Assembly (NCBI GenBank): GCA_026398875.1
Contig: JAPLSB010000008.1
Span: 37,986 to 101,985 of the forward strand
Length of the DNA stretch: 64,000 nucleotides
Reading direction: 5' to 3'
From: Gammaproteobacteria bacterium
Lineage (GTDB): Bacteria > Pseudomonadota > Gammaproteobacteria > Nevskiales > Nevskiaceae
A program made the translations under genes and the position numbers. Of this stretch, positions 1 through 64,000 are shown one piece after another. The notes under the pieces are model-generated. The model made no database searches and was not told where the DNA came from. It saw nothing but the letters and a program-made list of their open reading frames with translations. Position 1 is the stretch's first letter, and each line of letters begins with the position of its first letter.

Positions 1-504
1 CAGGCAGCACCGGCCGATGCGCGCCTGCACTGCGCCGGCGCTGGCCGCTATCCCGATGCCGCCACGAAGCCGTTGTCGGCCGTGCAGCTGTCGCCCGGGC
101 AATGGCTGACCTGCTACGCCCACAGCAGCGTCAGCGGCCTGTCGAGCCCGATGGCGCGCTACGCGGCAGCGCCGTCGGCGCCACCCGATCCGGCACCGCT
201 GCAACTGCATGCGAGTCCCGAACTCGGCCCTTACGCCCAACCGCTGAATCTGACGCTGACCGCCAGCGCACCGGACGCGCTGATCGTCTATTCGATCCTC
301 GGCCGCACGCCGGACAGCGGCAGCGCGCTGTATCGCGGGCCGATCTACCTGCCGGCGCCGGTCACGCTGACCGCCGTCGCAATGACGCCGGACGGTCGCC
401 GCTCGGCGCCGCTGCGGCTGCGCTACGACGTCAGCCTGGCGCATGACGAAGTGCTGCACAGCCTGCAGCGGCAACTCGACCCGGGCGCGCCGCTGCCGGA
501 CTGA
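1..504 (+). CDS. 3' end of a larger protein (frame open to the window edge) with a C-terminal Fn3-like chitobiase/hexosaminidase-C-type module
   Basis: Frame 1 has no stop from nt 1 to the TGA at 502-504. The segment TLTASAPDALIVYSILGRTPDSGSALYRGPIYLPAPVTLTAVAMTPDG resembles the 'IYYTxDGSxPxxxSxxYxxPIxL' Fn3-associated module. Confidence 0.4.
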   Translation, partial: QAAPADARLHCAGAGRYPDAATKPLSAVQLSPGQWLTCYAHSSVSGLSSPMARYAAAPSAPPDPAPLQLHASPELGPYAQPLNLTLTASAPDALIVYSILGRTPDSGSALYRGPIYLPAPVTLTAVAMTPDGRRSAPLRLRYDVSLAHDEVLHSLQRQLDPGAPLPD

Positions 505-602
505 CCGGCCCCTGCGCAACGGCCGCCGGCCGTGCAGCCGCAGCCTGCGGCGAACAGGAACGGGCACAATTGGCACCGCTCCCGATGTCACCTGTTCCTG
601 CC

Positions 603-1370
603 ATGGATTCCAAAATCGTCTTCGTCACCGGCGCCAGCGCCGGCTTCGGCGCCGCCATCACTCGCCGTTTCGTCGCCGAAGGCCACCGCGTGATCGCGTC
701 CGCACGGCGCGTCGACCGGCTTGATGCGCTGCGCGCCGAACTGGGCGCGGCCGTGCTGCCGGTGGCGCTCGATGTCACCGATCGCGCTGCGATCGAAGCG
801 GTGATCGCCGCACTTCCGGCCGACTGGGCCGCGATCGACGTGCTGGTCAACAACGCCGGCCTGGCACTGGGCCTTGAGCCGGCGCAGCGCGCCAGCCTCG
901 AAGACTGGGAGCGGATGGTCGATACCAACATCAAGGGCCTGATGACGATGACCCGTACCGTGCTGCCGGGCATGGTGGCGCGCGGTCGTGGTCACGTGAT
1001 CAACATCGGCTCCACGGCTGGCGAATGGCCGTATCCGGGCGGCAACACCTATGGCGCGACCAAGGCCTTCGTCCGCCAGTTCACCTTGAACCTGCGCACT
1101 GATCTGGTCGGCACCGGCGTGCGCGCCACCGACATCGAGCCGGGCCTGTGCGGCGGCACTGAGTTCTCGCAGGTGCGCTTCCATGGCGATCAGGCCAAGG
1201 CCGAAGCGGTCTACGCCGGCACCACGCCGCTGTCGGCCGATGACGTTGCCGACGCGGTCTTCTGGGTCGCCTCGCGTCCGGCCCACGTCAACATCAACCA
1301 CCTGCAGCTGATGCCGGAATGCCAGGCCATCGGCCCGCTGGCGGTCAAGCGTCGCGAGGCCACGAACTGA
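603..1370 (+). CDS. Short-chain dehydrogenase/reductase (YdfG-like NADP-dependent 3-hydroxy acid dehydrogenase type)
   Basis: Starts MDSKIVFVTGASAGFGAAI (TGxxxGxG Rossmann motif), has NNAG, and a YGATKAF catalytic Y-x-x-x-K. The ATG at 603 gives the typical N-terminus. Confidence 0.85.
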   Translation: MDSKIVFVTGASAGFGAAITRRFVAEGHRVIASARRVDRLDALRAELGAAVLPVALDVTDRAAIEAVIAALPADWAAIDVLVNNAGLALGLEPAQRASLEDWERMVDTNIKGLMTMTRTVLPGMVARGRGHVINIGSTAGEWPYPGGNTYGATKAFVRQFTLNLRTDLVGTGVRATDIEPGLCGGTEFSQVRFHGDQAKAEAVYAGTTPLSADDVADAVFWVASRPAHVNINHLQLMPECQAIGPLAVKRREATN

Positions 1371-1681
1371 TGGCCGCGTTCAAGGATCACGGCGTCATCG
1401 TCATCGACGACGACGAATTCCACTGGCAGGTGCGGCACTGGGTCGGCGGGCCGGTCAAGGGCGGCGGCTGCGGCGGCCTGTCGGTGACCGTGTCGACCGA
1501 TCCTGGCAAGCGCCGCGAGCTGATCGTCGAATTCCCGTACGTGGAGTTCGGGCAGGGCAAGCCGAAGTCGGAAATCCAGTTCGCCAAGCGCCTGCAGGGC
1601 TGCATCGAAGCGGCGATGGCCGAAGGCTGGCGCGCCAATTCGCGTGGTCGGCCGTGGATCCACGAAGCCGATCCGGTCTGA
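1370..1681 (+). CDS. Small hypothetical protein (103 aa)
   Basis: Its ATG overlaps the SDR stop (TGATG at 1368-1372). High GC3 codon usage. I recognise no family. Confidence 0.5.
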   Translation: MAAFKDHGVIVIDDDEFHWQVRHWVGGPVKGGGCGGLSVTVSTDPGKRRELIVEFPYVEFGQGKPKSEIQFAKRLQGCIEAAMAEGWRANSRGRPWIHEADPV

Positions 1682-1755
1682 GCCGCACGGCCCGCGCCGT
1701 ACAATGCGCGGCCTCCCCCTGAAGCCCGGCCGCATGGCCGCCTGAACGCGTTCCG

Positions 1756-3435
1756 ATGAAATCCCAACTGCAGGACCTGCTGCGCGCCGCCGTTGCCACC
1801 GTGATCGAGGGCAGTGCCGCGCCCATGCCGCGCGACATCCTCGTCGAGCCAGCCAAGGACAAAAAGAACGGCGACTTCGCGAGCAATGTCGCGATGATGC
1901 TGGCCAAGCCGCTGGGCAAGCCGCCGCGCGCAGTCGCCGAGGCGATCGTTGCAGCACTTCCGCGCGGAGGCATCATCGACAGGATCGAAATCGCCGGCCC
2001 CGGCTTCATCAACTTCTTCCTTGCCGCCGGCGCGCTGCAGCAGGTGGTGGTCGACATCCTGAATGCCGGTGATGCCTTCGGCATCGATCGCTCCGGCGCG
2101 AAAGGCAAGGCGATGGTCGAGTTCGTGTCGGCCAATCCGACCGGGCCGCTGCATGTCGGCCATGGCCGGGGTGCTGCCGTCGGCGACTGCATGGCGCGCG
2201 TGCTCGCCGCCGCCGGCTGGCAGGTGACGAAGGAGTTCTATTACAACGACGCCGGCAACCAGATCGCCAACCTTGGCGTGTCGGTGCAGGCGCGCGCGCG
2301 CGGCATCAAGCCGGGCGACGCCGGCTGGCCGGAAGACGGCTACCGCGGCGACTACATCGACGACGTCGCCAAGTCCTATCTGGCCGGCGACACCGTCAGC
2401 GCCGACGACCGTGCAGTGACCGCCAAGGGCGATGTCGAGGATCTCGACGCGATCCGCGATTTCGCGGTGGCCTATCTGCGCCGCGAGCAGGATCTCGATC
2501 TGAAGGCCTTCGGCGTGCAGTTCGACGTCTACTACCTGGAAAGCTCGCTGTACACCGAGGGCAAGGTCGACAGCACCGTCGCCGCGCTGCAGGCCAGCGG
2601 CCACACCTACGAGCAGGACGATGCGCTGTGGCTGCGCACCACCGGCTTCGGTGACGACAAGGATCGCGTGATGCGCAAGCGCGAAGGCGGCTACACCTAC
2701 TTCGTGCCCGATGTCGCGTACCACGTCAGCAAGTGGCAGCGCGGTTTCGTGCGGGTGATCAACGAACAGGGTGCCGACCACCACGGGACCATCGCTCGCG
2801 TGCGCGCCGGCCTGCAGGCGCTGGACATCGGCATTCCGAAAGGCTGGCCGGAATACGTGCTGCACCAGATGGTCACCGTGATGCGCGGTGGCGAGGAAGT
2901 GAAGCTGTCGAAGCGCGCCGGTTCCTATGTGACCTTGCGCGACCTGATCGACGAAGCCGGCCGCGACGCGACGCGCTACTTCCTGGTTGCCCGCAAGAGC
3001 GATTCGCAGCTGACCTTCGACATCGACCTCGCGCGCGCGCAGACCAACGACAACCCGGTCTATTACATCCAGTACGCCCATGCCCGCGTCTGCGCGGTGC
3101 TGCGCCAGCTGGCCGAGCGCGGCCTCAGCTACGACCAGGCGCAGGGCTTCGGCGCGCTCGCCCAGCTCGCCGAGCCGGAAGCGGTGGCGCTGGTGGCACT
3201 GCTCGGCCGATTCCCGGAAACCGTGCAGGGATCGGCAGCGAATCTGGAGCCGCACGTCATCGCCCAATACCTGCGCGATCTGGCCGCCGCGTTCCACGGC
3301 TACTACCACGCGCTGCCGTTCCTGATCGACGACGCCGCGCTGCGCAATGCCCGTCTGGCGCTGGCGCAGGCGACCGGCCAGGTGCTGCGCAACGGGCTGG
3401 CGCTGCTCGGCGTGTCCGCGCCGGAGAAGATGTAG
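1756..3435 (+). CDS. argS: Arginine--tRNA ligase
   Basis: 559 aa with the class I HIGH-type motif ([19 protein letters not shown]) and a typical ArgRS C-terminal anticodon-binding end (YYIQYAHAR). Confidence 0.97.
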
Positions 3436-3438
3436 GCC

Positions 3439-4227
3439 ATGGCTCGCGACTACGCCAAGCCGCGCAACCCGAACGCCGGCCGCAACGGCAACGGCCGTGG
3501 CGGCAATGGCCCCGGCAATCGCCGCGCCAATGGCAATTACGGTGGCAATAGCGGTGGTGGCGGTGCCGGCGGCGCGCTGCCGGGCTGGGTGTGGATGATC
3601 GTCGGGCTGGCGATCGGGCTGGTGGTCGCCGCGTTCGTCTACATCGACCGGCCGCAGCACAAGACCAAGCTCGGCGAGGCCGCGCAGGCCGACGGCGACC
3701 TCAAGCCGCTGCTCGGCGAGGATCGCGACAAGCGGGCGTCGAAGACCGCGAAGCCGGCCGCCAGCGATGACGGCAAGGCCAAGACCGCGAAGCCTGCGGA
3801 TAGCGTGCCGGTGCCGTCGCCGGACAAGGTGCCGCCGCGCTACACGTTCTACAACGAGCTGCCGAAGATCGAGGTCGCGATTCCGCGCGAATACTCGCGC
3901 CCGGCGCCACCACCCGCACCCGGCAAGCCGACGCCGGCGCCCGCGAAGCAGCCCCCGGCCGAGGTCAAGCAGGCCTTGGCCGATCCGGGCGGTGCCTATC
4001 TGGTGCAGGTCGGCGCCTACAAGTCGCGCGAGGAAGCCGACCGACAGCGCGCCAAGCTGGCGCTGATCGGCTACGAATCGCGGATCGAACAGGTGACGCT
4101 CAGCGAACGCGATGTCCGCTTCCGGGTGCGCGTCGGCCCGCAGCCGAATCTGGGCGCCGCGCAGGACGTGCTGGCGCGGCTGGAAAGCAACGCGATCAGC
4201 GGCTTTCTGGTCAAGATCAAGGACTGA
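3439..4227 (+). CDS. SPOR domain-containing cell-division-type protein (FtsN-like)
   Basis: One TM helix (WVWMIVGLAIGLVVAAFVYI), a Pro/Lys-rich linker and a C-terminal SPOR domain (YLVQVGAYKSREEADRQRAKLALIGY...RFRVRVGP). It starts 4 nt after argS. Confidence 0.85.
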   Translation: MARDYAKPRNPNAGRNGNGRGGNGPGNRRANGNYGGNSGGGGAGGALPGWVWMIVGLAIGLVVAAFVYIDRPQHKTKLGEAAQADGDLKPLLGEDRDKRASKTAKPAASDDGKAKTAKPADSVPVPSPDKVPPRYTFYNELPKIEVAIPREYSRPAPPPAPGKPTPAPAKQPPAEVKQALADPGGAYLVQVGAYKSREEADRQRAKLALIGYESRIEQVTLSERDVRFRVRVGPQPNLGAAQDVLARLESNAISGFLVKIKD

Positions 4228-4235
4228 ACACGTCG

Positions 4236-4400
4236 ATGGCCGGGCCGGAATCGAAGCACGACGACGTTCCCGAGTTCGACAGCATCGAGGAGCGGCTGGC
4301 GTTCGCCGAGATCGCGTTGGCCGGTGCTACTGCCAGCGAACAGCTGGAAGATCCGGAAGCGCCGCCGCCGGACGATCCGTTCGCGGCGTTCCCGGACTGA
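4236..4400 (+). CDS. Possible small acidic protein (54 aa)
   Basis: ATG to TGA ORF below the track cutoff (MAGPESKHDDVPEFDSIEERLAFAEIALAG...). GC3-rich codons, weak RBS, no recognised family. Confidence 0.3.
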   Translation: MAGPESKHDDVPEFDSIEERLAFAEIALAGATASEQLEDPEAPPPDDPFAAFPD

Positions 4401-4409
4401 GCGTCCGCT

Positions 4410-5228
4410 TCAGCCGCGCAGTTCCGCCAGCACCGCCGCCGTTGCCGGCCGCACACCGCGCCAGCGCTGGAACGCTTCGGCAGCCTGCTCGACCAGCATG
4501 CCAAGGCCGTCCGACACCTGTGCCGCACCTTCGCTCTTCGCCCAGACCATGAATGGCACGGCCGCCTGGCCGTAGTTCAGGTCGTAGGCGATGCCCCCGT
4601 CGGCGAACAGCTTCGGCGGCAGACGCGGAATCGCGCCCGAATGACCGGCGCTGGTGGCATTGATGATCAGGTCGTAGCGGTCGCCCTTCAGCGATAGATG
4701 CGTGCGCGGCACGATATTGCCGTGCGGCTTGAGCGCCGCGGCGATCTCTTCCGGCTTCCACGGGTTGCGGTTGGAAATCGCCAGCTCGGCCGGGCCTTCG
4801 GCCAGCAGCGGCACGAGGATGCCGCGCGCGGCGCCACCGGCACCGAGCACCAGTACCCGCTTGCCCTTGATCGCCACACCCAGATTGGCGGTCAGATCGC
4901 GGACTAGCCCGGCGCCGTCGGTGTTGTCGCCATGCCAGCCGGTCGCGGTGCGGATCAGCGTGTTGACGGCGCCGGCCTGCTCGGCCGCCTCGGAACGCGA
5001 TTCGCACAGCGCGGCACCGACCTGCTTGTGCGGCACGGTCAGATTGAAGCCGGCCCAGCCTTCGGCATGGAAGCGGCTCAGCGACGGGCCAAGCTCATCC
5101 GGGGCGATCTCGTAGGCCTCGTACAGCAGCTTCTGGCCGAGGCTGGCGGCGAACGCAGCGTGAATGCGCGGCGACTTCGAATGGCCGACCGGCTGGCCGA
5201 GCACCGCATAGCGATCGAGGTCCGACAT
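4410..5228 (-). CDS. aroE: Shikimate dehydrogenase
   Basis: MSDLDRYAVLGQPVGHSKSPRIH...NLTVPHK signature. The ATG at 5228 overlaps the hemB stop (ATGA). The longer track start is an upstream extension. Confidence 0.9.
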   Translation of the reverse strand: MSDLDRYAVLGQPVGHSKSPRIHAAFAASLGQKLLYEAYEIAPDELGPSLSRFHAEGWAGFNLTVPHKQVGAALCESRSEAAEQAGAVNTLIRTATGWHGDNTDGAGLVRDLTANLGVAIKGKRVLVLGAGGAARGILVPLLAEGPAELAISNRNPWKPEEIAAALKPHGNIVPRTHLSLKGDRYDLIINATSAGHSGAIPRLPPKLFADGGIAYDLNYGQAAVPFMVWAKSEGAAQVSDGLGMLVEQAAEAFQRWRGVRPATAAVLAELRG

Positions 5229-6268
5229 CAGGCGTCCTTGAGCCAGCGAGCGGCCTGCTTCGAGAAATAGCTGAGGATCATGTCGGCACCGGCGCGACGG
5301 AAGCACAGCAGCGATTCCATCACCACCTTCCTTTCGTCCAGCCAACCGCGCTCGGCGGCGGCCTTCAGCATCGCGTACTCCCCGGACACCTGATACGCCG
5401 CGACCGGCACGCCGAATTCGTCCTTCACGCGGCGAATGATGTCGAGATACGGCATGCCCGGCTTGACCATGACGATGTCGGCACCTTCGGCGATGTCGAG
5501 GCCGACTTCGCGCAGCGCCTCGTCGGTGTTGGCCGGATCCATCTGATAGGTGCGCTTGTCGCCCTTCAGAGCGGTGGCCGAACCGACCGCATCGCGGAAC
5601 GGGCCATAGAAGCCGCTGGCGTACTTGGCGGCGTAGCTGAGGATCATCGTGTTGTGGCGGTTGTCGCGCTCCAGCACCGAGCGGATCTGGCCGACGCGGC
5701 CGTCCATCATGTCGCTCGGCGCCAGCACGTCGGCGCCGGCGCGAGCCAGCACCACGGCCTGCTTGCGCAGCGCCTCCACCGTGATGTCGTTGGCGACATA
5801 ACCGGCTTCGTCGAGGATGCCGTCATGGCCGTGGCAGGTGTACGGGTCGAGCGCAATGTCGACGATCACGCCGAGTTCCGGGCAAGCGTCCTTGACGCGC
5901 TTGATGGCGCGTGGAATCAAGCCGTCCGGATTCAGCGCCTCGCTGCCGATCTCGTCCTTGAGTGCCGGCGGAATCACCGGGAACATTGCCACCGCCGACA
6001 CACCAAGCGCGGCCAGTTCGCGGCATTCGGCAACCAGCTGGTCGAGGTCGATCCGGGCCTGGCCGGGCATCGAGGCAACCGGGCCGCACAGATCGCCCTC
6101 GGCGACGAACAGCGGCTGGATCAGCTGACCGGCAACCAGCCGCGTTTCGCGGCTCAGTTCGCGGGAAAAGGCGGCCGAACGCAGGCGGCGCGGGCGGGTG
6201 GCGGGATAGGCGGTGTGGACCACGGCGAGCTCGATGCTGTCAGGGAGTGCGATTATAGGACGGCCCAT
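5228..6268 (-). CDS. hemB: Porphobilinogen synthase (delta-aminolevulinate dehydratase)
   Basis: 346 aa with RPRRLR near the N-terminus, active-site region VMVKPGMPYLDI and YQVSGEYAM. Confidence 0.95.
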   Translation of the reverse strand: MGRPIIALPDSIELAVVHTAYPATRPRRLRSAAFSRELSRETRLVAGQLIQPLFVAEGDLCGPVASMPGQARIDLDQLVAECRELAALGVSAVAMFPVIPPALKDEIGSEALNPDGLIPRAIKRVKDACPELGVIVDIALDPYTCHGHDGILDEAGYVANDITVEALRKQAVVLARAGADVLAPSDMMDGRVGQIRSVLERDNRHNTMILSYAAKYASGFYGPFRDAVGSATALKGDKRTYQMDPANTDEALREVGLDIAEGADIVMVKPGMPYLDIIRRVKDEFGVPVAAYQVSGEYAMLKAAAERGWLDERKVVMESLLCFRRAGADMILSYFSKQAARWLKDA

Positions 6269-6354
6269 CGACCGACCGGGGCCAAAACTGTCACGCGAAG
6301 TTGACGAATTGGCTTGCTATCCTTTGCGCCATCACTGTTCAGGTTCACTGTCTG

Positions 6355-6921
6355 ATGAGTTACAGCACCGCCGACAACGAACGACTCGTCTACCTGTTGG
6401 CCGATACCGGTCTCGGCGACCAGCGGGCGTTCGCGCAATTGTACGAAGCCTGCAGTTCGCATCTGTATGCGCTGCTGCTGCGTATGTTGAAACGTCGGGA
6501 TTGGGCGGACGAAGCGCTGCAGGACTGCTTTCTCAGGATCTGGCAGAAGGCTGATACCTACGCACCTGAAAAGGGCACCCCGTTGACCTGGCTGATGACG
6601 GTCGCGCGCTACCGTGCGCTCGACCTGCTGCGCATGAAGCGGCCGGAAGTGGAAATGCCGGAAGAAGGCGATGAAGCGCCGATGACCTTCGCCGATGTCA
6701 GTGAAAGTCCGGAAGATCGCGCGGTGGAACAGGAAGGGCTCGGGATGCTTCGGGATTGCATGCAGGACCTGCAGGACGAACAGAAGCGCAGCGTGCTGCT
6801 GGCTTATTACGAGGGCTACACGCATCAGGAGCTGGCACAGGTCATGGATGCCCCGCTGGGCACGGTGAAAAGTTGGGTCAGACGCGGTCTGGCCCGTTTG
6901 CGCGAATGTCTGGATCGGTGA
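6355..6921 (+). CDS. ECF-type RNA polymerase sigma factor (sigma-70 family)
   Basis: Region 2 (FAQLYEACSSHLYALLLRML...DEALQDCFLRIW) and region 4 (LLAYYEGYTHQELAQVMDAPLGTVKSWVRRGLARLRECL) are present. ATG at 6355. Confidence 0.9.
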   Translation: MSYSTADNERLVYLLADTGLGDQRAFAQLYEACSSHLYALLLRMLKRRDWADEALQDCFLRIWQKADTYAPEKGTPLTWLMTVARYRALDLLRMKRPEVEMPEEGDEAPMTFADVSESPEDRAVEQEGLGMLRDCMQDLQDEQKRSVLLAYYEGYTHQELAQVMDAPLGTVKSWVRRGLARLRECLDR

Positions 6922-6934
6922 ACGGCGGCTCGAG

Positions 6935-7711
6935 ATGAAGTACGACAACCCCAAGCTGCGCCAGATGCTGGCTGCCGAGTACGTGCTGGGCACGCTGCGC
7001 GGGCTCGCCCGCCGCCGCTTCGAACGCCTGGCGCGCAGCGAAACCGCCGTGCGCAGCGAAATCCGCTTCTGGGAATCTCGCCTTGCTGGTCTTGCGGCCA
7101 ACCTCAAGCCGCAGTCGCCGCCGCCATCGGTGTGGTTCTCGCTGCTGCATCGGATCGAGACCCAGCCCCCGGTGGTGACGCCGATCCGCCGCCCGGTCGC
7201 CCCGGCGCCGGCGGCACCGGCGCCGGCTTCGCCGTGGCGGATCGTTGCCGGTCTGGCCACTGCGGCCGGCGTGGCCATCGCCGTGCTGATCGGCAGCCGG
7301 GCGCCGCTGCCCGGCGCAATCGACGCGCCGACGACCGTCGCCAGCGCGCCGCAAGCCGTGCCAGCGCCTGCCGCGCTGCCGCCGGTCTATGTGGCGCTGC
7401 TGCGGGTGCCGGACACCGACCTGCAGTGGACGCTGGCGCTCAAGCCGGAATCGGATGAAGTCACCGCCGTGGTCAGCGGCAGCTATCCGAAGCTCGGCGA
7501 ACGCAGCCTCGAACTGTGGCTGATCACCGACGCCGGCCCGGTTTCGCTGGGCCTGCTGCCGACGACCGGCGAAGGCCGGCTCAAGCTGCCGGATGGCGTC
7601 AGCGGTGCCCAGCTGACCCTGGCCGTGTCGCTGGAGCCGGCAGGTGGTTCGCCGATCGGCAAGCCGACCGGCCCGGTGCTGACTTCCGGACCGGCGATCA
7701 AGGCGGTCTGA
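6935..7711 (+). CDS. Anti-sigma factor (RskA / anti-sigma-K type)
   Basis: Lies immediately downstream of the ECF sigma gene. Has an N-terminal anti-sigma helix region ([10 protein letters not shown]), a central TM ([19 protein letters not shown]) and an RskA-like C-terminus (LELWLI...[12 protein letters not shown]). Confidence 0.8.
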
Positions 7712-7739
7712 AGCAGCGAGCCAGGCGGTTCGCAGTACC

Positions 7740-7775
7740 GGAAACCGGCGACCCGTTCGCCGGTTTCCTGTTTTT
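7740..7775 (+). terminator. Rho-independent terminator after the anti-sigma gene
   Basis: GGAAACCGGCG-acccgtt-CGCCGGTTTCC (11-bp perfect stem) followed by TGTTTTT. Confidence 0.75.
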
Positions 7776-7862
7776 GGGGCGCGGCAACTGGAATCGGGGC
7801 CAGCGCGACGGTACCGTGCGCTCCGCCGTTCAATTCCGCCACGTCGACCGAGGAAGCCCGCG

Positions 7863-9359
7863 ATGACCGCAGCTGCGCCGAAATCCGCCCTGCTGGCAAT
7901 CGATCAGGGCACGACCAGCACCCGCGCCATCGTTTTCGACCGGCTCGGCAACAAGCTCGGCGTGGCCCAGCGCGAGCTGCCGCAGTCGTTCCCAGAGCCC
8001 GGCTGGGTCGAACATGACGCCAACCGGATCTGGGCCGACACGCTGGCCTGCGCGCGCGGTGCGCTGGCCGATGCCGGGCTGACTGCAGCGGATCTGGCGG
8101 CGGCGGGCATCACCAACCAGCGCGAGACCACCGTGGTCTGGGATCGCGCCAGCGGCGAGCCGATTCATCCGGCGATCGTCTGGCAGGACCGCCGTACGGC
8201 CGATTTCTGCGCCGAGCGCAGCGCCGCGTTTCTCGACCAGAAACTGAATGTCAGCACTGGCCTGCTGCTCGATCCGTACTTCTCGGCGACCAAGATCGCC
8301 TGGATTCTCGACCACGTGCCCGGCGCCCGTGCCCGTGCCGAAGCCGGCGAACTGGCGTTCGGCACCATCGACTGCTGGCTGCTGTGGAAGCTGACCGGCG
8401 GCCGCGTTCACGCCACCGATGCCAGCAATGCCTCGCGGACGCTGCTCTACAACCTGCACAGCGCCGACTGGGATGACGCGCTTCTGGCGTTCTTCAAGCT
8501 GCCGCGGGCGCTGCTGCCGGTGGTGCACGATTCGGCGGCCGACTACGGCCAGACCGACGCTGCACTGCTCGGCAGCGCGGTGACGATCGGCGCGCTGGTC
8601 GGCGACCAGCAGGCGGCGACGGTCGGTCAAGCCTGCTTCAAGCCGGGGATGATCAAGAGCACTTACGGCACCGGCTGCTTCGTGGTGCTCAATACCGGCC
8701 ATCAGGCGGTGCAGTCGCAGCACCGGCTGCTCGGCACCGTCGGCTACCGACTGAACGGCGAGACCACGCATGCGCTGGAAGGCTCGATCTTCGTCGCCGG
8801 CGCAGCGGTGCAATGGCTGCGCGATGCCGTGCACCTGATCGGCTCGGCGGCTGAAACCGAAGCGCTGGCCAAGACCATCCCGGACACCCAGGGCGTCTAT
8901 CTGGTGCCGGCGTTCACCGGCCTCGGCGCGCCGTACTGGGACCCGCGCGCCCGTGGCGCGATCCTTGGTCTGACCCGCGATTCCGGCATTGCCCACATCG
9001 TTCGTGCGGCGCTGGAATCGGTCTGCTACCAGACGCGCGATCTGCTCGACGCGATGGCCAAGGACGCCGTTGCACCGACCGAACTGCGCGTCGATGGCGG
9101 CATGGCCGTCAACGACTGGCTGATGCAGTTCCTCGCCGACATCGTGCGGGTCACCGTGGTGCGACCGCAGACCGTGGAAACCACCGCGCTCGGCGCGGCG
9201 CTGCTGGCCGGCCTGACCTCGGGGGTCTATGCCTCGCTCGACGAGATCGCCGCGCTGTGGCGCGCCGATGCCCGCTTCGAACCGCAGATGGACGCGGCGC
9301 GGGCGAATGCGCTGTATTCGGGTTGGCTGGAGGCGGTGGCGCGGACGCGAGTGAGCTGA
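7863..9359 (+). CDS. glpK: Glycerol kinase
   Basis: 498 aa. [18 protein letters not shown]-terminus, [12 protein letters not shown] and [15 protein letters not shown] are classic FGGY/GlpK motifs. Confidence 0.97.
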
Positions 9360-9440
9360 GGCGTGAAAAGTGGGTCGGCAATCCCTTGCCGACGCGCCCA
9401 CTCGATCCGGACGTCTCTTGAATTCAGGAAAATCAAGTCC

Positions 9441-9525
9441 GGACCACAAAGGCACAAAGGTGAAAAGCAAGGGCACAGCGATCGCATTGCCTTTGTGTCC
9501 TTGCCGTCGCCTCTCTTTGTGGTCC
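9441..9525. repeat. 85-bp imperfect palindromic extragenic repeat (CACAAAG-type)
   Basis: GGACCACAAAGGCACAAAGG...CCTTTGTGTCCTTG...CTCTTTGTGGTCC. The termini are an 11-bp perfect inverted repeat. Built like the elements at 26.0 and 28.2 kb. Confidence 0.7.
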
Positions 9526-9659
9526 CGGGCTTTTGCTCTGACGGCTTGGAAACGGAGGCACTGCCTTGTCCCGACGAGGCAGGGTCCACGCCAGTTGCGC
9601 ACTGCAACATCCGGGCGTAAGTTCGCCGCCTTGAACAGCCTGACCCACTTCCCCCCGGC

Positions 9660-11039
9660 ATGAAGATCGTGATCCTCGGCGCAGGTCAGGTCGGTTCGAC
9701 GCTGGCCGAGAACCTGGCTCGCGAAGCCAACGACATCACCGTCGTCGATGCCAGCCGTGCCGCCCTCAATCACCTGCAGGAACGGCTCGACATCCGCACC
9801 GTGCTTGGCCACGCCTCGCATCCGGACACCTTGCGCCGGGCCGGCGTCAACGATGCCGACATGATCATCGCGGTCACCGACAGCGACGAGACCAACATGC
9901 TCGCCTGCCGGATCAGCCAGACGCTGTTCCACACGCCGACCAAGATCGCCCGCGTCCGCGCAGCCGAATACCTGAACGAGGAAGACCGGCTGTTCCTGCC
10001 CGATGCGCTGAGCGTCGACATGCGGATCAGCCCCGAACAGCTGGTCACCGAAGCGATCCTGCGCCTGATCGAATATCCGGGCGCCTTGCAGGTCGTCGAT
10101 TTCGCCGACGGCAAGGTGCAGCTGGTCGGTGTGCGCGCCTATTACGGCGGGCCGCTGGTCGGTAACGAGCTGAAGGAGCTGCCGAACCATCTGCCGACGG
10201 GTGTTGATGCCCGCGTCGCGGCGATCTACCGGCGCGGCAAGCCGATCCTTCCCGAAGGCTCGACGGTGATCGAGGCCGACGATGAAGTGTTTTTCCTCGG
10301 CGCCCGCGAGCACATCCCGAAAATCATGGCCGAGCTGCGCAAGGTCGATCGGCCGGTCAAGCGGGTGATGCTGGCCGGCGGCGGCAACATCGGCATGCGG
10401 CTGGCGCGAGCGCTGGAAAAGAAGTGCCAGGTCAAGATCATCGAGCGCAATGGCGAGCGCGCGCGCTATCTGTCGGAGCAGCTGAACCACGTCGTCGTGC
10501 TGTCCGGCGACGCCGCCAACGAGGCGCTGCTCGAAGAGGAGAACATCGAGGACACCGATGTCTTCTGCGCCGTCACCAATGACGACGAGGCCAACATCCT
10601 GTCGGCGATGCTGGCCAAGCGCCTCGGCGCGCGCCGGGTCTTGAGCCTGATCAACCGGCTGGCCTATGTCGATCTGGTCGAAGGCGGAGCGATCGATATC
10701 GCGGTGTCGCCGCAGCAAGCCACGGTGTCAGCCCTGCTGGCGCATGTGCGGCGCGGCGATGTCGCCAAGGTGCACAGTCTGCGGCGCGGCGCGGCGGAAG
10801 CGATCGAAGCGGTGGCCCACGGCGACCGCCACAACTCCAAGGTGGTCGGCCGCCGGCTCGAGGAAATCAAGCTGCCGCCGGGCACCACGATCGGCGCGAT
10901 CGTCAGAGGCGACGACGTGATCATTGCCCATCACGACGTGCTGATCGAAGCCGAGGATCACGTGATCCTGTTCATCGTCGACAAGCGCCGGACCAAGGAC
11001 GTCGAGAAGCTGTTCCAGGTCGGCCTGACGTTCATCTGA
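9660..11039 (+). CDS. trkA: Trk potassium uptake system NAD-binding subunit
   Basis: 459 aa with two RCK/TrkA-N domains ([19 protein letters not shown] and [17 protein letters not shown]). Confidence 0.95.
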
Positions 11040-11060
11040 GACGCTGTCTCGTCGGGACGC

Positions 11061-12518
11061 TCATTCGCGCCAGAAGGTCGGCGTCAGCAGCACGATCAGC
11101 ACGAACACCTCAAGTCGTCCGGCGAGCATGGCGATGGTGCAGACCCAGGTCTGGAAATCGCTGAACGGCTGGAACGTACCGGCCGGTCCAATGATGCCGA
11201 TGCCGGGGCCGGTGTTGTTGATGGATGCGATCACGGCGCTGAACGCAGTACTCAGCTCGACCCCGGAGATCACCAGCGCGAAGCTCAGCGTGACGACGCT
11301 GATCGTGTACAGGTGGATGAAGCCGAACACCGACAGCACGGTACGGTCGGCAATCACCTGACCGCCGACCTTCAGCGTAGACACCGCGCTCGGATGCACC
11401 AGGCTCATCAGCTCGCGGGCGCTCTGCTTGAACAGGATCAGCAGGCGGATCATCTTGATGCCGCCACCGGTCGAGCCGGCCGCGCTGAGCACGCAGGACA
11501 GGCTGAGCATCCACAGGCTGGCGAAGATCGGCCACTGGCCGTAGTCGGTGCTCGCCAGCCCGCACGTCAGACCGACCGAGACGAGGTTGAAGGTCGCGTG
11601 GCGCAGTGCCGTCCAGTAGCTCGGATAGACACCGAGCCCCCAGATGTAGAGCGCCATGCCGACGCAGCTGGCCAGCAACAGCAGCAGCATCGTGTAGATC
11701 TCAGGATCTCTGATGTACGGCCGCAGGCTGCGAGCACGCCAGCAGACGAAATGCGTCGCGAAATTGACGCCAGCCAGCAGCATGAACAGCACGGCAACGC
11801 CTTCGAGCAGCGGCGAGTCGAAGAAGCTCATGCTGGCGTCATGGGTCGAGAAGCCGCCCAGCGACATCACCGAGAACGCGTGGCAGACCGCGTCGAACCA
11901 GCTCATGCCGCCGATCCGGAACGACAGGATGCAGGCCAGCGTCAGGCCGAAGTAGATCGACCATATCGAGCGCGCCGTCTGCACGAAGCGCGGTGTGAGC
12001 TTGGAGTCCTTGATCGGCCCGGTCGCTTCAGCGCGGTACACCTGCATGCCGCCGACGCCGAGCAGTGGCAGCACCGCCATCGCCAGCCCGATGATGCCGA
12101 GACCGCCAAGCCAGGTCAGTTCGTGGCGCCACAGGTTGTGCGCATGCGGAATGTGATCGAGCCCGGTGATCACCGTCGCACCGGTGGTGGTCAGGCCGGA
12201 CACGGTCTCGAAGTAGGCATCCGTAAACGACATGCCGAGGCCGAGAATCAGCGGCACCGTCGCAGTGGCGGCCAGCAGCATCCAGATCAGCGCCACCAGC
12301 AGGAAGCCGTCGCGCGACTTCAGCTCGCGTCGGTGGCGGCGGCCGATACCCCACATCAGGAAGCCGACCGCGAAGTTGGTTGCCGCGCCAGCGAGGAACG
12401 GCGGCAGCGCGCCCTCGTCGAAATACAGCGACACGCCGATCGGCGGCAGGAAGGCCGCGGAAAACGCCATCAGCAGAATGCCGAGCGGCCGGATGACGTG
12501 GAGCAGGTCCTTCAGCAA
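11061..12518 (-). CDS. trkH: Trk potassium uptake system membrane subunit
   Basis: 485 aa polytopic protein with repeated selectivity-filter-like motifs (SGLTTTGATV, GGFSTHD, STGGGIK, INNTGPG). Convergent with trkA. Confidence 0.95.
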   Translation of the reverse strand: MLKDLLHVIRPLGILLMAFSAAFLPPIGVSLYFDEGALPPFLAGAATNFAVGFLMWGIGRRHRRELKSRDGFLLVALIWMLLAATATVPLILGLGMSFTDAYFETVSGLTTTGATVITGLDHIPHAHNLWRHELTWLGGLGIIGLAMAVLPLLGVGGMQVYRAEATGPIKDSKLTPRFVQTARSIWSIYFGLTLACILSFRIGGMSWFDAVCHAFSVMSLGGFSTHDASMSFFDSPLLEGVAVLFMLLAGVNFATHFVCWRARSLRPYIRDPEIYTMLLLLLASCVGMALYIWGLGVYPSYWTALRHATFNLVSVGLTCGLASTDYGQWPIFASLWMLSLSCVLSAAGSTGGGIKMIRLLILFKQSARELMSLVHPSAVSTLKVGGQVIADRTVLSVFGFIHLYTISVVTLSFALVISGVELSTAFSAVIASINNTGPGIGIIGPAGTFQPFSDFQTWVCTIAMLAGRLEVFVLIVLLTPTFWRE

Positions 12519-12640
12519 GGCGATTCGGCCAGCGAACAGGGTGGACGCAGTTTACATCGCGCTCCGGCCGGCTCCGGGTCGGCGCACGCGGCATTTCGTA
12601 AACTGCGCGGCGATCGTCCGATCGAAAGCCCAAGCCGCTC

Positions 12641-13579
12641 ATGTCCGTCTTCACCAAAGTCAGCCACACCGAACTCGAAGCCTTCCTGCGGCACTACGAC
12701 CTCGGCACGCTGATCGGCTACACCGGTATCGGCGAAGGCATCGAAAACACCAACTACTTCGTCGACACCAGCCGCGGCCGCTGGGTGCTGACCTTGTTCG
12801 AGCGGCTGAACTACGACGACCTGCCGTTCTTCCTCGGCCTGATGGAGCACCTCGCTCGTCATGGCTATGCCAGCGCGCTGCCGGTGGCCGACAACGATGG
12901 CCGCACGCTGTCGAGTCTGAACGGCAAGCCCGCCGCGCTGGTCGCGCGGCTGACCGGCCAGAGCGTGCTGTTTCCAAGCTTGGCGCAGTGCGCGGCGGTC
13001 GGCCACGCGCTGGGCGAACTGCACAAGCTGACCGCCAGCTACACCGGCACCTGCGGAAACAGCCGAGGTGTCGAATGGCGCAAGGCCACCGGCGAAACGC
13101 TGCTGCCGAAGGTGCCGGAAGACGCCCGCGCGCTGATCGCGGACGAACTGGCGGCGCAGGCTACCCTCGATCTCGCCAGCCTGCCGCAGGGCGTGATCCA
13201 CGCCGACCTGTTCAAGGACAACGTGCTGTTCGTCGACGAGCGCCTGACCGGCGTCATCGACTTCTACTACGCCTGCAACGATGCGCTGCTGTATGACCTC
13301 GCGGTGACGCTGAACGACTGGTGTGCCGAAGCCGACGGCAGCCTGAACAAGGCGCACGCGGCAGCACTGTTGTCCGCGTATCGCGCCTGCCGGCCGCCGA
13401 ACGCCGCCGAAAAGGCCGCCTGGCCGCTGGTGCTGCGCGCAGCGGCGTTCCGTTTCTACCTGTCACGGCTGTACGACTGGACGTTCCCGCGCGAAGGCGA
13501 TCTGGTCCACATCAAGGATCCGGAGCCGTACCGGCGAATCCTGATGCATCACCGCACGCAGGCGGCGCCCGCGCTCTAG
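12641..13579 (+). CDS. thrB: Homoserine kinase (ThrB, aminoglycoside-phosphotransferase-fold type)
   Basis: MSVFTKVSHTELEAFLRHYDLGTL...GIENTNYFV...VIHADLFKDNVLF matches the Pseudomonas-type ThrB pattern. Confidence 0.9.
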   Translation: MSVFTKVSHTELEAFLRHYDLGTLIGYTGIGEGIENTNYFVDTSRGRWVLTLFERLNYDDLPFFLGLMEHLARHGYASALPVADNDGRTLSSLNGKPAALVARLTGQSVLFPSLAQCAAVGHALGELHKLTASYTGTCGNSRGVEWRKATGETLLPKVPEDARALIADELAAQATLDLASLPQGVIHADLFKDNVLFVDERLTGVIDFYYACNDALLYDLAVTLNDWCAEADGSLNKAHAAALLSAYRACRPPNAAEKAAWPLVLRAAAFRFYLSRLYDWTFPREGDLVHIKDPEPYRRILMHHRTQAAPAL

Positions 13580-13590
13580 ACTGAGCGCGG

Positions 13591-13824
13591 TCAGCAGCAG
13601 CGCGGATTCGCCGCCGAGCCGTAACGTGCGTCCTGCCGCTCGCGGAAGAACTCGTCGTAGCTCATCACCGCTTCGTCCGGATGCGCCGCCCGGCGGTGGC
13701 GAACGTAGTTCTCGTAGTCCGGCATGCCGACCGCGAGGTTCGCGGTCTGCGCAGCCTTCTTCCACGCAGCATGCAGCCGCGCGATGACGCCGGCATCGGG
13801 CGCTTCAGGCGGCGGCCGGCGCAT
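13591..13824 (-). CDS. YbdD/YjiX family small protein
   Basis: C-terminal GMPDYENYVRHRRAAHPDEAVMSYDEFFRERQDARYG...RCC is the YbdD signature. It sits directly downstream of cstA, and the start at 13824 overlaps the cstA 3' end by 20 nt. Confidence 0.8.
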   Translation of the reverse strand: MRRPPPEAPDAGVIARLHAAWKKAAQTANLAVGMPDYENYVRHRRAAHPDEAVMSYDEFFRERQDARYGSAANPRCC

Positions 13825-15874
13825 CGTCCACCGCCACGTACGGCGCTTCGCGGGCCGTGACCTCACGAGTGCGCAGGCTGGCCAGCGCGGTGCGCACCGC
13901 GAGCACGAACACGATCACCACCACACTCATGAACAGCAGCGCCAGCGCGGCGTCGATGCGGTCGTTCAGCACGATGCGGCTCATCTGCGCCATTGATTTC
14001 GCCGGTGCCAGCACTTCGCCGTTTGCGAGTGCCGTGCCGAACTTGTCGGCATGGGCCAGAAAGCCGATGCGCGGATTGGCCGAGAACACCTTGAGCGTGC
14101 CGGCGTACAGCGTGCAGGTCAGCAGCCAGGCCATCGGCACGGCGGTGATCCACGCGTAGCGCGCGCGCTTCATCTTGATCAGCACCACGGTGGCGAAGAT
14201 CAGCGCGATGCCGGCCAGCATCTGGTTGGCGATGCCGAACAGCGGCCACAGCGTGTTGATGCCACCCAGCGGATCGGTCACGCCCTGCATCAGGAACCAG
14301 CCCCAGCCGGCAACGCACAGCGTGGTCGCCACAGCATTCGCGACCCAGCTGCGCGTGTTCTTCATCGGCGCGTAGGCGCTGCCGATGAAGTCCTGGATCA
14401 TGAAGCGGCCGATGCGGGTGCCGGCGTCGATCGTGGTCAGGATGAACAGCGCTTCGAACAGGATCGCGTAGTGGTACCAGAACGCCATCGAGGCGACGCT
14501 CGGCACCACCTGATGCAGGATCATCGCCATGCCGACGGCCAAGGTCGGCGCACCACCGGCACGACTGAGGATCGTGGTTTCGCCGATGTCCCTCGCCGTC
14601 TGGGTCAGCAGTTCCGGCGTCACCACGAAGCCCCAGTTGGCGATCGCGGCGGCCGCGGATTCCGCCGTGGTGCCGAGCACTGCGGCCGGCGAGTTCATCG
14701 CGAAGTAGATGCCCGGTTCGAGGATGCAGGCCGCGGTCAGCGCCATGATCGCCACACTGGCTTCCATCAGCATGCTGCCGTAGCCGATCGGCCGGGCGTG
14801 CGCTTCATTGGCCAGCATCTTCGGCGTGGTGCCGCTCGACACCATCGCGTGGAAACCGCTGACCGCGCCGCAGGCGATGGTGATGAACAGGAACGGAAAC
14901 GGCGGCCCGGCCCAGACCGGCCCGGTGCCGTCGATGAACGGTGTCACCGCCGGCATCTTCAGGTCCGGTGCGGCGATCAGGATCGCAATGGCGAGTACGG
15001 CGATGGTGCCGATCTTCATGAACGTCGACAGGTAGTCGCGCGGCGCCAGCAGCAGCCAGACCGGCAGCACCGAAGCCGCGAAGCCGTAGCCGATCAGCAT
15101 CCAGGTCAGCGTCACGCCGTCGTGCGTAAACGCCGCCGCCCAGACCGGGTCGGCTGCGACATGGCCGCCGAGGATCACCGAAGCGATCAGCAGCACGACA
15201 CCGATCGCCGACACCTCGCCGACCCGCCCCGGCCGCAGGTAGCGGGCATAGACGCCCATGAACAGGGCGATCGGAATGGTCGCGGCAACGGTGAACAGGC
15301 CCCAGGGGCTCTCACTGAGCGCCTTGATGACGATCAGCGCCAGCACGGCGATCAGCATGATGGTGATCGCCAGGATGCCGCCGGCCGCGACCGTGCCGGC
15401 GACCGGCCCGAGTTCGCTCTTGATCATCTCGCCCATGCCGCGGGCGTCGCGGCGAGTCGACAGGAACAGCACCACGTAGTCCTGCACCGCACCGGCAAAC
15501 ACCACGCCGACTAGGATCCACAAGGTGCCCGGCAGATAGCCCATCTGCGCGGCCAGCACCGGACCGACCAGCGGACCGGCGCCGGCAATCGCCGCGAAGT
15601 GGTGGCCGAACAGCACCGTGCGATCGGTCGGCACGTAGTCGAGGCCGTCGTTGCGCAGCACCGCCGGCGTGGCGCGGCGCGGATCGACCTGCAAGGCCAC
15701 GTTGGCGATGAAGCGGCTGTAGAAGCGGTAGCCGATCACGAACACCGAACCGGCAGCGGCAATCAGCCACATCGCGTTGATCGTTTCGCCGCGGCGCAAC
15801 GCCACGGTAGCCAGACAGGCGGCGCCGAAGATCGACAACGCCAGCCACAGCGCGCGGCTCAACAGGGTATTCAT
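13805..15874 (-). CDS. cstA: Carbon starvation protein A (peptide/pyruvate transporter family)
   Basis: About 690 aa polytopic membrane protein. FGHHFAAIAGAGPLVGPVLAAQ and CGAVSGFH are CstA motifs. The ATG at 15874 (MNTLLSRALW...) is preferred over the track start. Confidence 0.93.
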   Translation of the reverse strand: MNTLLSRALWLALSIFGAACLATVALRRGETINAMWLIAAAGSVFVIGYRFYSRFIANVALQVDPRRATPAVLRNDGLDYVPTDRTVLFGHHFAAIAGAGPLVGPVLAAQMGYLPGTLWILVGVVFAGAVQDYVVLFLSTRRDARGMGEMIKSELGPVAGTVAAGGILAITIMLIAVLALIVIKALSESPWGLFTVAATIPIALFMGVYARYLRPGRVGEVSAIGVVLLIASVILGGHVAADPVWAAAFTHDGVTLTWMLIGYGFAASVLPVWLLLAPRDYLSTFMKIGTIAVLAIAILIAAPDLKMPAVTPFIDGTGPVWAGPPFPFLFITIACGAVSGFHAMVSSGTTPKMLANEAHARPIGYGSMLMEASVAIMALTAACILEPGIYFAMNSPAAVLGTTAESAAAAIANWGFVVTPELLTQTARDIGETTILSRAGGAPTLAVGMAMILHQVVPSVASMAFWYHYAILFEALFILTTIDAGTRIGRFMIQDFIGSAYAPMKNTRSWVANAVATTLCVAGWGWFLMQGVTDPLGGINTLWPLFGIANQMLAGIALIFATVVLIKMKRARYAWITAVPMAWLLTCTLYAGTLKVFSANPRIGFLAHADKFGTALANGEVLAPAKSMAQMSRIVLNDRIDAALALLFMSVVVIVFVLAVRTALASLRTREVTAREAPYVAVDDAPAAA

Positions 15875-15986
15875 CGGGTTCGGGTCAGGCTTGCAGGTTC
15901 GAGGCAGCGTCCGGAGCGACGACTGCTGGCCGGCAAGATTCCGTGCTGCGCGCGGCCCGGTCAAGGCGGCGCGGCGCGGCCTGACT

Positions 15987-16433
15987 TCAGCCGGGCAGCG
16001 CGTAGCTGCCGGTAGCGTGAGCGACCAGCGTGTCGTCGCCTTCGCTGTAAAGCAGCACCTCGACCATCGCCAGCCGCCGGCCCAGCTTCAGGATGCGGCC
16101 TTCGGCGATCACCGCGACCGGCTTCGGGCGGCTCAGGAAGTTGATGTTGATGTTGGCAGTGACCGCCATCACCTGATCGCCGATGTGGGCCAGCACTACG
16201 GCAAACATCGCGGTGTCGGTCGCCAGCATCAGCACCGGGCCTGCGACCGTGCCACCCGGCCGGACCATCCAGTCCTGATACGGCAGGCACACCCGGGCGA
16301 CTCCGGGCGCGATCTCCAGCACGCGGAACTGCGAATGGGTCGCCATTGGCAGCCCGTCGTAGATGATCTTCTCGACCGTCGCTGCATCCAGCACCGGCAG
16401 CAGCGGTCGGGCGGCAGGCTTGGCGCCGCTCAC
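15987..16433 (-). CDS. PaaI-family hotdog-fold thioesterase
   Basis: C-terminal 148 aa of the 15987..17840 track ORF (FRVLEIAPGVARVCLPYQDWMVRPGGTVAGPVLMLATDTAMFAVV...GRRLAMVEV). A GTG at 16433 overlaps the upstream gene's TGA (GTGA). An alternative internal ATG would truncate the fold. Confidence 0.75.
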   Translation of the reverse strand: MSGAKPAARPLLPVLDAATVEKIIYDGLPMATHSQFRVLEIAPGVARVCLPYQDWMVRPGGTVAGPVLMLATDTAMFAVVLAHIGDQVMAVTANININFLSRPKPVAVIAEGRILKLGRRLAMVEVLLYSEGDDTLVAHATGSYALPG

Positions 16434-18451
16434 GGGCAGGCCGCCGTGCCCGGCAGGCAGGTCGAGATCAGCTGCGGCTGGCCGGTCTGCACGGCGTTCA
16501 TCGTCACCGTCGCGGTGCCGAGCTGGATGCCCAGCAGCGACAGCAGCGGATCGACCAGCGACGTGGTCAGCCCGTTGACCAGATTCAGCAGCGGATTCAG
16601 CAGGTTGACGATCCCGGTCAGCAGATTCGACACGACGCCGGTCAGGACGCCGACCAGCCCGCTGCCGCTCTGGGTGTTGGTCAGGTCCAGACTGATATCG
16701 ACGGTGGTCGGCGCGGAAATGCTTTGCGGATTGGCGGCCGCCGGGGCCTGCGGCGGCACGCCGTCGGCAATGAATACCGGCTGCAGGCGCGAGTTGCTGA
16801 CGGCGGCCGGCGTGAACTCGCCGACCGGGTCGAGCGCCACCGGCGCGCCAGCGCCGACGCCGACACCGGTCAGACCGAGACCGACGTTGACCGAGGTGGT
16901 GCCGAGGTTGACGCCCAGGCACAGCGATCCGAGCTTGACGCCGACGCAGCTGGCATCGATGCCGACGGTGGCGATCGGGAAAGTATTGGTCGCGGTGTTC
17001 AGCGCAGGCGCCGAGAAAGCCGCGCCGGTGAAGGTGCCGACGGCGACCGTCGCCGTCGCGGTGCGGGCATCGAGGTGGGCAACCGGATCGGCGCGCCCCG
17101 AGGTCGGGCACTGCAGGCGTTCGAGCGTCGCCGCGCCGCCGGCGACCTGCACGTCGACACCGAGATTCAGCGGCGGCGACACCACGCTGACCGTGGTCTT
17201 GAGCCCGACCAGACTGCCGAGCAGGCTCAGAATGCCGTTCAGAAGACCATTGATGGCACCGAGCAGGCCGTTGAGGATGCCGCCGGCCTCGATGCGGATC
17301 AGCAGGCGGACCTGCGCGGTCTTCGCTTCCGCCTGTCCCGGCCGGCCGATGCCGAACTGCGGCGGCTCCAGCACGTTGATGAAGGTCGCGACATTCGCCA
17401 CCCCCGGCACGCTGAGCATGATCGGCAGATTGATCGGCGTGACTCCGCTCGGATCCGCCACGGCGGCCTGACCGCTGCCGATCAAAAGGTCCAGCAGGTT
17501 GGCGATCGGTGTGTCGCCACTGAGGCCTTCGAGGGAGCCCAGCAACTGACCGAGCGGCACCTGGCGAGGATTCGACGCCGCATTGGCCAGCCCCTGCAGC
17601 AGCGCCACGACCGTGCCGCTGGCGGTGTCGCCGAGTGCGCCGACCAGCCCGCCGAGCAATTCCGACAGGATCGGCGTCTGCGCCGACAAGGTCAGCGGAT
17701 CGGACAGGTCCTTCACCGACACGCCGAGCGCCGTTGCCAGCTGGCCCAGCGACACCTGGGTATTGACCAGCCCCTGCATGCCGTTGACGACATCCAGCGA
17801 CAAGATCGAGGCCTGGCAGGCCGCGTCGCCCGGCGCGCACAGCAGGCCGCCGAGCAGACCGTTGACGATGCCGCCATTCAGCGACAGCAGCCCCGATCCG
17901 ACGTTGAAGGTGCCGATCGCGGCCTGCTGTGCCGTGGCCGAGGCGAACAGGTTGCCGCCGCCGAACACCGCGCCAACCGGGATCAGGAACGGCGTCGGCT
18001 GCGGCCGGGTCAGGTTGACGCGCACCGCGTTGACCGTCGGGTCACCATCGACCAGCGGCACGAACCGGCGCAGACCACCGGCGACATCGATGCGGCCGAC
18101 CTCGACACCCGGCGAGCCGTTGATGCCGGAGGTCAGCAATGCAGCGACACCGGCGGCATTGCCGGCGTTGTTGGCGGCGATGATCCGGATGACTTCCTGG
18201 GTGACGGCCGCAAGCAGACCGGGCCGACCATCATTGGCGCAGCCACTGGCGACCTGAGTCGCCGAAAGCGCCGCCAGCGTCGCCTGCTTTTCCAGATCGC
18301 GCTGGGCGTAGTAGAGCTGACCGATGTTCAGCGCCAGCGCCAGGATCGGCACCAGCAGCAGCAGCGAAATGACCAGAAAAACACCGGCCGCACCGCGTTG
18401 TTGCGATCGCAGGCGCAGTCGGCGCGGGGTGCGGTCGGACGAGGTCGGCAC
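16430..18451 (-). CDS. TadG-like (Tad/Flp pilus-assembly N-terminal domain) membrane-anchored protein with a long Gly/Leu/Val-rich region
   Basis: QQRGAAGVFLVISLLLLVPILALALNIGQLYYAQRDLEKQATLAALSA matches the TadE/G-like N-terminal motif. No ATG is available, so I use the GTG at 18451 preceded by GGAG 10 nt upstream. The rest is rich in LLxGLL-type motifs and has no recognisable vWA domain. Confidence 0.6.
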   Translation of the reverse strand: MPTSSDRTPRRLRLRSQQRGAAGVFLVISLLLLVPILALALNIGQLYYAQRDLEKQATLAALSATQVASGCANDGRPGLLAAVTQEVIRIIAANNAGNAAGVAALLTSGINGSPGVEVGRIDVAGGLRRFVPLVDGDPTVNAVRVNLTRPQPTPFLIPVGAVFGGGNLFASATAQQAAIGTFNVGSGLLSLNGGIVNGLLGGLLCAPGDAACQASILSLDVVNGMQGLVNTQVSLGQLATALGVSVKDLSDPLTLSAQTPILSELLGGLVGALGDTASGTVVALLQGLANAASNPRQVPLGQLLGSLEGLSGDTPIANLLDLLIGSGQAAVADPSGVTPINLPIMLSVPGVANVATFINVLEPPQFGIGRPGQAEAKTAQVRLLIRIEAGGILNGLLGAINGLLNGILSLLGSLVGLKTTVSVVSPPLNLGVDVQVAGGAATLERLQCPTSGRADPVAHLDARTATATVAVGTFTGAAFSAPALNTATNTFPIATVGIDASCVGVKLGSLCLGVNLGTTSVNVGLGLTGVGVGAGAPVALDPVGEFTPAAVSNSRLQPVFIADGVPPQAPAAANPQSISAPTTVDISLDLTNTQSGSGLVGVLTGVVSNLLTGIVNLLNPLLNLVNGLTTSLVDPLLSLLGIQLGTATVTMNAVQTGQPQLISTCLPGTAACP

Positions 18452-18657
18452 GGGATCGGAACTCCAGAATGGCGATGCGCGGATCGAAGCCGCTGGCTGC
18501 GCAGAGTAAAGCGACTGCTCCCCGCCGTGAAAGCCGGTCCACCGATCCCTTGAGGCCACGGCGGATGGACGGCGGCTTTTGCCGCACTCAGCGGCTGCCG
18601 CTGTCAGGGAACCGCTGCAGCAGCGATACTCGCGCGACTCCACCCCGCACGCGCGCC

Positions 18658-19272
18658 ATGATCGTCCTGCACGGCTACACCGGCTCCGGAAACTGCTACA
18701 AGCCCGCGCTGCTGATGCGCCAGCTGGGCATCCCGTATCAGTGGCGCGAGGTCGACATCCTGAACGGCGAATCGCGAACTCCGGCGTTCCTGGCCAAGAA
18801 CGCCAACGGCCGGATTCCGCTGCTGGAAGTCGAACCGGGCCGCTACCTCGCCGAGTCGAACGCCATGCTCTGCTACCTCGCCGAAGGCTCGGCGCTGCTG
18901 CCGGCCGATCGCTGGGCACGCGCAAAGGTTTTCGAGTGGCTGTTCTTCGAGCAGTACAGCCATGAGCCGTTCATTGCCACCGTGCGCTTCTGGGTAGCGA
19001 TCCAGAAGTCGGCCGAAACCAATGCCGCCAAGATCGCCGAGATGCGGCCGAAGGGCTACGCGGCGCTGGGCGTGATGGAAGCGCAGCTCGCGAAAACGGC
19101 CTTCCTGACGGGCGCGGCCTACACGATTGCCGATATCGCGCTGTATGCCTACACGCACGTGGCCGACGAGGGCGGTTTCGACCTGGCCGGGTTTCCAGCC
19201 GTGCGTGACTGGCTGGCGCGGGTTGCGGCACAGCCCGGCCACCTGACGATGGCAGCCGCCGCTGCGGCTTGA
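18658..19272 (+). CDS. Glutathione S-transferase
   Basis: MIVLHGYTGSGNCYKPALLMRQLGIPYQWREVDILNGESRTPAFLAKNANGRIPLLE is a thioredoxin-like GST N-domain, followed by a helical C-domain. ATG at 18658. Confidence 0.9.
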   Translation: MIVLHGYTGSGNCYKPALLMRQLGIPYQWREVDILNGESRTPAFLAKNANGRIPLLEVEPGRYLAESNAMLCYLAEGSALLPADRWARAKVFEWLFFEQYSHEPFIATVRFWVAIQKSAETNAAKIAEMRPKGYAALGVMEAQLAKTAFLTGAAYTIADIALYAYTHVADEGGFDLAGFPAVRDWLARVAAQPGHLTMAAAAAA

Positions 19273-19279
19273 GTCGGGC

Positions 19280-19786
19280 TCAGCCGCCGGCAGCAACCTT
19301 CAGCTTGAGCATCTTCTTCTTGATGCGCTCGCGCTTCAGCGACGACAGGTAATCGATGTACAGCTTGCCGTCGAGGTGGTCGATCTCGTGCTGCACGCAT
19401 TGCGCGGCCAGACCCTCGCAGTCCAGCTCGAACGGCACGCCGTGACGATCCAGCGCCCGCACGCGCAGCCGGTTGAAGCGCTCGACGGTATCGCGGATAT
19501 CCGGCACCGACAGGCAACCTTCTTCCATTTCCTGCCGCTCATCGGTCGACAGGATTTCCGGGTTGATCAACACCATAGGCTCGGTTTTGCTGTCCGAGCA
19601 GTCCATCACCGACAGGCGCAGCAGCACGCCGCACTGATTGGCGGCAAGGCCGACGCCCGGTGCGTCGTACATCGTTTCGAACAGGTCGTCGATCAGCTTC
19701 TGCAGCTTGTCGTCGAACACGGTGACCGGCTTGGTCTTCTGGCGAAGGCGCGGATCAGGATGCGTGAGGATGGGAAGAACGGCCAT
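19280..19786 (-). CDS. def: Peptide deformylase
   Basis: [15 protein letters not shown] and QHEIDHL are the three PDF motifs. ATG at 19786 (MAVLPIL...). Confidence 0.95.
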
Positions 19787-19924
19787 GATTGACGACCTGC
19801 ACCATTGACTTGAGAAATCGACGACCACCATGCGGACCGCGAAGGGTTTGTGCCGGCGCCTGTTCGGGCATTCATGCCAGAATCCGGGCGGTCTCCGAAG
19901 GGCCGCACGAGGGTATCCGCAGCC

Positions 19925-21109
19925 ATGAGGAAGTATAACGCCTCGCCGTTTTCGCCCTCCTGCCGCCGTCCAGGCCTGCTGGCGGCGATCGCGATCAGCC
20001 TCGCGAACCTGGCGGGCTGCGCCGCCCCTGCGCCGGCTCCCGCGCCTGCCCCATCCGTGGTGACGGCACCGGCGCCTGCTGTCGTCGAACCGCTGGCGAA
20101 CAGCCCGGCGGCGCAGGCTTCAGCCGGCACGCTGGCGCTGCGCGAAGACGCGCCGATGCGCTACGTGGTCAAGAAGGGCGACACGCTGTGGGACATCGCC
20201 CAGCATTTCCTGCGCGATCCCTGGCAGTGGCCGGAACTCTGGTACGGCAATACGCAGGTCCGCAACCCGCATCGGATCCACCCGGGCGACGTGCTGACCC
20301 TGGTCAGCGTCGACGGCCGCACTCGGCTGGTCAGCACCGGCCCGCTGGAGCGCCTGTCGCCGCAGATCCGCGAGGAAGCGCTCGACGCCTCGCTGCCGGC
20401 GATCCCGATCGACGCGATCCGCAATTTCCTGCGCGGCCCGCGCCTGGTCACGCTCGAGGAAACCAAGCGTGCGCCGTACATCGTCGCTTTCGTCGACGAG
20501 CGGCTGGCCGTGGGCGCCAACAACGACATCTACGTGAAGAATCTGGCCCAGCCGATCGCCTACAACTACGCGGTGATTCGCGTCGGCGAGGCCTATCGCG
20601 ATCCGGAAACCCGCAAGCTGCTCGGCTACGAAGCGATTCCTGCCGGTGAAGCCGAACTTCGGACGCCGGAGGCCCCGCTGGGCAGCACGGCCGTGATGCG
20701 GGTGACCAAGTCCACCCGCGAAGTGCTGATCGCCGACCGTCTGCTGCCGATCGAAGCGGAAAGCTTCGACGCCAACTTCTTCCCGCATGCGCCGCGATCG
20801 CCGATCGATGGCCGGATCATCTCGGTGTTCGACGGCCTGTCGCAGATCTCGCAGTATCAGATCGTTGCGCTCAATCGCGGCTCCGCGCACGGGCTTGACC
20901 CGGGTACGGTGCTCGACATCCTGCAGACCGGTCGCGTCGTGTCCGATCCGTACACGCGGAACGCGGTCACGCTGCCGGACCAGTACGCCGGCGTGCTGAT
21001 GGTGTTCAAGGTCACGCCCGAACTCAGCTACGCGCTGGTGATGAACGCGATCCGGCCGCTGCACGTGCTCGACAAGGTCACCCGGCCGGCACGGTCGTCG
21101 CAGCGCTGA
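19925..21109 (+). CDS. LysM peptidoglycan-binding lipoprotein (TsaP-like, at the conserved def/dprA position)
   Basis: Lipobox LANLAGC. LysM motif [27 protein letters not shown]...IHPGDVLTL. The position between def and dprA mirrors the Pseudomonas PA0020 (TsaP) arrangement. Confidence 0.8.
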
Positions 21110-21144
21110 GTCGCGACCCGACACCGCGCGGCAAGGACGCCGCC

Positions 21145-22266
21145 ATGCCCACCGCCCTCGCACCGCCATCGCTCGCTCGCCTCTGCCTGCTGAGGACACC
21201 GGGCGTCGGACCATCCCGCCTCCGTGCGCTGCTGCGCCGTTTCGGCAGTGCCGAAGCGGTGTTCGCGGCGGGGCCGAAAGCCTGGGCCGAAGCCGGCTGC
21301 AGCGACGCGCTGATCGCCGGGCTGTCAGCACCGGATCGGACCGCTGCAGCGGCGGATCTGCAATGGCTGGCGGGGTCGGCCCGCCACCACTACATCGCCG
21401 ATGACGACGCGCGCTATCCGTCCCGGCTGAAGTCGATCGCCGCAGCGCCGGTGGCCCTGTTCGCGGTCGGCGATGTCGAACTGCTCGAACAACCGCAGCT
21501 GGCGGTTGTCGGCGCTCGCGGCGCCTCCAGCCAGGGCCGCGAGAACGCCCGCGCCTTCGCGCAGGCCGCCAGCCGCGCCGGGCTGCTGGTGACGTCCGGG
21601 CTGGCGCTGGGTATCGATGCGGCTGCGCACGCTGGCGCGCTCGAAGCGGGCGCAGCGACGATCGCCGTCTGCGGCAACGGGCTGGACCGCATCTACCCGC
21701 CGCGCAACCAGTCGCTGGGCGCGGCCATCGCCGAGCGTGGCCTGCTGATTTCCGAGTACCCGCCGGGCACGGTGCCGAAACCGCAGCACTTCCCGCAGCG
21801 CAACCGGATCATTTCCGGCCTGAGTCTGGGCGTGCTGGTGGTCGAGGCACAGCTGGGTTCCGGCTCGCTGATCACCGCGAAGCTCGCCGCCGAACAGGGC
21901 CGGGAGGTGTTCGCCCTGCCCGGCTCGATCCACAACGAACTGGCGCGCGGCTGCCATGCGCTGATCCGCGATGGCGCGACGCTGGTCGAAACCATCGACG
22001 ACATCGTCGTCGAACTGGCGGCGCAGTTGCGCCCGCTGCTGCCGGTGGCAGCACCCGAAGCAGTCACCGCCGCCGCGTCCGAAGATCCGCTCGAACGGCG
22101 CGTGCTGGCCGCAATAGGCGACGATCCGGTCAGCCTCGATCGGCTGGCGGCGCAACTGTCACTGGGCATCGCCGAACTCGGCGCCGCCCTGCTCGGCCTG
22201 GAGCTGTCGGGCCGGGTCGAGGCCCTGCCGGGAGACCGGTTCGTGCGCCTGCATCGGCGCGGTTGA
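21145..22266 (+). CDS. dprA: DNA-processing protein DprA (Smf)
   Basis: VVGARGASSQGRENA...SGLALGIDAAAHAGAL...FPQRNRIISGLSLGVLVVEA are DprA Rossmann-domain motifs. Confidence 0.92.
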   Translation: MPTALAPPSLARLCLLRTPGVGPSRLRALLRRFGSAEAVFAAGPKAWAEAGCSDALIAGLSAPDRTAAAADLQWLAGSARHHYIADDDARYPSRLKSIAAAPVALFAVGDVELLEQPQLAVVGARGASSQGRENARAFAQAASRAGLLVTSGLALGIDAAAHAGALEAGAATIAVCGNGLDRIYPPRNQSLGAAIAERGLLISEYPPGTVPKPQHFPQRNRIISGLSLGVLVVEAQLGSGSLITAKLAAEQGREVFALPGSIHNELARGCHALIRDGATLVETIDDIVVELAAQLRPLLPVAAPEAVTAAASEDPLERRVLAAIGDDPVSLDRLAAQLSLGIAELGAALLGLELSGRVEALPGDRFVRLHRRG

Positions 22267-22336
22267 GGCGCTACACTGCGGCGGAGGCAGTTCATCAACA
22301 ACTGCACGCGCCTGGTCCCGGCGCATGTGAGAACGC

Positions 22337-22804
22337 ATGAAAGAGACCCTCCTCGACGTACTGATGTACCTCTTCGAGAACTACCAGGACGGCGAGTTCT
22401 CCGACTCCGACAACCAGGAAAATCTGCGGGTAGAGCTGTCCGCCGCCGGTTTTCCCGATGAAGAAGTGGCGCACGCTTTCGCCTGGCTCGATGGCCTCGC
22501 CAACCAGCGCAATGCGCCAAGCCTCCGCGGTCGCACCGATACCCTGCGTCTGTACGCGCCGCAGGAACAGGAGCGGCTGTCCGCCGAATGCCGCGGCTTT
22601 CTCCTTTATCTGGAGCAGCTCGGCATCCTCAACAGCGAGAGCCGCGAACTGGTCATCGAACGCCTGCTGGCCTTCGAGGACGAGATCGACATCGAGCGCG
22701 TGAAATGGGTCTGCCTGCTGGTGCTGATCAACCAGCCAGGCTCCGAGGAAGCGGTGGTCCACCTCGAAGACATGGTCTATTACCACGGCGAATTCCTGCA
22801 CTGA
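22337..22804 (+). CDS. smg: Smg protein (DUF494)
   Basis: MKETLLDVLMYLFENY... N-terminus, 155 aa, at the canonical position between dprA and topA. Confidence 0.9.
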   Translation: MKETLLDVLMYLFENYQDGEFSDSDNQENLRVELSAAGFPDEEVAHAFAWLDGLANQRNAPSLRGRTDTLRLYAPQEQERLSAECRGFLLYLEQLGILNSESRELVIERLLAFEDEIDIERVKWVCLLVLINQPGSEEAVVHLEDMVYYHGEFLH

Positions 22805-22938
22805 CGCCGCGCCGGGCAGCCCCGCCTGGTGCCGTCACGACGCAGCAGCCGTACTAGCCACTGGCAAGGTCTTTGCCGTATAAGCTGCCGCTCCACGCGT
22901 CACCGGGACGCGGGACAGGTGTGGGACATGCGGCGTCA

Positions 22939-25434
<2,496 letters not shown>

Positions 25435-25443
25435 CGCGCGGTC

Positions 25444-26001
25444 ATGCTGAACGCGAAGAAGCTGGCGCTGGCCGGCCGCCTGATGCGGACCGGCGGCGTC
25501 GTCGTCTACCCGACCGAAGCGGTCTGGGGCATCGGCTGCGATCCGCAGAACCGCAAGGCGGTCGAACGACTGCTGGCGATGAAGAATCGCGAATGGCAGA
25601 AGGGCCTGATCCTGATCGGCTCGACGATCGAAATGATCGAGCCGTACATCGAGGTGCCGTCCCGGATGGCCTGGCGTCGCGCCACGGCGACCTGGCCGGG
25701 GGCCTCGACCTGGGTGTTCCCGGCCAGCGAGCACTGCCCGATGTGGATCAGCGGCGATCGCGACTCGGTGGCCGTGCGGGTCACGGCCCATCCGATTGCC
25801 GCTCGGCTCTGCGATGCCTTTGGCGGCGCGATCGTGTCGACCAGCGCCAACCGCGCCGGCGATCCGCCGGCGATGAGCCCGAGCGCCGCACGCATCCACT
25901 TGCGCAGCCGCTTTGACCTGCTGGTACCCGGCAGCCTCGGCGGGCTGGACCGGCCGACGATCATCCGCGACGCGAGCAACGGCAACATCCTGCGGCGCTG
26001 A
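25444..26001 (+). CDS. tsaC: L-threonylcarbamoyladenylate synthase (YrdC/TsaC type)
   Basis: VVYPTEAVWGIGCDP...SANRAG are YrdC-domain motifs. 185 aa. Confidence 0.9.
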   Translation: MLNAKKLALAGRLMRTGGVVVYPTEAVWGIGCDPQNRKAVERLLAMKNREWQKGLILIGSTIEMIEPYIEVPSRMAWRRATATWPGASTWVFPASEHCPMWISGDRDSVAVRVTAHPIAARLCDAFGGAIVSTSANRAGDPPAMSPSAARIHLRSRFDLLVPGSLGGLDRPTIIRDASNGNILRR

Positions 26002-26018
26002 GCGGCGAAAAGCCTTGC

Positions 26019-26178
26019 TCACGCAGAGAACGCGAAGCACGCAGGGAAAACCTATGGCGAAACCGTAGGGCGGCAATTGTTTGCCGCCATGCTTGTTCGA
26101 TCCGACAGGCGTGTCGGCAAGGAATTGCCCACCGAGTGCAGTGGCTTTTCTCTGCGTGCTCCGCGTTCTTTGCGTGAG
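26019..26178. repeat. ~160-bp long-hairpin extragenic repeat (CACGCAnAG-type) with an inserted core
   Basis: Left arm CTCACGCAGAGAACGCGAAGCACGCAGGGAAAACC. The right arm GGCTTTTCTCTGCGTGCTCCGCGTTCTTTGCGTGAG is its near reverse complement. Same family as the 28.2 kb array. Confidence 0.7.
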
Positions 26179-26214
26179 GCACTCTGTTGCTGTTCCACCG
26201 CACTAAACTGCGCC

Positions 26215-27138
26215 ATGACCAACGCTGACACCCCGCGTCCGAAGGACGTCGAAACCTATCTCCGCGGCCTGCAGGACCGCATCTGCGCCGAAGTCGAGCG
26301 CATCGACGGCAGCGCGAAGTTCCTCCGCGACGCCTGGCAGCGCGATGAAGGCGGTGGCGGTGAATCCCGAGTGCTGACCGATGGCGCGGTGTTCGAGCGC
26401 GCCGGCGTCAATTTCTCCGACATTCGCGGCACCAGGCTGCCACCGGCCGCGACGGCCGCCCGGCCGGAACTGGTCGGCCGCGGCTTCCGGGCGATGGGCG
26501 TGTCGCTGGTCTTCCATCCGCGCAATCCGTACGCGCCGACCGTCCACGCCAACGTCCGCTTCCTGATCGCGGAGAAGGACGGCGAGGAACCGGTCTGGTG
26601 GTTCGGCGGCGGCTTCGACCTGACGCCGTACTACGGCTTCACGGAAGACGCCGTGCACTGGCACTCGACCGCCCGCGACGCCTGCGCGCCGTTCGGTCCG
26701 GAGGTATTCGGCACGCTCAAGGCGCAGTGCGATGACTACTTCTTCCTCAAGCACCGCAACGAGCCGCGCGGCATCGGCGGCTTGTTCTACGACGACTGGA
26801 CGGTCGGCGGCTTCGAGGCCAGCTTCGCGCTGATGCAGAGCGTCGGCGATCACTTCCTGCCGGCCTATGTGCCGATCGTCGAGCGCCGCCTGGGAATGCC
26901 GTACACGCAGCGCGAGCGCGACTGGCAGCTGTACCGGCGCGGCCGCTATGTCGAGTTCAACCTGGTCTGGGATCGCGGCACGCTGTTCGGGCTGCAGTCG
27001 AAGGGCCGCATCGAATCGATCCTGATGTCGATGCCGCCGCTGGTCACCTGGCACTACAACCATCAGCCCGAGCCTGGCAGCCCGGAAGCGGCGTTCCTCG
27101 CCGACTTCCTGCGGCCGCGCGATTGGCTGAATCTATAG
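26215..27138 (+). CDS. hemF: Oxygen-dependent coproporphyrinogen III oxidase
   Basis: [16 protein letters not shown]...[22 protein letters not shown]...[13 protein letters not shown] are HemF signatures. The ATG at 26215 gives the normal N-terminus. The track start lies inside the repeat. Confidence 0.95.
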
Positions 27139-27228
27139 TTGAACGGCTGGCGATAGCGGCGGTCTAGAATCGGGCAGTCGAGCGGACGCCCGTGGTGGCG
27201 TCCGGACCCTCCAACGAAAGGTTCGCCC

Positions 27229-28167
27229 ATGACGCTCACCGAACTCCGCTATCTCGTGAACCTCGACAAGGAGCGCCATTTCTCGCGCGCTGCGGAGCGT
27301 TCGTTCGTGTCACAGCCGACGCTGTCGGTGGCGCTGAAGAAGCTGGAGGACGAACTCGGCGTCACCCTGTTCGAACGCATCCGTGGCGAGGCCAAGCCGA
27401 CCCCGGTCGGCGCACGGATCATCGAGCAGGCGCGCAAGGTGCTCGCCGAAGCCAAGCGCGTCGAGGACATCGCCCGCGAAGGCAAGGACGAGCTGGTCGG
27501 CTCACTCAGGCTCGGCGCGATCTACACCGTCGGTCCGTATGTGCTGCCGACGCTGGTGCCGCTGATGCGCGAGGCCGCACCGCTGATGCCGCTGATGATC
27601 GAGGAGAACTTCACCGGCGTGCTGCTGGAACAGCTGCGCGACAACGAACTCGACGTCGCGCTGCTGGCGCTGCCGATCGATCTGCAGGGGCTGTCGGCCT
27701 GGCCGCTGTACGACGAGGATTTCGTGGTGATGCTGTCGCCCGGCCATCGCTGGGCGAACCTGCCGAACGTGCCGGCCAGAAAGCTGGCCGAGGAACACCT
27801 GCTGCTGCTCGGCCCCGGCCACTGCTTCCGCGATCAGGTCATTGCCGCCTGCCCCAAATGCGTCACCGCCGAAGGCGATGGCCCGCGACCAGTGACCGGC
27901 AGCTCGATCGAAACGATCCGCTACATGGTCGGTTCCGGGCTCGGCATCACGGTGATGCCGAACGGCTCGATCGCCAACCGGCCGCCGGAACCGAATCCGC
28001 TGCCGATCGTGCCGTTTGCCGCACCCGCACCGTCACGGACCATCGGCATGGTCTGGCGGCGCAGCTTTCCGCGGCTGGCCGCGATCCGCGCGCTGCGCGA
28101 CGCCATCCTGGCCTGCGACATCAAGGGCGTGACTCGGCTGGCCGACGCCGAACCGCAGCACCCCTGA
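27229..28167 (+). CDS. oxyR: LysR-family hydrogen peroxide-responsive regulator OxyR
   Basis: MTLTELRYLVNLDKERHFSRAAERSFVSQPTLSVALKKLEDELGV closely parallels E. coli OxyR. GHCFRDQVIAAC supplies the redox Cys pair at the expected spacing. Confidence 0.85.
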   Translation: MTLTELRYLVNLDKERHFSRAAERSFVSQPTLSVALKKLEDELGVTLFERIRGEAKPTPVGARIIEQARKVLAEAKRVEDIAREGKDELVGSLRLGAIYTVGPYVLPTLVPLMREAAPLMPLMIEENFTGVLLEQLRDNELDVALLALPIDLQGLSAWPLYDEDFVVMLSPGHRWANLPNVPARKLAEEHLLLLGPGHCFRDQVIAACPKCVTAEGDGPRPVTGSSIETIRYMVGSGLGITVMPNGSIANRPPEPNPLPIVPFAAPAPSRTIGMVWRRSFPRLAAIRALRDAILACDIKGVTRLADAEPQHP

Positions 28168-28606
28168 CTGCGCCGTCTGCCGCGCCCGGCAACAGCGAAT
28201 TTCACGCAAAGGCGCAAACACGCCAAGAACAGCGACCGCGAGAAAAGCAGAATCGCTTGAAAGCTTTTCTTTGCGTCTTCGCGTCTTTGCGTGAGCACGC
28301 CGAACCGCAGCCCGTTGATCCATTAGCCCAAGACGCGCAACAGCGAATCTCACGCGAAGGCGCAAAGACGCCAAGAACAGCAGCCGCTAGAAAAGCAGAA
28401 TCGATTGAAAGCTTTTCTTTGCGTCTTCGCGTCTTTGCGTGAGCACGCCGTACCGCAGCCCCCTGATCCGTTAGCCCAAGAAGCGCAACCGCGAATCTCA
28501 CGCAAAGGCGCAAAGACGCTAAGAACAGCGACCGCGAGAAAAGCAGAATCGCCTGGAAGCTTTTCTCTGCGTCTTCGCGTCTTTGCGTGAGAATGCCGTG
28601 CGGCTG
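28147..28606. repeat. Tandem array of about 3 copies of a 148-bp hairpin-forming unit
   Basis: The unit boundary motif GCCG(A/T)ACCGCAG recurs at 28147, 28299 and 28447, with a degenerate copy at 28595. CAAC(A/C)GCGAAT starts at 28190, 28338 and 28486 (period 148). Each unit carries TCACGCAAAGGCGCAAAGACGC...GCGTCTTCGCGTCTTTGCGTGA inverted arms. Confidence 0.9.
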
Positions 28607-28632
28607 TCCCTGCCGTTTTCGAAGCCCCCGCC

Positions 28633-29370
28633 ATGTTCAACGCGCTGATCGATGCCACCCGCAGCCAGTTCCAGGGCCGCATGCTCGGCCTGGTGCTGTG
28701 GCCGCTGGTCGGCTCGCTGCTGGTCTGGACGGTACTGCTGATCCTGTTCTGGTCGCAGGGCATGGCCGCACTCCGCGCGTTCGCGGAGTACCAGCCGGTC
28801 GATGCCTTCCTGAACGAGTGGGGCATCTCGTGGATCGTCAGCGGGCTGACCCTGATCGTGATCTTCCTGTTCCTGCCGACCCTGGTCGCCGCGACCGCGA
28901 TCTTCATCACCTCGGTGTTCGCGATGCCGATCATGGTCGAGCACGTCGCGCGCACCGATTACCCGGAACTGGCGCGCGGAAAGTTCGGCACCACCTGGGG
29001 CAGCGTGGTCAACAGCCTCGGCGCCCTGCTGGCGTATCTGGTGCTGTGGTTGATCGCGCTGCCGCTGTGGCTGATCGTGCCGTTCGCGTTCCTGATCCCG
29101 ATCGCGCTGGCCGGCTATCTGAACGACCGCGTGTTCCGCTATGACGCGCTGGCCGAACACGCGACCGCCGAGGAATACGCGGAAATCCTGCGCCGCCACG
29201 GCGCGCCGCTGTTCGGGCTCGGCACCGTAGCTGCCCTGATCCAGCTGATTCCGATCGTCAACCTGATCTCGCCGGTCTACTCGGGCCTCGGCTTCATCCA
29301 TTTCGCGCTCGGCGAACTGCGCCGGCTGCGCGCCGAACGTCCGGGCGGCGTGCTGCTGCCGCGCGGCTAG
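28633..29370 (+). CDS. Polytopic membrane protein, EI24/CysZ-like
   Basis: 245 aa with several TM helices. The C-terminal LIQLIPIVNLISPVYSGLGFIHFAL resembles the EI24-domain end. Family assignment is tentative. Confidence 0.5.
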   Translation: MFNALIDATRSQFQGRMLGLVLWPLVGSLLVWTVLLILFWSQGMAALRAFAEYQPVDAFLNEWGISWIVSGLTLIVIFLFLPTLVAATAIFITSVFAMPIMVEHVARTDYPELARGKFGTTWGSVVNSLGALLAYLVLWLIALPLWLIVPFAFLIPIALAGYLNDRVFRYDALAEHATAEEYAEILRRHGAPLFGLGTVAALIQLIPIVNLISPVYSGLGFIHFALGELRRLRAERPGGVLLPRG

Positions 29371-30266
29371 AGCCCCATCCGGCCGGCAACGGCGCGCGCC
29401 AGCACAAGCATGTTGCGGACGGTCGCCGATTCATCGTCGCGCCGATAGACCAGGCTCATGCGCGCTTTCGGTGCATCGCCGACGATGCGCCGATAGGCCA
29501 CGCCATCGGAGTGGATCTGCTGCATCGACGCCGGCACCAGCGACACGCCGAGCCCGGCCGCGACGAGGTTGACGATCGACGTCACCTGCGACGCTTCCTG
29601 ACCGATGCGCGGGCTGAAGCCGGCGCGCCGGCAGGCAGCGAGGATGTCGTCGTACAGGCCGGCGCCGACCGGTCGTGAAAACAGCACGAAGGCTTCGCCC
29701 TTCAGCTGCTCGACGCGCAGCTCCGGCGCAGCGGCCAGGCGATGCGCCTGCGGCAGCGCGATCAGCACTTCCTCGTCGAACAGCGCTTCGCTGACCAGAC
29801 CCGGTTCGTCGCCCAAGAGCGGCCGCACGAAGGCGACATCGAGCTGATCGGCGAGCACCGCAGCGGCCAGCACCGGTGTCGAGTTCTCGTCGAGCGACAA
29901 CGCGACCTCCGGGTACTGCTGGCCGTATTCGCGCAGCACCCGCGGCACGAACGGATGGAACGGTGCGGAGTTGATCATGCCGACGCCGATGCGGCCGAGA
30001 TCGCCACGCGCCACGCGCCGGGCGTGGTCGCTGGCGCGCTGCACGTGGGCGAGGATCTGGCGGGCGTCATCGAGAAAGCCGCGGCCGGCGTCGGTCAGGG
30101 TCACGGTGCGCGCCTTACGCTCGAACAGCGGCGTCCCGACTTCGGCTTCCAGCGCGCGAATCTGCTGGCTCAGCGGCGGCTGCTCGATGCCGAGCCGTTT
30201 GGCGGCGCGGGTGAAATGCAGTTCGTCAGCCACGGTGACGAAGTAACGAAGATGGCGCAGTTCCAT
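29367..30266 (-). CDS. LysR-family transcriptional regulator
   Basis: MELRHLRYFVTVADELHFTRAAKRLGIEQPPLSQQIRALEAEVGTPLFER is a wHTH, followed by a LysR substrate-binding domain. Divergent from aceE. Confidence 0.9.
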   Translation of the reverse strand: MELRHLRYFVTVADELHFTRAAKRLGIEQPPLSQQIRALEAEVGTPLFERKARTVTLTDAGRGFLDDARQILAHVQRASDHARRVARGDLGRIGVGMINSAPFHPFVPRVLREYGQQYPEVALSLDENSTPVLAAAVLADQLDVAFVRPLLGDEPGLVSEALFDEEVLIALPQAHRLAAAPELRVEQLKGEAFVLFSRPVGAGLYDDILAACRRAGFSPRIGQEASQVTSIVNLVAAGLGVSLVPASMQQIHSDGVAYRRIVGDAPKARMSLVYRRDDESATVRNMLVLARAVAGRMGL

Positions 30267-30437
30267 GAAGGTACTAATCAGATATCGATACCGCTTGTTT
30301 CATATATTGGACGTATCAAGCGACCGCGTCTAATGTCTGGCCCTCAGCTCGGCCGCGTGCCGACATCGTTCGGCGAACGCCATCGGCACATCCCCAAGAT
30401 GACGCCGAAGCGCCCGCCCTCACAGGATTGCGAAGCC

Positions 30438-33131
30438 ATGACCGGACCCATCGCCCCCACCCCGCCCGTCGTTGCCGACCCGGACCCGCAGGAAACCCGC
30501 GAGTGGCTGGAAGCCCTGTCCGCCGTGCTCGAACGCGAAGGTCCGGCGCGCGCCCATTTCCTGCTCGAAGCCTTGCAGGAGAAGGCGCGACTGAGCGGCG
30601 CGTACATCCCGTTCTCGCCGAACACGGCCTACGTCAACACCATTCCGCCGCATCTGGAGGAACGCTCGCCGGGCGATCACGCGCTGGAATGGAAGATCCG
30701 CTCGATCATCCGCTGGAACGCGATGGCGATGGTCATCAACGCCAATCGCGAGCACTCCGGCATCGGCGGCCATATCGCCAGCTTCGCCAGCGCCGCGACG
30801 CTCTACGACGTCGGCTTCAACCATTTCTGGAAAGGCCCGGAACACGCCGATGGCGCCGACCTCATCTACTTCCAGGGCCACTGCACGCCGGGCATCTACG
30901 CTCGCGCCTTCCTTGAAGGCCGGCTGAGCGAAGACCAGATCCGCCATTTCCGCATGGAGACCGGCGGCCAGGGGCTGCCGTCGTACCCGCATCCCTGGCT
31001 GGCGCCGGAGCTGTGGCAGTTCGCGACCGTCAGCATGGGGCTCGGGCCGATCCAGGCGATCTATCAGGCGCGGCTGATGAAGTATCTGGAGCATCGCGGC
31101 CTGATGAAGGCGACGGGCCGCAAGGTCTGGTGCTTCTGCGGCGATGGCGAGATGGACGAGCCGGAATCGCTGGGTGCGATCGACATCGCGGCCCGCGAAA
31201 AGCTCGACAACCTGGTGTTCGTCGTCAACTGCAACCTGCAGCGTCTCGACGGCCCGGTCAGAGGCAACGGCAAGATCATCCAGGAACTCGAAGGCGTGTT
31301 CCGCGGCGGCGGCTGGAACGTCATCAAGGTGATCTGGGGCGGGCTGTGGGATGGCCTGATCGCCGCCGACCGCAGCGGCCTGCTGGTCAAGACCTTCAAC
31401 GAGACGGTCGACGGCGAGTACCAGAACTACAAGGCCAAGGGCGGCAAGTACACACGCGACAACTTCTTCGGCAAGCATCCGGAACTGCTGAAGCTGGTGT
31501 CGACGATGTCCGACGAGGACATCGGCCGGCTCAATCGTGGCGGCCACGATCCGCACAAGATCTACGCGGCCTACGCGGCCGCGTCGAAGCACAGCGGCAC
31601 GCCAACGGTGATCCTCGCCAAGACCGTCAAGGGCTACGGCATGGGCGAAGCCGGCGAAGGCCAGAACATCACGCATCAGCAGAAGAAGATGGGCGAGGAC
31701 GCACTGCGCGCGTTCCGCGATCGCTTCCAGTTGCCGATCTCCGACGCGCAGATCAAGGACACGCCGTTCTACAAGCCGGCCGACGACTCACCGGAAATCC
31801 AGTACCTGAAGACGCGCCGGGCGGCACTCGGCGGCTATCTGCCGTCGCGCCGCCCGGTCGGCGAAGCGCTGGAAATCCCGGGGCTGGCGATCTTCGACCG
31901 CCTGCTGAAAGACAGCGGCGAGCGCGAGATCTCCACGACGATGGCCTTCGTGCAGGCGCTGCAGATGCTGTTGCGCGACAAGAAGATCGGCTCGCGCGTG
32001 GTGCCGATCGTGCCGGACGAAGCCCGCACCTTCGGCATGGAAGGCATGTTCCGCCAGCTCGGCATCTATTCGGTGGTCGGCCAGAAGTACACACCGCACG
32101 ACGCCGACCAGCTCGCCTTCTACAAGGAAGACGTCAAGGGCCAGGTGCTGGAAGAAGGCATCACCGAAGCCGGCGCGATGAGCTCGTGGATCGCTGCGGC
32201 GACCAGCTACTCGAACCACGGTGTCAGCTTGCTGCCGTTCTACATCTTCTACTCGATGTTCGGCTTCCAGCGCATTGCCGATCTGGCCTACGCGGCTGGC
32301 GACATGCGCGCGCGCGGCTTCCTGCTCGGCGGCACGGCCGGCCGTACGACGCTGAACGGCGAAGGCCTGCAGCACGAGGACGGCCACAGCCATCTGGCGG
32401 CAGCGACGATCCCGAACTGCCGCGCCTACGATCCGGCCTATGCCTATGAAGTCGCGGTGATCCTGTCGGAAGGCATGCGCCGGATGTATCCGTCCGACGG
32501 CAGCCCGCAGATGGACGAGTACTACTACCTGACCCTGCACAACGAGAACTACACGCACCCGGCGATGCCGGCCGGCGTGGAAGCCGGAATCATGAAGGGC
32601 CTGTACCTGCTGAGCGCCTGCGACGCGCCGGCCGAAACGCATGTGCAGCTGCTCGGTTCCGGTTCGATCCTGCGCGAAGTGATTGCCGCCGCCGAACTGC
32701 TGAAGGCCGACTGGGGTGTGACCAGCGATCTCTGGAGCGCGCCGAGCTTCAACGAGCTGGCCCGCGACGGCCGCGATGCCGAACGCTGGAACCTGTTGCA
32801 TCCGAACGACGATCCGCGCGTGCCGTATGTGACCGAAGTGCTGACCGGCATGAGCGGCCCGGCGATCGTCGCCACCGACTACATGAAGGCCTATCCCGAG
32901 CAGATCCGCCCGTTCGTACCGATGCCGTTCCATGTGCTCGGCACCGACGGCTATGGCCGCAGCGACACCCGCGAAGCGCTGCGCAACTTCTTCGAGGTCG
33001 ATCGCCGCTGGGTCGCGGTCAAGGCGCTGGCCGCACTCGCCGACCTGAACCGGCTGCCGCGTGCCAAGGTCGCGGAAGCGATCGCCAAGTACGGCCTCGA
33101 CACCCACAAGCCCAACCCGGTCACCGTCTGA
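30438..33131 (+). CDS. aceE: Pyruvate dehydrogenase E1 component (homodimeric type)
   Basis: 897 aa from the ATG at 30438. DPQETREWLEALSAVLEREG N-terminus, GHIASFASAATLY and GDGEMDEPES ThDP motifs. The longer track ORF is an antisense overlap with the LysR gene. Confidence 0.97.
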   Translation: MTGPIAPTPPVVADPDPQETREWLEALSAVLEREGPARAHFLLEALQEKARLSGAYIPFSPNTAYVNTIPPHLEERSPGDHALEWKIRSIIRWNAMAMVINANREHSGIGGHIASFASAATLYDVGFNHFWKGPEHADGADLIYFQGHCTPGIYARAFLEGRLSEDQIRHFRMETGGQGLPSYPHPWLAPELWQFATVSMGLGPIQAIYQARLMKYLEHRGLMKATGRKVWCFCGDGEMDEPESLGAIDIAAREKLDNLVFVVNCNLQRLDGPVRGNGKIIQELEGVFRGGGWNVIKVIWGGLWDGLIAADRSGLLVKTFNETVDGEYQNYKAKGGKYTRDNFFGKHPELLKLVSTMSDEDIGRLNRGGHDPHKIYAAYAAASKHSGTPTVILAKTVKGYGMGEAGEGQNITHQQKKMGEDALRAFRDRFQLPISDAQIKDTPFYKPADDSPEIQYLKTRRAALGGYLPSRRPVGEALEIPGLAIFDRLLKDSGEREISTTMAFVQALQMLLRDKKIGSRVVPIVPDEARTFGMEGMFRQLGIYSVVGQKYTPHDADQLAFYKEDVKGQVLEEGITEAGAMSSWIAAATSYSNHGVSLLPFYIFYSMFGFQRIADLAYAAGDMRARGFLLGGTAGRTTLNGEGLQHEDGHSHLAAATIPNCRAYDPAYAYEVAVILSEGMRRMYPSDGSPQMDEYYYLTLHNENYTHPAMPAGVEAGIMKGLYLLSACDAPAETHVQLLGSGSILREVIAAAELLKADWGVTSDLWSAPSFNELARDGRDAERWNLLHPNDDPRVPYVTEVLTGMSGPAIVATDYMKAYPEQIRPFVPMPFHVLGTDGYGRSDTREALRNFFEVDRRWVAVKALAALADLNRLPRAKVAEAIAKYGLDTHKPNPVTV

Positions 33132-33134
33132 ACC

Positions 33135-34886
33135 ATGGCCACCGAACTGAAAGTCACCGTCCCCGATATCGGGGATTACCAGGACGTCCCGGTCATTGAA
33201 GTGCTGGTCGCGGTCGGCGACACGGTCGGCAAGGATCAGGCGATCGCGACGCTGGAATCGGACAAGGCCACGCTCGACGTGCCGGCACCCGAAGCCGGCG
33301 TGGTCACGTCCATCGCGATCAAGGTGGGCGACCGCGTATCGATGGGCGATGCCGTGATGGTCATCGCGTTGGCGGCTGCCGCTGATGGCGCAGCTGCGAA
33401 AGCTTCGGCGTCCGAGAAAACGAATAGCCCCTCACCCCAGCCCTCTCCCGAGGGGAGAGGGGGCAAAAGCTTGCCTCTTCCCCTGGGAGAGGTCGACGCG
33501 ACAGCGCCGGCTGAGGGCGCGCCGCCCGCCGAGCAGGCGCAGCCCGCCGAAGCCGCGGGTGCTCCCATCGCCGTCACCATCCCCGACATCGGCGATTTCA
33601 AGGACGTGCCGGTCATCGAAGTGCTGGTCGCCGATGGCGACACGGTCGAGAAGGATCAGACGCTGCTCGTGCTGGAGTCGGACAAGGCCACGCTTGACGT
33701 GCCGGCGCCGGCGGCCGGGGTCATCGGCGGCCTGCTGCTCAAGGTCGGCGACAAGGTCGCGATGGGAACGGCGGTCTGCACGATCACCGGCGCCGGCAGC
33801 GCTGCGCCCGCGGCGGCACCTGCGCCTCTAGCGGCGCCTGCAGCGGTGCCGAAAGCAGAAGCAGCAGCGCCTGCGCCCGTCCCCGGCAACGATGGCGTCG
33901 CCGCCAAGACGGCACCTGCCGCCGTGCCTGCAGCGCCATCAGCGCCAGCCGCTGCGGCCAGCGACGACGTGCCCTACGCCAGCCCGTCGATCCGCAAGTT
34001 CGCGCGCGAACTGGGTGTCGATCTGGCAAAGGTCACGGGTTCTGGCCCGAAAGGCCGGATCACCCAGGACGACGTGCAGGGCTACGTCAAGACTGCACTG
34101 AGCGCGCCGTCGCCGGCAGCAGCGCCGGCTCCGGCCGCCGGGGGCATGGGCATACCGCCGATTCCGGCCGTCGACTTCGCACAGTTCGGCGCCATCGAGG
34201 TCAAGCCGCTGGCGCGCATCCGCAAGCTGTCGGCGGCACATCTGCACCGCGCCTGGCTGAACATTCCGCACGTCACCCAGACCGACGAAGCCGACATTAC
34301 CGAGCTCGAAGCCTTCCGCAAGGAAGCGTCCGAGGAATCGGCGAAGGCCGGCGGCCCGAAGCTGACCTTGCTGCCGTTCGTGATGAAGGCGATGGCGAAA
34401 GTGCTGGAGGCGTACCCGGAATTCCGTGCCTCGCTGTCGCCGGACGGCGAAAGCCTGATCCACAAGCACTACACGCACATCGGCTTCGCGGCCGACACGC
34501 CGAATGGGCTGGTGGTGCCGGTGGTCCGCGATGTCGACAAGAAGACCATCACCCAGCTGGCGATCGAGACCGGCGAGCTGGCGAAGAAGGCCCGCGACGG
34601 CAAGCTGTCCGGCGCCGACATGAAGGGCGGCGTGTTCTCGATCTCCAGCCTTGGCGGGATCGGCGGCAGCCACTTCACGCCGATCGTCAATGCGCCGGAA
34701 GTCGGCATCCTCGGCGTGTCGAAGGCGGCGGTGAAGCCGGTCTGGGACGGCCAGGCGTTCCAGCCCCGGCTGATGGTGCCGCTGTCGCTCAGCTACGACC
34801 ACCGGGTGATCGACGGCGCCTACGCCGCGCGCACCATCGTGCTGCTGGTGAAGCTGCTCGGCGACATCCGTCGGCTGGCGCTATGA
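33135..34886 (+). CDS. aceF: Dihydrolipoamide acetyltransferase (E2) with two lipoyl domains
   Basis: Two lipoyl domains (LESDKATLDVPAP twice), a peripheral subunit-binding domain (ASPSIRKFARELGVDL) and a catalytic SLSYDHRVIDGA. Confidence 0.95.
   Translation: MATELKVTVPDIGDYQDVPVIEVLVAVGDTVGKDQAIATLESDKATLDVPAPEAGVVTSIAIKVGDRVSMGDAVMVIALAAAADGAAAKASASEKTNSPSPQPSPEGRGGKSLPLPLGEVDATAPAEGAPPAEQAQPAEAAGAPIAVTIPDIGDFKDVPVIEVLVADGDTVEKDQTLLVLESDKATLDVPAPAAGVIGGLLLKVGDKVAMGTAVCTITGAGSAAPAAAPAPLAAPAAVPKAEAAAPAPVPGNDGVAAKTAPAAVPAAPSAPAAAASDDVPYASPSIRKFARELGVDLAKVTGSGPKGRITQDDVQGYVKTALSAPSPAAAPAPAAGGMGIPPIPAVDFAQFGAIEVKPLARIRKLSAAHLHRAWLNIPHVTQTDEADITELEAFRKEASEESAKAGGPKLTLLPFVMKAMAKVLEAYPEFRASLSPDGESLIHKHYTHIGFAADTPNGLVVPVVRDVDKKTITQLAIETGELAKKARDGKLSGADMKGGVFSISSLGGIGGSHFTPIVNAPEVGILGVSKAAVKPVWDGQAFQPRLMVPLSLSYDHRVIDGAYAARTIVLLVKLLGDIRRLAL
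33426..33492. repeat. REP-like palindromic element embedded in frame in the aceF inter-domain linker
   Basis: agCCCCTCACCCCAGCCCTCTCCCgaGGGGAGAGGGggcaaaagcttgCCTCTTCCCctgGGAGAGG, translated SPSPQPSPEGRGGKSLPLPLGE. 9-bp perfect stem CCCTCTCCC/GGGAGAGGG. Confidence 0.7.
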
Positions 34887-34916
34887 CGGCTGGCGCCCTG
34901 ACGGCTGGCGCTCTGA
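34872..34916 (+). repeat. 3 x 15-bp tandem repeat spanning the aceF stop codon
   Basis: CGGCTGGCGCTATGA / CGGCTGGCGCCCTGA / CGGCTGGCGCTCTGA. Each unit ends in an in-frame TGA. Confidence 0.9.
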
Positions 34917-34949
34917 GCGATCATGGCGCGCAGCGCTAAACTGCGCGCC

Positions 34950-35123
34950 ATGAGCACTGAATCCCCGAAGAAGAAATCCGCCGCCGACGTGCTGAAGGAA
35001 GCGCTGGCAGCGAAGAAGGCCGCCGGCCCGAATGGCGCCGGCAAGCTGCGTCCGGTGATGGATACCGGCAAGGGCAACAAGGACGCCGAGCGGCTGAAGG
35101 GGATGTCGCGCAAGGTGCACTGA
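34950..35123 (+). CDS. Small basic hypothetical protein (57 aa; alternative start at 34923)
   Basis: MSTESPKKKSAADVLKEALAAKKAAGPNG... with host-like GC3-rich codons. No SD. No recognised family. Confidence 0.4.
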   Translation: MSTESPKKKSAADVLKEALAAKKAAGPNGAGKLRPVMDTGKGNKDAERLKGMSRKVH

Positions 35124-35150
35124 GCACGGCCGCAGCGAAGCCGGCCGTGC
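35124..35150. terminator. Stem-loop between convergent genes (no U-tract)
   Basis: GCACGGCCG-cagcgaagc-CGGCCGTGC, a 9-bp perfect stem between the small ORF stop (35123) and the aminopeptidase stop (35175). Confidence 0.4.
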
Positions 35151-35174
35151 CGGCTCCGCTGCAGGCATACCGCC

Positions 35175-37049
<1,875 letters not shown>

Positions 37050-37115
37050 GAAGGTTTACGCCGATTCGGGGACCGGACGATGATACGGAACTCCCTTGTC
37101 ACCCGACCCGTTCCC

Positions 37116-38702
37116 ATGCGCATCGCTTTCCGATCGCTGCTGCTGTCCTGCGCGCTGCTGGCGCTGGCCGCCTGCAGCCACAACCCGTTCCGCGGCGCTG
37201 ATGCCGCTTCCGACTCCGCCTCCGGCGCCCGTGTGATGACCCTCGACGAAATCGGTCAGCAGTACCTGCGGCTGGTGCTGGCGCTTGGCGAACACGACCC
37301 GGATTACGTCGACGCCTACTACGGCGACGCGGCGATCCGCGATGCCGTGAAACAGGACGCCGCCAGCCCGGCACAGATCGAGAAGCGGGCGCAGCGCCTG
37401 CTGGCCAGCGTCGACGGTGCCGACAGCGCGCAGTTCCAGACGCGTGCGGAACTGGTCGCACTGCGCCGCGCCTATCTGACCAAGCAGCTCGTCGCGCTGG
37501 TGGCGCGCGCGCAGATGCTGCAGGGCCGGCGCTTCAGCTTCGATGACGAGGCCCGCGCGCTGTACGACACGGAAGCGCCGCACTACCAGGAGTCCGATTT
37601 CGCACCGGTGCTCGCGCGGATCGAGAAGCTGCTGCCGGTGGAACGCGGCGACGCCGGCCGCACGCTCGCCGAACGCTACAACCACTACATCGAGCGTTTT
37701 GCGGTGCCGGCGGCGAAGCTTGAGAAGGTGATGGAGTTGGCGCTGGAAGAAGCCCGCACGCGCAGCTACAACCACATGCCGATGCCGATCAGCGAGTACG
37801 TCGAGCTGAAACTGGTCAACGGCAAGCCGTGGAGCGCCTACAACTGGTACCAGGGCAAGCTGCAGAGCCGCATCGAGATCAACACCGAGCTGCCGATTCC
37901 GGTGTCGCGGGTCATCGAACTGGCAGCGCACGAAGGCTATCCCGGCCATCACGTCTACAACGCGCTGCTCGAAAACGGCCTGGTGATTGGCCAGCACTGG
38001 CTGGAGTTCAGCGTCTACGCGCTGTTCTCGCCACAGTCGCTGATCGCCGAAGGCACGGCCGATTTCGGCATCGGCCTGGCCTTTCCGGGCAAGGACCTGC
38101 TGGCGTTCACGAAGCAGCTGTTCAAGGCCGCCGGACTGAAGCCGGCCGATGCCCCGCGCTATCTGGAGATCGTTCAGGCTGCCAGCGCCCTGAAGCCGGC
38201 CGGCATCGAAGCGGCACGGCGTTATCTGGACGGCCAGGCCAGTGCCGACGAGACGATCGCCTGGATGCAGCGCTTCCTGCTGTATTCACCAGAGCGCGCC
38301 AGGCAGCGCCTGACGTTCATCGACAAGTACCGCGCCTACATCATCAATTACAGCTGGGGCGAGACGCTGGTGCGCGACCACATCGAGCGCCACGGCAACC
38401 GCAACGCCGGCTCGCCCGAGCAGTGGCAGCAGTTCTTCCAGCTGATCTCGATGCCGCGCACGCCGTCGATGCTGCTGCCGGCCGCGCCGGCCGCCGATCA
38501 GCCGGCCGACGTCAACGATGTCGCGGACTTCGACCGCTACGTCGCCGGCAAGCCGACCGTGGCCGCGTTCCAGCAACGCTATCCGACGGTGTTCGTCGTG
38601 CTGCCGGGCATCATCGCGACGCGCGAGTACCGCCACGACCGCAGCCGCTACTTCGCCGAACTGGATAGCGACGGCCGGATCGTCGGTGGCCGCTTCATGT
38701 GA
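37116..38702 (+). CDS. Lipoprotein, DUF885-like putative metallopeptidase fold
   Basis: Lipobox MRIAFRSLLLSCALLALAAC. AAHEGYPGHHVY resembles the DUF885 HExxPGHH motif. The track N-terminal extension is antisense to the aminopeptidase gene. Confidence 0.55.
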   Translation: MRIAFRSLLLSCALLALAACSHNPFRGADAASDSASGARVMTLDEIGQQYLRLVLALGEHDPDYVDAYYGDAAIRDAVKQDAASPAQIEKRAQRLLASVDGADSAQFQTRAELVALRRAYLTKQLVALVARAQMLQGRRFSFDDEARALYDTEAPHYQESDFAPVLARIEKLLPVERGDAGRTLAERYNHYIERFAVPAAKLEKVMELALEEARTRSYNHMPMPISEYVELKLVNGKPWSAYNWYQGKLQSRIEINTELPIPVSRVIELAAHEGYPGHHVYNALLENGLVIGQHWLEFSVYALFSPQSLIAEGTADFGIGLAFPGKDLLAFTKQLFKAAGLKPADAPRYLEIVQAASALKPAGIEAARRYLDGQASADETIAWMQRFLLYSPERARQRLTFIDKYRAYIINYSWGETLVRDHIERHGNRNAGSPEQWQQFFQLISMPRTPSMLLPAAPAADQPADVNDVADFDRYVAGKPTVAAFQQRYPTVFVVLPGIIATREYRHDRSRYFAELDSDGRIVGGRFM

Positions 38703-39208
38703 GCGCCGTCGAAAGTTTTCCACCGCTGGAACCGCCATCGGCGCGGCTGCTGATTCTCGGCTCGATGCCGGGCATCGCATCGCTGCGCGCCGTGCAGTAC
38801 TACGCTCATCCGCGCAATCGCTTCTGGCCGACGATGGAAGCGCTGTTCGGCATTCCGTTCGCGTGGCCGTACGAACAGCGGATCGCTGCATTGACCGCGA
38901 AGGGCGTGGCGCTGTGGGACGTGCTGCGCGCCTGCGAACGTCCGGGCAGCCTCGATTCGAGCATTGTCCGGGCCACCGAAGTGCCGAATGATTTCGCCGG
39001 CTTCGTCGATCGCCATCCGCAGCTGCGCGCCATTGCCCTGAACGGCGGTACCGCCCGCGATGCCTTCAAGCGCCACGGCCGGCCGATGCTCGGCGCGCGG
39101 CTCGACGGCATCGAAGTGATCGCGCTGCCGTCGACCAGTCCAGCCAATGCCGGACAATCGGTCGATGCCAAGCTGGCGCAGTGGTCAGCGCTGCTGCGCC
39201 ATGTCTGA
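38699..39208 (+). CDS. DNA-deoxyinosine (hypoxanthine) glycosylase, UDG superfamily
   Basis: LLILGSMPGIASLRAVQYYAHPRNRFWP...LPSTSPAN matches the family 6-type UDG pattern. The GTG start overlaps the upstream stop (ATGTGA). Confidence 0.8.
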   Translation: MSAVESFPPLEPPSARLLILGSMPGIASLRAVQYYAHPRNRFWPTMEALFGIPFAWPYEQRIAALTAKGVALWDVLRACERPGSLDSSIVRATEVPNDFAGFVDRHPQLRAIALNGGTARDAFKRHGRPMLGARLDGIEVIALPSTSPANAGQSVDAKLAQWSALLRHV

Positions 39209-39229
39209 ACCCGGGAACCTGCACACGCC

Positions 39230-40123
39230 ATGACGCACGTATTCGATTTCCACACGCTGGACGTATTCACCGAAACCCGCTTCGGCGGCAATCCGCTGGC
39301 CGTCGTGCTGGCGGCCGACGGCCTGAACACCCGGCAGATGCAGACCATCGCCCGCGAGTTCAACCTGTCGGAAACGGTATTCGTGCTGAAGCCGACACGG
39401 CCGGATGCCGCCTTCCGCATCCGCATCTTCACGCCCGAAGTCGAGATGCCGTTCGCCGGTCATCCCACCGTCGGCACGGCCTGCCTGCTCGCCGAGCTCG
39501 GGCTTGCACCGCAGGGCGACGACGTGCGTTTCGTGCTCGAGGAAAACGTCGGGCCGGTGCCGGTGCGGGTGCGCCGCGAAGCGGGTCGCGCGCCATACGG
39601 CGAACTGACCACGGCCGTGCTGCCGGTGCGCGGAACCGCTCCGCTGCCGTCGAATGCCGTGATCGCGGCGATGCTCGGCCTGCAGGAAACCGATATCGGC
39701 ACGGTGGCGGCAGTCAGCTGCGGCGTGCCGTACCTGCTGGTGCCGCTGCAGACGCCCGAACGGCTGGCCGGCATCGAGCTGAACCTGGCGATCTGGCGCG
39801 AGCATCTGCACGGGGCCTGGGCGCATCACCTGTATGTCACCGCGCAGGGTTACGAAGGCGAGGTCCGGGCGCGGATGTTCGCACCGGGCTCCGGCGTCGT
39901 CGAAGACCCGGCTACCGGCTCGGCGGCGGTGGCGCTGGCCGGACGGCTGGCGCTGGAGTCGTCGCTGGTCGATGGCACGGTGCGCGCAGTGATTCATCAG
40001 GGCCTGGAAATGGGCCGGCCGAGCGTGCTGCTGATCGAGGCTGATCGCATTGCCGGCGCGGTGACGGCGGTGCGGGTCGGTGGACATAGTGTTGCGGTGC
40101 TTGCCGGCACCCTGCGCGTCTGA
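39230..40123 (+). CDS. PhzF-family isomerase
   Basis: FHTLDVFTETRFGGNPLAVVL...FNLSETVFV...FAGHPTVG are PhzF-family motifs. 297 aa. Confidence 0.9.
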   Translation: MTHVFDFHTLDVFTETRFGGNPLAVVLAADGLNTRQMQTIAREFNLSETVFVLKPTRPDAAFRIRIFTPEVEMPFAGHPTVGTACLLAELGLAPQGDDVRFVLEENVGPVPVRVRREAGRAPYGELTTAVLPVRGTAPLPSNAVIAAMLGLQETDIGTVAAVSCGVPYLLVPLQTPERLAGIELNLAIWREHLHGAWAHHLYVTAQGYEGEVRARMFAPGSGVVEDPATGSAAVALAGRLALESSLVDGTVRAVIHQGLEMGRPSVLLIEADRIAGAVTAVRVGGHSVAVLAGTLRV

Positions 40124-40220
40124 GCGCCGGGCCTGTCACCAAGCGGCGCGAAACCCGCCGCTATACTTTGGCAAAGCCCGTGCATCAGGCATCGGGACCA
40201 AGCTCACGGAGATGCACGCG

Positions 40221-40739
40221 ATGACCGATTCATTCCGCCGCCTTGCCCGGCTGGACGAGGAATTCCCCGGCCTGTTGGCAGCGTTCAAGCCGGCGCTGAA
40301 GGGCCTGATCCCCGACGAGATCAATTTCACCGAGGATTCCTACGACGAGCTGTTCATCATCCTGGCGGTCGCGGCCTACTACGCGCGCGATCCGAAGCTG
40401 CGCAAGCAGTCGGCCAATCGCACCGGCGGCAATCCGAAGCTGGTCAGCGTGGTGATGGACGAAGGCCCGCAGGACAAGGATCTGGCGCTGGTCGACCGCA
40501 TCCTCGACCGGATCGCGCCTTATGTGCCGGTCAGCGTGATGCTGGCCTCGCTGAAGACCATGCGGGCCAATCAGGACGAGCTGTTCAAGGCCTACCACCA
40601 GGGTATCGAGCGAATCGTCTCCGACCTGTTCCGCATCGCCGCCGGCTTCCCGCCGAATACCGCGTGCCCCGCCGCGCTGGTGAAGTGGGCATCGGGCCCG
40701 CTGCGCGCCGAGATCTACGAGCAGTTGCACCAGAACTGA
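40221..40739 (+). CDS. Hypothetical protein (172 aa)
   Basis: ATG at 40221 with GGAG 9 nt upstream, host-like codon usage, and the perfect terminator downstream. No recognised family. Confidence 0.6.
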   Translation: MTDSFRRLARLDEEFPGLLAAFKPALKGLIPDEINFTEDSYDELFIILAVAAYYARDPKLRKQSANRTGGNPKLVSVVMDEGPQDKDLALVDRILDRIAPYVPVSVMLASLKTMRANQDELFKAYHQGIERIVSDLFRIAAGFPPNTACPAALVKWASGPLRAEIYEQLHQN

Positions 40740-40746
40740 TCGCAGC

Positions 40747-40799
40747 GGCCACGAAAAAGCGGCCGGTCATCATCGATGACCGGCCGCTTTTTCGTGGCC
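40747..40799. terminator. Bidirectional rho-independent terminator (53-bp perfect palindrome)
   Basis: GGCCACGAAAAAGCGGCCGGTCATC-atc-GATGACCGGCCGCTTTTTCGTGGCC. 25-bp perfect arms. The GC-rich core is flanked by an A5 run and a T5 run, so it serves both convergent genes. Confidence 0.88.
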
Positions 40800-40830
40800 T
40801 CGGCGTCGTGCGCCGCCGAGGCCACCGGTC

Positions 40831-41460
40831 TTACTGACCAGCCTTGGCGCCAGCCTCGACGTTGACCGTCGCACCGACCTTGGCGTTGGCGGCATTGGCG
40901 GCCGCACCGGCTGCGGCATTGACGCCGGCGTTGACGCCGGCAGCGGCGGCGCCGCCTGCGGCCTGCGCCGTCGAGCCGACCGCTGCCTTCGCACCGACCG
41001 CCGCATCCTTGGCAACGCCCACGCCGGCCTTCGCTGCGCCACCAACCGCACCTGCGGTGCCCTTCACGGCGCTGCCGGCCGCGCCAACCGTACCCTTGAC
41101 CGCCTTGCCGAGACCGAGGCCGAGGCCGACACCGGCGTTCGCGCCTGCCTTGCCTGCCTCGACAGTGGCTGCTGCACCGGCCTTGACGTCAGCCTGGGCA
41201 GCGGCACCGGCTTGGGCAGCGGCGGCAGCTTCGGCCTGAACGGCGGCGGCCTTGGTGGCGGCGGCATCGGATTGCAGACGCGCCTTTGCGGCTTCTGCGT
41301 CAAGACGGGCCTTGGCCGCAGCGTCGACATTGGCACTCAGCGCACCCGCGCTGACGCCCACGCCGGCGCCAGCGTCGAGCCCGATCGCCATCGACGGACC
41401 GGCGGCCGCAGCGGCGAACAGCGTGGTGAGGATGGCGGCGGGAATGAGTTTACGGTTCAT
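40831..41460 (-). CDS. Secreted Ala/Gly/Val/Lys-rich low-complexity protein
   Basis: Signal peptide MNRKLIPAAILTTLFAAAAAGPSMA, AGGAG RBS 8 nt upstream, terminator downstream. The mature part is almost entirely A/G/V/K/D/Q repeats. Confidence 0.7.
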   Translation of the reverse strand: MNRKLIPAAILTTLFAAAAAGPSMAIGLDAGAGVGVSAGALSANVDAAAKARLDAEAAKARLQSDAAATKAAAVQAEAAAAAQAGAAAQADVKAGAAATVEAGKAGANAGVGLGLGLGKAVKGTVGAAGSAVKGTAGAVGGAAKAGVGVAKDAAVGAKAAVGSTAQAAGGAAAAGVNAGVNAAAGAAANAANAKVGATVNVEAGAKAGQ

Positions 41461-41644
41461 CGAGGGTGCTCCTTGCGAGGGACAGACAGCTGGAAAATGG
41501 AAAATATCGACAGCGCCTTGCTGGCCTTGTTTCGACCCGCGCAGAATGCCGTCGGATATCTGAACCCGTCATGAACGGGGAGTCAGTTCATCATTTTCCG
41601 CCAACCGACCGTTGTTCGGAAAGGCGCCTGTCCGGCCGAGCACC

Positions 41645-42040
41645 ATGTCCACATCCCCGATCGTGACCGATCACGTCAGCGCCAAAGCATGGGCCGACCG
41701 CTGGATCGAGGCCTGGAATGCCCTGGATATCGAGTCCGTGCTGGCGCTGTTTGCCGACGACTGCCAGTTTCGAAGCCCGAAAGCCGCCGTCATCACCGGC
41801 TGCGGCACGGTGATCGGCAAACCGGCGCTGCGCGCGTACTGGACGCGGGCGATCGAGAACATCGCGCACCTGCGCTTCACGCTGGCTACTGCGCACTGGG
41901 ATGGCGCCCAGCGGACGCTGCTGATCCGCTACACCGCCGAATTGGCTGCGCAGCGTCTTCTGGCTGCCGAAGTGTTCGATTTTCTCCCCGACGGCAGGGT
42001 CATCTGCGGGACAGCGTTCTATGGCGCGTCGACCGACTGA
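41645..42040 (+). CDS. SnoaL-like / NTF2-fold protein
   Basis: AKAWADRWIEAWNALDIESVLALFADDCQFRSP is the typical SnoaL-like N-terminal pattern. About 131 aa. Confidence 0.7.
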   Translation: MSTSPIVTDHVSAKAWADRWIEAWNALDIESVLALFADDCQFRSPKAAVITGCGTVIGKPALRAYWTRAIENIAHLRFTLATAHWDGAQRTLLIRYTAELAAQRLLAAEVFDFLPDGRVICGTAFYGASTD

Positions 42041-42443
42041 GTCCACTCGACGACGGCGGCCGGGCGATACCGGGGCGCCATTGGCTGCTGCAGCCGATCT
42101 CGATGCAGCAGAGGCTTCCCGTCGCGCGATCCTCGCCACCGTCGAGCGCATCCCGGCCGGCCGGGTCTGCACCTATGGCGAGATCGCATGGATTGCCGGC
42201 TACCCGGGGCGCGCCAGGCTCGTTGGGCGGGTGCTCGGCGGCATGCTCGAAGCAGGCTCGAATACCCCTTGGCACCGCGTCATCAACGCATCCGGGCAGA
42301 TTTCGCTGCCGAAGTTCAGCGAGGAACACCGCGAACAGAAGCGGCGCCTGCGTGCAGAGGGCGTGATGTTCGAAAACGATCGGGTCAGCCTTCGACGCTT
42401 CGGCTGGCAGCCGGCGGGCGGGGAATCGCCGCTGATCGATTGA
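42021..42443 (+). CDS. MGMT-family alkyltransferase-like protein (ATL; active-site Cys replaced by Trp)
   Basis: IPAGRVCTYGEIAWIAGYPGRARLVGRVL...NTPWHRVINASGQIS: the DNA-binding domain of O6-alkylguanine transferases, with PWHRV instead of PCHRV. Confidence 0.85.
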   Translation: MARRPTESTRRRRPGDTGAPLAAAADLDAAEASRRAILATVERIPAGRVCTYGEIAWIAGYPGRARLVGRVLGGMLEAGSNTPWHRVINASGQISLPKFSEEHREQKRRLRAEGVMFENDRVSLRRFGWQPAGGESPLID

Positions 42444-43201
42444 CCGCGGCGGCGAAATCGAACAGCCGTTTGCGCAGAAGTTGGCAGTTTCGGCGATGGT
42501 GAGCGCTCGTTCGTCGCTGCTTGGGGCAATCCGGCGCGCCTGACATGTCGCGTCGCGCTCGGCGTCGCCGTTCAGCAGCAGGAAAGAGCCGTCTGGTGAC
42601 GATAATCGCTCCGAATCAAGGAGGTCTGTGCACTATCACCGCTCGGGGCTGCCAAATTAATCAGGAAAGCGCCAACATGCCGAATTCATGAAAGTTTCAC
42701 ATTCACGAACTCCAGTGATTGGCAGCGAGCCATCGAGGGCAAACCCTTCGTGTCTTGACGCGCGCCGGTGGCGCAGTTGGGCCACTTTGCGCTGCTTTCG
42801 GCCGCCATGGCAGCCACAGCAGCAGCAGCCGGCGCCTTGCAGGGATTCCTTGCCAAAGCTTCATCTTTGTGACGCTGTCGCCGATGCATTGCTGCTAGTG
42901 CACTTTCGCTCCTATATCAGCCCGTCAGTACTCCGTATACTTGTTGCGCTGCAGCGACCGCGCCGATGCAGCGCCGAGCGCCCGTGTCGTGCAAGGGCGA
43001 CGCACGTGGCGAAAAGCCTCCGCTGATCAACATCTTGTGAATCAGGACAGCGGGCGTGGCGCGAAACATGCAGTCAATATTGGGCCTACAGGATTGGCAG
43101 TAGGCAGCATGATGAAAACCGGCGGTCGCCCGGGCGAAGTAGTCATCTGAATTTTTGAGCGCTCAGCAGAGCGCACTCGATCGGAAAAGAGGAAGTCAAC
43201 A
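42444..43201 (+). promoter_or_regulatory. Long AT-richer non-coding promoter/leader region upstream of algD
   Basis: About 760 bp with no convincing ORF. Visibly lower GC than its surroundings (runs such as AAATTAATCAGGAAAG, TTCATGAAAGTTTCACATTCAC, TCTGAATTTTTGAG). GAGGAAG RBS 7 nt before the algD GTG. Candidate sigma70 pair TTGCTG (42889-42894) - 18 nt - TATATC (42913-42918). Confidence 0.5.
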
Positions 43202-44512
43202 GTGCAAATCAGCATTTTCGGAATGGGGTACGTCGGCGCCGTCTGTGCAGCCTGCCTTTCGGATTACGGGCATGACGTGATCGGTGTCGACGTGTCCGCC
43301 CTGAAGGTCAAGCTGATCAACTCCGGCCAGTCGCCGATCGTTGAGCCGGGTCTCGGCGAATTGCTCGAAAAGGGCGTGGCCGCCGGCAAGCTGCGCGCCA
43401 CCACCGATACCGAGGAAGCGATTCTGGGCTCGGAACTGACGATGATCTGCGTCGGCACGCCGAGCAAGCGGAACGGTGACCTTGACCTGCGCTACGTCGA
43501 TCAGGTCTGCCGCGAGATCGGTGCGGTGCTGAAGACCAAGTCAGCGCGCCACACCGTCGTCGTCCGCAGCACCGTGCTGCCGGGAACCGTCAAAAACGTG
43601 GTTATCCCAGCGCTCGAGCAGTCGTCCGGCAAGAAGGCCGGAGCCGACTTCGGCGTTGCCGTGAACCCGGAATTCCTGCGCGAAAGCACGGCCATCGCGG
43701 ACTATCGCGAGCCGCCGATGACGGTGATCGGCGAACTTGACGCCGCGTCCGGCGAAGGTCTGGCGTCGATCTACTCGGTGCTTCCGGCGGCCGTGTTCCG
43801 CCGCCCGATCGAAGTCGCCGAGATGGTCAAGTACACCTGCAATGTCTGGCACGCGACCAAGGTCACGTTCGCCAACGAGATCGGCAACATCGCCAAGGCC
43901 TGCGGCGTCGATGGTCGCGAAGTGATGAAGCTGATCTGCGAGGACGACAAGCTCAACCTGTCGTCTTACTACATGAAGCCGGGCTTCGCGTTCGGTGGCT
44001 CATGCCTGCCGAAGGATCTTCGCGCGCTGAACTACCGCTCCACGCAGGTCGAATCGGACAACCCGATGCTGGCCTCGATCATGCGCAGCAACGTGACTCA
44101 GGTCGAGCGTGCGTTCAATCTGGTCGCCGGTTTCGGCAAGCGCAACGTCGCGTTGCTGGGTCTTGCGTTCAAGTCCGGCACCGATGACCTCCGCGAAAGC
44201 CCGCTGGTCGATCTCGCCGAAATGCTGATCGGCAAGGGCTACTCGTTGAAGGTGTTCGACCGCAACGTCGACCACGCCCGCGTCATGGGCACAAACAAGG
44301 ACTACATCGACTCGAAGATTCCGCACGTCTCGAAGCTGCTGACGTCGAGCCTTGCCGAAGTGGTCGACAGCGCCGACATCGTCGTGCTCGGCAACAAGGA
44401 CCCGGAGTTCGCCGATGTCATTGCCAACCTGAAGCCGGGCGTGAAGCTCGTCGATCTCGTCGGCTTCATGCAGACGACGTCGACCGCCGACGCCCAGGGA
44501 ATCTGCTGGTAA
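43202..44512 (+). CDS. algD: GDP-mannose 6-dehydrogenase
   Basis: 436 aa, GTG start. (M)QISIFGMGYVGAVCAACLS...ICVGTPSKRNGDLDL...GFAFGGSCLPKD...ends GICW. Collinear with Pseudomonas AlgD as I recall it, including the catalytic Cys motif and the C-terminus. Confidence 0.95.
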   Translation: MQISIFGMGYVGAVCAACLSDYGHDVIGVDVSALKVKLINSGQSPIVEPGLGELLEKGVAAGKLRATTDTEEAILGSELTMICVGTPSKRNGDLDLRYVDQVCREIGAVLKTKSARHTVVVRSTVLPGTVKNVVIPALEQSSGKKAGADFGVAVNPEFLRESTAIADYREPPMTVIGELDAASGEGLASIYSVLPAAVFRRPIEVAEMVKYTCNVWHATKVTFANEIGNIAKACGVDGREVMKLICEDDKLNLSSYYMKPGFAFGGSCLPKDLRALNYRSTQVESDNPMLASIMRSNVTQVERAFNLVAGFGKRNVALLGLAFKSGTDDLRESPLVDLAEMLIGKGYSLKVFDRNVDHARVMGTNKDYIDSKIPHVSKLLTSSLAEVVDSADIVVLGNKDPEFADVIANLKPGVKLVDLVGFMQTTSTADAQGICW

Positions 44513-44542
44513 GGCGTTCACTGCCAGGTCCGCGAGCACGTC

Positions 44543-46081
44543 ATGAGCCAGTCCAACCCGGCTGACGCAGTTCAGTCCGATGCGTCGTGGCAGTCGCTGG
44601 TCCGCGATTTTGCAGGCTGGATATCGCTGCTGGCGCTGATCGGCGGTCTGGCACTGCTGTTGCCGGGCTTCACTTTCGATCCTTCGCAGTCGCATTTCCT
44701 GGTTGCGGTCGGCGTTGTCGGCTTGTGGCGATATGCGTTGCGCGCCGTGCATTTCGTGCGCGCGATGTGGTTCCTGTACGTGGCGTACCCGCGGATGCGC
44801 GAACGGGCCGCCATGGCAGGAGCCGCCTCGGATCCGTCGCAGGCGTACTTCATGGTCACCAGCTTCCGGATCGACGTCGAGACGACCGCCCGGGTGTATC
44901 GGGCGATCATCGAACAAGCGATTGAATGCGGCTACCGAAGCACGGTGGTCGCATCAATCGTTGAGTACGGCGACGAGCTGCTGATGCGCGCGCTCTGGGA
45001 CACCTACCAGCCTCCGGAGCGCGTCTCGCTGAAGATCGTGCGCATTCCAGGAACCGGCAAGCGCGATGGGCTTGCGTTCGGTTTCCGCGCCATTGCTCGC
45101 GACTGCCCGGATCACCGCGCTCTGGTGGCCGTGATTGACGGGGATTCGGTGCTCGTGCCCGGCATGATGCGCAAGTGCGCGCAGATGTTTCATCTGCTGC
45201 CCGACGTTGGTGCGATGACCACCAACGAGTTCTGCACCGTGCTGGGCTCGAAGCTGATGAGCGAGTGGCACAAGCTGCGTTTCGCCGAGCGCCATCTCAA
45301 TATGTGCTCGATGGCGCTCAGCCGTCGCGTGCTGACGCTGACCGGACGCATGTCGGTATTCCGCGCCCACATCGTCACTCAGCACTCGTTCATCTCGGAC
45401 GTCGAGAATGACTCGATCCTGCACTGGCGCCTCGGCCGAGTGAAGTTCCTGACCGGTGATGACAAGTCGTCGTGGTACAGCGTCGTCAAGCACGGCTGGC
45501 GGACCTTCTACCTGCCCGATGCCGCGATCGAGACCATCGAGCATCCGCCGAATCCGAGCCTCCTGAAAAGCAGTCGTACGCTGATGTTTCGCTGGTACGG
45601 GAACTCGCTTCGCCAGAATGGCCGCGCCCGCGAACTCGGGCCACGTCGGCTCGGCTGGTTCACCTATTACGTGCTGCAGGATCAGCGCGTGCAGATGTGG
45701 ACCGGTCTGCTGGGTCTGCTGGCGACGGTCCTGGCCAGCATCAAATACAACTTCAACTACCTGATCGTGTTCCTGGTCTGGATCGCGGTCACGCGCTGTC
45801 TGATGTGTGTGATGCTGATGACAGCAGGGCATCGCGTGGGTCCGCTGTATCCACCGCTGATGTACTACAACCAGGTGCTCGGTTCGATCATCAAGATCAT
45901 CGTGTTCTTCTTCCCCGACCGTCAGTCGTGGACGCGGCAGAAAACCACGCTGACCAAGCACCTGGACCCGTTCCACGCGCGTTTCAACACGCTGTCGTCA
46001 CGAATCATGCTGTTCTCGGCCTGCAGCGTGTTCGCGGCCGTTGTCACGACCATCGTCACCTTCAAGTCGCCGTTCGGCTGA
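44543..46081 (+). CDS. alg8: Alginate (mannuronan) synthase glycosyltransferase Alg8
   Basis: VTSFRIDVETTARVY...RIPGTGKRDGLA...VIDGDSVL...TNEFC...LTGRMSVFRA...LTGDDKSSW...RWYGNSLRQN are GT2/Alg8 hallmarks, with C-terminal TM helices. Confidence 0.93.
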   Translation: MSQSNPADAVQSDASWQSLVRDFAGWISLLALIGGLALLLPGFTFDPSQSHFLVAVGVVGLWRYALRAVHFVRAMWFLYVAYPRMRERAAMAGAASDPSQAYFMVTSFRIDVETTARVYRAIIEQAIECGYRSTVVASIVEYGDELLMRALWDTYQPPERVSLKIVRIPGTGKRDGLAFGFRAIARDCPDHRALVAVIDGDSVLVPGMMRKCAQMFHLLPDVGAMTTNEFCTVLGSKLMSEWHKLRFAERHLNMCSMALSRRVLTLTGRMSVFRAHIVTQHSFISDVENDSILHWRLGRVKFLTGDDKSSWYSVVKHGWRTFYLPDAAIETIEHPPNPSLLKSSRTLMFRWYGNSLRQNGRARELGPRRLGWFTYYVLQDQRVQMWTGLLGLLATVLASIKYNFNYLIVFLVWIAVTRCLMCVMLMTAGHRVGPLYPPLMYYNQVLGSIIKIIVFFFPDRQSWTRQKTTLTKHLDPFHARFNTLSSRIMLFSACSVFAAVVTTIVTFKSPFG

Positions 46082-46116
46082 TCGCGGCTCCTCCTTCTCG
46101 TCACGGAAACACTTGC

Positions 46117-47292
46117 ATGGCTCAACCAAGCCCCTCCCGGATCGTTCACGAGTCCGAAGCGCAGCGCCAGTTCGTCAGGGTCAAGCTGCCGGCGACGATC
46201 CAGTTCACTGCCGACGGTGCCCGCAAGCAGTTTCAGCTGCACGATATCTCTGCAGGGGGCTTCAGCTTCGACCCCGGCAGCGACACGCTGAAGGTTGGTG
46301 CCGTCCACACCGGCCACGTCGTGCTCAACGTCGACTCGGTCGGATTCACGATTCCGGTGACCTTCGAAGTCCGTACCGTCGATGCCCAGACCGGCCGCGT
46401 CGGCTGCTTCTTCCAGGAGCTCGGCATCAAGGAAGTCTCCGCACTGCGTCAGGTCATCACATCGTTCCTGGGCGGCGAACTGGTCAGCACCGGTGAGATG
46501 CTGACCACGCTGTCGCGCGAGAACTTCGTACGCGCCCGCAGCGGCGGCGGCGGTCTCAGTGCCGGCGGCAAGCTGCGCGCCATCATCGGCACGAGCGTCG
46601 CGCTGGTGGTCGGCCTGGTCGCCTTCAGCTACGCCGCCATCAGGCTCTATGACCTGGTGTTCGTCACCCATGCGACGGCAGCCAAGGTCGCGGCAACGAC
46701 CTTCACGATCAACATGCCGCGTGACGGCACCTTCTTCCCGCTGGTCAAAGAAGGCGGCACGATCAAGAAGGGACAGGCCGTCGGCCAGTTCGAGACGGCG
46801 CTGCTGCAGGTCGTCGAAGGTGTCTCCGGTTCGTTCAAGCTGACGGCGGAGCAGCTGACGGCGCTGATCGGCGAACAATTGCGCGGCTCGATTGCCAGCC
46901 CATGCGACTGCATCGTCCAGAAGGCCTACAGCGTCGGGGGTCAGTACGTGTTGCGCAATCAGGCCGTGATGGAACTGGTGCCGGAAGGCACCAAGCCGTA
47001 CATCCTGGCCCGCTTCCACTATGACCAGATGAAGCGCCTGCCGATCGGCCGCGAAGTCGTGCTGCGCGTCAACGGTTCGCCAGAAACGCTGACCGGCAAG
47101 GTCACGAACCTGCGCGTGCTGCCGGCACCGACGATCGACAGCAATGGTCTGAATGATCTGAACGGTCTCGATACCAGCGCCGCGATCACCGACATCATTG
47201 CGGTGATCACGCCGGACGTGGAACTTGAAACCTCGCGCATCGACCAGCCGGTCGAGATCTTCGTCGACCCGCTGAATCAGTACTTCCGGTGA
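46117..47292 (+). CDS. alg44: Alginate co-polymerase Alg44 (PilZ c-di-GMP receptor plus membrane-fusion-like domain)
   Basis: 391 aa. N-terminal PilZ with R17-QFV-R21 and D43-I-S-A-G-G48, a single TM (AIIGTSVALVVGLVAFSYAAI) and a periplasmic MFP-like C-terminus. Confidence 0.9.
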   Translation: MAQPSPSRIVHESEAQRQFVRVKLPATIQFTADGARKQFQLHDISAGGFSFDPGSDTLKVGAVHTGHVVLNVDSVGFTIPVTFEVRTVDAQTGRVGCFFQELGIKEVSALRQVITSFLGGELVSTGEMLTTLSRENFVRARSGGGGLSAGGKLRAIIGTSVALVVGLVAFSYAAIRLYDLVFVTHATAAKVAATTFTINMPRDGTFFPLVKEGGTIKKGQAVGQFETALLQVVEGVSGSFKLTAEQLTALIGEQLRGSIASPCDCIVQKAYSVGGQYVLRNQAVMELVPEGTKPYILARFHYDQMKRLPIGREVVLRVNGSPETLTGKVTNLRVLPAPTIDSNGLNDLNGLDTSAAITDIIAVITPDVELETSRIDQPVEIFVDPLNQYFR

Positions 47293-47299
47293 TGGCCTG

Positions 47300-49036
47300 A
47301 TGCGTTTTGTCGCCACAGCCGGTGTCGCTGCCCTGCTTGCCTGTTCTGCAGGCTGTTCGTCCGTTTCGGTCAAGACGGGAATCCCGGTCCTGAGCAAAGG
47401 CGGCGAAGGCATCCTGATCGATCAGGCGCGCGGCCTGCCTGATCTGGAACGCGGCAAGCAGGCGCGGCTATCGGGCAATCCGGACGCCGCGCTGCTCGAC
47501 CTGAAACCGCTGGCCGAACAGGGCTATCCGGATGCGATGGTCCAGCTCGCCGGCCTCTATCAGGATCGTGGAACGATCGCGAGCCTCGACGATGCCGAGC
47601 AGTGGTACCGCAAGGCCAAGGAATCAATCCCTGAAGCCGGCCTGTCGCTGGCCGGCCTTCTGATCAATCGCGGTAACCGGCAACTGATCCCGGAGATCGA
47701 CGCGCTGATCCGTGATGCGGATCGCCGCAGCAACCCGGAGGCGGATAGCGCACGTCTGAAACTGCTGATGCAGTTTCCGGATCTTGATGTCGACGGCGTT
47801 GGAGACAGGATCGTCAGGCGCGCCCTTGAGTCCGATCTTCCCGAAGTGCAGACGCAGGCACTGATCTGGTACCGGCTGAACATCGCGCGTGATGGCTACG
47901 CCGCGGCACTTGAGACCAGCTGCTCGAAGCTGCTCGAGGTCGACCCCGCGTGCTACGTCGACCTCGCCCACTTCTATCGCTACCGCGGCGAGCGCGACCG
48001 CCTGAACAAGCTGGTCGATGACGCGCTGATCGTGTTCCAGGCCGCAGCGGGCAACGGCACTGCCGACCGCGCCGATTCGGCGCGGCTGTATCGCGAACCG
48101 ATCGACTATGGCTCGCTGGCCGGTCGACTGGCGGCAGCGATGGTCGACGAAATGCTCGACGAAGACGACGACCTGGCGAAGGAGCGTCTGTCGGGTCTGA
48201 TTCAGGACGTCGAGGACGATGAAGCGACAGAAGCGCTGGTGTCGGCGCCACTGACCACCGACATCGTGTCCGAGACCCCCGGTGCCGCTGCAGCGGCTGC
48301 CCAGGCCAGCGCCACCCAGATCGTGGAACTGGCGGACAAGATCCTGCGCTGGATGCTGGCCAAGGACGCCGGCTTTCGCGCCGAAGCGGCGATCGTGGCC
48401 GTCCGGTTTCCGTTCCTGCTGCCGGAACTCGATCTTGAAGCCACGCTGCGTCCTGTCGTCGACGCTGGCGACCCGGCTGCCGCTCAGGCGCTCGCAAATC
48501 TTCTGTTCAACGGTCAGCGTGGCTACCGCAAACCCTACGAGGCGATCGACCTCTACAAGCGTTGCCTGAACTACGTCGAGACCAAGACCCGTGCCGAGAT
48601 GTCGCTCGGTCGCGCCTACCAGCTTGGCATTCTTGGCAATCCTGACCCGCAGGCGGCGCTGGAGTACTTCCTGCGCGCCGGACGCGCGGGGTCGGTACAG
48701 GCCTACATCGGCCTGGCGCGCATGTTCAGCGGCGTTCCCGGGGTTCGCCCGAACCGCGTCAACACCTATGTGTTCGCGCGCCGCGCACGGGACGGCGGTC
48801 GCTCGCTGCTGTTCCGCGTCCGCAAGCTGAAGCTGCTGACCACGTTGCCGGTCACCATCGACGCTGCGGAAATGTTCGACATCGAAAAAACCACGCTGCT
48901 CGACTACGTCAACGGTGAAATGACACCGCAGGAACGCGAGCAGGCGAAAGCCTTGTATGAAGCGGAGAAAGCGTTCCAGCCCGTGCTGAGGCAACCGATC
49001 CCGCCTGATATCTACACCAAAGGACGCGCTTCATGA
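47300..49036 (+). CDS. algK: Alginate secretion TPR/Sel1-like lipoprotein AlgK (elongated)
   Basis: Lipobox LLACSAGC. GYPDAMVQLAGLY and ...GRAGSVQAYIGLARMFSGVPGVRPNRVNTYVF parallel Pseudomonas AlgK. 578 aa, compared with about 475 aa as I remember it. Confidence 0.85.
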   Translation: MRFVATAGVAALLACSAGCSSVSVKTGIPVLSKGGEGILIDQARGLPDLERGKQARLSGNPDAALLDLKPLAEQGYPDAMVQLAGLYQDRGTIASLDDAEQWYRKAKESIPEAGLSLAGLLINRGNRQLIPEIDALIRDADRRSNPEADSARLKLLMQFPDLDVDGVGDRIVRRALESDLPEVQTQALIWYRLNIARDGYAAALETSCSKLLEVDPACYVDLAHFYRYRGERDRLNKLVDDALIVFQAAAGNGTADRADSARLYREPIDYGSLAGRLAAAMVDEMLDEDDDLAKERLSGLIQDVEDDEATEALVSAPLTTDIVSETPGAAAAAAQASATQIVELADKILRWMLAKDAGFRAEAAIVAVRFPFLLPELDLEATLRPVVDAGDPAAAQALANLLFNGQRGYRKPYEAIDLYKRCLNYVETKTRAEMSLGRAYQLGILGNPDPQAALEYFLRAGRAGSVQAYIGLARMFSGVPGVRPNRVNTYVFARRARDGGRSLLFRVRKLKLLTTLPVTIDAAEMFDIEKTTLLDYVNGEMTPQEREQAKALYEAEKAFQPVLRQPIPPDIYTKGRAS

Positions 49037-50433
49037 ACAGACCGTCGCTGTTGCCCATCGCTGCTGCAGGCCTTCTTGCAACGGCCAGCATGCCGTGCGC
49101 CGCAGTCGAGATCGGGACCGCACTGCGGACCTCGCTCGGCGGACAGGCCGACGGTGCGCGTGATCTTGGCCTCGGTGATCAGTCGAGCAACGAGATCCTC
49201 TACGTCAATCTCGCACCGCGGCTGTCCATCGAGTTCAGCCGTGACTGGGTCTTCTATCTGCGTGCGCGCGCCTTCATGCCGACCGGAGACGTGCTCGACA
49301 CCGATGAAGGTCAGACCACGCTGTCGCGCCGGGTCAGCAGCTTCGTCAAGCTCGACGAGGCATGGATGCGTTTCGGCGGATTCACCAGCTACCCGGGCGA
49401 GTCGGTGCGCATCGGCCACCAGTTCATTCGCGAGAACGAGCGCGGCTTCGTCGGTCGCGACGTCGATGCGCTGTACTGGGTGCTCAACACCACTCGATTC
49501 CAGTCGAGTGCCGGCGTGTTCTACCAGTTCAATGCCTACCGCTCGGACGGCATCGATCTGCCGCTCGATCAGCGCAAGCGCGTCTACGGCTACGGCAATA
49601 TCTCGACCGACTGGATGCCCCAGCATCAGGCCGGCTTCCGTGGCCTGCACGCTCGCGATGTCGGCGGGCTTCCGGGTTCCGGCCAGCCGATCAACGCCGA
49701 GACCAAGCTTGAAGAGGTCAATCTGACCTGGCTGGGCGTCTACCTGAGCAACGGGTATCTGAACCCGCGCAAGCCGAACACCTTCAAGTACTGGCTGGAC
49801 GCGACCTATCTGGTCGGCAACACGTTGTCGAACACCGTGGCGGCCAATCGCCTGACGGGCGGGCTGGACAAGCAATCGATCAGCGCGGTCGCCAGCACGG
49901 TCGGCGTGCGCTGGCGTCCGGGCGTGCTGCCGCTGCTGGTGGGTGCCGAGTACGCGTACAGCGGCGGCGGCACCCAGAGCCAGTACCGGCAGAGCGGCCT
50001 GCAGAGCAACGGGACGCCGTTCACCGGCATCACCACGTCCACCTATCGCTACAACGAGGCCTTGCGTGCGCAGCTCGGCAACCTGCGGGTCGCCACGCTT
50101 TACACCTCGTACAGCCTGCCGAACGACGAAGTGTCGTTGATCGTCCAGAAGTTCAACAAGGACGACCGCTTCGCGCCGATTCTCACCAACAACGTCTCGG
50201 CCGATACCGGCCCGTCCAGCGACATCGGCTACGGCATCGATGTGGTGGCAAGCCACTATCTGCCGACCTTCGGCGTACTGAAGGATCTGTACGAAGACGA
50301 CGACAGCGTCAGCGAGGATCCGCGTTCGGCGATCCGGCTGCGTGCCTCGCTGTTCAATCCCGGCAAGGCCTATGCGTCCGGCGCGGACATCAACTACCGC
50401 GTGATTCTCGAGGCATCGTTGTGGGTGTTCTGA
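49033..50433 (+). CDS. algE: Alginate export outer-membrane beta-barrel porin AlgE
   Basis: Signal peptide. TSYPGESVRIGHQFIRE, LTWLGVY, GAEYAYSGGG, QQSGLQSN-like segments and the terminal ...EASLWVF (aromatic C-terminus). ATGA overlap with algK. Confidence 0.9.
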   Translation: MNRPSLLPIAAAGLLATASMPCAAVEIGTALRTSLGGQADGARDLGLGDQSSNEILYVNLAPRLSIEFSRDWVFYLRARAFMPTGDVLDTDEGQTTLSRRVSSFVKLDEAWMRFGGFTSYPGESVRIGHQFIRENERGFVGRDVDALYWVLNTTRFQSSAGVFYQFNAYRSDGIDLPLDQRKRVYGYGNISTDWMPQHQAGFRGLHARDVGGLPGSGQPINAETKLEEVNLTWLGVYLSNGYLNPRKPNTFKYWLDATYLVGNTLSNTVAANRLTGGLDKQSISAVASTVGVRWRPGVLPLLVGAEYAYSGGGTQSQYRQSGLQSNGTPFTGITTSTYRYNEALRAQLGNLRVATLYTSYSLPNDEVSLIVQKFNKDDRFAPILTNNVSADTGPSSDIGYGIDVVASHYLPTFGVLKDLYEDDDSVSEDPRSAIRLRASLFNPGKAYASGADINYRVILEASLWVF

Positions 50434-52064
50434 AGGACCGCTGGCCTCGTCAATGCCGATCGCTTGCCGCCGGGCTGTTGCTCGCGGCGGCGTTCTGCGC
50501 CATGCCGTCGCGCGCGCAGGATGCGGTCGACGAGGCACTGCTGGCGAAATCGCTGAACGATGAATCGTTCGGCAATGACAGCGCGGAGAAAGGCAACTCT
50601 GCAGTCGTGCCGCAGACCGAAGCAGAGATCCGCAACGGCTACACGCTGAATGCGGCCGAGCCCGACAGCATTCCGGCGTTCGTCGCGCCGAAGCTGCCGT
50701 CGCTGGCCGACTACAGTTACGAAGCCGTACGCCAGAAGCTGGTCAAGCAAGGCACCGCCAGGATCGTCATCGGATCCTTGCTGAACGAACCCGGCTTTCG
50801 TCCGCTGACGTCAAACGCATCCGTCGGCCTAGCCGAGTTCTCGAAGCGTCAGGGCAACGGTGTCCGTGCCATTTACGTCGACAGCGGCGTCGCCACACTG
50901 AAAGACCTAGCCAAGGCCGTGCCGAGCGGTGACTTTGCCGAGGTGCAGCCCGGCGTGTTCATCGCACGCCTGCCGATCCTCGTGCGCCACGGCGCCACGC
51001 TCAACCTCACTGGTGCCGTGAAGGAGTTGCGTCTGTCGGCCGAGCGCGGAGCCGTGCTGGTGGTCGAAGGTCAGCTGAACGCCGTCGACAGCGCGATCGT
51101 CGGCTGGAGCGAAACCGCCGGGACTGCGGCCAAGCTCGGCAGCGTGGCGACGTTCCGCCCGTTCATCGTCTGCTGGGGTGGCGCGCAGTTCAATGCCGCG
51201 CGCATGCGCTTTGCGAACCTGGGCTACCCGGCGATCAAGGCCTATGGCCTGACCTTCAGCCATTACAGCGACGTGCAGCTGCAGGCGCAGATCTGGCCAC
51301 GGCCGATCGCGATGGTCACCGAGTCGACGCTCGAAGACCTCTGGTACGGCGTCTACTCATGGAAAGCCGGAAAGGTGGTCCTGAATGCCAACACCATCCG
51401 CAACAACCAGATCTACGGCGTCAACATCCGCGACCGCTCGACCGGGGTGATCCTGGCGAACAATGAAATCACCGGGACGCGCGTCAAGTACGGAATCTTC
51501 ATTGCCAACGATGTGGTGGGCAGCTGGATCATCGGCAACAAGGTCAGCGGCAACAAGCGCTCCGGCATCGTGCTCGACCGGCGCAGCCAGAAGGCCGTCG
51601 TGTCCGGCAACGTGTCGGCCAAGAACGGGACCGATGGCATCGTCGTCTCCGAGAGTTCCGACGTGCTGGTCTGGGACAACGTATTGTCGGGTAACCAGAA
51701 TCACGGCATCCGGGTGCGCAACAGCGTTGGCGCCCGGATTCAGGACAATACGTCGCTGGCCAACGGTCTGAGTGGGCTCTACGGTGGCGTCGTCGACGCC
51801 CGCACGGCCGGCAAGCGCGGCGCGGCGAGTGCCGGCAGCGGCAAGCGTCTGGAGATGACGGTGGTCGGTGGTGCCTATACCTCCAACGGCGCCGGCCCGT
51901 TCGGCCTCGATTACCCGACCACGGTCGCTTACTACAACATCGATCTGCGTACTCCTCAGCGTGCGCTCGGCTACCGCCTCGGCGGCACGCTGCTGCCGCT
52001 GCAGATCCCGTTTCTGGACATCCTGATGGCGCAGTCGAAAGTTGCAGTGCTGCAGGCGAAGTAA
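50421..52064 (+). CDS. algG: AlgG-like periplasmic right-handed beta-helix protein (mannuronan C5-epimerase homolog with a divergent active-site motif)
   Basis: 547 aa with a signal peptide. Parallel beta-helix repeats (NNEITGT..GIFIAN..GNKVSGNKRSGIVLDR..GNVSAKNGTDGIVV..DNVLSGNQNHGIRVRNS) are collinear with Pseudomonas AlgG. The GTG start overlaps algE by 13 nt. Confidence 0.85.
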   Translation: MGVLKDRWPRQCRSLAAGLLLAAAFCAMPSRAQDAVDEALLAKSLNDESFGNDSAEKGNSAVVPQTEAEIRNGYTLNAAEPDSIPAFVAPKLPSLADYSYEAVRQKLVKQGTARIVIGSLLNEPGFRPLTSNASVGLAEFSKRQGNGVRAIYVDSGVATLKDLAKAVPSGDFAEVQPGVFIARLPILVRHGATLNLTGAVKELRLSAERGAVLVVEGQLNAVDSAIVGWSETAGTAAKLGSVATFRPFIVCWGGAQFNAARMRFANLGYPAIKAYGLTFSHYSDVQLQAQIWPRPIAMVTESTLEDLWYGVYSWKAGKVVLNANTIRNNQIYGVNIRDRSTGVILANNEITGTRVKYGIFIANDVVGSWIIGNKVSGNKRSGIVLDRRSQKAVVSGNVSAKNGTDGIVVSESSDVLVWDNVLSGNQNHGIRVRNSVGARIQDNTSLANGLSGLYGGVVDARTAGKRGAASAGSGKRLEMTVVGGAYTSNGAGPFGLDYPTTVAYYNIDLRTPQRALGYRLGGTLLPLQIPFLDILMAQSKVAVLQAK

Positions 52065-52124
52065 TCGATCAACACCGTTGTTCAAGATCCAACCGTCCCC
52101 TCCAAGGGACTCGCGAGGCAAACG

Positions 52125-52748
52125 ATGAACAGTTTGAAGAAACTCCTGACGCTGATGGCCGTCACTCTGGTGGCGTTGATTCCGATGCAGGCAGCGGCGC
52201 AGCTGTACACCAAGGGCGCACCGCCGGGATCGGCCTTCATTCGCGTGCTCAACGGTACTGCCGCGCAGAGTCCGCCGGGCTTCATCGGCGAAACCCCGCA
52301 GCCGGCGCTCGCCGCGTTCACGGCAGGGCAGTTCACGTTCCTGCCGCCGGGCGAATACCCGGTGCAGATCGGCAGCCGCAAGGAAACCTTCAAGCTTGCC
52401 GCCGATCGCTTCTACAGCGTTGCCTATCTGTCGAACGGGCTGAAGAGCTTCGAGCTGGAAGGCTTCAAGAGCCAGCTGAAGGCCATGATCGTGATGATGA
52501 ACCTGCTGCCCGAGCAGACGCTGTCGCTGAAGACCGCCGATGGCAAGGTCACCGTGCTCGACGCGGTGGCGCCGTTCAAGGCGGGCCAGCGTGAAATCAA
52601 TCCGCTGTCGGTGTCGCTGGCCATCTTCGATGGCGACCGCAAGATTGCCGACGTGCCGGCCACGGTCTTCGAGCGTGGCAAGGCCTCCAGCCTGATCGTC
52701 GGTGGGTCGGCCGCGGTGCCGATCCTGACCTGGGACGAGCAGAAGTAA
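52125..52748 (+). CDS. algF: Alginate O-acetylation protein AlgF
   Basis: 207 aa with a signal peptide. LYTKGAPPGSAFIRVLNG...FLPPGEYPVQIG...LSLKTADGKVTVLDAVAPFKAGQREINPLSVSLAIFDG parallels Pseudomonas AlgF. Confidence 0.85.
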   Translation: MNSLKKLLTLMAVTLVALIPMQAAAQLYTKGAPPGSAFIRVLNGTAAQSPPGFIGETPQPALAAFTAGQFTFLPPGEYPVQIGSRKETFKLAADRFYSVAYLSNGLKSFELEGFKSQLKAMIVMMNLLPEQTLSLKTADGKVTVLDAVAPFKAGQREINPLSVSLAIFDGDRKIADVPATVFERGKASSLIVGGSAAVPILTWDEQK

Positions 52749-52781
52749 GCCAACCTCATCCGGACCAGAGCGCGGTTGATC

Positions 52782-54182
52782 ATGATCATTCCTCGGACCC
52801 AGGGCATCGCCGGCGTCTTGCTGGCGACGGCCGCGGCCGTCGCCACGACACCGGCGCGTGCTGCAGAGGCGGCTCAGCCGGCAACCCCGGTCTACCCGGC
52901 CGAAACCTGCTGTTCCGTGTGTCCGAAGGTCTATGACCGTGATGCGTACATCAGCGAGTACATGCGCGGCTACCGCATCATCGTCGAGGGCACGGACGGT
53001 TGGCTGTTCCGATCGGAAGCCGAACTGCAATGGGTTGAACCGGCCGACGACACGATCTGGCCGCAGCTGCGTCGCCTTGCCGACGCGCTGAAGGCGCGCG
53101 GCACGCAGGTGGTGATGTATCCGCAGCCACCGCGCGGTTTGATCGAAGCCAACAACCTCAACCCGGAAGATCTGAAGCAGTTCGATATCGACCTGCTGCA
53201 GAAGCGTTACAGCGACCTCGTGGCCAAGCTTCGCGGCCTCGGCTTCATCGTCGTTGATGCGTCCGTGTTCAGCCGCCACAGCGGCGATCCGTACTTCTTC
53301 AAGCGCGATGGTCACTGGAGCCCGGCCGGTGCGCGTGAAGCGGCGGCGGTGATCGCCAAGCAGATCAAGGAATCCGGATTCGAATTGCCGCCGGTGGCTT
53401 TTCAGACCAAGCAGATCGGGGTCGCCGGCGCGCGAGGCACGCTGTCGTTCGTCATCAACAGCCTGTGCGGCCTGAAGTACCCGATGGAGTTCAAGCCGGC
53501 ATTCCGGACCACGGCGCCGGCGTCTGACGACCTGTTCGGTGACGCCGAAGCGCCGCAGGCAGCGCTGATCGGCACCAGCTTTTCGGCAACGCCGAACTAC
53601 AATTTTTACGGCTTCCTGCGCGAGGACCTGCAGGCGGACGTGCTGCAGGCAGCGTTTCCAGGCGGTGGCTTCGATGGCGCACTGACCCAGTTCCTGGCCT
53701 CCGATCTGTTCCAGAAGTCGCCGCCGAAAGTGCTGATCTGGGAGTTCCCGTACCAGCAGCTGCATCGCACCGATACCGCCGTGATGCGCCGCATGCTGCC
53801 GCTGGTCAACAACGGCTGCACCGGCAAGGAAGCGCTGCTTACCGGCAAGACCACGCTGAAGACGGGCGGTCAGTTCGCGGAAGTGCTCGTCAACGGTGGC
53901 AAGTCCTTCAATTCGGTACCGGCCAAGGATGTCTGGCTGGAGCTGCAGTTCTCCGATCCGAACATCCGTTCGGTCAGTGCGGAAGTCTGGTACGGCAACG
54001 GCAAGGTCCAGACGATCAACAGCGAATACAACGTCTATACGAAAATGAGTGGCCGGTACGTGTTCGAGACGAACTATCTGCCGGACACCGAGGTCGAGCC
54101 GATCGTGTCGGTACGCGTCAAGAGCGTGACCGAAACCTCGGACAAGACGACCGTGACCGGCACCGTATGCAAGCGCGTCTGA
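52782..54182 (+). CDS. algX: Alginate O-acetyltransferase AlgX (SGNH-like domain plus C-terminal carbohydrate-binding module)
   Basis: FFKRDGHWSPAGA (D-x-H), LIGTSFS (Ser), KVLIWEFPYQQL and LPLVNNGCTGK are collinear with Pseudomonas AlgX. The start could be the TTG at 52776 or the ATG at 52782. Confidence 0.88.
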   Translation: MIIPRTQGIAGVLLATAAAVATTPARAAEAAQPATPVYPAETCCSVCPKVYDRDAYISEYMRGYRIIVEGTDGWLFRSEAELQWVEPADDTIWPQLRRLADALKARGTQVVMYPQPPRGLIEANNLNPEDLKQFDIDLLQKRYSDLVAKLRGLGFIVVDASVFSRHSGDPYFFKRDGHWSPAGAREAAAVIAKQIKESGFELPPVAFQTKQIGVAGARGTLSFVINSLCGLKYPMEFKPAFRTTAPASDDLFGDAEAPQAALIGTSFSATPNYNFYGFLREDLQADVLQAAFPGGGFDGALTQFLASDLFQKSPPKVLIWEFPYQQLHRTDTAVMRRMLPLVNNGCTGKEALLTGKTTLKTGGQFAEVLVNGGKSFNSVPAKDVWLELQFSDPNIRSVSAEVWYGNGKVQTINSEYNVYTKMSGRYVFETNYLPDTEVEPIVSVRVKSVTETSDKTTVTGTVCKRV

Positions 54183-54186
54183 TGCC

Positions 54187-55350
54187 ATGAATTACGGCCG
54201 CCTGACTATTGCCGGCTTCGCGATCACGATCGCGGCAACCACCGCTTGTCGCTCTGATCAGCGGCCGACCGAGCCGCTGCCTGCTACAGCGTCCAGCCCG
54301 GCTGCGTCGGGATCGGCTTCCGATGCGCGCCTGCGGGCGCCGGGTCAGTTTGCGATGGCGCCGGTCGGCAGCAAGAAGCGCGGTGGCGGCGATTGCGACG
54401 CCTCACTGCGTCCGTTCACGTCCGCGCTCGATTTCCCCAGCAAGTACGAAGGCTCGGGCAAGTCGCGAGACACGCTGAATACGGATGCCGATCGCCGCTA
54501 CAAGGCTGCAATGGCGGACTTGTCGACGCTCGAGACGACATCAGTCAAGGTGGTCGGACGCTACCTGCAGAACGGCGATGCCGCAGGCCTCGCCTGCATC
54601 GTCAAGGTTCTCGACAACTGGGCGCAGGTCGACGCCCTGCTGGGCCCCGCGCCGGAACACACCGGCCGGGCCGTCCGCAAATGGGTGCTCGCCAGCATCA
54701 GTGCGGCGTACCTGCGTCTGAAGCTTTCGCCGACCGCGCCGCTGGCAGAATTTGCCGACCAGGAAAAGCACATCGACGCCTGGCTGAGAAAACTGGGCAA
54801 CCGCGTGGTTGCCGAGTGGCCGACGGATGTCCCGCTGAACAAGGTCAACAACCATTACTACTGGACGGCCTGGGCATTGGTCGCCACCGGCACGGCACTC
54901 AACGATCGCGCGCTGTTCGAGTACGGGCTGCGCATCTACCGGATATTCGAATCGCAGGTCGGCAACGACGGGGTGCTGCAGAACGAGTTGAACCGGAAGT
55001 CGCGCGCCCTGGAGTACCACGTCTACGCCCTCGGTCCGCTGGCGCTGGTCGCGGCATTCGCGAATGCCAATAGCTATCCGGTCGACGTCTCGCCGACCGC
55101 GCCGCTGTCGCGGCTGGCGGCACTATCGTTCTCCAGTCTTGGCAATCCGGACATCCTCGCCGGCCGCGCCGGCGCGCGACAGGAAACCTTTGACAGCGCC
55201 GCCACCAACTATGCGTGGATGGAACCGTATTGCTACGTCGCGCAATGTCCCGACGCGATGCAGCAGCAGCTGGCCAGCGTCCGGCCGCTCAGCAGCACGC
55301 GCATGGGCGGGAACCTGACCCAGATCTTCGACCGGCGCACGACACCGTGA
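54187..55350 (+). CDS. algL: Alginate lyase AlgL (PL5 family)
   Basis: NNHYYWTAWAL (PL5 NNHSYW motif), LQNELNRKSRALEYHVYALGPL, YAWMEPYC. 387 aa with an N-terminal signal/lipoprotein-like region. Confidence 0.9.
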   Translation: MNYGRLTIAGFAITIAATTACRSDQRPTEPLPATASSPAASGSASDARLRAPGQFAMAPVGSKKRGGGDCDASLRPFTSALDFPSKYEGSGKSRDTLNTDADRRYKAAMADLSTLETTSVKVVGRYLQNGDAAGLACIVKVLDNWAQVDALLGPAPEHTGRAVRKWVLASISAAYLRLKLSPTAPLAEFADQEKHIDAWLRKLGNRVVAEWPTDVPLNKVNNHYYWTAWALVATGTALNDRALFEYGLRIYRIFESQVGNDGVLQNELNRKSRALEYHVYALGPLALVAAFANANSYPVDVSPTAPLSRLAALSFSSLGNPDILAGRAGARQETFDSAATNYAWMEPYCYVAQCPDAMQQQLASVRPLSSTRMGGNLTQIFDRRTTP

Positions 55351-56228
55351 ACAGAACACTTTTTGCGCTTGGGCTCATCGGTCTGCTGGCCGCGCGACCT
55401 GCGCTGGCGGACAACCAGGCCGATGCACTGCGTTACGTCGCCATCTGCCAGAACGAGATCAAGCGCGCCGCGGATCTGCTGAACGCCGCGAAGATCTGCA
55501 AGGAATCGACCGAAAACATTCGCGTGCTGGTCGGCGAATCCCCGCTGTACGTCGGCAACCTGATCACCGAAGCGGACAACAAGGTCGCGCTCGGCAACTA
55601 CCCCGCAGCGTTCGATCTGTACTCGCTTGCCGCCAATGCCGCGGACCATCTCGGTGATGCCGCGAAGGTTCGTGCCTTGCGCATTCGTCAGGCCGACGTC
55701 CAACTGTCTCGCGGCAAACCGTTCCACGCCGAAATCCTGTTGCGCGATGCATTGACGCGGCTTCGAGCGCTCCCGCGCAGCCGAGAACTGGCGACCGAAG
55801 AAGCCGACCTGCTCAGCCGTCATGCCGCAACGCTGACCGCGCTCGATCAGCTGCCGGCTGCCATTGCAGAGTTTCAGGAAGCCTTGGCCCGTCTGGAACT
55901 GGCACCTCCTTCGGCGCGACCGGTGGCCATGGCCGTGTGGTCGCGTTACGGCGACGCACTGGAGCGGCGCAATCGCTACGGAGATGCCCTCGAAGCCTAT
56001 CGGCGCGTGCTGACACTGGCGCGGATCAACCCGGTGGATCACGTTCAGTCGAGCTACGCCTACCAGCAGATCGGGTGGATGCATGAGCTGATGCACAACC
56101 CGAACGACGCAATCGCGACCTACCGGAAGCAGTTGCAGGTGCTGAAAAAGCTTCCCGAGCAGCAAGCCGTCGCCACCGAGATCACGCGTCGACTCGCGGC
56201 TCTGGGTGCTGCGCCGGAACCAGGCTGA
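55347..56228 (+). CDS. Secreted TPR-like repeat protein (an extra gene, not part of the canonical alg operon)
   Basis: A GTG at 55347 overlaps the algL TGA (GTGA). Signal peptide (V)NRTLFALGLIGLLAARPALA|DN. Repeated A-x-x-x-Y/F-x-x-A-L helical-hairpin motifs (GNYPAAFDLYSLAA, LPAAIAEFQEALARL, YGDALEAYRRVLTLA, PNDAIATYRKQLQVL). Confidence 0.65.
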   Translation: MNRTLFALGLIGLLAARPALADNQADALRYVAICQNEIKRAADLLNAAKICKESTENIRVLVGESPLYVGNLITEADNKVALGNYPAAFDLYSLAANAADHLGDAAKVRALRIRQADVQLSRGKPFHAEILLRDALTRLRALPRSRELATEEADLLSRHAATLTALDQLPAAIAEFQEALARLELAPPSARPVAMAVWSRYGDALERRNRYGDALEAYRRVLTLARINPVDHVQSSYAYQQIGWMHELMHNPNDAIATYRKQLQVLKKLPEQQAVATEITRRLAALGAAPEPG

Positions 56229-56285
56229 GCGCGCAGCGCGCGGAATACACAGACATAGCAGTCGAACGGCAACAGGATCGAATCA

Positions 56286-57449
56286 ATGACGGACAAGAGT
56301 GCACCCGGCGCGGCATCGGGGACGGGTATGAAGGGCGGCTACGCAATCGTCGGCATCGTCTTTGCGCTGGTCGTCGGCGCACTGTCTCTGTCGAGCGTGA
56401 AGGCAGTCGCAACTTATCGCGCGCCACCGGTGACGGTGCTTGACGGCGCGCTGGTCCGCAACTTCGAACAGCACTTCGACAAGGAGTTCCCGCTGCGCAC
56501 CGCCAGCGTGAACTTCTGGACGGCGCTGCAGCTCGTGCTGTTCCGTGAGGGCAAGATCGGCGTGCTGCTCGGTCAGGACGGCTGGCTGTACTCGAACGAA
56601 GAGTTCCATGTGCTGCCGCGCTGGGAGCAGATCATCGAGCAGAACCTCGAAGTGATCCGCTGGACCCAGACCACATTGTCGGAGGCCGGGATTCCGCTGG
56701 TGGTGGTCGTGGTGCCCGAAAAGGCGCACATCTATCCGGAGCATGTCGGTGACCATCGCCAGGCGACGGCGCATGGGCAAGTGATGGCGCGGCTGCGCTC
56801 GGCGATCAGCGAGCAGACCACGCTGATCACGCTCAACGAGACCTACGCTGCCGCCAAGGCCACGCAGCCGCTGTTCTTTCACACCGACACCCACTGGACG
56901 CCGACTGGCGCACGAATCGCGGCACGCGCGGTGACCGATGCGATGAAGGCCAAGGGCCTCGCAACCAAGGTCGATCAGCCGGCGGCGTTCTCGACCACCG
57001 AGCAGCCAGAAACGAGCTTCGCCGGCGATCTGCTGTCGTTCCTGCCGCTGGAGCCGATGTTCCCGAGCCTGATGCCGAAGGCGGATACCTACATTCCGGT
57101 GGCCACCAAGGCCATCGAGAAAGAGGCCAGTGCCGATGCGCTGCTGGGTGACGAGTCGGTGCCGGAAGTGGCCGTCGTCGGCACCAGCTACACCGCCAAC
57201 GATCGCTGGAACTTCCAGGGCTACCTGAGCGAGTTCCTGAACGAACCACTGGCCGACTATTCGAAGGAAGGCATCGGCCCGTTCCCGCCGATGGCGCAGT
57301 TCCTGACCGGTCCGGACTACGCCAGCCACAAGCCGCGCGTGGTGATCTGGGAGATTCCGGAGCGTTCTCTGCTGGGCAAGGCCGCACTGGCGGGTATCCC
57401 GCTGCCGGAATCGCTGAACACCAAGCTGGCCTCGATCAAGCCGAGATAA
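56286..57449 (+). CDS. algJ: Alginate O-acetyltransferase AlgJ (membrane-anchored AlgX/AlgJ SGNH-like family)
   Basis: N-terminal anchor YAIVGIVFALVVGALSL. GQDGWLY, VVVVVPEK, FFHTDTHWTPTGA (D-x-H), VVGTSYT (Ser). 387 aa. Confidence 0.85.
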   Translation: MTDKSAPGAASGTGMKGGYAIVGIVFALVVGALSLSSVKAVATYRAPPVTVLDGALVRNFEQHFDKEFPLRTASVNFWTALQLVLFREGKIGVLLGQDGWLYSNEEFHVLPRWEQIIEQNLEVIRWTQTTLSEAGIPLVVVVVPEKAHIYPEHVGDHRQATAHGQVMARLRSAISEQTTLITLNETYAAAKATQPLFFHTDTHWTPTGARIAARAVTDAMKAKGLATKVDQPAAFSTTEQPETSFAGDLLSFLPLEPMFPSLMPKADTYIPVATKAIEKEASADALLGDESVPEVAVVGTSYTANDRWNFQGYLSEFLNEPLADYSKEGIGPFPPMAQFLTGPDYASHKPRVVIWEIPERSLLGKAALAGIPLPESLNTKLASIKPR

Positions 57450-57453
57450 GCGC

Positions 57454-58884
57454 GTGGTCTTTTCATCAAACGCGTTCCTGCTGCTGTTCCTGCCGCTGTT
57501 CCTGCTGCTGTATTACCTGACCCCGAACACCCGCCGGCTGCGGAACTATGTGGTTCTGGCCGCCAGCTACGTGTTCTACGGCTGGTGGCGGCCGGACTTC
57601 CTGTCATTGCTGATCTCGGTCACGCTGTTCAACTTCGTGATCGGCCGGCAGATCGGCATTGCCGGCGCGCGGACCAGCGAAGCACGGCGCTGGATGCGGC
57701 TCGGCGTGGCTGTCGATCTCGCTGTGCTCGGCTACTTCAAGTACCGCGACTTCGGCATCGAAAGCTTCAACTCGATCATCCAGGCCACCGGGTTCGAGCC
57801 GTTCACGCTGTCGGAACTGCTGCTGCCGATCGGCATCTCGTTCTACATCTTCGAATCGATCAGTTACATCATCGATGTCTACCGCGGCAGCGTGAAGCCG
57901 ACGCGGCATCTCGCCGATTTCGCGACGTTCATCACGATGTTCCCGCATCTGATCGTCGGCCCGCTGTTCCGTTACAAGGAAATGGCCGCACAGCTGGAAC
58001 ACCGCGTCCACTCGATGGACATGTTCGGGCGCGGCGCCGTGCGCTTCATGCAGGGCTTCGTCAAGAAAGTCGTCATCGCCGACACGCTGGCGCCGATGGT
58101 CAACTACTGCTTCGCGCTGCCCGATCCGAGCACGGCTGACGTCTGGATCGGCGTGCTTGCCTATGGCGTGCAGCTGTACTTCGATTTCTCCGGCTACAGC
58201 GACATGGCGATCGGCCTTGGCCTGATGATGGGCTTCAAGTTCGTCGAGAACTTCAACAAGCCGTTCATCAGCCAGAGCGTCACCGAATTCTGGCGCCGCT
58301 GGCACATCAGCCTCAGCAACTGGCTGCGCGACTACGTGTTCTATTCGCTCGGCGGAACTGCCCGCAAGACGCGCATGCGGCTGCATTACATGACGTTCAT
58401 GACGTTTCTGATCGGCGGCATCTGGCACGGCGCGAACTGGACGTTCGTGCTCTGGGGCGCGTTGCAGGGAGGGCTGCTGCTGTTCGAACGGATGTTGGGC
58501 GTGAACGGCAATCCGACACGCTTCAAGTTTCAGCACTGGGCACTGACATTCATCGTTGCGGTTGCCATGAGCATGGTGCTGTTCCGCGCTGACAACGTGT
58601 CGCGCGCAGCCGAAATGTACAAGTCGATGCTGTTCTTCCAGAACGTCGGCTGGATCAGCGAGCCGTTCGCCGGCGCCATCAGCACCATGCAGATCGCCAC
58701 CCTGATCCTGGCCTACGGGCTGGTGATCTTCGAGGGCCTGCGCGAGTACGGCCCCAAGATCCAGCTCGGCAGCGAGCGGGTTCGGGTGGTGTCGTCGGTG
58801 CTGCTGCTGACGCCGCTGTTCTTTCTCGCGATCACAAAGTTGTCGGCTCAAGGCTACTCGGCGTTCCTGTACTTCCAGTTCTGA
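57454..58884 (+). CDS. algI: Alginate O-acetylase AlgI (MBOAT), copy 1
   Basis: 476 aa, GTG start. FLLLFLPLF..., GISFYIFESISYIIDVYRG, FWRRWHISLSNWLRDYVF (MBOAT His). Confidence 0.93.
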   Translation: MVFSSNAFLLLFLPLFLLLYYLTPNTRRLRNYVVLAASYVFYGWWRPDFLSLLISVTLFNFVIGRQIGIAGARTSEARRWMRLGVAVDLAVLGYFKYRDFGIESFNSIIQATGFEPFTLSELLLPIGISFYIFESISYIIDVYRGSVKPTRHLADFATFITMFPHLIVGPLFRYKEMAAQLEHRVHSMDMFGRGAVRFMQGFVKKVVIADTLAPMVNYCFALPDPSTADVWIGVLAYGVQLYFDFSGYSDMAIGLGLMMGFKFVENFNKPFISQSVTEFWRRWHISLSNWLRDYVFYSLGGTARKTRMRLHYMTFMTFLIGGIWHGANWTFVLWGALQGGLLLFERMLGVNGNPTRFKFQHWALTFIVAVAMSMVLFRADNVSRAAEMYKSMLFFQNVGWISEPFAGAISTMQIATLILAYGLVIFEGLREYGPKIQLGSERVRVVSSVLLLTPLFFLAITKLSAQGYSAFLYFQF

Positions 58885-58937
58885 CAGGCACCGCCCTTTC
58901 CTTGAGCCCAATAAAAATGAATCCCTGGTAAGCCCCC

Positions 58938-60362
58938 ATGGTTTTTTCTTCGAACGTCTTCCTGCTGCTGTTCCTGCCGCTGTTCCTGTCGGTGTATTAC
59001 CTGACACCGAACAAGCGCAGGCTCCGCAACTACGTGATCCTTGCCGGCAGCTATTTCTTCTACGGCTGGTGGCGGATCGACTTCCTCGGCCTGTTCGCAG
59101 CCGTCACGATCTTCAACTACTTCGTCGGTGCCGCGATCGGCAATGCCGGCGTCGGGAAGCCGCTGGCGCGCCGCTGGATGAAGCTCGGCGTGGTCGTCAA
59201 TCTGCTCGTGCTCGGCTACTTCAAGTACGCCAACTTCGGCGTCGCCAGCTTCAACGAGCTGATGGCCGGATTCGGCTTCGAACCGTTCGTGATGGCCAGC
59301 GTGCTGCTGCCGATCGGTATCTCGTTCTACATCTTCGAATCGATCAGCTACATCGTCGATGTCTACCGCGGTGATGCCGAAGCCACCAAGCATCCGGTGG
59401 ACTTCGCGACGTTCGTGTCGCTGTTCCCGCACCTGATCGCCGGCCCGATCTTCCGCTACAAGGATCTGGCCGATCAGTTCGAGCAGCGCGACCACTCGGC
59501 GCAGCTGTTCGGGCTGGGCGCGACGCGCTTCATGCAGGGCTTCGTCAAGAAGGTCATCGTCGCCGACACGGTCGCGCCATTGGCCGACTACTGCTTCTCG
59601 CTGACCAATCCGTCGACGGCCGACGCCTGGCTCGGCGCCATCGCCTACACGGTGCAGCTGTACTTCGACTTTTCCGGCTACAGCGACATGGCGATCGGCC
59701 TCGGCCTGATGATCGGCTTCCGCTTCATGGAAAACTTCAACGCGCCGTACATCTCGCAGAGCATCACCGAGTTCTGGCGGCGCTGGCACATCAGCCTGTC
59801 GAGCTGGCTGCGCGACTACCTGTACATCCCGCTCGGCGGCAACCGCAACGGCGATGCCGCCACGCACCGCAACGTGATCATCACGTTCTTCCTCGGCGGC
59901 GTCTGGCACGGTGCGAACTGGACGTTCCTGGCCTGGGGCGCGATGCAGGGCTTCATGATCTTCATCGAGCGCGTGATGGGCATCAGCGGAGCGCCGAAAA
60001 CCTTCCGCGCCACGCGCTGGCTGATCACCTTCGTGCTGGTGGTGATCAGCTGGACGGTGTTCCGCGCCGCCAGCATCAGCGAAGCCTGGCGGATGTATCA
60101 GCCGATGTTCCTGCTGAAGAACGTCGGCGGCCTCAGCGATCCGATGCTGACGATGATCTCCGGCCTGCAGATCTCGATGCTGGTGTTCGCGGCGGTGTTC
60201 GTGCTCGCCGAGGGCCTGCTGGCCTATGGCCCGAAGCGGGCACCGCTGTCGGAGCGCAGCAAGGCGCTGCTCGTGGTCGGATTGCTGATGCCGCTGTTCG
60301 CGATGTCGATCATGAAGCTGTCGGCACAGGGCTACTCGGCGTTCCTGTACTTCCAGTTCTGA
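58938..60362 (+). CDS. algI: Alginate O-acetylase AlgI-like MBOAT, copy 2 (tandem paralog)
   Basis: 474 aa, collinear with copy 1. 47 of the first 60 residues are identical by my count, the C-terminal KLSAQGYSAFLYFQF is identical, and the last 33 nt are identical. Confidence 0.93.
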   Translation: MVFSSNVFLLLFLPLFLSVYYLTPNKRRLRNYVILAGSYFFYGWWRIDFLGLFAAVTIFNYFVGAAIGNAGVGKPLARRWMKLGVVVNLLVLGYFKYANFGVASFNELMAGFGFEPFVMASVLLPIGISFYIFESISYIVDVYRGDAEATKHPVDFATFVSLFPHLIAGPIFRYKDLADQFEQRDHSAQLFGLGATRFMQGFVKKVIVADTVAPLADYCFSLTNPSTADAWLGAIAYTVQLYFDFSGYSDMAIGLGLMIGFRFMENFNAPYISQSITEFWRRWHISLSSWLRDYLYIPLGGNRNGDAATHRNVIITFFLGGVWHGANWTFLAWGAMQGFMIFIERVMGISGAPKTFRATRWLITFVLVVISWTVFRAASISEAWRMYQPMFLLKNVGGLSDPMLTMISGLQISMLVFAAVFVLAEGLLAYGPKRAPLSERSKALLVVGLLMPLFAMSIMKLSAQGYSAFLYFQF

Positions 60363-60370
60363 TCCTGCCC

Positions 60371-60399
60371 GGGCTGCAGCGGCACAGCCGCTGCAGCCC
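60371..60399. terminator. Strong stem-loop at the end of the alg cluster (no U-tract)
   Basis: GGGCTGCAGCGGC-aca-GCCGCTGCAGCCC, a 13-bp perfect GC-rich stem 9 nt after the algI-2 stop. Confidence 0.5.
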
Positions 60400-60487
60400 A
60401 TGTCGACTCACCAACGCCGCACGCCTTCCGCGAAGCCAAGGCCGCGTATCGCGGGCTCAAGCATCCGGGTGGGTTGCCAAGCCCGGC

Positions 60488-60685
60488 TCAGTCCGGATCG
60501 AGCCGCCGATGCTGGCGCAGCGCATGCCAGCCGGCCGGTGTCAGCGCATAGCGGCCCGAGCCCTCGCCTTGCTCCTCGATCAGTGCACAGGGCGACAGCC
60601 GCGCTGCGGTTGCCGCGTCGAGCGCGCACTGACCGTGCTCGATGCGTTCCAGTACCGCCCATTCATCCGCGCTGAGTCGGTTCAT
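60488..60685 (-). CDS. Small hypothetical protein (65 aa)
   Basis: MNRLSADEWAVLERIEHGQCALDAATAARL... with GAGGAG upstream of the ATG at 60685. The longer track start would run through the upstream terminator. Confidence 0.5.
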   Translation of the reverse strand: MNRLSADEWAVLERIEHGQCALDAATAARLSPCALIEEQGEGSGRYALTPAGWHALRQHRRLDPD

Positions 60686-60748
60686 GGTCGAAATCTCCTC
60701 GTCGTGACCGGTCCGGTCTGGCGCCGGGCCTGAGCTTCGATCATCAAC

Positions 60749-60776
60749 GAAAAAGGGCCGGTGTCGCCACCGGCCC
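60749..60776 (-). terminator. Rho-independent terminator of the M13 peptidase gene
   Basis: On the minus strand: GGGCCGGTG-gcga-CACCGGCCC followed by TTTTTC. It lies 32 nt downstream of the stop at 60808. Confidence 0.78.
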
Positions 60777-60807
60777 TTCATTCAGCGTCTGCTGCAGCGA
60801 ATCGGTC

Positions 60808-62859
60808 TCACCAGATGCTGACCCGCGCTTCCGGTGCCAGATACATCTTGTCGCCTTCCTTGACCTCGAACGCTTCGTAGAAGCCGGCCTGATTGACCAG
60901 CGAGCCGTTGCCGCGGATGCCCGGCGGGGAGTGCGGGTCCACCGTCAGGCGGCGGATCGCTTCAGCTTCGCGGTCCTTGCCGCGCCAGACCTGTGCCCAG
61001 CCGAGGTAGAAGCGCTGGTCGCCGGTCAGGCCATCGATCACCGGTGCCGGCTTGCCTCCGAGCGACAGCTTGTAGGCCTTGTAGGCGATCGCCAGACCAG
61101 ACAGATCGGCCACGTTTTCGCCCAGCGTCAGTTCGCCGTTGACGTGGTAGCCCTTCACCGGCTCGTAGGCGGCGTATTGCGCCACCAGCGCTGCCGTGCG
61201 CGCCTTGAAGTTCTTCAGGTCGTCCTCGGTGAACCACTGGCGCAGATTGCCGTCGCCGTCGTACTGGCTGCCCTGATCGTCGAAACCATGGCTGATCTCG
61301 TGGCCGATCACCGCGCCGATGCCGCCGTAGTTCACCGCATCGTCCGCGGCTGCGTTGAAGAACGGCGGCTGCAGGATCGCGGCCGGGAACACGATCTCGT
61401 TCTTCTCGGGGTTGTAGTAGGCATTGACCGTCTGCGGCGTCATGCCCCACTCCTCGCGGTCGATCGGCTTGCCAAGCTTGGCGATCTCCATCTGGTAGCT
61501 CACCGCCCGGGCCCGGGCGACATTGCCGACCAGGTCATCCGGCGTGATCACCAGCTTCGAGTAATCCTTCCAGCGCACCGGGTAGCCGATCTTCGGCGAG
61601 AACTTCGCGAGCTTGGTCTGGGCCTCTTTCCGGGTCGCTTCGCTCATCCACGGCAGCGTGTCGATCGACGACTTGTAGGCCGCCAGCAGGTTGCTGACCA
61701 GCGTCTCCATGCGCGCCTTGTTCTCGGCCGGGAAATGCTTTTCGACGTACAGCTTGCCGAGCGCTTCGCCAACCGAGCTCTCGACCAGGGCCACACCGCG
61801 CTTCCAGCGCGCCTCGTTCTGCGGAATGCCGCGCAGCGCCGTGCCGTAGAACGCGAAGTTCTCGTCGACGAAAGCCTTCGGCAGATACGGCGCGTATTCG
61901 CTGATCACCCGCCATTGCAGGTACGCCTTCCAGGTGTCGAGCGGCGCCGACTGCAGCAGCTTGGCCATGCCGGTGATGTAGCTCGGCTGGCTGACGATCA
62001 GGTAGTCGACCTTGCCGGCCATGCTGCCGGCTGCAAGCCAGGACGTGAAATCGAAGCCCGGCGCCAGTTCGGCCAGCTTCGCCAGTTCGAACTTGTTGTA
62101 AGTTTTCAGCGGATCGCGGTTCTCGACCTTGTCCCACTGCAGCTTCGCAAGCTCGGTCTCGAAGCCGAATATCGCCTTGGCCTTGGCCGCCGCATCCTTG
62201 TCTCCGGCAAGACCGAGCATCTTCTCGATATGGGCCCGGTACTGGGTCCGGGTCTGCACGTACTTCTCGGTGTCCTTCAGGTAGTAGTCGCGATCCGGCA
62301 GGCCGAGGCCGTACTGATACAGATCGACCACGTAGCGCGTCGAATCCTTGTTGTCCTGATGCACATACGGCACGAACGGCGTACCGACACCCAGCAAGGT
62401 CAGCGTCGCCATCGTCGCCGGCACGGCCTTGGCGTCCGGCAGCGCGGCGATGCTCTTCAGCGAACCGTCCAGCGCCTTCAGGCCGTTGGCTTCGATCGTC
62501 GCCTCCGCCATGAAGCTCTTGTACAGATCACCGATCTGCTGCGCCTCGCTGCCCACCTTGCTGCCGGTGGCGGTACTCGCTGAATCGATGATCGCCTTCA
62601 GATTGGCCTCGGCATCGTCCGACAGCTTGGTGAACGAGCCAAAGCGCGCCTTGTCGGCCGGAATCTCGAAGCTGTCGAGCCACTTGCCATTCAGGTGGCG
62701 ATACAGATCGTCCTGCGGACGGACGGCAGCGTCGATATGGCTGCGGTCGATGCCGGAGGTCAGCGGTGCAAGCGGCTTCGGCGCGTCGGCGGTCTTGCCG
62801 CAGCCGGCCATCAAGGCCACGGCGGATGCCATGAGGATCGTGCGTTTCAAGGATTTCAA
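60808..62859 (-). CDS. M13-family zinc metallopeptidase lipoprotein (PepO / endothelin-converting-enzyme-like)
   Basis: VNAYYNPEKNEIVFPAAILQPPFF, HEISHGFDDQG (HExxH), ENVADLSG. The TTG start at 62859 gives (M)KSLKRTILMASAVALMAGC with a lipobox. The alternative ATG at 62832 leaves no n-region. Confidence 0.9.
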   Translation of the reverse strand: MKSLKRTILMASAVALMAGCGKTADAPKPLAPLTSGIDRSHIDAAVRPQDDLYRHLNGKWLDSFEIPADKARFGSFTKLSDDAEANLKAIIDSASTATGSKVGSEAQQIGDLYKSFMAEATIEANGLKALDGSLKSIAALPDAKAVPATMATLTLLGVGTPFVPYVHQDNKDSTRYVVDLYQYGLGLPDRDYYLKDTEKYVQTRTQYRAHIEKMLGLAGDKDAAAKAKAIFGFETELAKLQWDKVENRDPLKTYNKFELAKLAELAPGFDFTSWLAAGSMAGKVDYLIVSQPSYITGMAKLLQSAPLDTWKAYLQWRVISEYAPYLPKAFVDENFAFYGTALRGIPQNEARWKRGVALVESSVGEALGKLYVEKHFPAENKARMETLVSNLLAAYKSSIDTLPWMSEATRKEAQTKLAKFSPKIGYPVRWKDYSKLVITPDDLVGNVARARAVSYQMEIAKLGKPIDREEWGMTPQTVNAYYNPEKNEIVFPAAILQPPFFNAAADDAVNYGGIGAVIGHEISHGFDDQGSQYDGDGNLRQWFTEDDLKNFKARTAALVAQYAAYEPVKGYHVNGELTLGENVADLSGLAIAYKAYKLSLGGKPAPVIDGLTGDQRFYLGWAQVWRGKDREAEAIRRLTVDPHSPPGIRGNGSLVNQAGFYEAFEVKEGDKMYLAPEARVSIW

Positions 62860-63119
62860 CCTCGTCAATGGATTGCGGGTGGCTGCGCGTGGCGCAGCCG
62901 CTGGTCGTCTGATCCCGATGATGACTGAAAGGTTGCATCGATGACCCCGCCATCCAACCCCTTGCCGCCATTTCCAACGGAAACGATGCGTCCGACGCTG
63001 CCGATGGAAATCCGTTTTGAAGCCGTTGGCATTCCGGGAGGACCTGGCGGGGGACGAGTACCGACGCCGGCCGCGTCTGATCAACCTCGTCCGTCCGGAA
63101 GCTGATCCGGTGGCAGCCG

Positions 63120-64000
63120 CTACGCCGCCCAGGTCTCCCGCAACTCCTTCAGCGCCTTGATTCGCCGCGTCCGCAGTTCGGCACCGATCGCGGCGCCGGC
63201 GAAGCCGTCACGGGTGACCGAGGACACCTGCACCGCCTGGATGCGGCGTAGCGCTTCGCGCAGATAGTAGGGCTGCGGGTAGTCGCGGTCTTCCAGGCCG
63301 GTGCGGCCGCGGGCGTCGCATTCGCAGGCGATCAGGAACTCCTCGAAGCGCGCCGGGCGGCGCAGCGCATCGACCCGTTCCAGCAGCTGCATCAGCGTGC
63401 CCGGCGTCAGCTCGCGCGCCTGGTGGACCATCAGATGCTCGCGGCAGACGTGCAGCGCCAGATCGCGGCAGTCGGCCGGCACCTTGAGCCGCGCGCTGAA
63501 CGCGTCGACGCACGGCACGCCGCTGGTCTCGTGGCCGTAGTGGCTGGGCAGGATCTCGGCCGGCGTCAGCGCCTTGCCGAAGTCGTGGCACAGCGCGGCG
63601 TAGCGCACGGCCAGCGGCGCAGCCAGCTTGGCGGTGCAGTCCAGCGTCAGCATCACGTGCAGGCCGGTGTCGACTTCAGGATGATGCTTCGGCGGTTGCG
63701 GCACGCCGAACAGCGCGTCCAGTTCCGGCATCAGCCGCTGCAATGCGCCGCACTCGCGCAAGGTCGTGAAGAACACCGATGGCTGCGGCTGCATCAGCGC
63801 CCGTTCGGCTTCCTTCCAGACCCGCTCCGGGGTCAGGTGATCGACTTCGCCGGCTTCGACCATCTGCCGCATCAGCGCCATCGTTGCCGGCGCGATGCTG
63901 AAGCCGAGATAGGCGTAGCGCGAGTGAAAGCGGGCAATGCGCAGCACCCGCACCGGGTCCTCGGCGAAGGCTTCGGACACATGGCGCAGCAGCCGGGCAT
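63120..64000 (-). CDS. cca: CCA-adding tRNA nucleotidyltransferase, C-terminal (HD-domain) part; the 5' end lies beyond the window
   Basis: The frame is open to nt 64000 (...RLLRHVSEAFAEDPVRVLRIARF...). The HD region has FGVPQPPKHHPEVDTGLH and LCHDFGK. Confidence 0.9.
   Translation of the reverse strand, partial: ARLLRHVSEAFAEDPVRVLRIARFHSRYAYLGFSIAPATMALMRQMVEAGEVDHLTPERVWKEAERALMQPQPSVFFTTLRECGALQRLMPELDALFGVPQPPKHHPEVDTGLHVMLTLDCTAKLAAPLAVRYAALCHDFGKALTPAEILPSHYGHETSGVPCVDAFSARLKVPADCRDLALHVCREHLMVHQARELTPGTLMQLLERVDALRRPARFEEFLIACECDARGRTGLEDRDYPQPYYLREALRRIQAVQVSSVTRDGFAGAAIGAELRTRRIKALKELRETWAA

Follow-up and report, generated by a model that had tools for sequence, protein, structure and literature searches.

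Organization of the cluster

The window, the whole 64-kb stretch of DNA analysed here, derives from an uncultured freshwater gammaproteobacterium of the Nevskiaceae, a relative of Nevskia; all sequence material consisted of metagenome-assembled genomes (MAGs) and metagenome contigs. Thirteen + strand open reading frames (ORFs) at 43202-60362 follow one another in the order algD-8-44-K-E-G-F-X-L-TPR-J-I-I (Table 1). Reading the junctions from the sequence confirmed the same-direction, closely spaced arrangement claimed in the preliminary description, together with each of its overlaps: ATGA at algK/algE (49033-49036), GTGA at algL/TPR (55347-55350) and 13 nt shared by algE and algG (50421-50433). 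All remaining intergenic gaps in the cluster are 60 nt or shorter, and the overlaps and tight spacing fit a single operon.

Table 1. Features of the alginate-type cluster and their positions in the window
Feature	Position	Strand	Evidence
Long non-coding region with conserved blocks	42444..43201	+	Alignment with five relatives
algD, GDP-mannose 6-dehydrogenase	43202..44512	+	Three UDPG_MGDP_dh domains
alg8, GT2 polymerase	44543..46081	+	Glyco_tranf_2_3
alg44, c-di-GMP-binding co-polymerase	46117..47292	+	PilZ + HlyD_3/BSH_ALG44/Beta-barrel_ALG44
Exchangeable cassette: alg44 periplasmic part, algK-E-G-F-X-L-TPR, first ~55 algJ codons	46520..56450	+	Nucleotide identity, dN/dS
algK, TPR/Sel1 outer-membrane lipoprotein	47300..49036	+	Sel1/TPR_AlgK
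algE, outer-membrane alginate export porin	49033..50433	+	Alginate_exp, E = 3.6e-30
algG-like, periplasmic beta-helix protein without epimerase catalytic residues	50421..52064	+	Beta_helix/NosD
algF, acetylation-complex adaptor	52125..52748	+	Pfam AlgF (PF11182), E = 6.9e-40
algX, SGNH-like O-acetyltransferase with CBM	52782..54182	+	ALGX + CBM_26
algL, PL5 periplasmic alginate lyase	54187..55350	+	Alginate_lyase
Periplasmic all-TPR protein, extra cluster-specific subunit	55347..56228	+	TPR_12
algJ, membrane-anchored SGNH-like acetyl relay protein	56286..57449	+	ALGX domain, E = 1.4e-71
algI1, MBOAT, divergent paralogue	57454..58884	+	MBOAT domain
algI2, MBOAT, copy nearer classical AlgI	58938..60362	+	MBOAT domain

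Pfam assignments gave a complete set of Alg domains, as the proposed alginate-type identity predicted, and the claimed collinearity with the Pseudomonas and Azotobacter Alg proteins was upheld at identities of 30-68% (68% for AlgD against P. paraeruginosa, 60% for Alg8 against Pseudomonas). The motifs quoted earlier for AlgD, Alg44, AlgK, AlgE, AlgX, AlgJ, AlgL and the MBOAT proteins were all present. Catalytic or ligand residues are retained in AlgD (GGSCLPKD with Cys268), Alg44 (R17xxxR21 and DxSxxG), AlgX (D/H/S triad), AlgJ (DTH and GTSY), AlgL (K, NNHYYW, R and Y) and both AlgI copies (MBOAT His). Alg8 carries DGD and LMFRW motifs; Alg44 comprises a cytoplasmic PilZ domain, a transmembrane segment and a periplasmic MFP-like domain; AlgK begins with MRFVATAGVAALLACSAGC and has its N-terminal Cys; and AlgE ends in ...SLWVF. 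Three proteins scored below the NCBIfam equivalog cut-offs, namely AlgG (406 bits, cut-off 700), AlgK (116 bits) and AlgL (331 bits with the mannuronate-specific lyase models). An alternative TTG start for algX lies at 52776.

A tblastn search of the 64-kb window with Pseudomonas AlgA returned no match, bearing out the reported absence of algA. The left flank holds a SnoaL gene and an ATL-type DNA_binding_1 gene, and the right flank a small ORF, an M13 peptidase and a poly(A) polymerase. Domain scanning of flanking ORFs found no integrase or IS domains, and the 64-kb window contained no tRNA and no Rfam match, consistent with the earlier view of housekeeping flanks free of tRNA, integrase and IS elements.

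Upstream of algD, conserved blocks lie at 42866-42957 (TTTGTGACG..., TAGTGCACTTT and ...CCGTATACTTGTTGCGCTGCAGCGA) and at 43056-43072 (GTGGCGCGAAACATGCA), and an inverted repeat, GAGCGCTC..GAGCGC, at ~43157-43180 immediately 5' of the ribosome-binding site. In the alignment, the upstream blocks are invariant among the window and five relatives, including a distant Nevskia MAG (L008), and we infer a putative regulatory role for them. The relatives have GTGACA-N16-TATACT in their upstream region, a sequence similar to a sigma-70 promoter; in the window, ATATCA occupies the -35 position, and a consensus promoter scan of the window detected no promoter.

Gene order and additional subunits

None of the 66 loci sampled from Pseudomonas, Azotobacter and Azorhizophilus shows the gene order of the window, in agreement with the non-canonical order claimed for it; the same order, with the same flanks, is found again in related MAGs, and other alg gene orders are present in Dyella, Nevskia and Stagnimonas. 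The difference from these 66 loci stands, but the special status suggested for a rearranged cluster outside the model organisms does not, as atypical and rearranged alg operons have already been described there in a general way (PMC7112194). These data support an alginate-type, synthase-dependent cluster of non-canonical order, without algA in the window.

The gene after algL, translationally coupled to it through GTGA, had been taken for an unrelated TPR-like insert. This was rejected, because every F-X-L-type cluster, those of the distant lineages L009 and L010 among them, has a homologue 3' of algL, in many cases with translational coupling. The encoded protein carries a signal peptide as well as an RGK..AE motif, and two of its Cys are invariant; its AF2 model (pLDDT 90) contains 13 helices, with the TPR domains of LGN/Pins/KLC as best Foldseek matches (TM 0.73-0.78) and a PDB profile match to KLC (E = 6e-14). 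Only six sequence clusters of this protein were found in a set of 5.8 billion proteins.

The reported algI duplication is real in that two MBOAT copies are present, but it is not recent: AlgI1 and AlgI2 are 61% identical to each other, and across lineages the two copies fall into separate clades. Judged from these comparisons, the two are old paralogues; identity to Pseudomonas and Azotobacter AlgI is 56-58% for AlgI1 and 62-63% for AlgI2.

Loss of catalytic residues in the AlgG homologue

The beta-helix assignment of AlgG held, the protein matching the P. syringae AlgG structure (4NK6) over its whole length (E = 4e-98), but the preliminary description had overlooked that the catalytic DPHD motif is missing. 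NIRD (51423-51434) stands in its place, so that three of the four residues (Asp, Pro and His) are changed, with Arg replacing His. In addition, Asn (51507-51509) occupies the position of the Arg of the 'SRE' motif, which here reads AND; this Arg, 26 residues past the His, we take from P. syringae numbering to be the one that neutralises charge. DPHD...SRE was found in 87 of 96 loci, and all nine exceptions carry the cassette type of the window (described below); among family members and representatives, 194 of 212 have DPHD and the Arg. NIRD occurs on six independent contigs, and Arg at the His position is confined to the lineage of the window, whereas the sister lineages L087 and L088 of the same cassette keep His (NIHD and SIHD).

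The AlgG homologue is still under purifying selection, with a dN/dS against L087 of 0.11/0.90 (~0.12), similar to that of neighbouring genes. Of all the cassette proteins, it alone stands further from outgroups than its equivalent in the alternative cassette (type 2): identity to L009 is 47%, compared with 53-54% for the type 2 protein. In AlgG, proton abstraction falls to the His of DPHD and neutralisation of the carboxylate to an Arg, the source supporting the use of an arginine but not which position (PMC4444821). Replacement of DPHD residues gives non-epimerised alginate while the protective role of AlgG is retained (PMC4436075). Serving as a scaffold is by itself known to be essential (PMC4444821, PMC4436075), which accounts for the constraint on the window protein. 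Taken together, its sequence points to a protein that most likely acts as a scaffold only; as two sister lineages of this cassette keep His, some residual or altered activity may persist.

An alternative that we consider unlikely, though the best of those weighed, is an ordinary alginate operon of shuffled order, whose AlgG epimerises through substitute residues and yields normal M/G alginate. Every other component and its catalytic residues are conserved, the window AlgG still has the Tyr that lies five residues ahead of the His position, and the His of L087 and L088 and the purifying selection would also fit. Set against these are the three changed DPHD residues with their His-to-Arg exchange, the replacement of the neutralising Arg by Asn, the retention of the motif elsewhere in the family, and an extra divergence that within this cassette is seen for AlgG alone. 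Reordering of algIJF is known in some operon clades with no loss of function reported (PMC7112194), but a lone D324A substitution abolishes epimerisation in P. aeruginosa (FG = 0; PMC4436075).

Less probable still is a new activity of the AlgG-like protein, such as lyase-type beta-elimination, that would give a shortened or altered mannuronan. Pectate lyases, which have the same beta-helix fold, employ Arg as base, as the Arg at the His position might, and strong purifying selection fits a retained function. However, that Arg is restricted to a single lineage, the charge-neutralising Arg that a lyase would also need is gone, and the cluster has an intact, dedicated PL5 lyase in AlgL. Although epimerases and lyases have mechanism and fold in common, AlgE7 having both activities (PMC4444821), the essential scaffold role explains the constraint by itself (PMC4444821, PMC4436075).

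An exchangeable central cassette

Sliding nucleotide identity and per-gene dN/dS, determined against L095/L096, which are conspecific with the window in the downstream part, the L007/L088 pair, L090-L094 and L098, revealed a central block of ~9-10 kb that exists in deeply divergent versions within near-identical backgrounds. Its left recombination boundary lies inside alg44, past the PilZ domain (~46520), and its right breakpoint inside algJ (~56450, codon ~55). The window carries type 1, without DPHD; type 2, whose AlgG keeps DPHD, is ~50% divergent and found in conspecific or near-conspecific strains. Between the window and L095, nucleotide identity is 0.98-1.00 from ~56450 to 62100 (dS 0.02-0.04 for algI1 and algI2), whereas upstream of ~56450 it falls to 0.45-0.70, dS being saturated and dN 0.16-0.58. 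The sequences of L095 and L096 do not differ (100% identity) and could stem from a single sample that was assembled twice, so that the same-species contrast for the lineage of the window may represent one population. Independent support for the pattern comes from L098 and from the L088/L007 pair: L088 and L007 are 0.90-0.98 identical in the flanks, algD (dS 0.16) and the 3' part of algJ, against merely 41-78% protein identity in the central block, with the same algJ breakpoint as in the window. The periplasmic/outer-membrane module is a recombining cassette, and since both types are equidistant from outgroups, they are sister alleles within the clade. This polymorphism had gone unnoticed in the preliminary description.

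The lower GC reported for the cluster is real (~0.63 in total versus 0.67), but the hint of acquisition drawn from it did not hold: the dip is confined to codon positions 1-2, GC3 is 0.837 in the cluster and 0.845 elsewhere in the window (Mann-Whitney p = 0.70), giving no sign of recent acquisition, and cluster and flanks are syntenic in relatives. A recently acquired genomic island, with the mosaic produced by repeated import of the whole cluster from outside the lineage, is accordingly very improbable. The total GC, the presence of the same cluster in different flanks in L008, and an earlier proposal of lateral transfer of an algI/algJ cassette (Franklin et al. 2004, as cited in PMC4432689) would favour it; the flat GC3, the lack of tRNA in the window and of integrase or IS domains in the flanking ORFs scanned, identical flanks in at least five related lineages, variation of the central block alone with breakpoints inside alg44 and algJ, and the sister-allele relationship argue against it. 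Equally improbable is an artefact in which contigs of co-occurring strains were joined at conserved stretches: the data are wholly metagenomic, the right junction falls in a highly conserved algJ stretch and L095/L096 possibly share a sample, but a chimera would require a double switch back to the same background, type 2 with these flanks occurs in NCBI, ENA, JGI and Logan assemblies (one contig of 4.43 Mb), type 1 with these flanks occurs in three diverged lineages, and the L088/L007 pair gives the same breakpoint independently.

Predicted pathway and polymer

The reading we favour, with reasonable rather than high confidence, combines a functional, single-operon alginate-type exopolysaccharide system, an AlgG that serves as scaffold only and so leaves an O-acetylated polymannuronate, and the recombining cassette. 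As the window lacks algA, GDP-mannose would have to be supplied by a PMI/GMP enzyme whose gene lies beyond it, and AlgD would convert this precursor to GDP-mannuronate. Alg8 and the c-di-GMP receptor Alg44 would then polymerise beta-1,4-polymannuronate and move the chain across the inner membrane, where AlgK, AlgX, the AlgG-like beta-helix, AlgF and probably the TPR protein may form an assembly guiding it to the AlgE porin, while AlgL would clear stray polymer. AlgI1 and AlgI2 are predicted to pass acyl groups via AlgJ and AlgF to AlgX, which would O-acetylate the chain.

We infer the polymer composition, the expression as an operon and the roles of the TPR protein and the second AlgI from sequence. 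Because the AlgG catalytic residues are lost while the gene remains constrained, the product is probably an O-acetylated polymannuronate without guluronate, and not a true alginate; any secreted AlgE-type epimerases encoded elsewhere in the genome could add guluronate after export. The differently modified mannuronate polymer suggested earlier is thus plausible, and the loss of catalytic residues in AlgG is the strongest reason for expecting it.

Gene content of the alginate-type cluster

Nearly all that is understood of alginate biosynthesis comes from Pseudomonas and Azotobacter, in which the operon is regarded as conserved and AlgG is taken to combine the functions of epimerase and scaffold. 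ORF calling placed 13 plus-strand genes within 43202-60362, in the order algD-8-44-K-E-G-F-X-L-TPR-J-I-I, and their Pfam assignments matched the domain list proposed for them in the preliminary description. The overlaps claimed there (ATGA at algK/algE, GTGA at algL/TPR and 13 nt at algE/algG) were all read in the sequence, every motif that it quoted was found in the window proteins, and the intergenic gaps within the cluster are all 60 nt or shorter. AlgD is 68% identical to Pseudomonas AlgD, with the catalytic Cys268 inside GGSCLPKD; the GT2 synthase Alg8 is present together with Alg44, which carries the PilZ c-di-GMP motifs RxxxR and DxSxxG and a periplasmic MFP-like domain; and both the TPR lipoprotein AlgK and the export porin AlgE are encoded. 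The acetylation set comprises two AlgI proteins with the MBOAT His, AlgJ and AlgX with D-x-H plus Ser (in P. paraeruginosa AlgJ, the DTH motif occupies residues 193-195) and AlgF, while AlgL is a periplasmic PL5 lyase that keeps the K/N/H/R/Y catalytic residues.

No cluster protein obtained an equivalog-level NCBIfam assignment, the scores being 116 bits against a cut-off of 700 for the AlgK model, 331 against 429 for the AlgL equivalog and 406 against 700 for the AlgG model; we read these missing matches as divergence, not as evidence against function. The reported absence of algA was borne out, as a Pseudomonas AlgA query had no match in the 64-kb window, and none was found in the ±10 kb flanks of the relatives either.

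Features of the alginate-type cluster and of the AlgG active site
Feature	Position or length	Strand	Assignment or gene
AlgD		+	Pfam UDPG_MGDP_dh x3
Alg8		+	Pfam GT2
Alg44	real start 46117, 391 aa	+	Pfam PilZ + HlyD/BSH_ALG44
AlgK		+	Pfam Sel1/TPR_AlgK
AlgE		+	Pfam Alginate_exp
AlgG		+	Pfam Beta_helix/NosD
AlgF		+	Pfam PF11182
AlgX		+	Pfam ALGX + CBM_26
AlgL		+	Pfam Alginate_lyase
TPR protein	293 aa	+	Pfam TPR_12
AlgJ		+	Pfam ALGX domain
AlgI1, AlgI2		+	Pfam MBOAT each
NIRD in place of DPHD	51423-51434		algG-like gene
Asn in place of 'SRE' Arg	51507-51509		algG-like gene

Distribution of the gene order

An AlgG profile scan of one genome per GTDB species yielded 572 relatives, and gene orders were obtained by mapping the window proteins onto the best 80 of these. 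Among the best 80 of 572, the complete Pseudomonas, Azotobacter and Azorhizophilus loci have the canonical order D-8-44-(K)-E-G-X-L-I-J-F with algA downstream, AlgK being too diverged to score in most of them; Dyella, one Nevskia MAG and Stagnimonas have D-8-44-K-E-G-I-J-F-X-L with algA upstream of algD. The window's order, which differs from the canonical D-8-44-K-E-G-X-L-I-J-F-A as had been proposed, was seen in few uncultured relatives only (related loci L007/L097, L008, L087, L088-L096 and L098), and the locus of a more distant Nevskia MAG (L009) reads ...F-X-L-TPR-I-J-I. This distribution identifies the window's order as a lineage-specific variant, neither a one-off nor the Pseudomonas pattern; the system is real and occurs across a small uncultured clade. 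In general terms, alginate operons with rearranged algIJF or of an "atypical" class have been described before (Bundalovic-Torma et al. 2020, PMC7112194); a literature search returned no account of this particular architecture and nothing specific on alginate clusters in Nevskia or Xanthomonadales.

Compared with the P. aeruginosa algD operon (algD-8-44-K-E-G-X-L-I-J-F-A), the window has 12 gene families in common, co-directional and with the first six genes in the same order, at 30-68% identity; the two also agree in the c-di-GMP site of Alg44, the triads of AlgX and AlgJ, the catalytic residues of AlgL and the His of AlgI. In contrast to that operon, algF follows algG, algJ precedes algI, algI occurs twice, a TPR gene follows algL, algA is missing, AlgG lacks DPHD and its Arg, the central module is polymorphic between strains and the NCBIfam equivalog cut-offs are missed. 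The clusters of Azotobacter vinelandii and A. chroococcum have the same canonical content and order as that of Pseudomonas, with similar identity to the window, which differs from them in the same points; Azotobacter relies for its G-blocks on the secreted epimerases AlgE1-7 (PMC4444821). Closer in arrangement are the Dyella, Stagnimonas and Nevskia MAG clusters and the rearranged or atypical classes of PMC7112194, which lie outside Pseudomonas and have relocated acetylation genes as the window does; the Dyella, Stagnimonas and Nevskia MAG clusters, however, have one algI, no TPR gene, algA and an intact AlgG DPHD.

Several individual loci deserve mention. The algA gene upstream of algD in L011, L014, L020 and L034 (Dyella and a Nevskia MAG; at about 1-2200) encodes a protein with 50-53% identity to Pseudomonas AlgA, and two of these four genomes are cultured Dyella isolates. 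L008, from Nevskia sp. MAG C18, has the same 13-gene architecture in another genomic context with no ATL or M13 peptidase match; the cluster or its surroundings have therefore moved at a deeper taxonomic level. Two adjacent algI matches in the otherwise canonical operon of L042 (a Pseudomonas MAG from a Nanopore bin) are probably a frameshift-split gene of a long-read assembly, not a duplication.

An exchangeable central cassette

For some relatives, identity to the window proteins has a strongly bimodal distribution. In L007, the values are high at the left end (AlgD 95%, Alg8 91%, Alg44 90%) and at the right end (AlgJ 79%, AlgI1 91%, AlgI2 94%), and low in the centre (AlgK 53%, AlgE 66%, AlgG 50%, AlgF 77%, AlgX 58%, AlgL 51%, TPR 45%). 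Nucleotide identity between L095 and the window is 0.98-1.00 over a stretch that starts near 56450 and includes algI1, algI2 and the M13 peptidase gene (dS 0.04 for algI1 and 0.02 for algI2), and falls to 0.45-0.70 with saturated dS upstream of 56450. Similarly, L088, which carries the window's type of centre without the AlgG epimerase motif DPHD (cassette 1), and L007, which carries the type with DPHD (cassette 2), are 0.90-0.98 identical in the flanks, algD, alg8 and the 3' part of algJ, with an algD dS of 0.16, and their central proteins are 41-78% identical. These two pairs show that the bimodality reflects recombination rather than rate variation.

The right breakpoint is identical in both pairs, at algJ codon ~50-55, just past the membrane anchor in a conserved LVRNFEQHFDKEFPL stretch, and the left boundary is stepwise, with one fall in identity past the PilZ-encoding part of alg44 (about 46520) and a second where alg44 meets algK. 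Comparison of the window at 46520-56450 with L095/L096, L007/L097/L098, L088 and L090-L094 revealed deeply divergent cassettes (~40-78% protein identity, saturated dS) in near-identical backgrounds, the two pairs that share the algJ breakpoint being independent; L095 and L096, however, do not differ and could stem from a single sample. Assembly chimeras are unlikely, because assemblies from NCBI, ENA, JGI and Logan, among them a 4.43 Mb contig, contain cassette 2 with the same flanks. The two cassette types lie at equal distances from outgroups and thus represent old sister alleles within the clade. At the sequence level, the cassette polymorphism is well supported. The exchanged unit would correspond to those periplasmic and outer-membrane parts that interact with one another. 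The alleles may be maintained, for instance, by phages or grazers that select on the polymer type or on AlgE, or by niches that differ in the gel properties they favour.

Capsule (K) and O-antigen loci have conserved flanking genes and a variable centre that is exchanged by homologous recombination. The cluster resembles them in its conserved ends (algD, alg8 and the alg44 5' part on one side; the algJ 3' part, algI1 and algI2 on the other) and in a divergent centre swapped between close relatives; unlike them, it is synthase-dependent, not Wzy- or ABC-dependent, and its cassettes have identical gene content and order, differing only in their sequences and in the AlgG active site. The mosaic shows the whole periplasmic and outer-membrane module (Alg44 periplasmic domain, AlgK/E/G/F/X/L, TPR protein and AlgJ anchor) to be exchangeable as a unit between close relatives, and its breakpoints map the parts that must co-evolve; strain-level EPS types may therefore exist in a synthase-dependent system.

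Loss of the epimerase catalytic residues in AlgG

Abstraction of the C5 proton in AlgG is probably the task of the His in DPHD, and an Arg neutralizes the carboxylate (PMC4444821); the residue numbers of this His and Arg are not given in PMC4432689. The window AlgG aligned over its full length with the solved P. syringae AlgG (4NK6; E = 4e-98), and the stretch YGIDPHDRS...KHGIIVSRE reads YGVNIRDRS...KYGIFIAND: fold and overall homology are present, and both DPHD and the charge-neutralizing Arg are absent. Sister lineages with cassette 1 have NIHD and SIHD, with Asn likewise replacing Arg. DPHD and Arg were found in 87 of 96 loci, all nine exceptions being of the cassette 1 type, as well as in 194 of 212 AlgG-family proteins and 50%-identity representatives; all cassette 2 copies keep DPHD, and NIRD occurs on six independent contigs. 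Among AlgG-family representatives, other, unrelated deviations are AVRE (P0073), SVRG (P0102), FPQE (P0200) and DLYD (P0213), and P0040 and P0041 have DLHE/DLHD with Gly.

The algG-like gene is intact, with dN/dS of 0.11/0.90 relative to L087, similar to the neighbouring genes, and in neither cassette type have AlgX, AlgJ or AlgL lost their catalytic residues. When the two cassettes are compared protein by protein, AlgG alone lies further from outgroups in cassette 1 than in cassette 2, an extra divergence that fits relaxed catalytic constraint with a retained scaffold role. The loss is old, AlgG sequences of the three lineages being 14-20% apart, and it is fixed within one cassette type. Replacement of DPHD residues leads to non-epimerized alginate with the protective role of AlgG kept, and with AlgG(D324A) the product was an acetylated polymannuronate of high molecular weight with FG = 0 (PMC4436075). 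The window AlgG is likened, by its sequence, to P. aeruginosa AlgG(D324A) and the epimerase-negative AlgG of P. fluorescens, in which the scaffold is kept and epimerization lost (PMC4436075, PMC4444821); unlike in these laboratory mutants, the change arose in nature, long ago, and affects several residues. A naturally epimerase-dead AlgG is well supported as far as sequence can tell. We infer that the window protein would act as a scaffold only, in which case this allele is predicted to yield acetylated polymannuronate, with mannuronate as its only uronate.

A candidate TPR adaptor and two AlgI paralogues

The TPR gene had been regarded as an unrelated insertion; instead, a homologue lies 3' of algL in every cluster of the F-X-L type, including L009 and L010, and the homologues have in common a signal peptide, two invariant Cys and an RGK..AE motif. 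Structure prediction, run with database homologues, gave an all-helical superhelix of 13 helices (AF2 pLDDT 90), for which Foldseek returned LGN/Pins/KLC (TM 0.73-0.78), and a PDB profile matched KLC (E = 6e-14); the protein has the tandem helix-turn-helix repeats and peptide-binding type of superhelix of TPR_12/kinesin-light-chain-type scaffolds and no catalytic domain. The family is tiny, with 6 clusters in a set of 5.8 billion proteins. The TPR gene and the second algI co-occur in the window's cluster type and are both absent from the other two types. That algI had been duplicated in this cluster did not hold either: AlgI1 and AlgI2 are 61% identical and each forms its own clade across lineages, AlgI2 is 62-63% identical to Pseudomonas/Azotobacter AlgI, about as close as to AlgI1, and both keep the conserved His residues. 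By these comparisons AlgI1 and AlgI2 are old paralogues. The TPR protein and the second AlgI are testable candidate additions to the acetylation machinery.

Proposed pathway and its implications

Judged by homology and conserved residues, AlgD would supply GDP-mannuronate, Alg8 and Alg44 would polymerize it in a c-di-GMP-dependent manner, AlgK and AlgE would export the polymer, AlgL would clear stray periplasmic polymer, and AlgI, AlgJ, AlgF and AlgX would O-acetylate it, as in the AlgJFXK complex model (PMC10641220). GDP-mannose would come from a PMI/GMP enzyme encoded elsewhere, and the TPR protein may be an additional periplasmic adaptor, perhaps linked to the second MBOAT protein.

In the lineage of the window, evolution would have split the roles of AlgG, keeping the scaffold and losing the catalytic residues. 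Pure polymannuronate is a sought-after substrate for the epimerase tailoring of alginates. According to a 2015 review, natural mannuronan producers have not been identified in nature (PMC4444821), and a literature search turned up no specific account of such producers or of a natural AlgG without DPHD; this lineage is a candidate. A far-reaching version, which we regard as possible but less likely than not, would make this a multi-allelic, recombining polymer-type locus of a synthase-dependent EPS system, in which strains of one Nevskiaceae species swap a ~9-10 kb periplasmic and outer-membrane module and thereby alternate between true alginate (DPHD) and pure O-acetylated polymannuronate (NIRD/NIHD/SIHD), carriers of the dead allele being the first natural mannuronan producers and the TPR protein and second MBOAT protein providing a second acyl-transfer route.

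Genomic context and host

The flanking genes were as described previously: the left side has an ATL-type gene, with a SnoaL gene, and the right side a small ORF and an M13 peptidase gene, together with a poly(A) polymerase gene; argS, topA and aceE are also encoded in the window. A lower GC within the cluster had been taken as a hint of acquisition. Total GC is indeed lower (0.632 vs 0.669), whereas GC3 is flat (0.837 vs 0.845; Mann-Whitney p = 0.70), so the dip reflects amino-acid composition, and the same genes flank the cluster in several diverged relatives, so that recent acquisition is not supported. Scans for tRNAs and for Rfam families at gathering thresholds had no match in the whole window. 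Flat GC3, the lack of a tRNA and the syntenic flanks in relatives speak against a recently acquired genomic island.

For TopA, identity is 82% with Nevskia sp. MAGs, 80% with Nevskia soli and 76% with Hydrocarboniphaga, which identifies the host as an uncultured gammaproteobacterium of the Nevskiaceae (Nevskiales). The identical locus is present on MAG GCA_029865755.1 and many metagenome contigs, and record names point to lakes, fens and algae-associated samples as the metagenomic sources of related contigs.

Between algI2 and the M13 peptidase gene, a 65-aa minus-strand ORF (about 60488-60685) without a Pfam match was called at the equivalent site in every related locus (L001, L087, L090, L091, L095, L097 and L098). 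For the pyruvate dehydrogenase E1 ORF (29742-33131), 1129 aa are listed and Pfam domains begin only at ~residue 320; the start has probably been placed too far upstream, the alternative being an unusual N-terminal extension.

The region upstream of algD

A sigma-70 consensus scan of 42300-61000 returned no promoter, a terminator consensus scan of the same interval gave matches no more frequent than in shuffles, and a search by eye upstream of algD for an AlgU/sigma-E type promoter (GAACTT-N16/17-TCTGA) gave no convincing match. Non-coding blocks at 42866-42957, 43056-43072 and 43157-43180 are conserved even in the distant L008, and a sigma-70-like GTGACA-N16-TATACT lies upstream of algD in relatives. 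In the window, the -35 element and the overlapping CTGTGACAG palindrome read CTATATCAG, a change that may have weakened or re-regulated the putative promoter. An inverted repeat, GAGCGCTC..GAGCGC, directly precedes the ribosome-binding site of algD. The dS of algD is unusually low in every comparison (L007, L008, L087, L088 and L093), about 0.5-0.65 even relative to L008, for which alg8 and alg44 have dS >2, suggesting strong codon- or mRNA-level constraint or a separate recombination history.

Follow-up and report, generated by a model that had tools for sequence, protein, structure and literature searches.

Does an alginate operon still yield alginate when the residues assigned to C5-epimerisation are missing from its AlgG, or is the protein kept there for another duty? 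This question is raised by the algG homologue of the window, by which we mean the whole 64-kb stretch of DNA analyzed herein. In AlgG, a Ca2+-independent enzyme, abstraction of the C5 proton is ascribed to the His of the DPHD motif, Tyr314 keeps the re-protonating water in place, and an Arg neutralises the substrate carboxylate; the use of Arg is shared with the pectin lyases, in contrast to AlgE4 and the pectate lyases, which use Ca2+ (PMC4444821; PMC8824271). In P. aeruginosa, AlgG(D324A) gives FG = 0, and the polymer is still made and still acetylated and has a higher molecular mass, with chain length and acetylation altered by the mutation (PMC4436075). Laboratory epimerase-negative mutants produce high-molecular-weight acetylated polymannuronate, whereas deletion mutants release only lyase-degraded fragments. 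The epimerase-negative mutant lineage traces back to algG4. One epimerase-deficient strain, P. fluorescens PF20118, serves as the source of poly-M, a substrate for tailoring alginates (PMC8824271).

The alginate operon and its algG gene

As summarized in Table 1, the window carries an alginate operon of 13 genes in the order algD-alg8-alg44-algK-algE-algG-algF-algX-algL-TPR-algJ-like-algI-algI, in which algG lies downstream of algE and is accompanied by alg8, alg44, algK, algX and algL. Alg44 possessed the PilZ motifs RxxxR and DxSxxG, AlgX kept its D-x-H and GTS motifs, NNHYYW was present in AlgL, and the AlgJ-like protein contained DTHW and GTS; judged from these motifs, the neighbours of algG look catalytically intact. 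The motif identities in these four proteins follow in part PMC4436075. The remaining ORFs of the window were assigned by Pfam to core housekeeping functions (ArgRS, HemB, TrkAH, CstA, Def, DprA, TopA, HemF and PDH E1/E2), the GC content of the window was 65.8%, and an Rfam scan of the 64 kb gave zero matches. The host is an uncultured Lysobacteraceae-like bacterium.

Table 1. Position of the alginate genes and of the altered AlgG segments within the window (residue changes are given as P. syringae AlgG to window AlgG).
Feature	Position (nt)	Strand	Description and basis
Alginate operon, 13 genes	43202-60362	+	Pfam, NCBIfam, ORFs
algD, alg8, alg44, algK, algE	43202-50433	+	Precursor supply, polymerase, export; Pfam, NCBIfam
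algG homologue, 547 aa	50421-52064	+	GTG start; N-terminal signal-like hydrophobic segment; right-handed beta-helix; translation, phmmer, NCBIfam, AlphaFold2
Catalytic coils, aa 291-340	51291-51440	+	Less conserved within the clade than the protein average
Preceding-coil changes G279 to A297, W280 to M298, E297 to K315, I312 to Q330	51309-51410	+	Columns at least 95% conserved in 58 canonical relatives
Tyr332, equivalent of Tyr314	51414-51416	+	Kept; alignment
NIRD replacing DPHD, aa 335-338	51423-51434	+	D317 to N335, P318 to I336, H319 to R337; D320 kept as D338; alignment
Groove coils, aa 341-415	51441-51665	+	Heavy divergence from canonical AlgG on the stem; inside the clade, the region of highest conservation
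Tyr357 replacing invariant His339	51489-51491	+	KHGI to KYGI; one coil below Tyr332
Ala362-Asn363-Asp364 replacing Ser344-Arg345-Glu346	51504-51512	+	Asn363 ends at nt 51509
algF, algX, algL, TPR gene, algJ-like, algI, second algI	52125-60362	+	Acetylation and lyase genes

Loss of catalytic residues from the window AlgG

Residues of the canonical enzyme are numbered hereafter as in P. syringae AlgG (P. aeruginosa numbers are higher by 7), in which we take the carboxylate-neutralising residue to be Arg345. In a phmmer search against the PDB, aa 75-543 of the window AlgG matched P. syringae AlgG (PDB ID: 4NK6) over the full length with E = 4.3e-98, and the alignment ran without gaps through the catalytic coils and between the flanking coils, placing the window segment from NNQIYG to IANDV on that from DNIVYG to ISREV of 4NK6. 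A further PDB entry, 4NK8, is presumably the D317A mutant, as its PDB title and the sequence difference in the alignment indicate. The alignment bore out the proposal of an earlier note on this DNA that NIRD occupies the place of DPHD and Asn363 that of Arg345; the last Asp was the sole DPHD residue retained, and Arg345 was gone, while Tyr314 had its counterpart in Tyr332. Nor did a string search for DPHD, DxHD, DPH and PHD find any of them in the 547-aa protein, just as that note had stated for DPHD. Beyond its claims, we observed the loss of His339, Ser344 and Glu346 as well as the four changes in the preceding coil.

An AlphaFold2 model of the window AlgG, built with a 64-sequence alignment (mean pLDDT of 89.7), exhibited the beta-helix architecture and matched 4NK6 in Foldseek with a TM score of 0.95 (target-normalised) and an rmsd of 1.8 Å. 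The ungapped alignment together with the structural match excluded a register error, and the idea that the true DPHD equivalent lies elsewhere in the protein was thus rejected.

The window protein shares with the AlgGs of Pseudomonas and Azotobacter 35-40% identity, the fold, the signal-like N-terminus and the place of its gene after algE, and retains Tyr314, Asp320, Arg321 (in DRS), Lys338 and the HGIRVRNS coil. It differs from them in the replacement of Asp317, Pro318, His319, His339, Ser344, Arg345, Gly279, Trp280, Glu297 and Ile312, in its score against the NCBIfam AlgG model (NF038177), which at 406.2 bits fell below the 700-bit equivalog cut-off, and in that its catalytic coils are no longer the best-conserved part. 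By homology, fold and context the protein belongs to the AlgG lineage, yet it fails the catalytic definition of the family. With the AlgE4 A-module (PDB ID: 2PYG), a beta-helix bearing YG(F/I)DPH(D/E), it has in common the beta-helix and the lack of an Arg neutraliser; the match was, however, marginal (E of 0.002; TM 0.34-0.37 query-normalised and 0.47-0.52 target-normalised), and unlike the AlgE-type epimerases the window AlgG showed no R-modules or RTX repeats in Pfam and lacks the DPH residues that those enzymes keep.

Distribution of the variant active site

A word-indexed search yielded 65 AlgG homologues, including 58 canonical relatives, and DPHD, His339, Ser344 and Arg345 were kept in all 58 of the latter. 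An exhaustive search of 1.84 billion representatives returned 220 proteins at E ≤ 1e-30, which, when pooled with the earlier matches, left 213 alignable sequences; the DPHD/His/Ser-Arg state was found in 194 of the 213. With such conservation among its relatives, the departure of the window AlgG greatly exceeds what chance would produce. Among the 65 homologues, the variant state was common to only three clusters, namely P0001 (99% identity to the window; NIRD), P0002 (84%; NIHD/KYGI/AND) and P0003 (79%; SIHD/KYGI/AND). A metagenome scan with N-terminal patterns returned two loci, the useful one being contig L017, which encodes a 94% identical protein with NIRD/KYG/AND. NIRD itself was confined to the window lineage (the query, P0001 and L017), and was thus rejected as a common active variant.

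The positions of Asp317 and His319, both invariant in the canonical relatives, read N/N/S and R/H/H in the clade, respectively. Tyr357, Ala362, Asn363 and Asp364, on the other hand, were identical in all clade members despite synonymous codon changes, and the equivalents of Tyr314 and Asp320 were retained throughout. Since the changes recur in sequences obtained independently from other samples, which differ synonymously at the variant codons (CGC versus CGT for Arg337, AAC versus AAT for Asn363), the variant is not a sequencing error. Compared with the 84% relative, His → Arg at position 337 takes one transition, CAC → CGC. The operons of this relative (L001, from the Lysobacteraceae MAG BC.045, GCA_013823855.1) and of the 79% relative (L002) were identical in gene order to that of the window, so that three lineages share both the operon and its variant algG. 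In a neighbour-joining tree, the window AlgG was nested among the AlgGs, and the variant clade, on a long stem, was sister to a canonical Nevskia-like group (P0004-P0012).

Selection and constraint in the variant clade

Pairwise Nei-Gojobori comparison of the three lineages gave dN/dS values of 0.09-0.12 for algG, 0.09-0.12 for algX, 0.07-0.08 for algK, 0.05-0.14 for algL and 0.02-0.09 for the cytoplasmic and membrane operon genes, with omega ranging from 0.02 to 0.17 across all 13 genes; the figures for algG fall among those of algX, algK and algL. The algG ORF was intact in five independent sequences. These values led us to reject a pseudogene or a decaying operon; algG is under purifying selection and is not decaying. 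The window AlgG thus bears the hallmarks of a pseudoenzyme, having lost residues essential in a conserved family while its fold is intact and its gene under purifying selection.

The changes were concentrated around the active site. Out of 92 columns that were at least 95% conserved in canonical AlgG, 21 were altered in the variant clade, and 13 of the 21 fell within aa 297-363. When the conservation of aa 291-340 was compared with that of the whole protein, the difference was positive in all 42 canonical pairs with 75-90% overall identity (mean +0.115, minimum +0.006), but negative in the three pairs of the variant clade (-0.037, -0.054 and -0.075). Constraint has been relaxed specifically at the former active site, although the power of this comparison is limited with three lineages. 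Together with the drift at the Asp317 and His319 positions, the lost extra conservation matches the expectation for relaxed constraint on a dead active site.

The adjacent groove coils, aa 341-415, behaved differently, since their over-conservation within the variant clade (+0.09 to +0.12) was comparable to the canonical value (+0.105). A gene-by-gene relative-rate comparison against two canonical operons, L006 and L007, showed that for algD, alg8, alg44, algJ and algI the identity between window and L006 (0.79-0.95) exceeded that between L007 and L006 (0.67-0.90). AlgG gave the largest reversal of this order, with 0.51 between window and L006 versus 0.71 between L006 and L007, and smaller reversals were seen for AlgK, AlgX, the TPR protein, AlgL and AlgE. 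The excess divergence of AlgG was limited to aa 291-415 (0.44-0.59 between variant and sister versus 0.65-0.80 between sister and distant canonical proteins); outside this region the variant AlgG was equally close or closer. The sequences thus indicate that the groove coils were rewritten heavily once, on the stem, and that the region past the former active site has stayed constant since. The pattern of aa 341-415 is compatible with retained binding of polymer or of a partner, and also with a new activity.

Other degenerate AlgGs and the search for a second epimerase

Several other AlgGs deviated from the canonical state on tree branches independent of the window clade. P0040/P0041 (DLHE/DLHD with SGA/SGK) and P0056 (AAHD) are each the sole AlgG-like gene on their alginate-operon contigs, whereas P0067 (locus L023; AVRE/SSD) is accompanied by a second, more divergent beta-helix gene with DPHD beside algD, and P0096 (locus L024; SVRG/SGG) by a fully canonical DPHD/SRE AlgG directly downstream; a few further deviating AlgGs were also found. 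Like the window AlgG, the five named here are encoded within the operon with DPHD broken and/or Arg345 lost. In P0067 and P0096, moreover, Arg occupies the His319 position, and the combination of His → Arg with loss of Arg345 occurs in three independent degenerate lineages. In some lineages, therefore, scaffold and enzyme are already split into two genes, and with two degenerate AlgGs lying close to a DPHD paralogue, G residues in the window organism, too, could come from another enzyme. Such a split backs the idea of a scaffold, yet leaves room for a distant second epimerase in the window organism.

Unlike P0067 and P0096, the window clade has no local paralogue. A tblastn search with AlgG against the 64-kb window, carried to E = 10, recovered only AlgG itself, and Pfam found no second AlgG-like gene among the other ORFs of the window; likewise, AlgG was the only beta-helix protein in the gene lists for the L002 contig and for the 10 kb on either side of algG in L001. 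The genome-collection scan of a related MAG relied on the patterns [NH]HGIR[LVI]RNS and [FY]RPFIV[SCG]WG, by which many canonical AlgGs go undetected, and carries no weight on the question of a second copy. The three other NCBI-derived homologues that were checked (excluding P0008, P0063 and P0065) belonged to different assemblies, and the MAG may be incomplete.

Discussion

Considering these observations, the window AlgG is probably an epimerase-dead protein retained as a periplasmic scaffold, and the operon is predicted to make O-acetylated polymannuronate. The ancestor of the Lysobacteraceae-like clade would have lost Asp317, Pro318, His339, Ser344 and Arg345, and the window lineage would later have lost the proposed base His319 too, through the single A → G transition. 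The gene would have been kept because the alginate machinery needs the AlgG protein itself to guide and protect the growing chain; indeed, from the purifying selection and from Pseudomonas genetics, we infer that the protein would be required for the polymer to escape degradation by AlgL. In the proposed scheme, GDP-mannuronate would be polymerised by Alg8/Alg44, as their homology suggests, and the chain would run, unepimerised, along the AlgG groove inside an AlgK/AlgX/AlgG/AlgE assembly. There, AlgG would provide binding and protection and no proton abstraction, because the base His319, its partner Asp317 and the neutraliser Arg345 are missing. The two AlgI proteins together with AlgJ, AlgF and AlgX would then O-acetylate the chain for export. 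Since acetylated M residues are not epimerisable (PMC4432689), it may be speculated that, in an operon with two algI genes, heavy acetylation allowed epimerase activity to become dispensable. The variant resembles the laboratory epimerase-negative mutants (D324A and other DPHD substitutions) in that the DPHD residues are lost and the protein is retained; unlike their single engineered or selected changes, however, its changes are natural, multiple, clade-wide and kept by purifying selection.

A dead AlgG would also be compatible with ordinary alginate as the product if another locus of the genome encoded a second epimerase, whether a canonical paralogue of AlgG or an enzyme of the secreted AlgE type. 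We regard this as rather unlikely, but it has precedents in L024 and L023, where a degenerate AlgG coexists with a DPHD gene, and in most alginate producers there is more than one epimerase gene (PMC4444821); the failure to find another AlgG-like sequence in the window, on the L002 contig or within 10 kb of the L001 algG speaks weakly against it, as does the scatter of the three other NCBI-sourced homologues (with P0008, P0063 and P0065 left out) over different assemblies. That gene or operon is decaying, or that the variant is an assembly error, is scarcely credible: the sub-equivalog NCBIfam score of 406 bits and the long stem branch would fit such a view, but five independent sequences have an intact ORF and the fold is confidently predicted.

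In other readings, the site itself would have acquired another chemistry. It is improbable that the protein remains a C5-epimerase, with a metal ion at Asp338/Asn363/Asp364 in place of Arg345 and with Tyr332/Tyr357 and His337 (Arg337 in the window) as proton shuttles. This arrangement would be modelled on the AlgE-type epimerases and pectate lyases, where Ca2+ is thought to replace Arg, in keeping with the contrast drawn between Arg-using and Ca2+-using enzymes (PMC4444821; PMC8824271), and would agree with the retained Tyr314 and Asp320 equivalents, the His of P0002 and P0003, the identity of Tyr357, Ala362, Asn363 and Asp364 in all members through synonymous changes, and the high conservation of aa 341-415 within the clade. 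Variation at the Asp317 and His319 positions is unexpected for catalytic residues, however, the catalytic coils are no longer conserved above the protein average, and D324A alone abolishes activity in P. aeruginosa (PMC4436075). Conversion of the site to lyase-like beta-elimination, with Tyr/Arg as the base and Asn as the neutraliser, or to a pure regulator of chain length and acetylation appears more remote still: epimerases and lyases have their first two mechanistic steps in common, in M-specific lyases Tyr is paired with Asn, Gln or Arg (PMC4444821), AlgE7 is bifunctional (PMC8824271), in P. aeruginosa the D324A replacement in AlgG affects both the length and the acetylation of the chains (PMC4436075), and the variant has gained Tyr357 and Asn363, while its aa 341-415 changed in a burst and have since been strongly conserved, but the operon already has an intact AlgL, and the positions of the former base and Asp drift inside the clade. 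More broadly, the burst in aa 291-415, the conservation of aa 341-415 and the acquisition of Tyr357 and Asn363-Asp364, joined in the window by Arg337, could mean that the groove was rebuilt as a new site, serving an Arg345-independent and possibly metal-assisted epimerase, a lyase-like chemistry or a dedicated non-catalytic clamp, where Arg337 would re-supply the carboxylate contact lost with Arg345; this, too, we consider doubtful. The scaffold-only role predicted by the earlier note agrees with the omega of about 0.1, the TM score of 0.95, the apparently intact operon, the relaxed catalytic coils and the effect of D324A in P. aeruginosa, although the groove, with its remodelled and reconserved aa 341-415, may have changed its function instead of losing it.

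The dual role of AlgG as enzyme and scaffold has so far been known only from laboratory mutants, and we found no report of a natural epimerase-dead AlgG in the searchable literature. If the scaffold reading is correct, the two roles have come apart naturally in this clade, where selection keeps the scaffold and the catalytic residues are gone. The clade would then also lead to organisms that make acetylated polymannuronate in nature, whereas a 2015 review stated that no mannuronan-producing organism had been identified in nature (PMC4444821) and the current source is epimerase-deficient P. fluorescens (PMC8824271). In environmental Gammaproteobacteria the AlgG active site has eroded repeatedly, with or without a paralogue, which suggests that outside Pseudomonas and Azotobacter epimerisation can be dispensed with more readily than has been assumed, and the state of DPHD, His339 and Arg345 would provide a sequence marker for predicting polymer type from metagenomes.

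Organization and uneven conservation of the alginate operon

The positions of the genes discussed here are summarized in the table below. The TPR-repeat gene, which is absent from the classical Pseudomonas alginate operon, was found to be kept across this operon type, namely in the operons of the two close AlgG relatives (L001 and L002), in the canonical sister operons L006 and L007, and in loci L019 and L020, and it was the fastest-evolving gene of the operon (dN/dS of ~0.15 among the three variant-clade lineages). No algA was found closing the operon, which ends at 60362. As for the tandem algI paralogues, each was ~61-63% identical to the orthologues of the other. Since L006, L007, and L008, all of them canonical sister operons, also carry the pair, the algI duplication is older than the change in AlgG.

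Genes of the window and of two further alginate loci
Locus	Feature	Position	Strand	Remark
Window	Predicted ORF	40831-41460	-	209 aa, alanine-rich, signal-peptide-like, low-complexity; ~1.7 kb upstream of algD
Window	algF	52125-52748	+	Between algG and algX, not close to operon 3' end
Window	TPR-repeat gene	55347-56228	+	Between algL and algJ-like gene; overlaps algL stop
Window	algI paralogues (MBOAT), tandem	57454-58884 and 58938-60362	+	
Window	M13 peptidase gene	60808-63084	-	Next after operon end
L023	Pair formed by degenerate in-operon AlgG (AVRE/SSD) and nearby DPHD-bearing beta-helix paralogue	189-1865 and 8809-10365		
L023	846-aa protein	6278-8818		Alginate_exp barrel restricted to aa 414-835
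L024	Degenerate in-operon AlgG (SVRG/SGG), DPHD-bearing beta-helix paralogue nearby	4720-7957		

Protein-by-protein comparison of the window operon (43202-60362) with L006, from the Gammaproteobacteria MAG LacPavin, gave strongly bimodal identities, with 90-95% for AlgD, Alg8, Alg44, and AlgI and just 45-66% for AlgK, AlgE, AlgG, AlgX, AlgL, and the TPR protein. The periplasmic and outer-membrane module is either evolving faster by far or co-evolving as a block.

Degenerate AlgG homologues and their paralogues

DPHD was kept in nearly all sequences of the AlgG family, in which an AlgG-like domain often occupies the C-terminal half of 1000-1280-aa proteins (P0100, P0110, P0116, P0126, and ~60 others), the N-terminal half having either no Pfam match or TPR_19 alone. 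Three independent degenerate lineages, represented by the window AlgG (aa 337), P0067, and P0096, carry Arg in place of His at the catalytic-base position, and all three have also lost Arg345. This recurrent substitution could reflect relocation of the carboxylate contact to a new place, or could merely be the most likely transition in GC-rich genomes. The alginate operon of another homologue, P0041 (L020), likewise encodes a degenerate AlgG (DLHD/SGK), and algL is missing from the stretch that separates its algX from the TPR gene.

In L023, the locus of P0067, the 846-aa protein stands where algK plus algE would be, and may be an AlgK-AlgE fusion. The pairing of a degenerate AlgG with a DPHD-bearing paralogue in L023 and in L024, the locus of P0096, looks like a natural separation of the scaffold role from the enzyme role.
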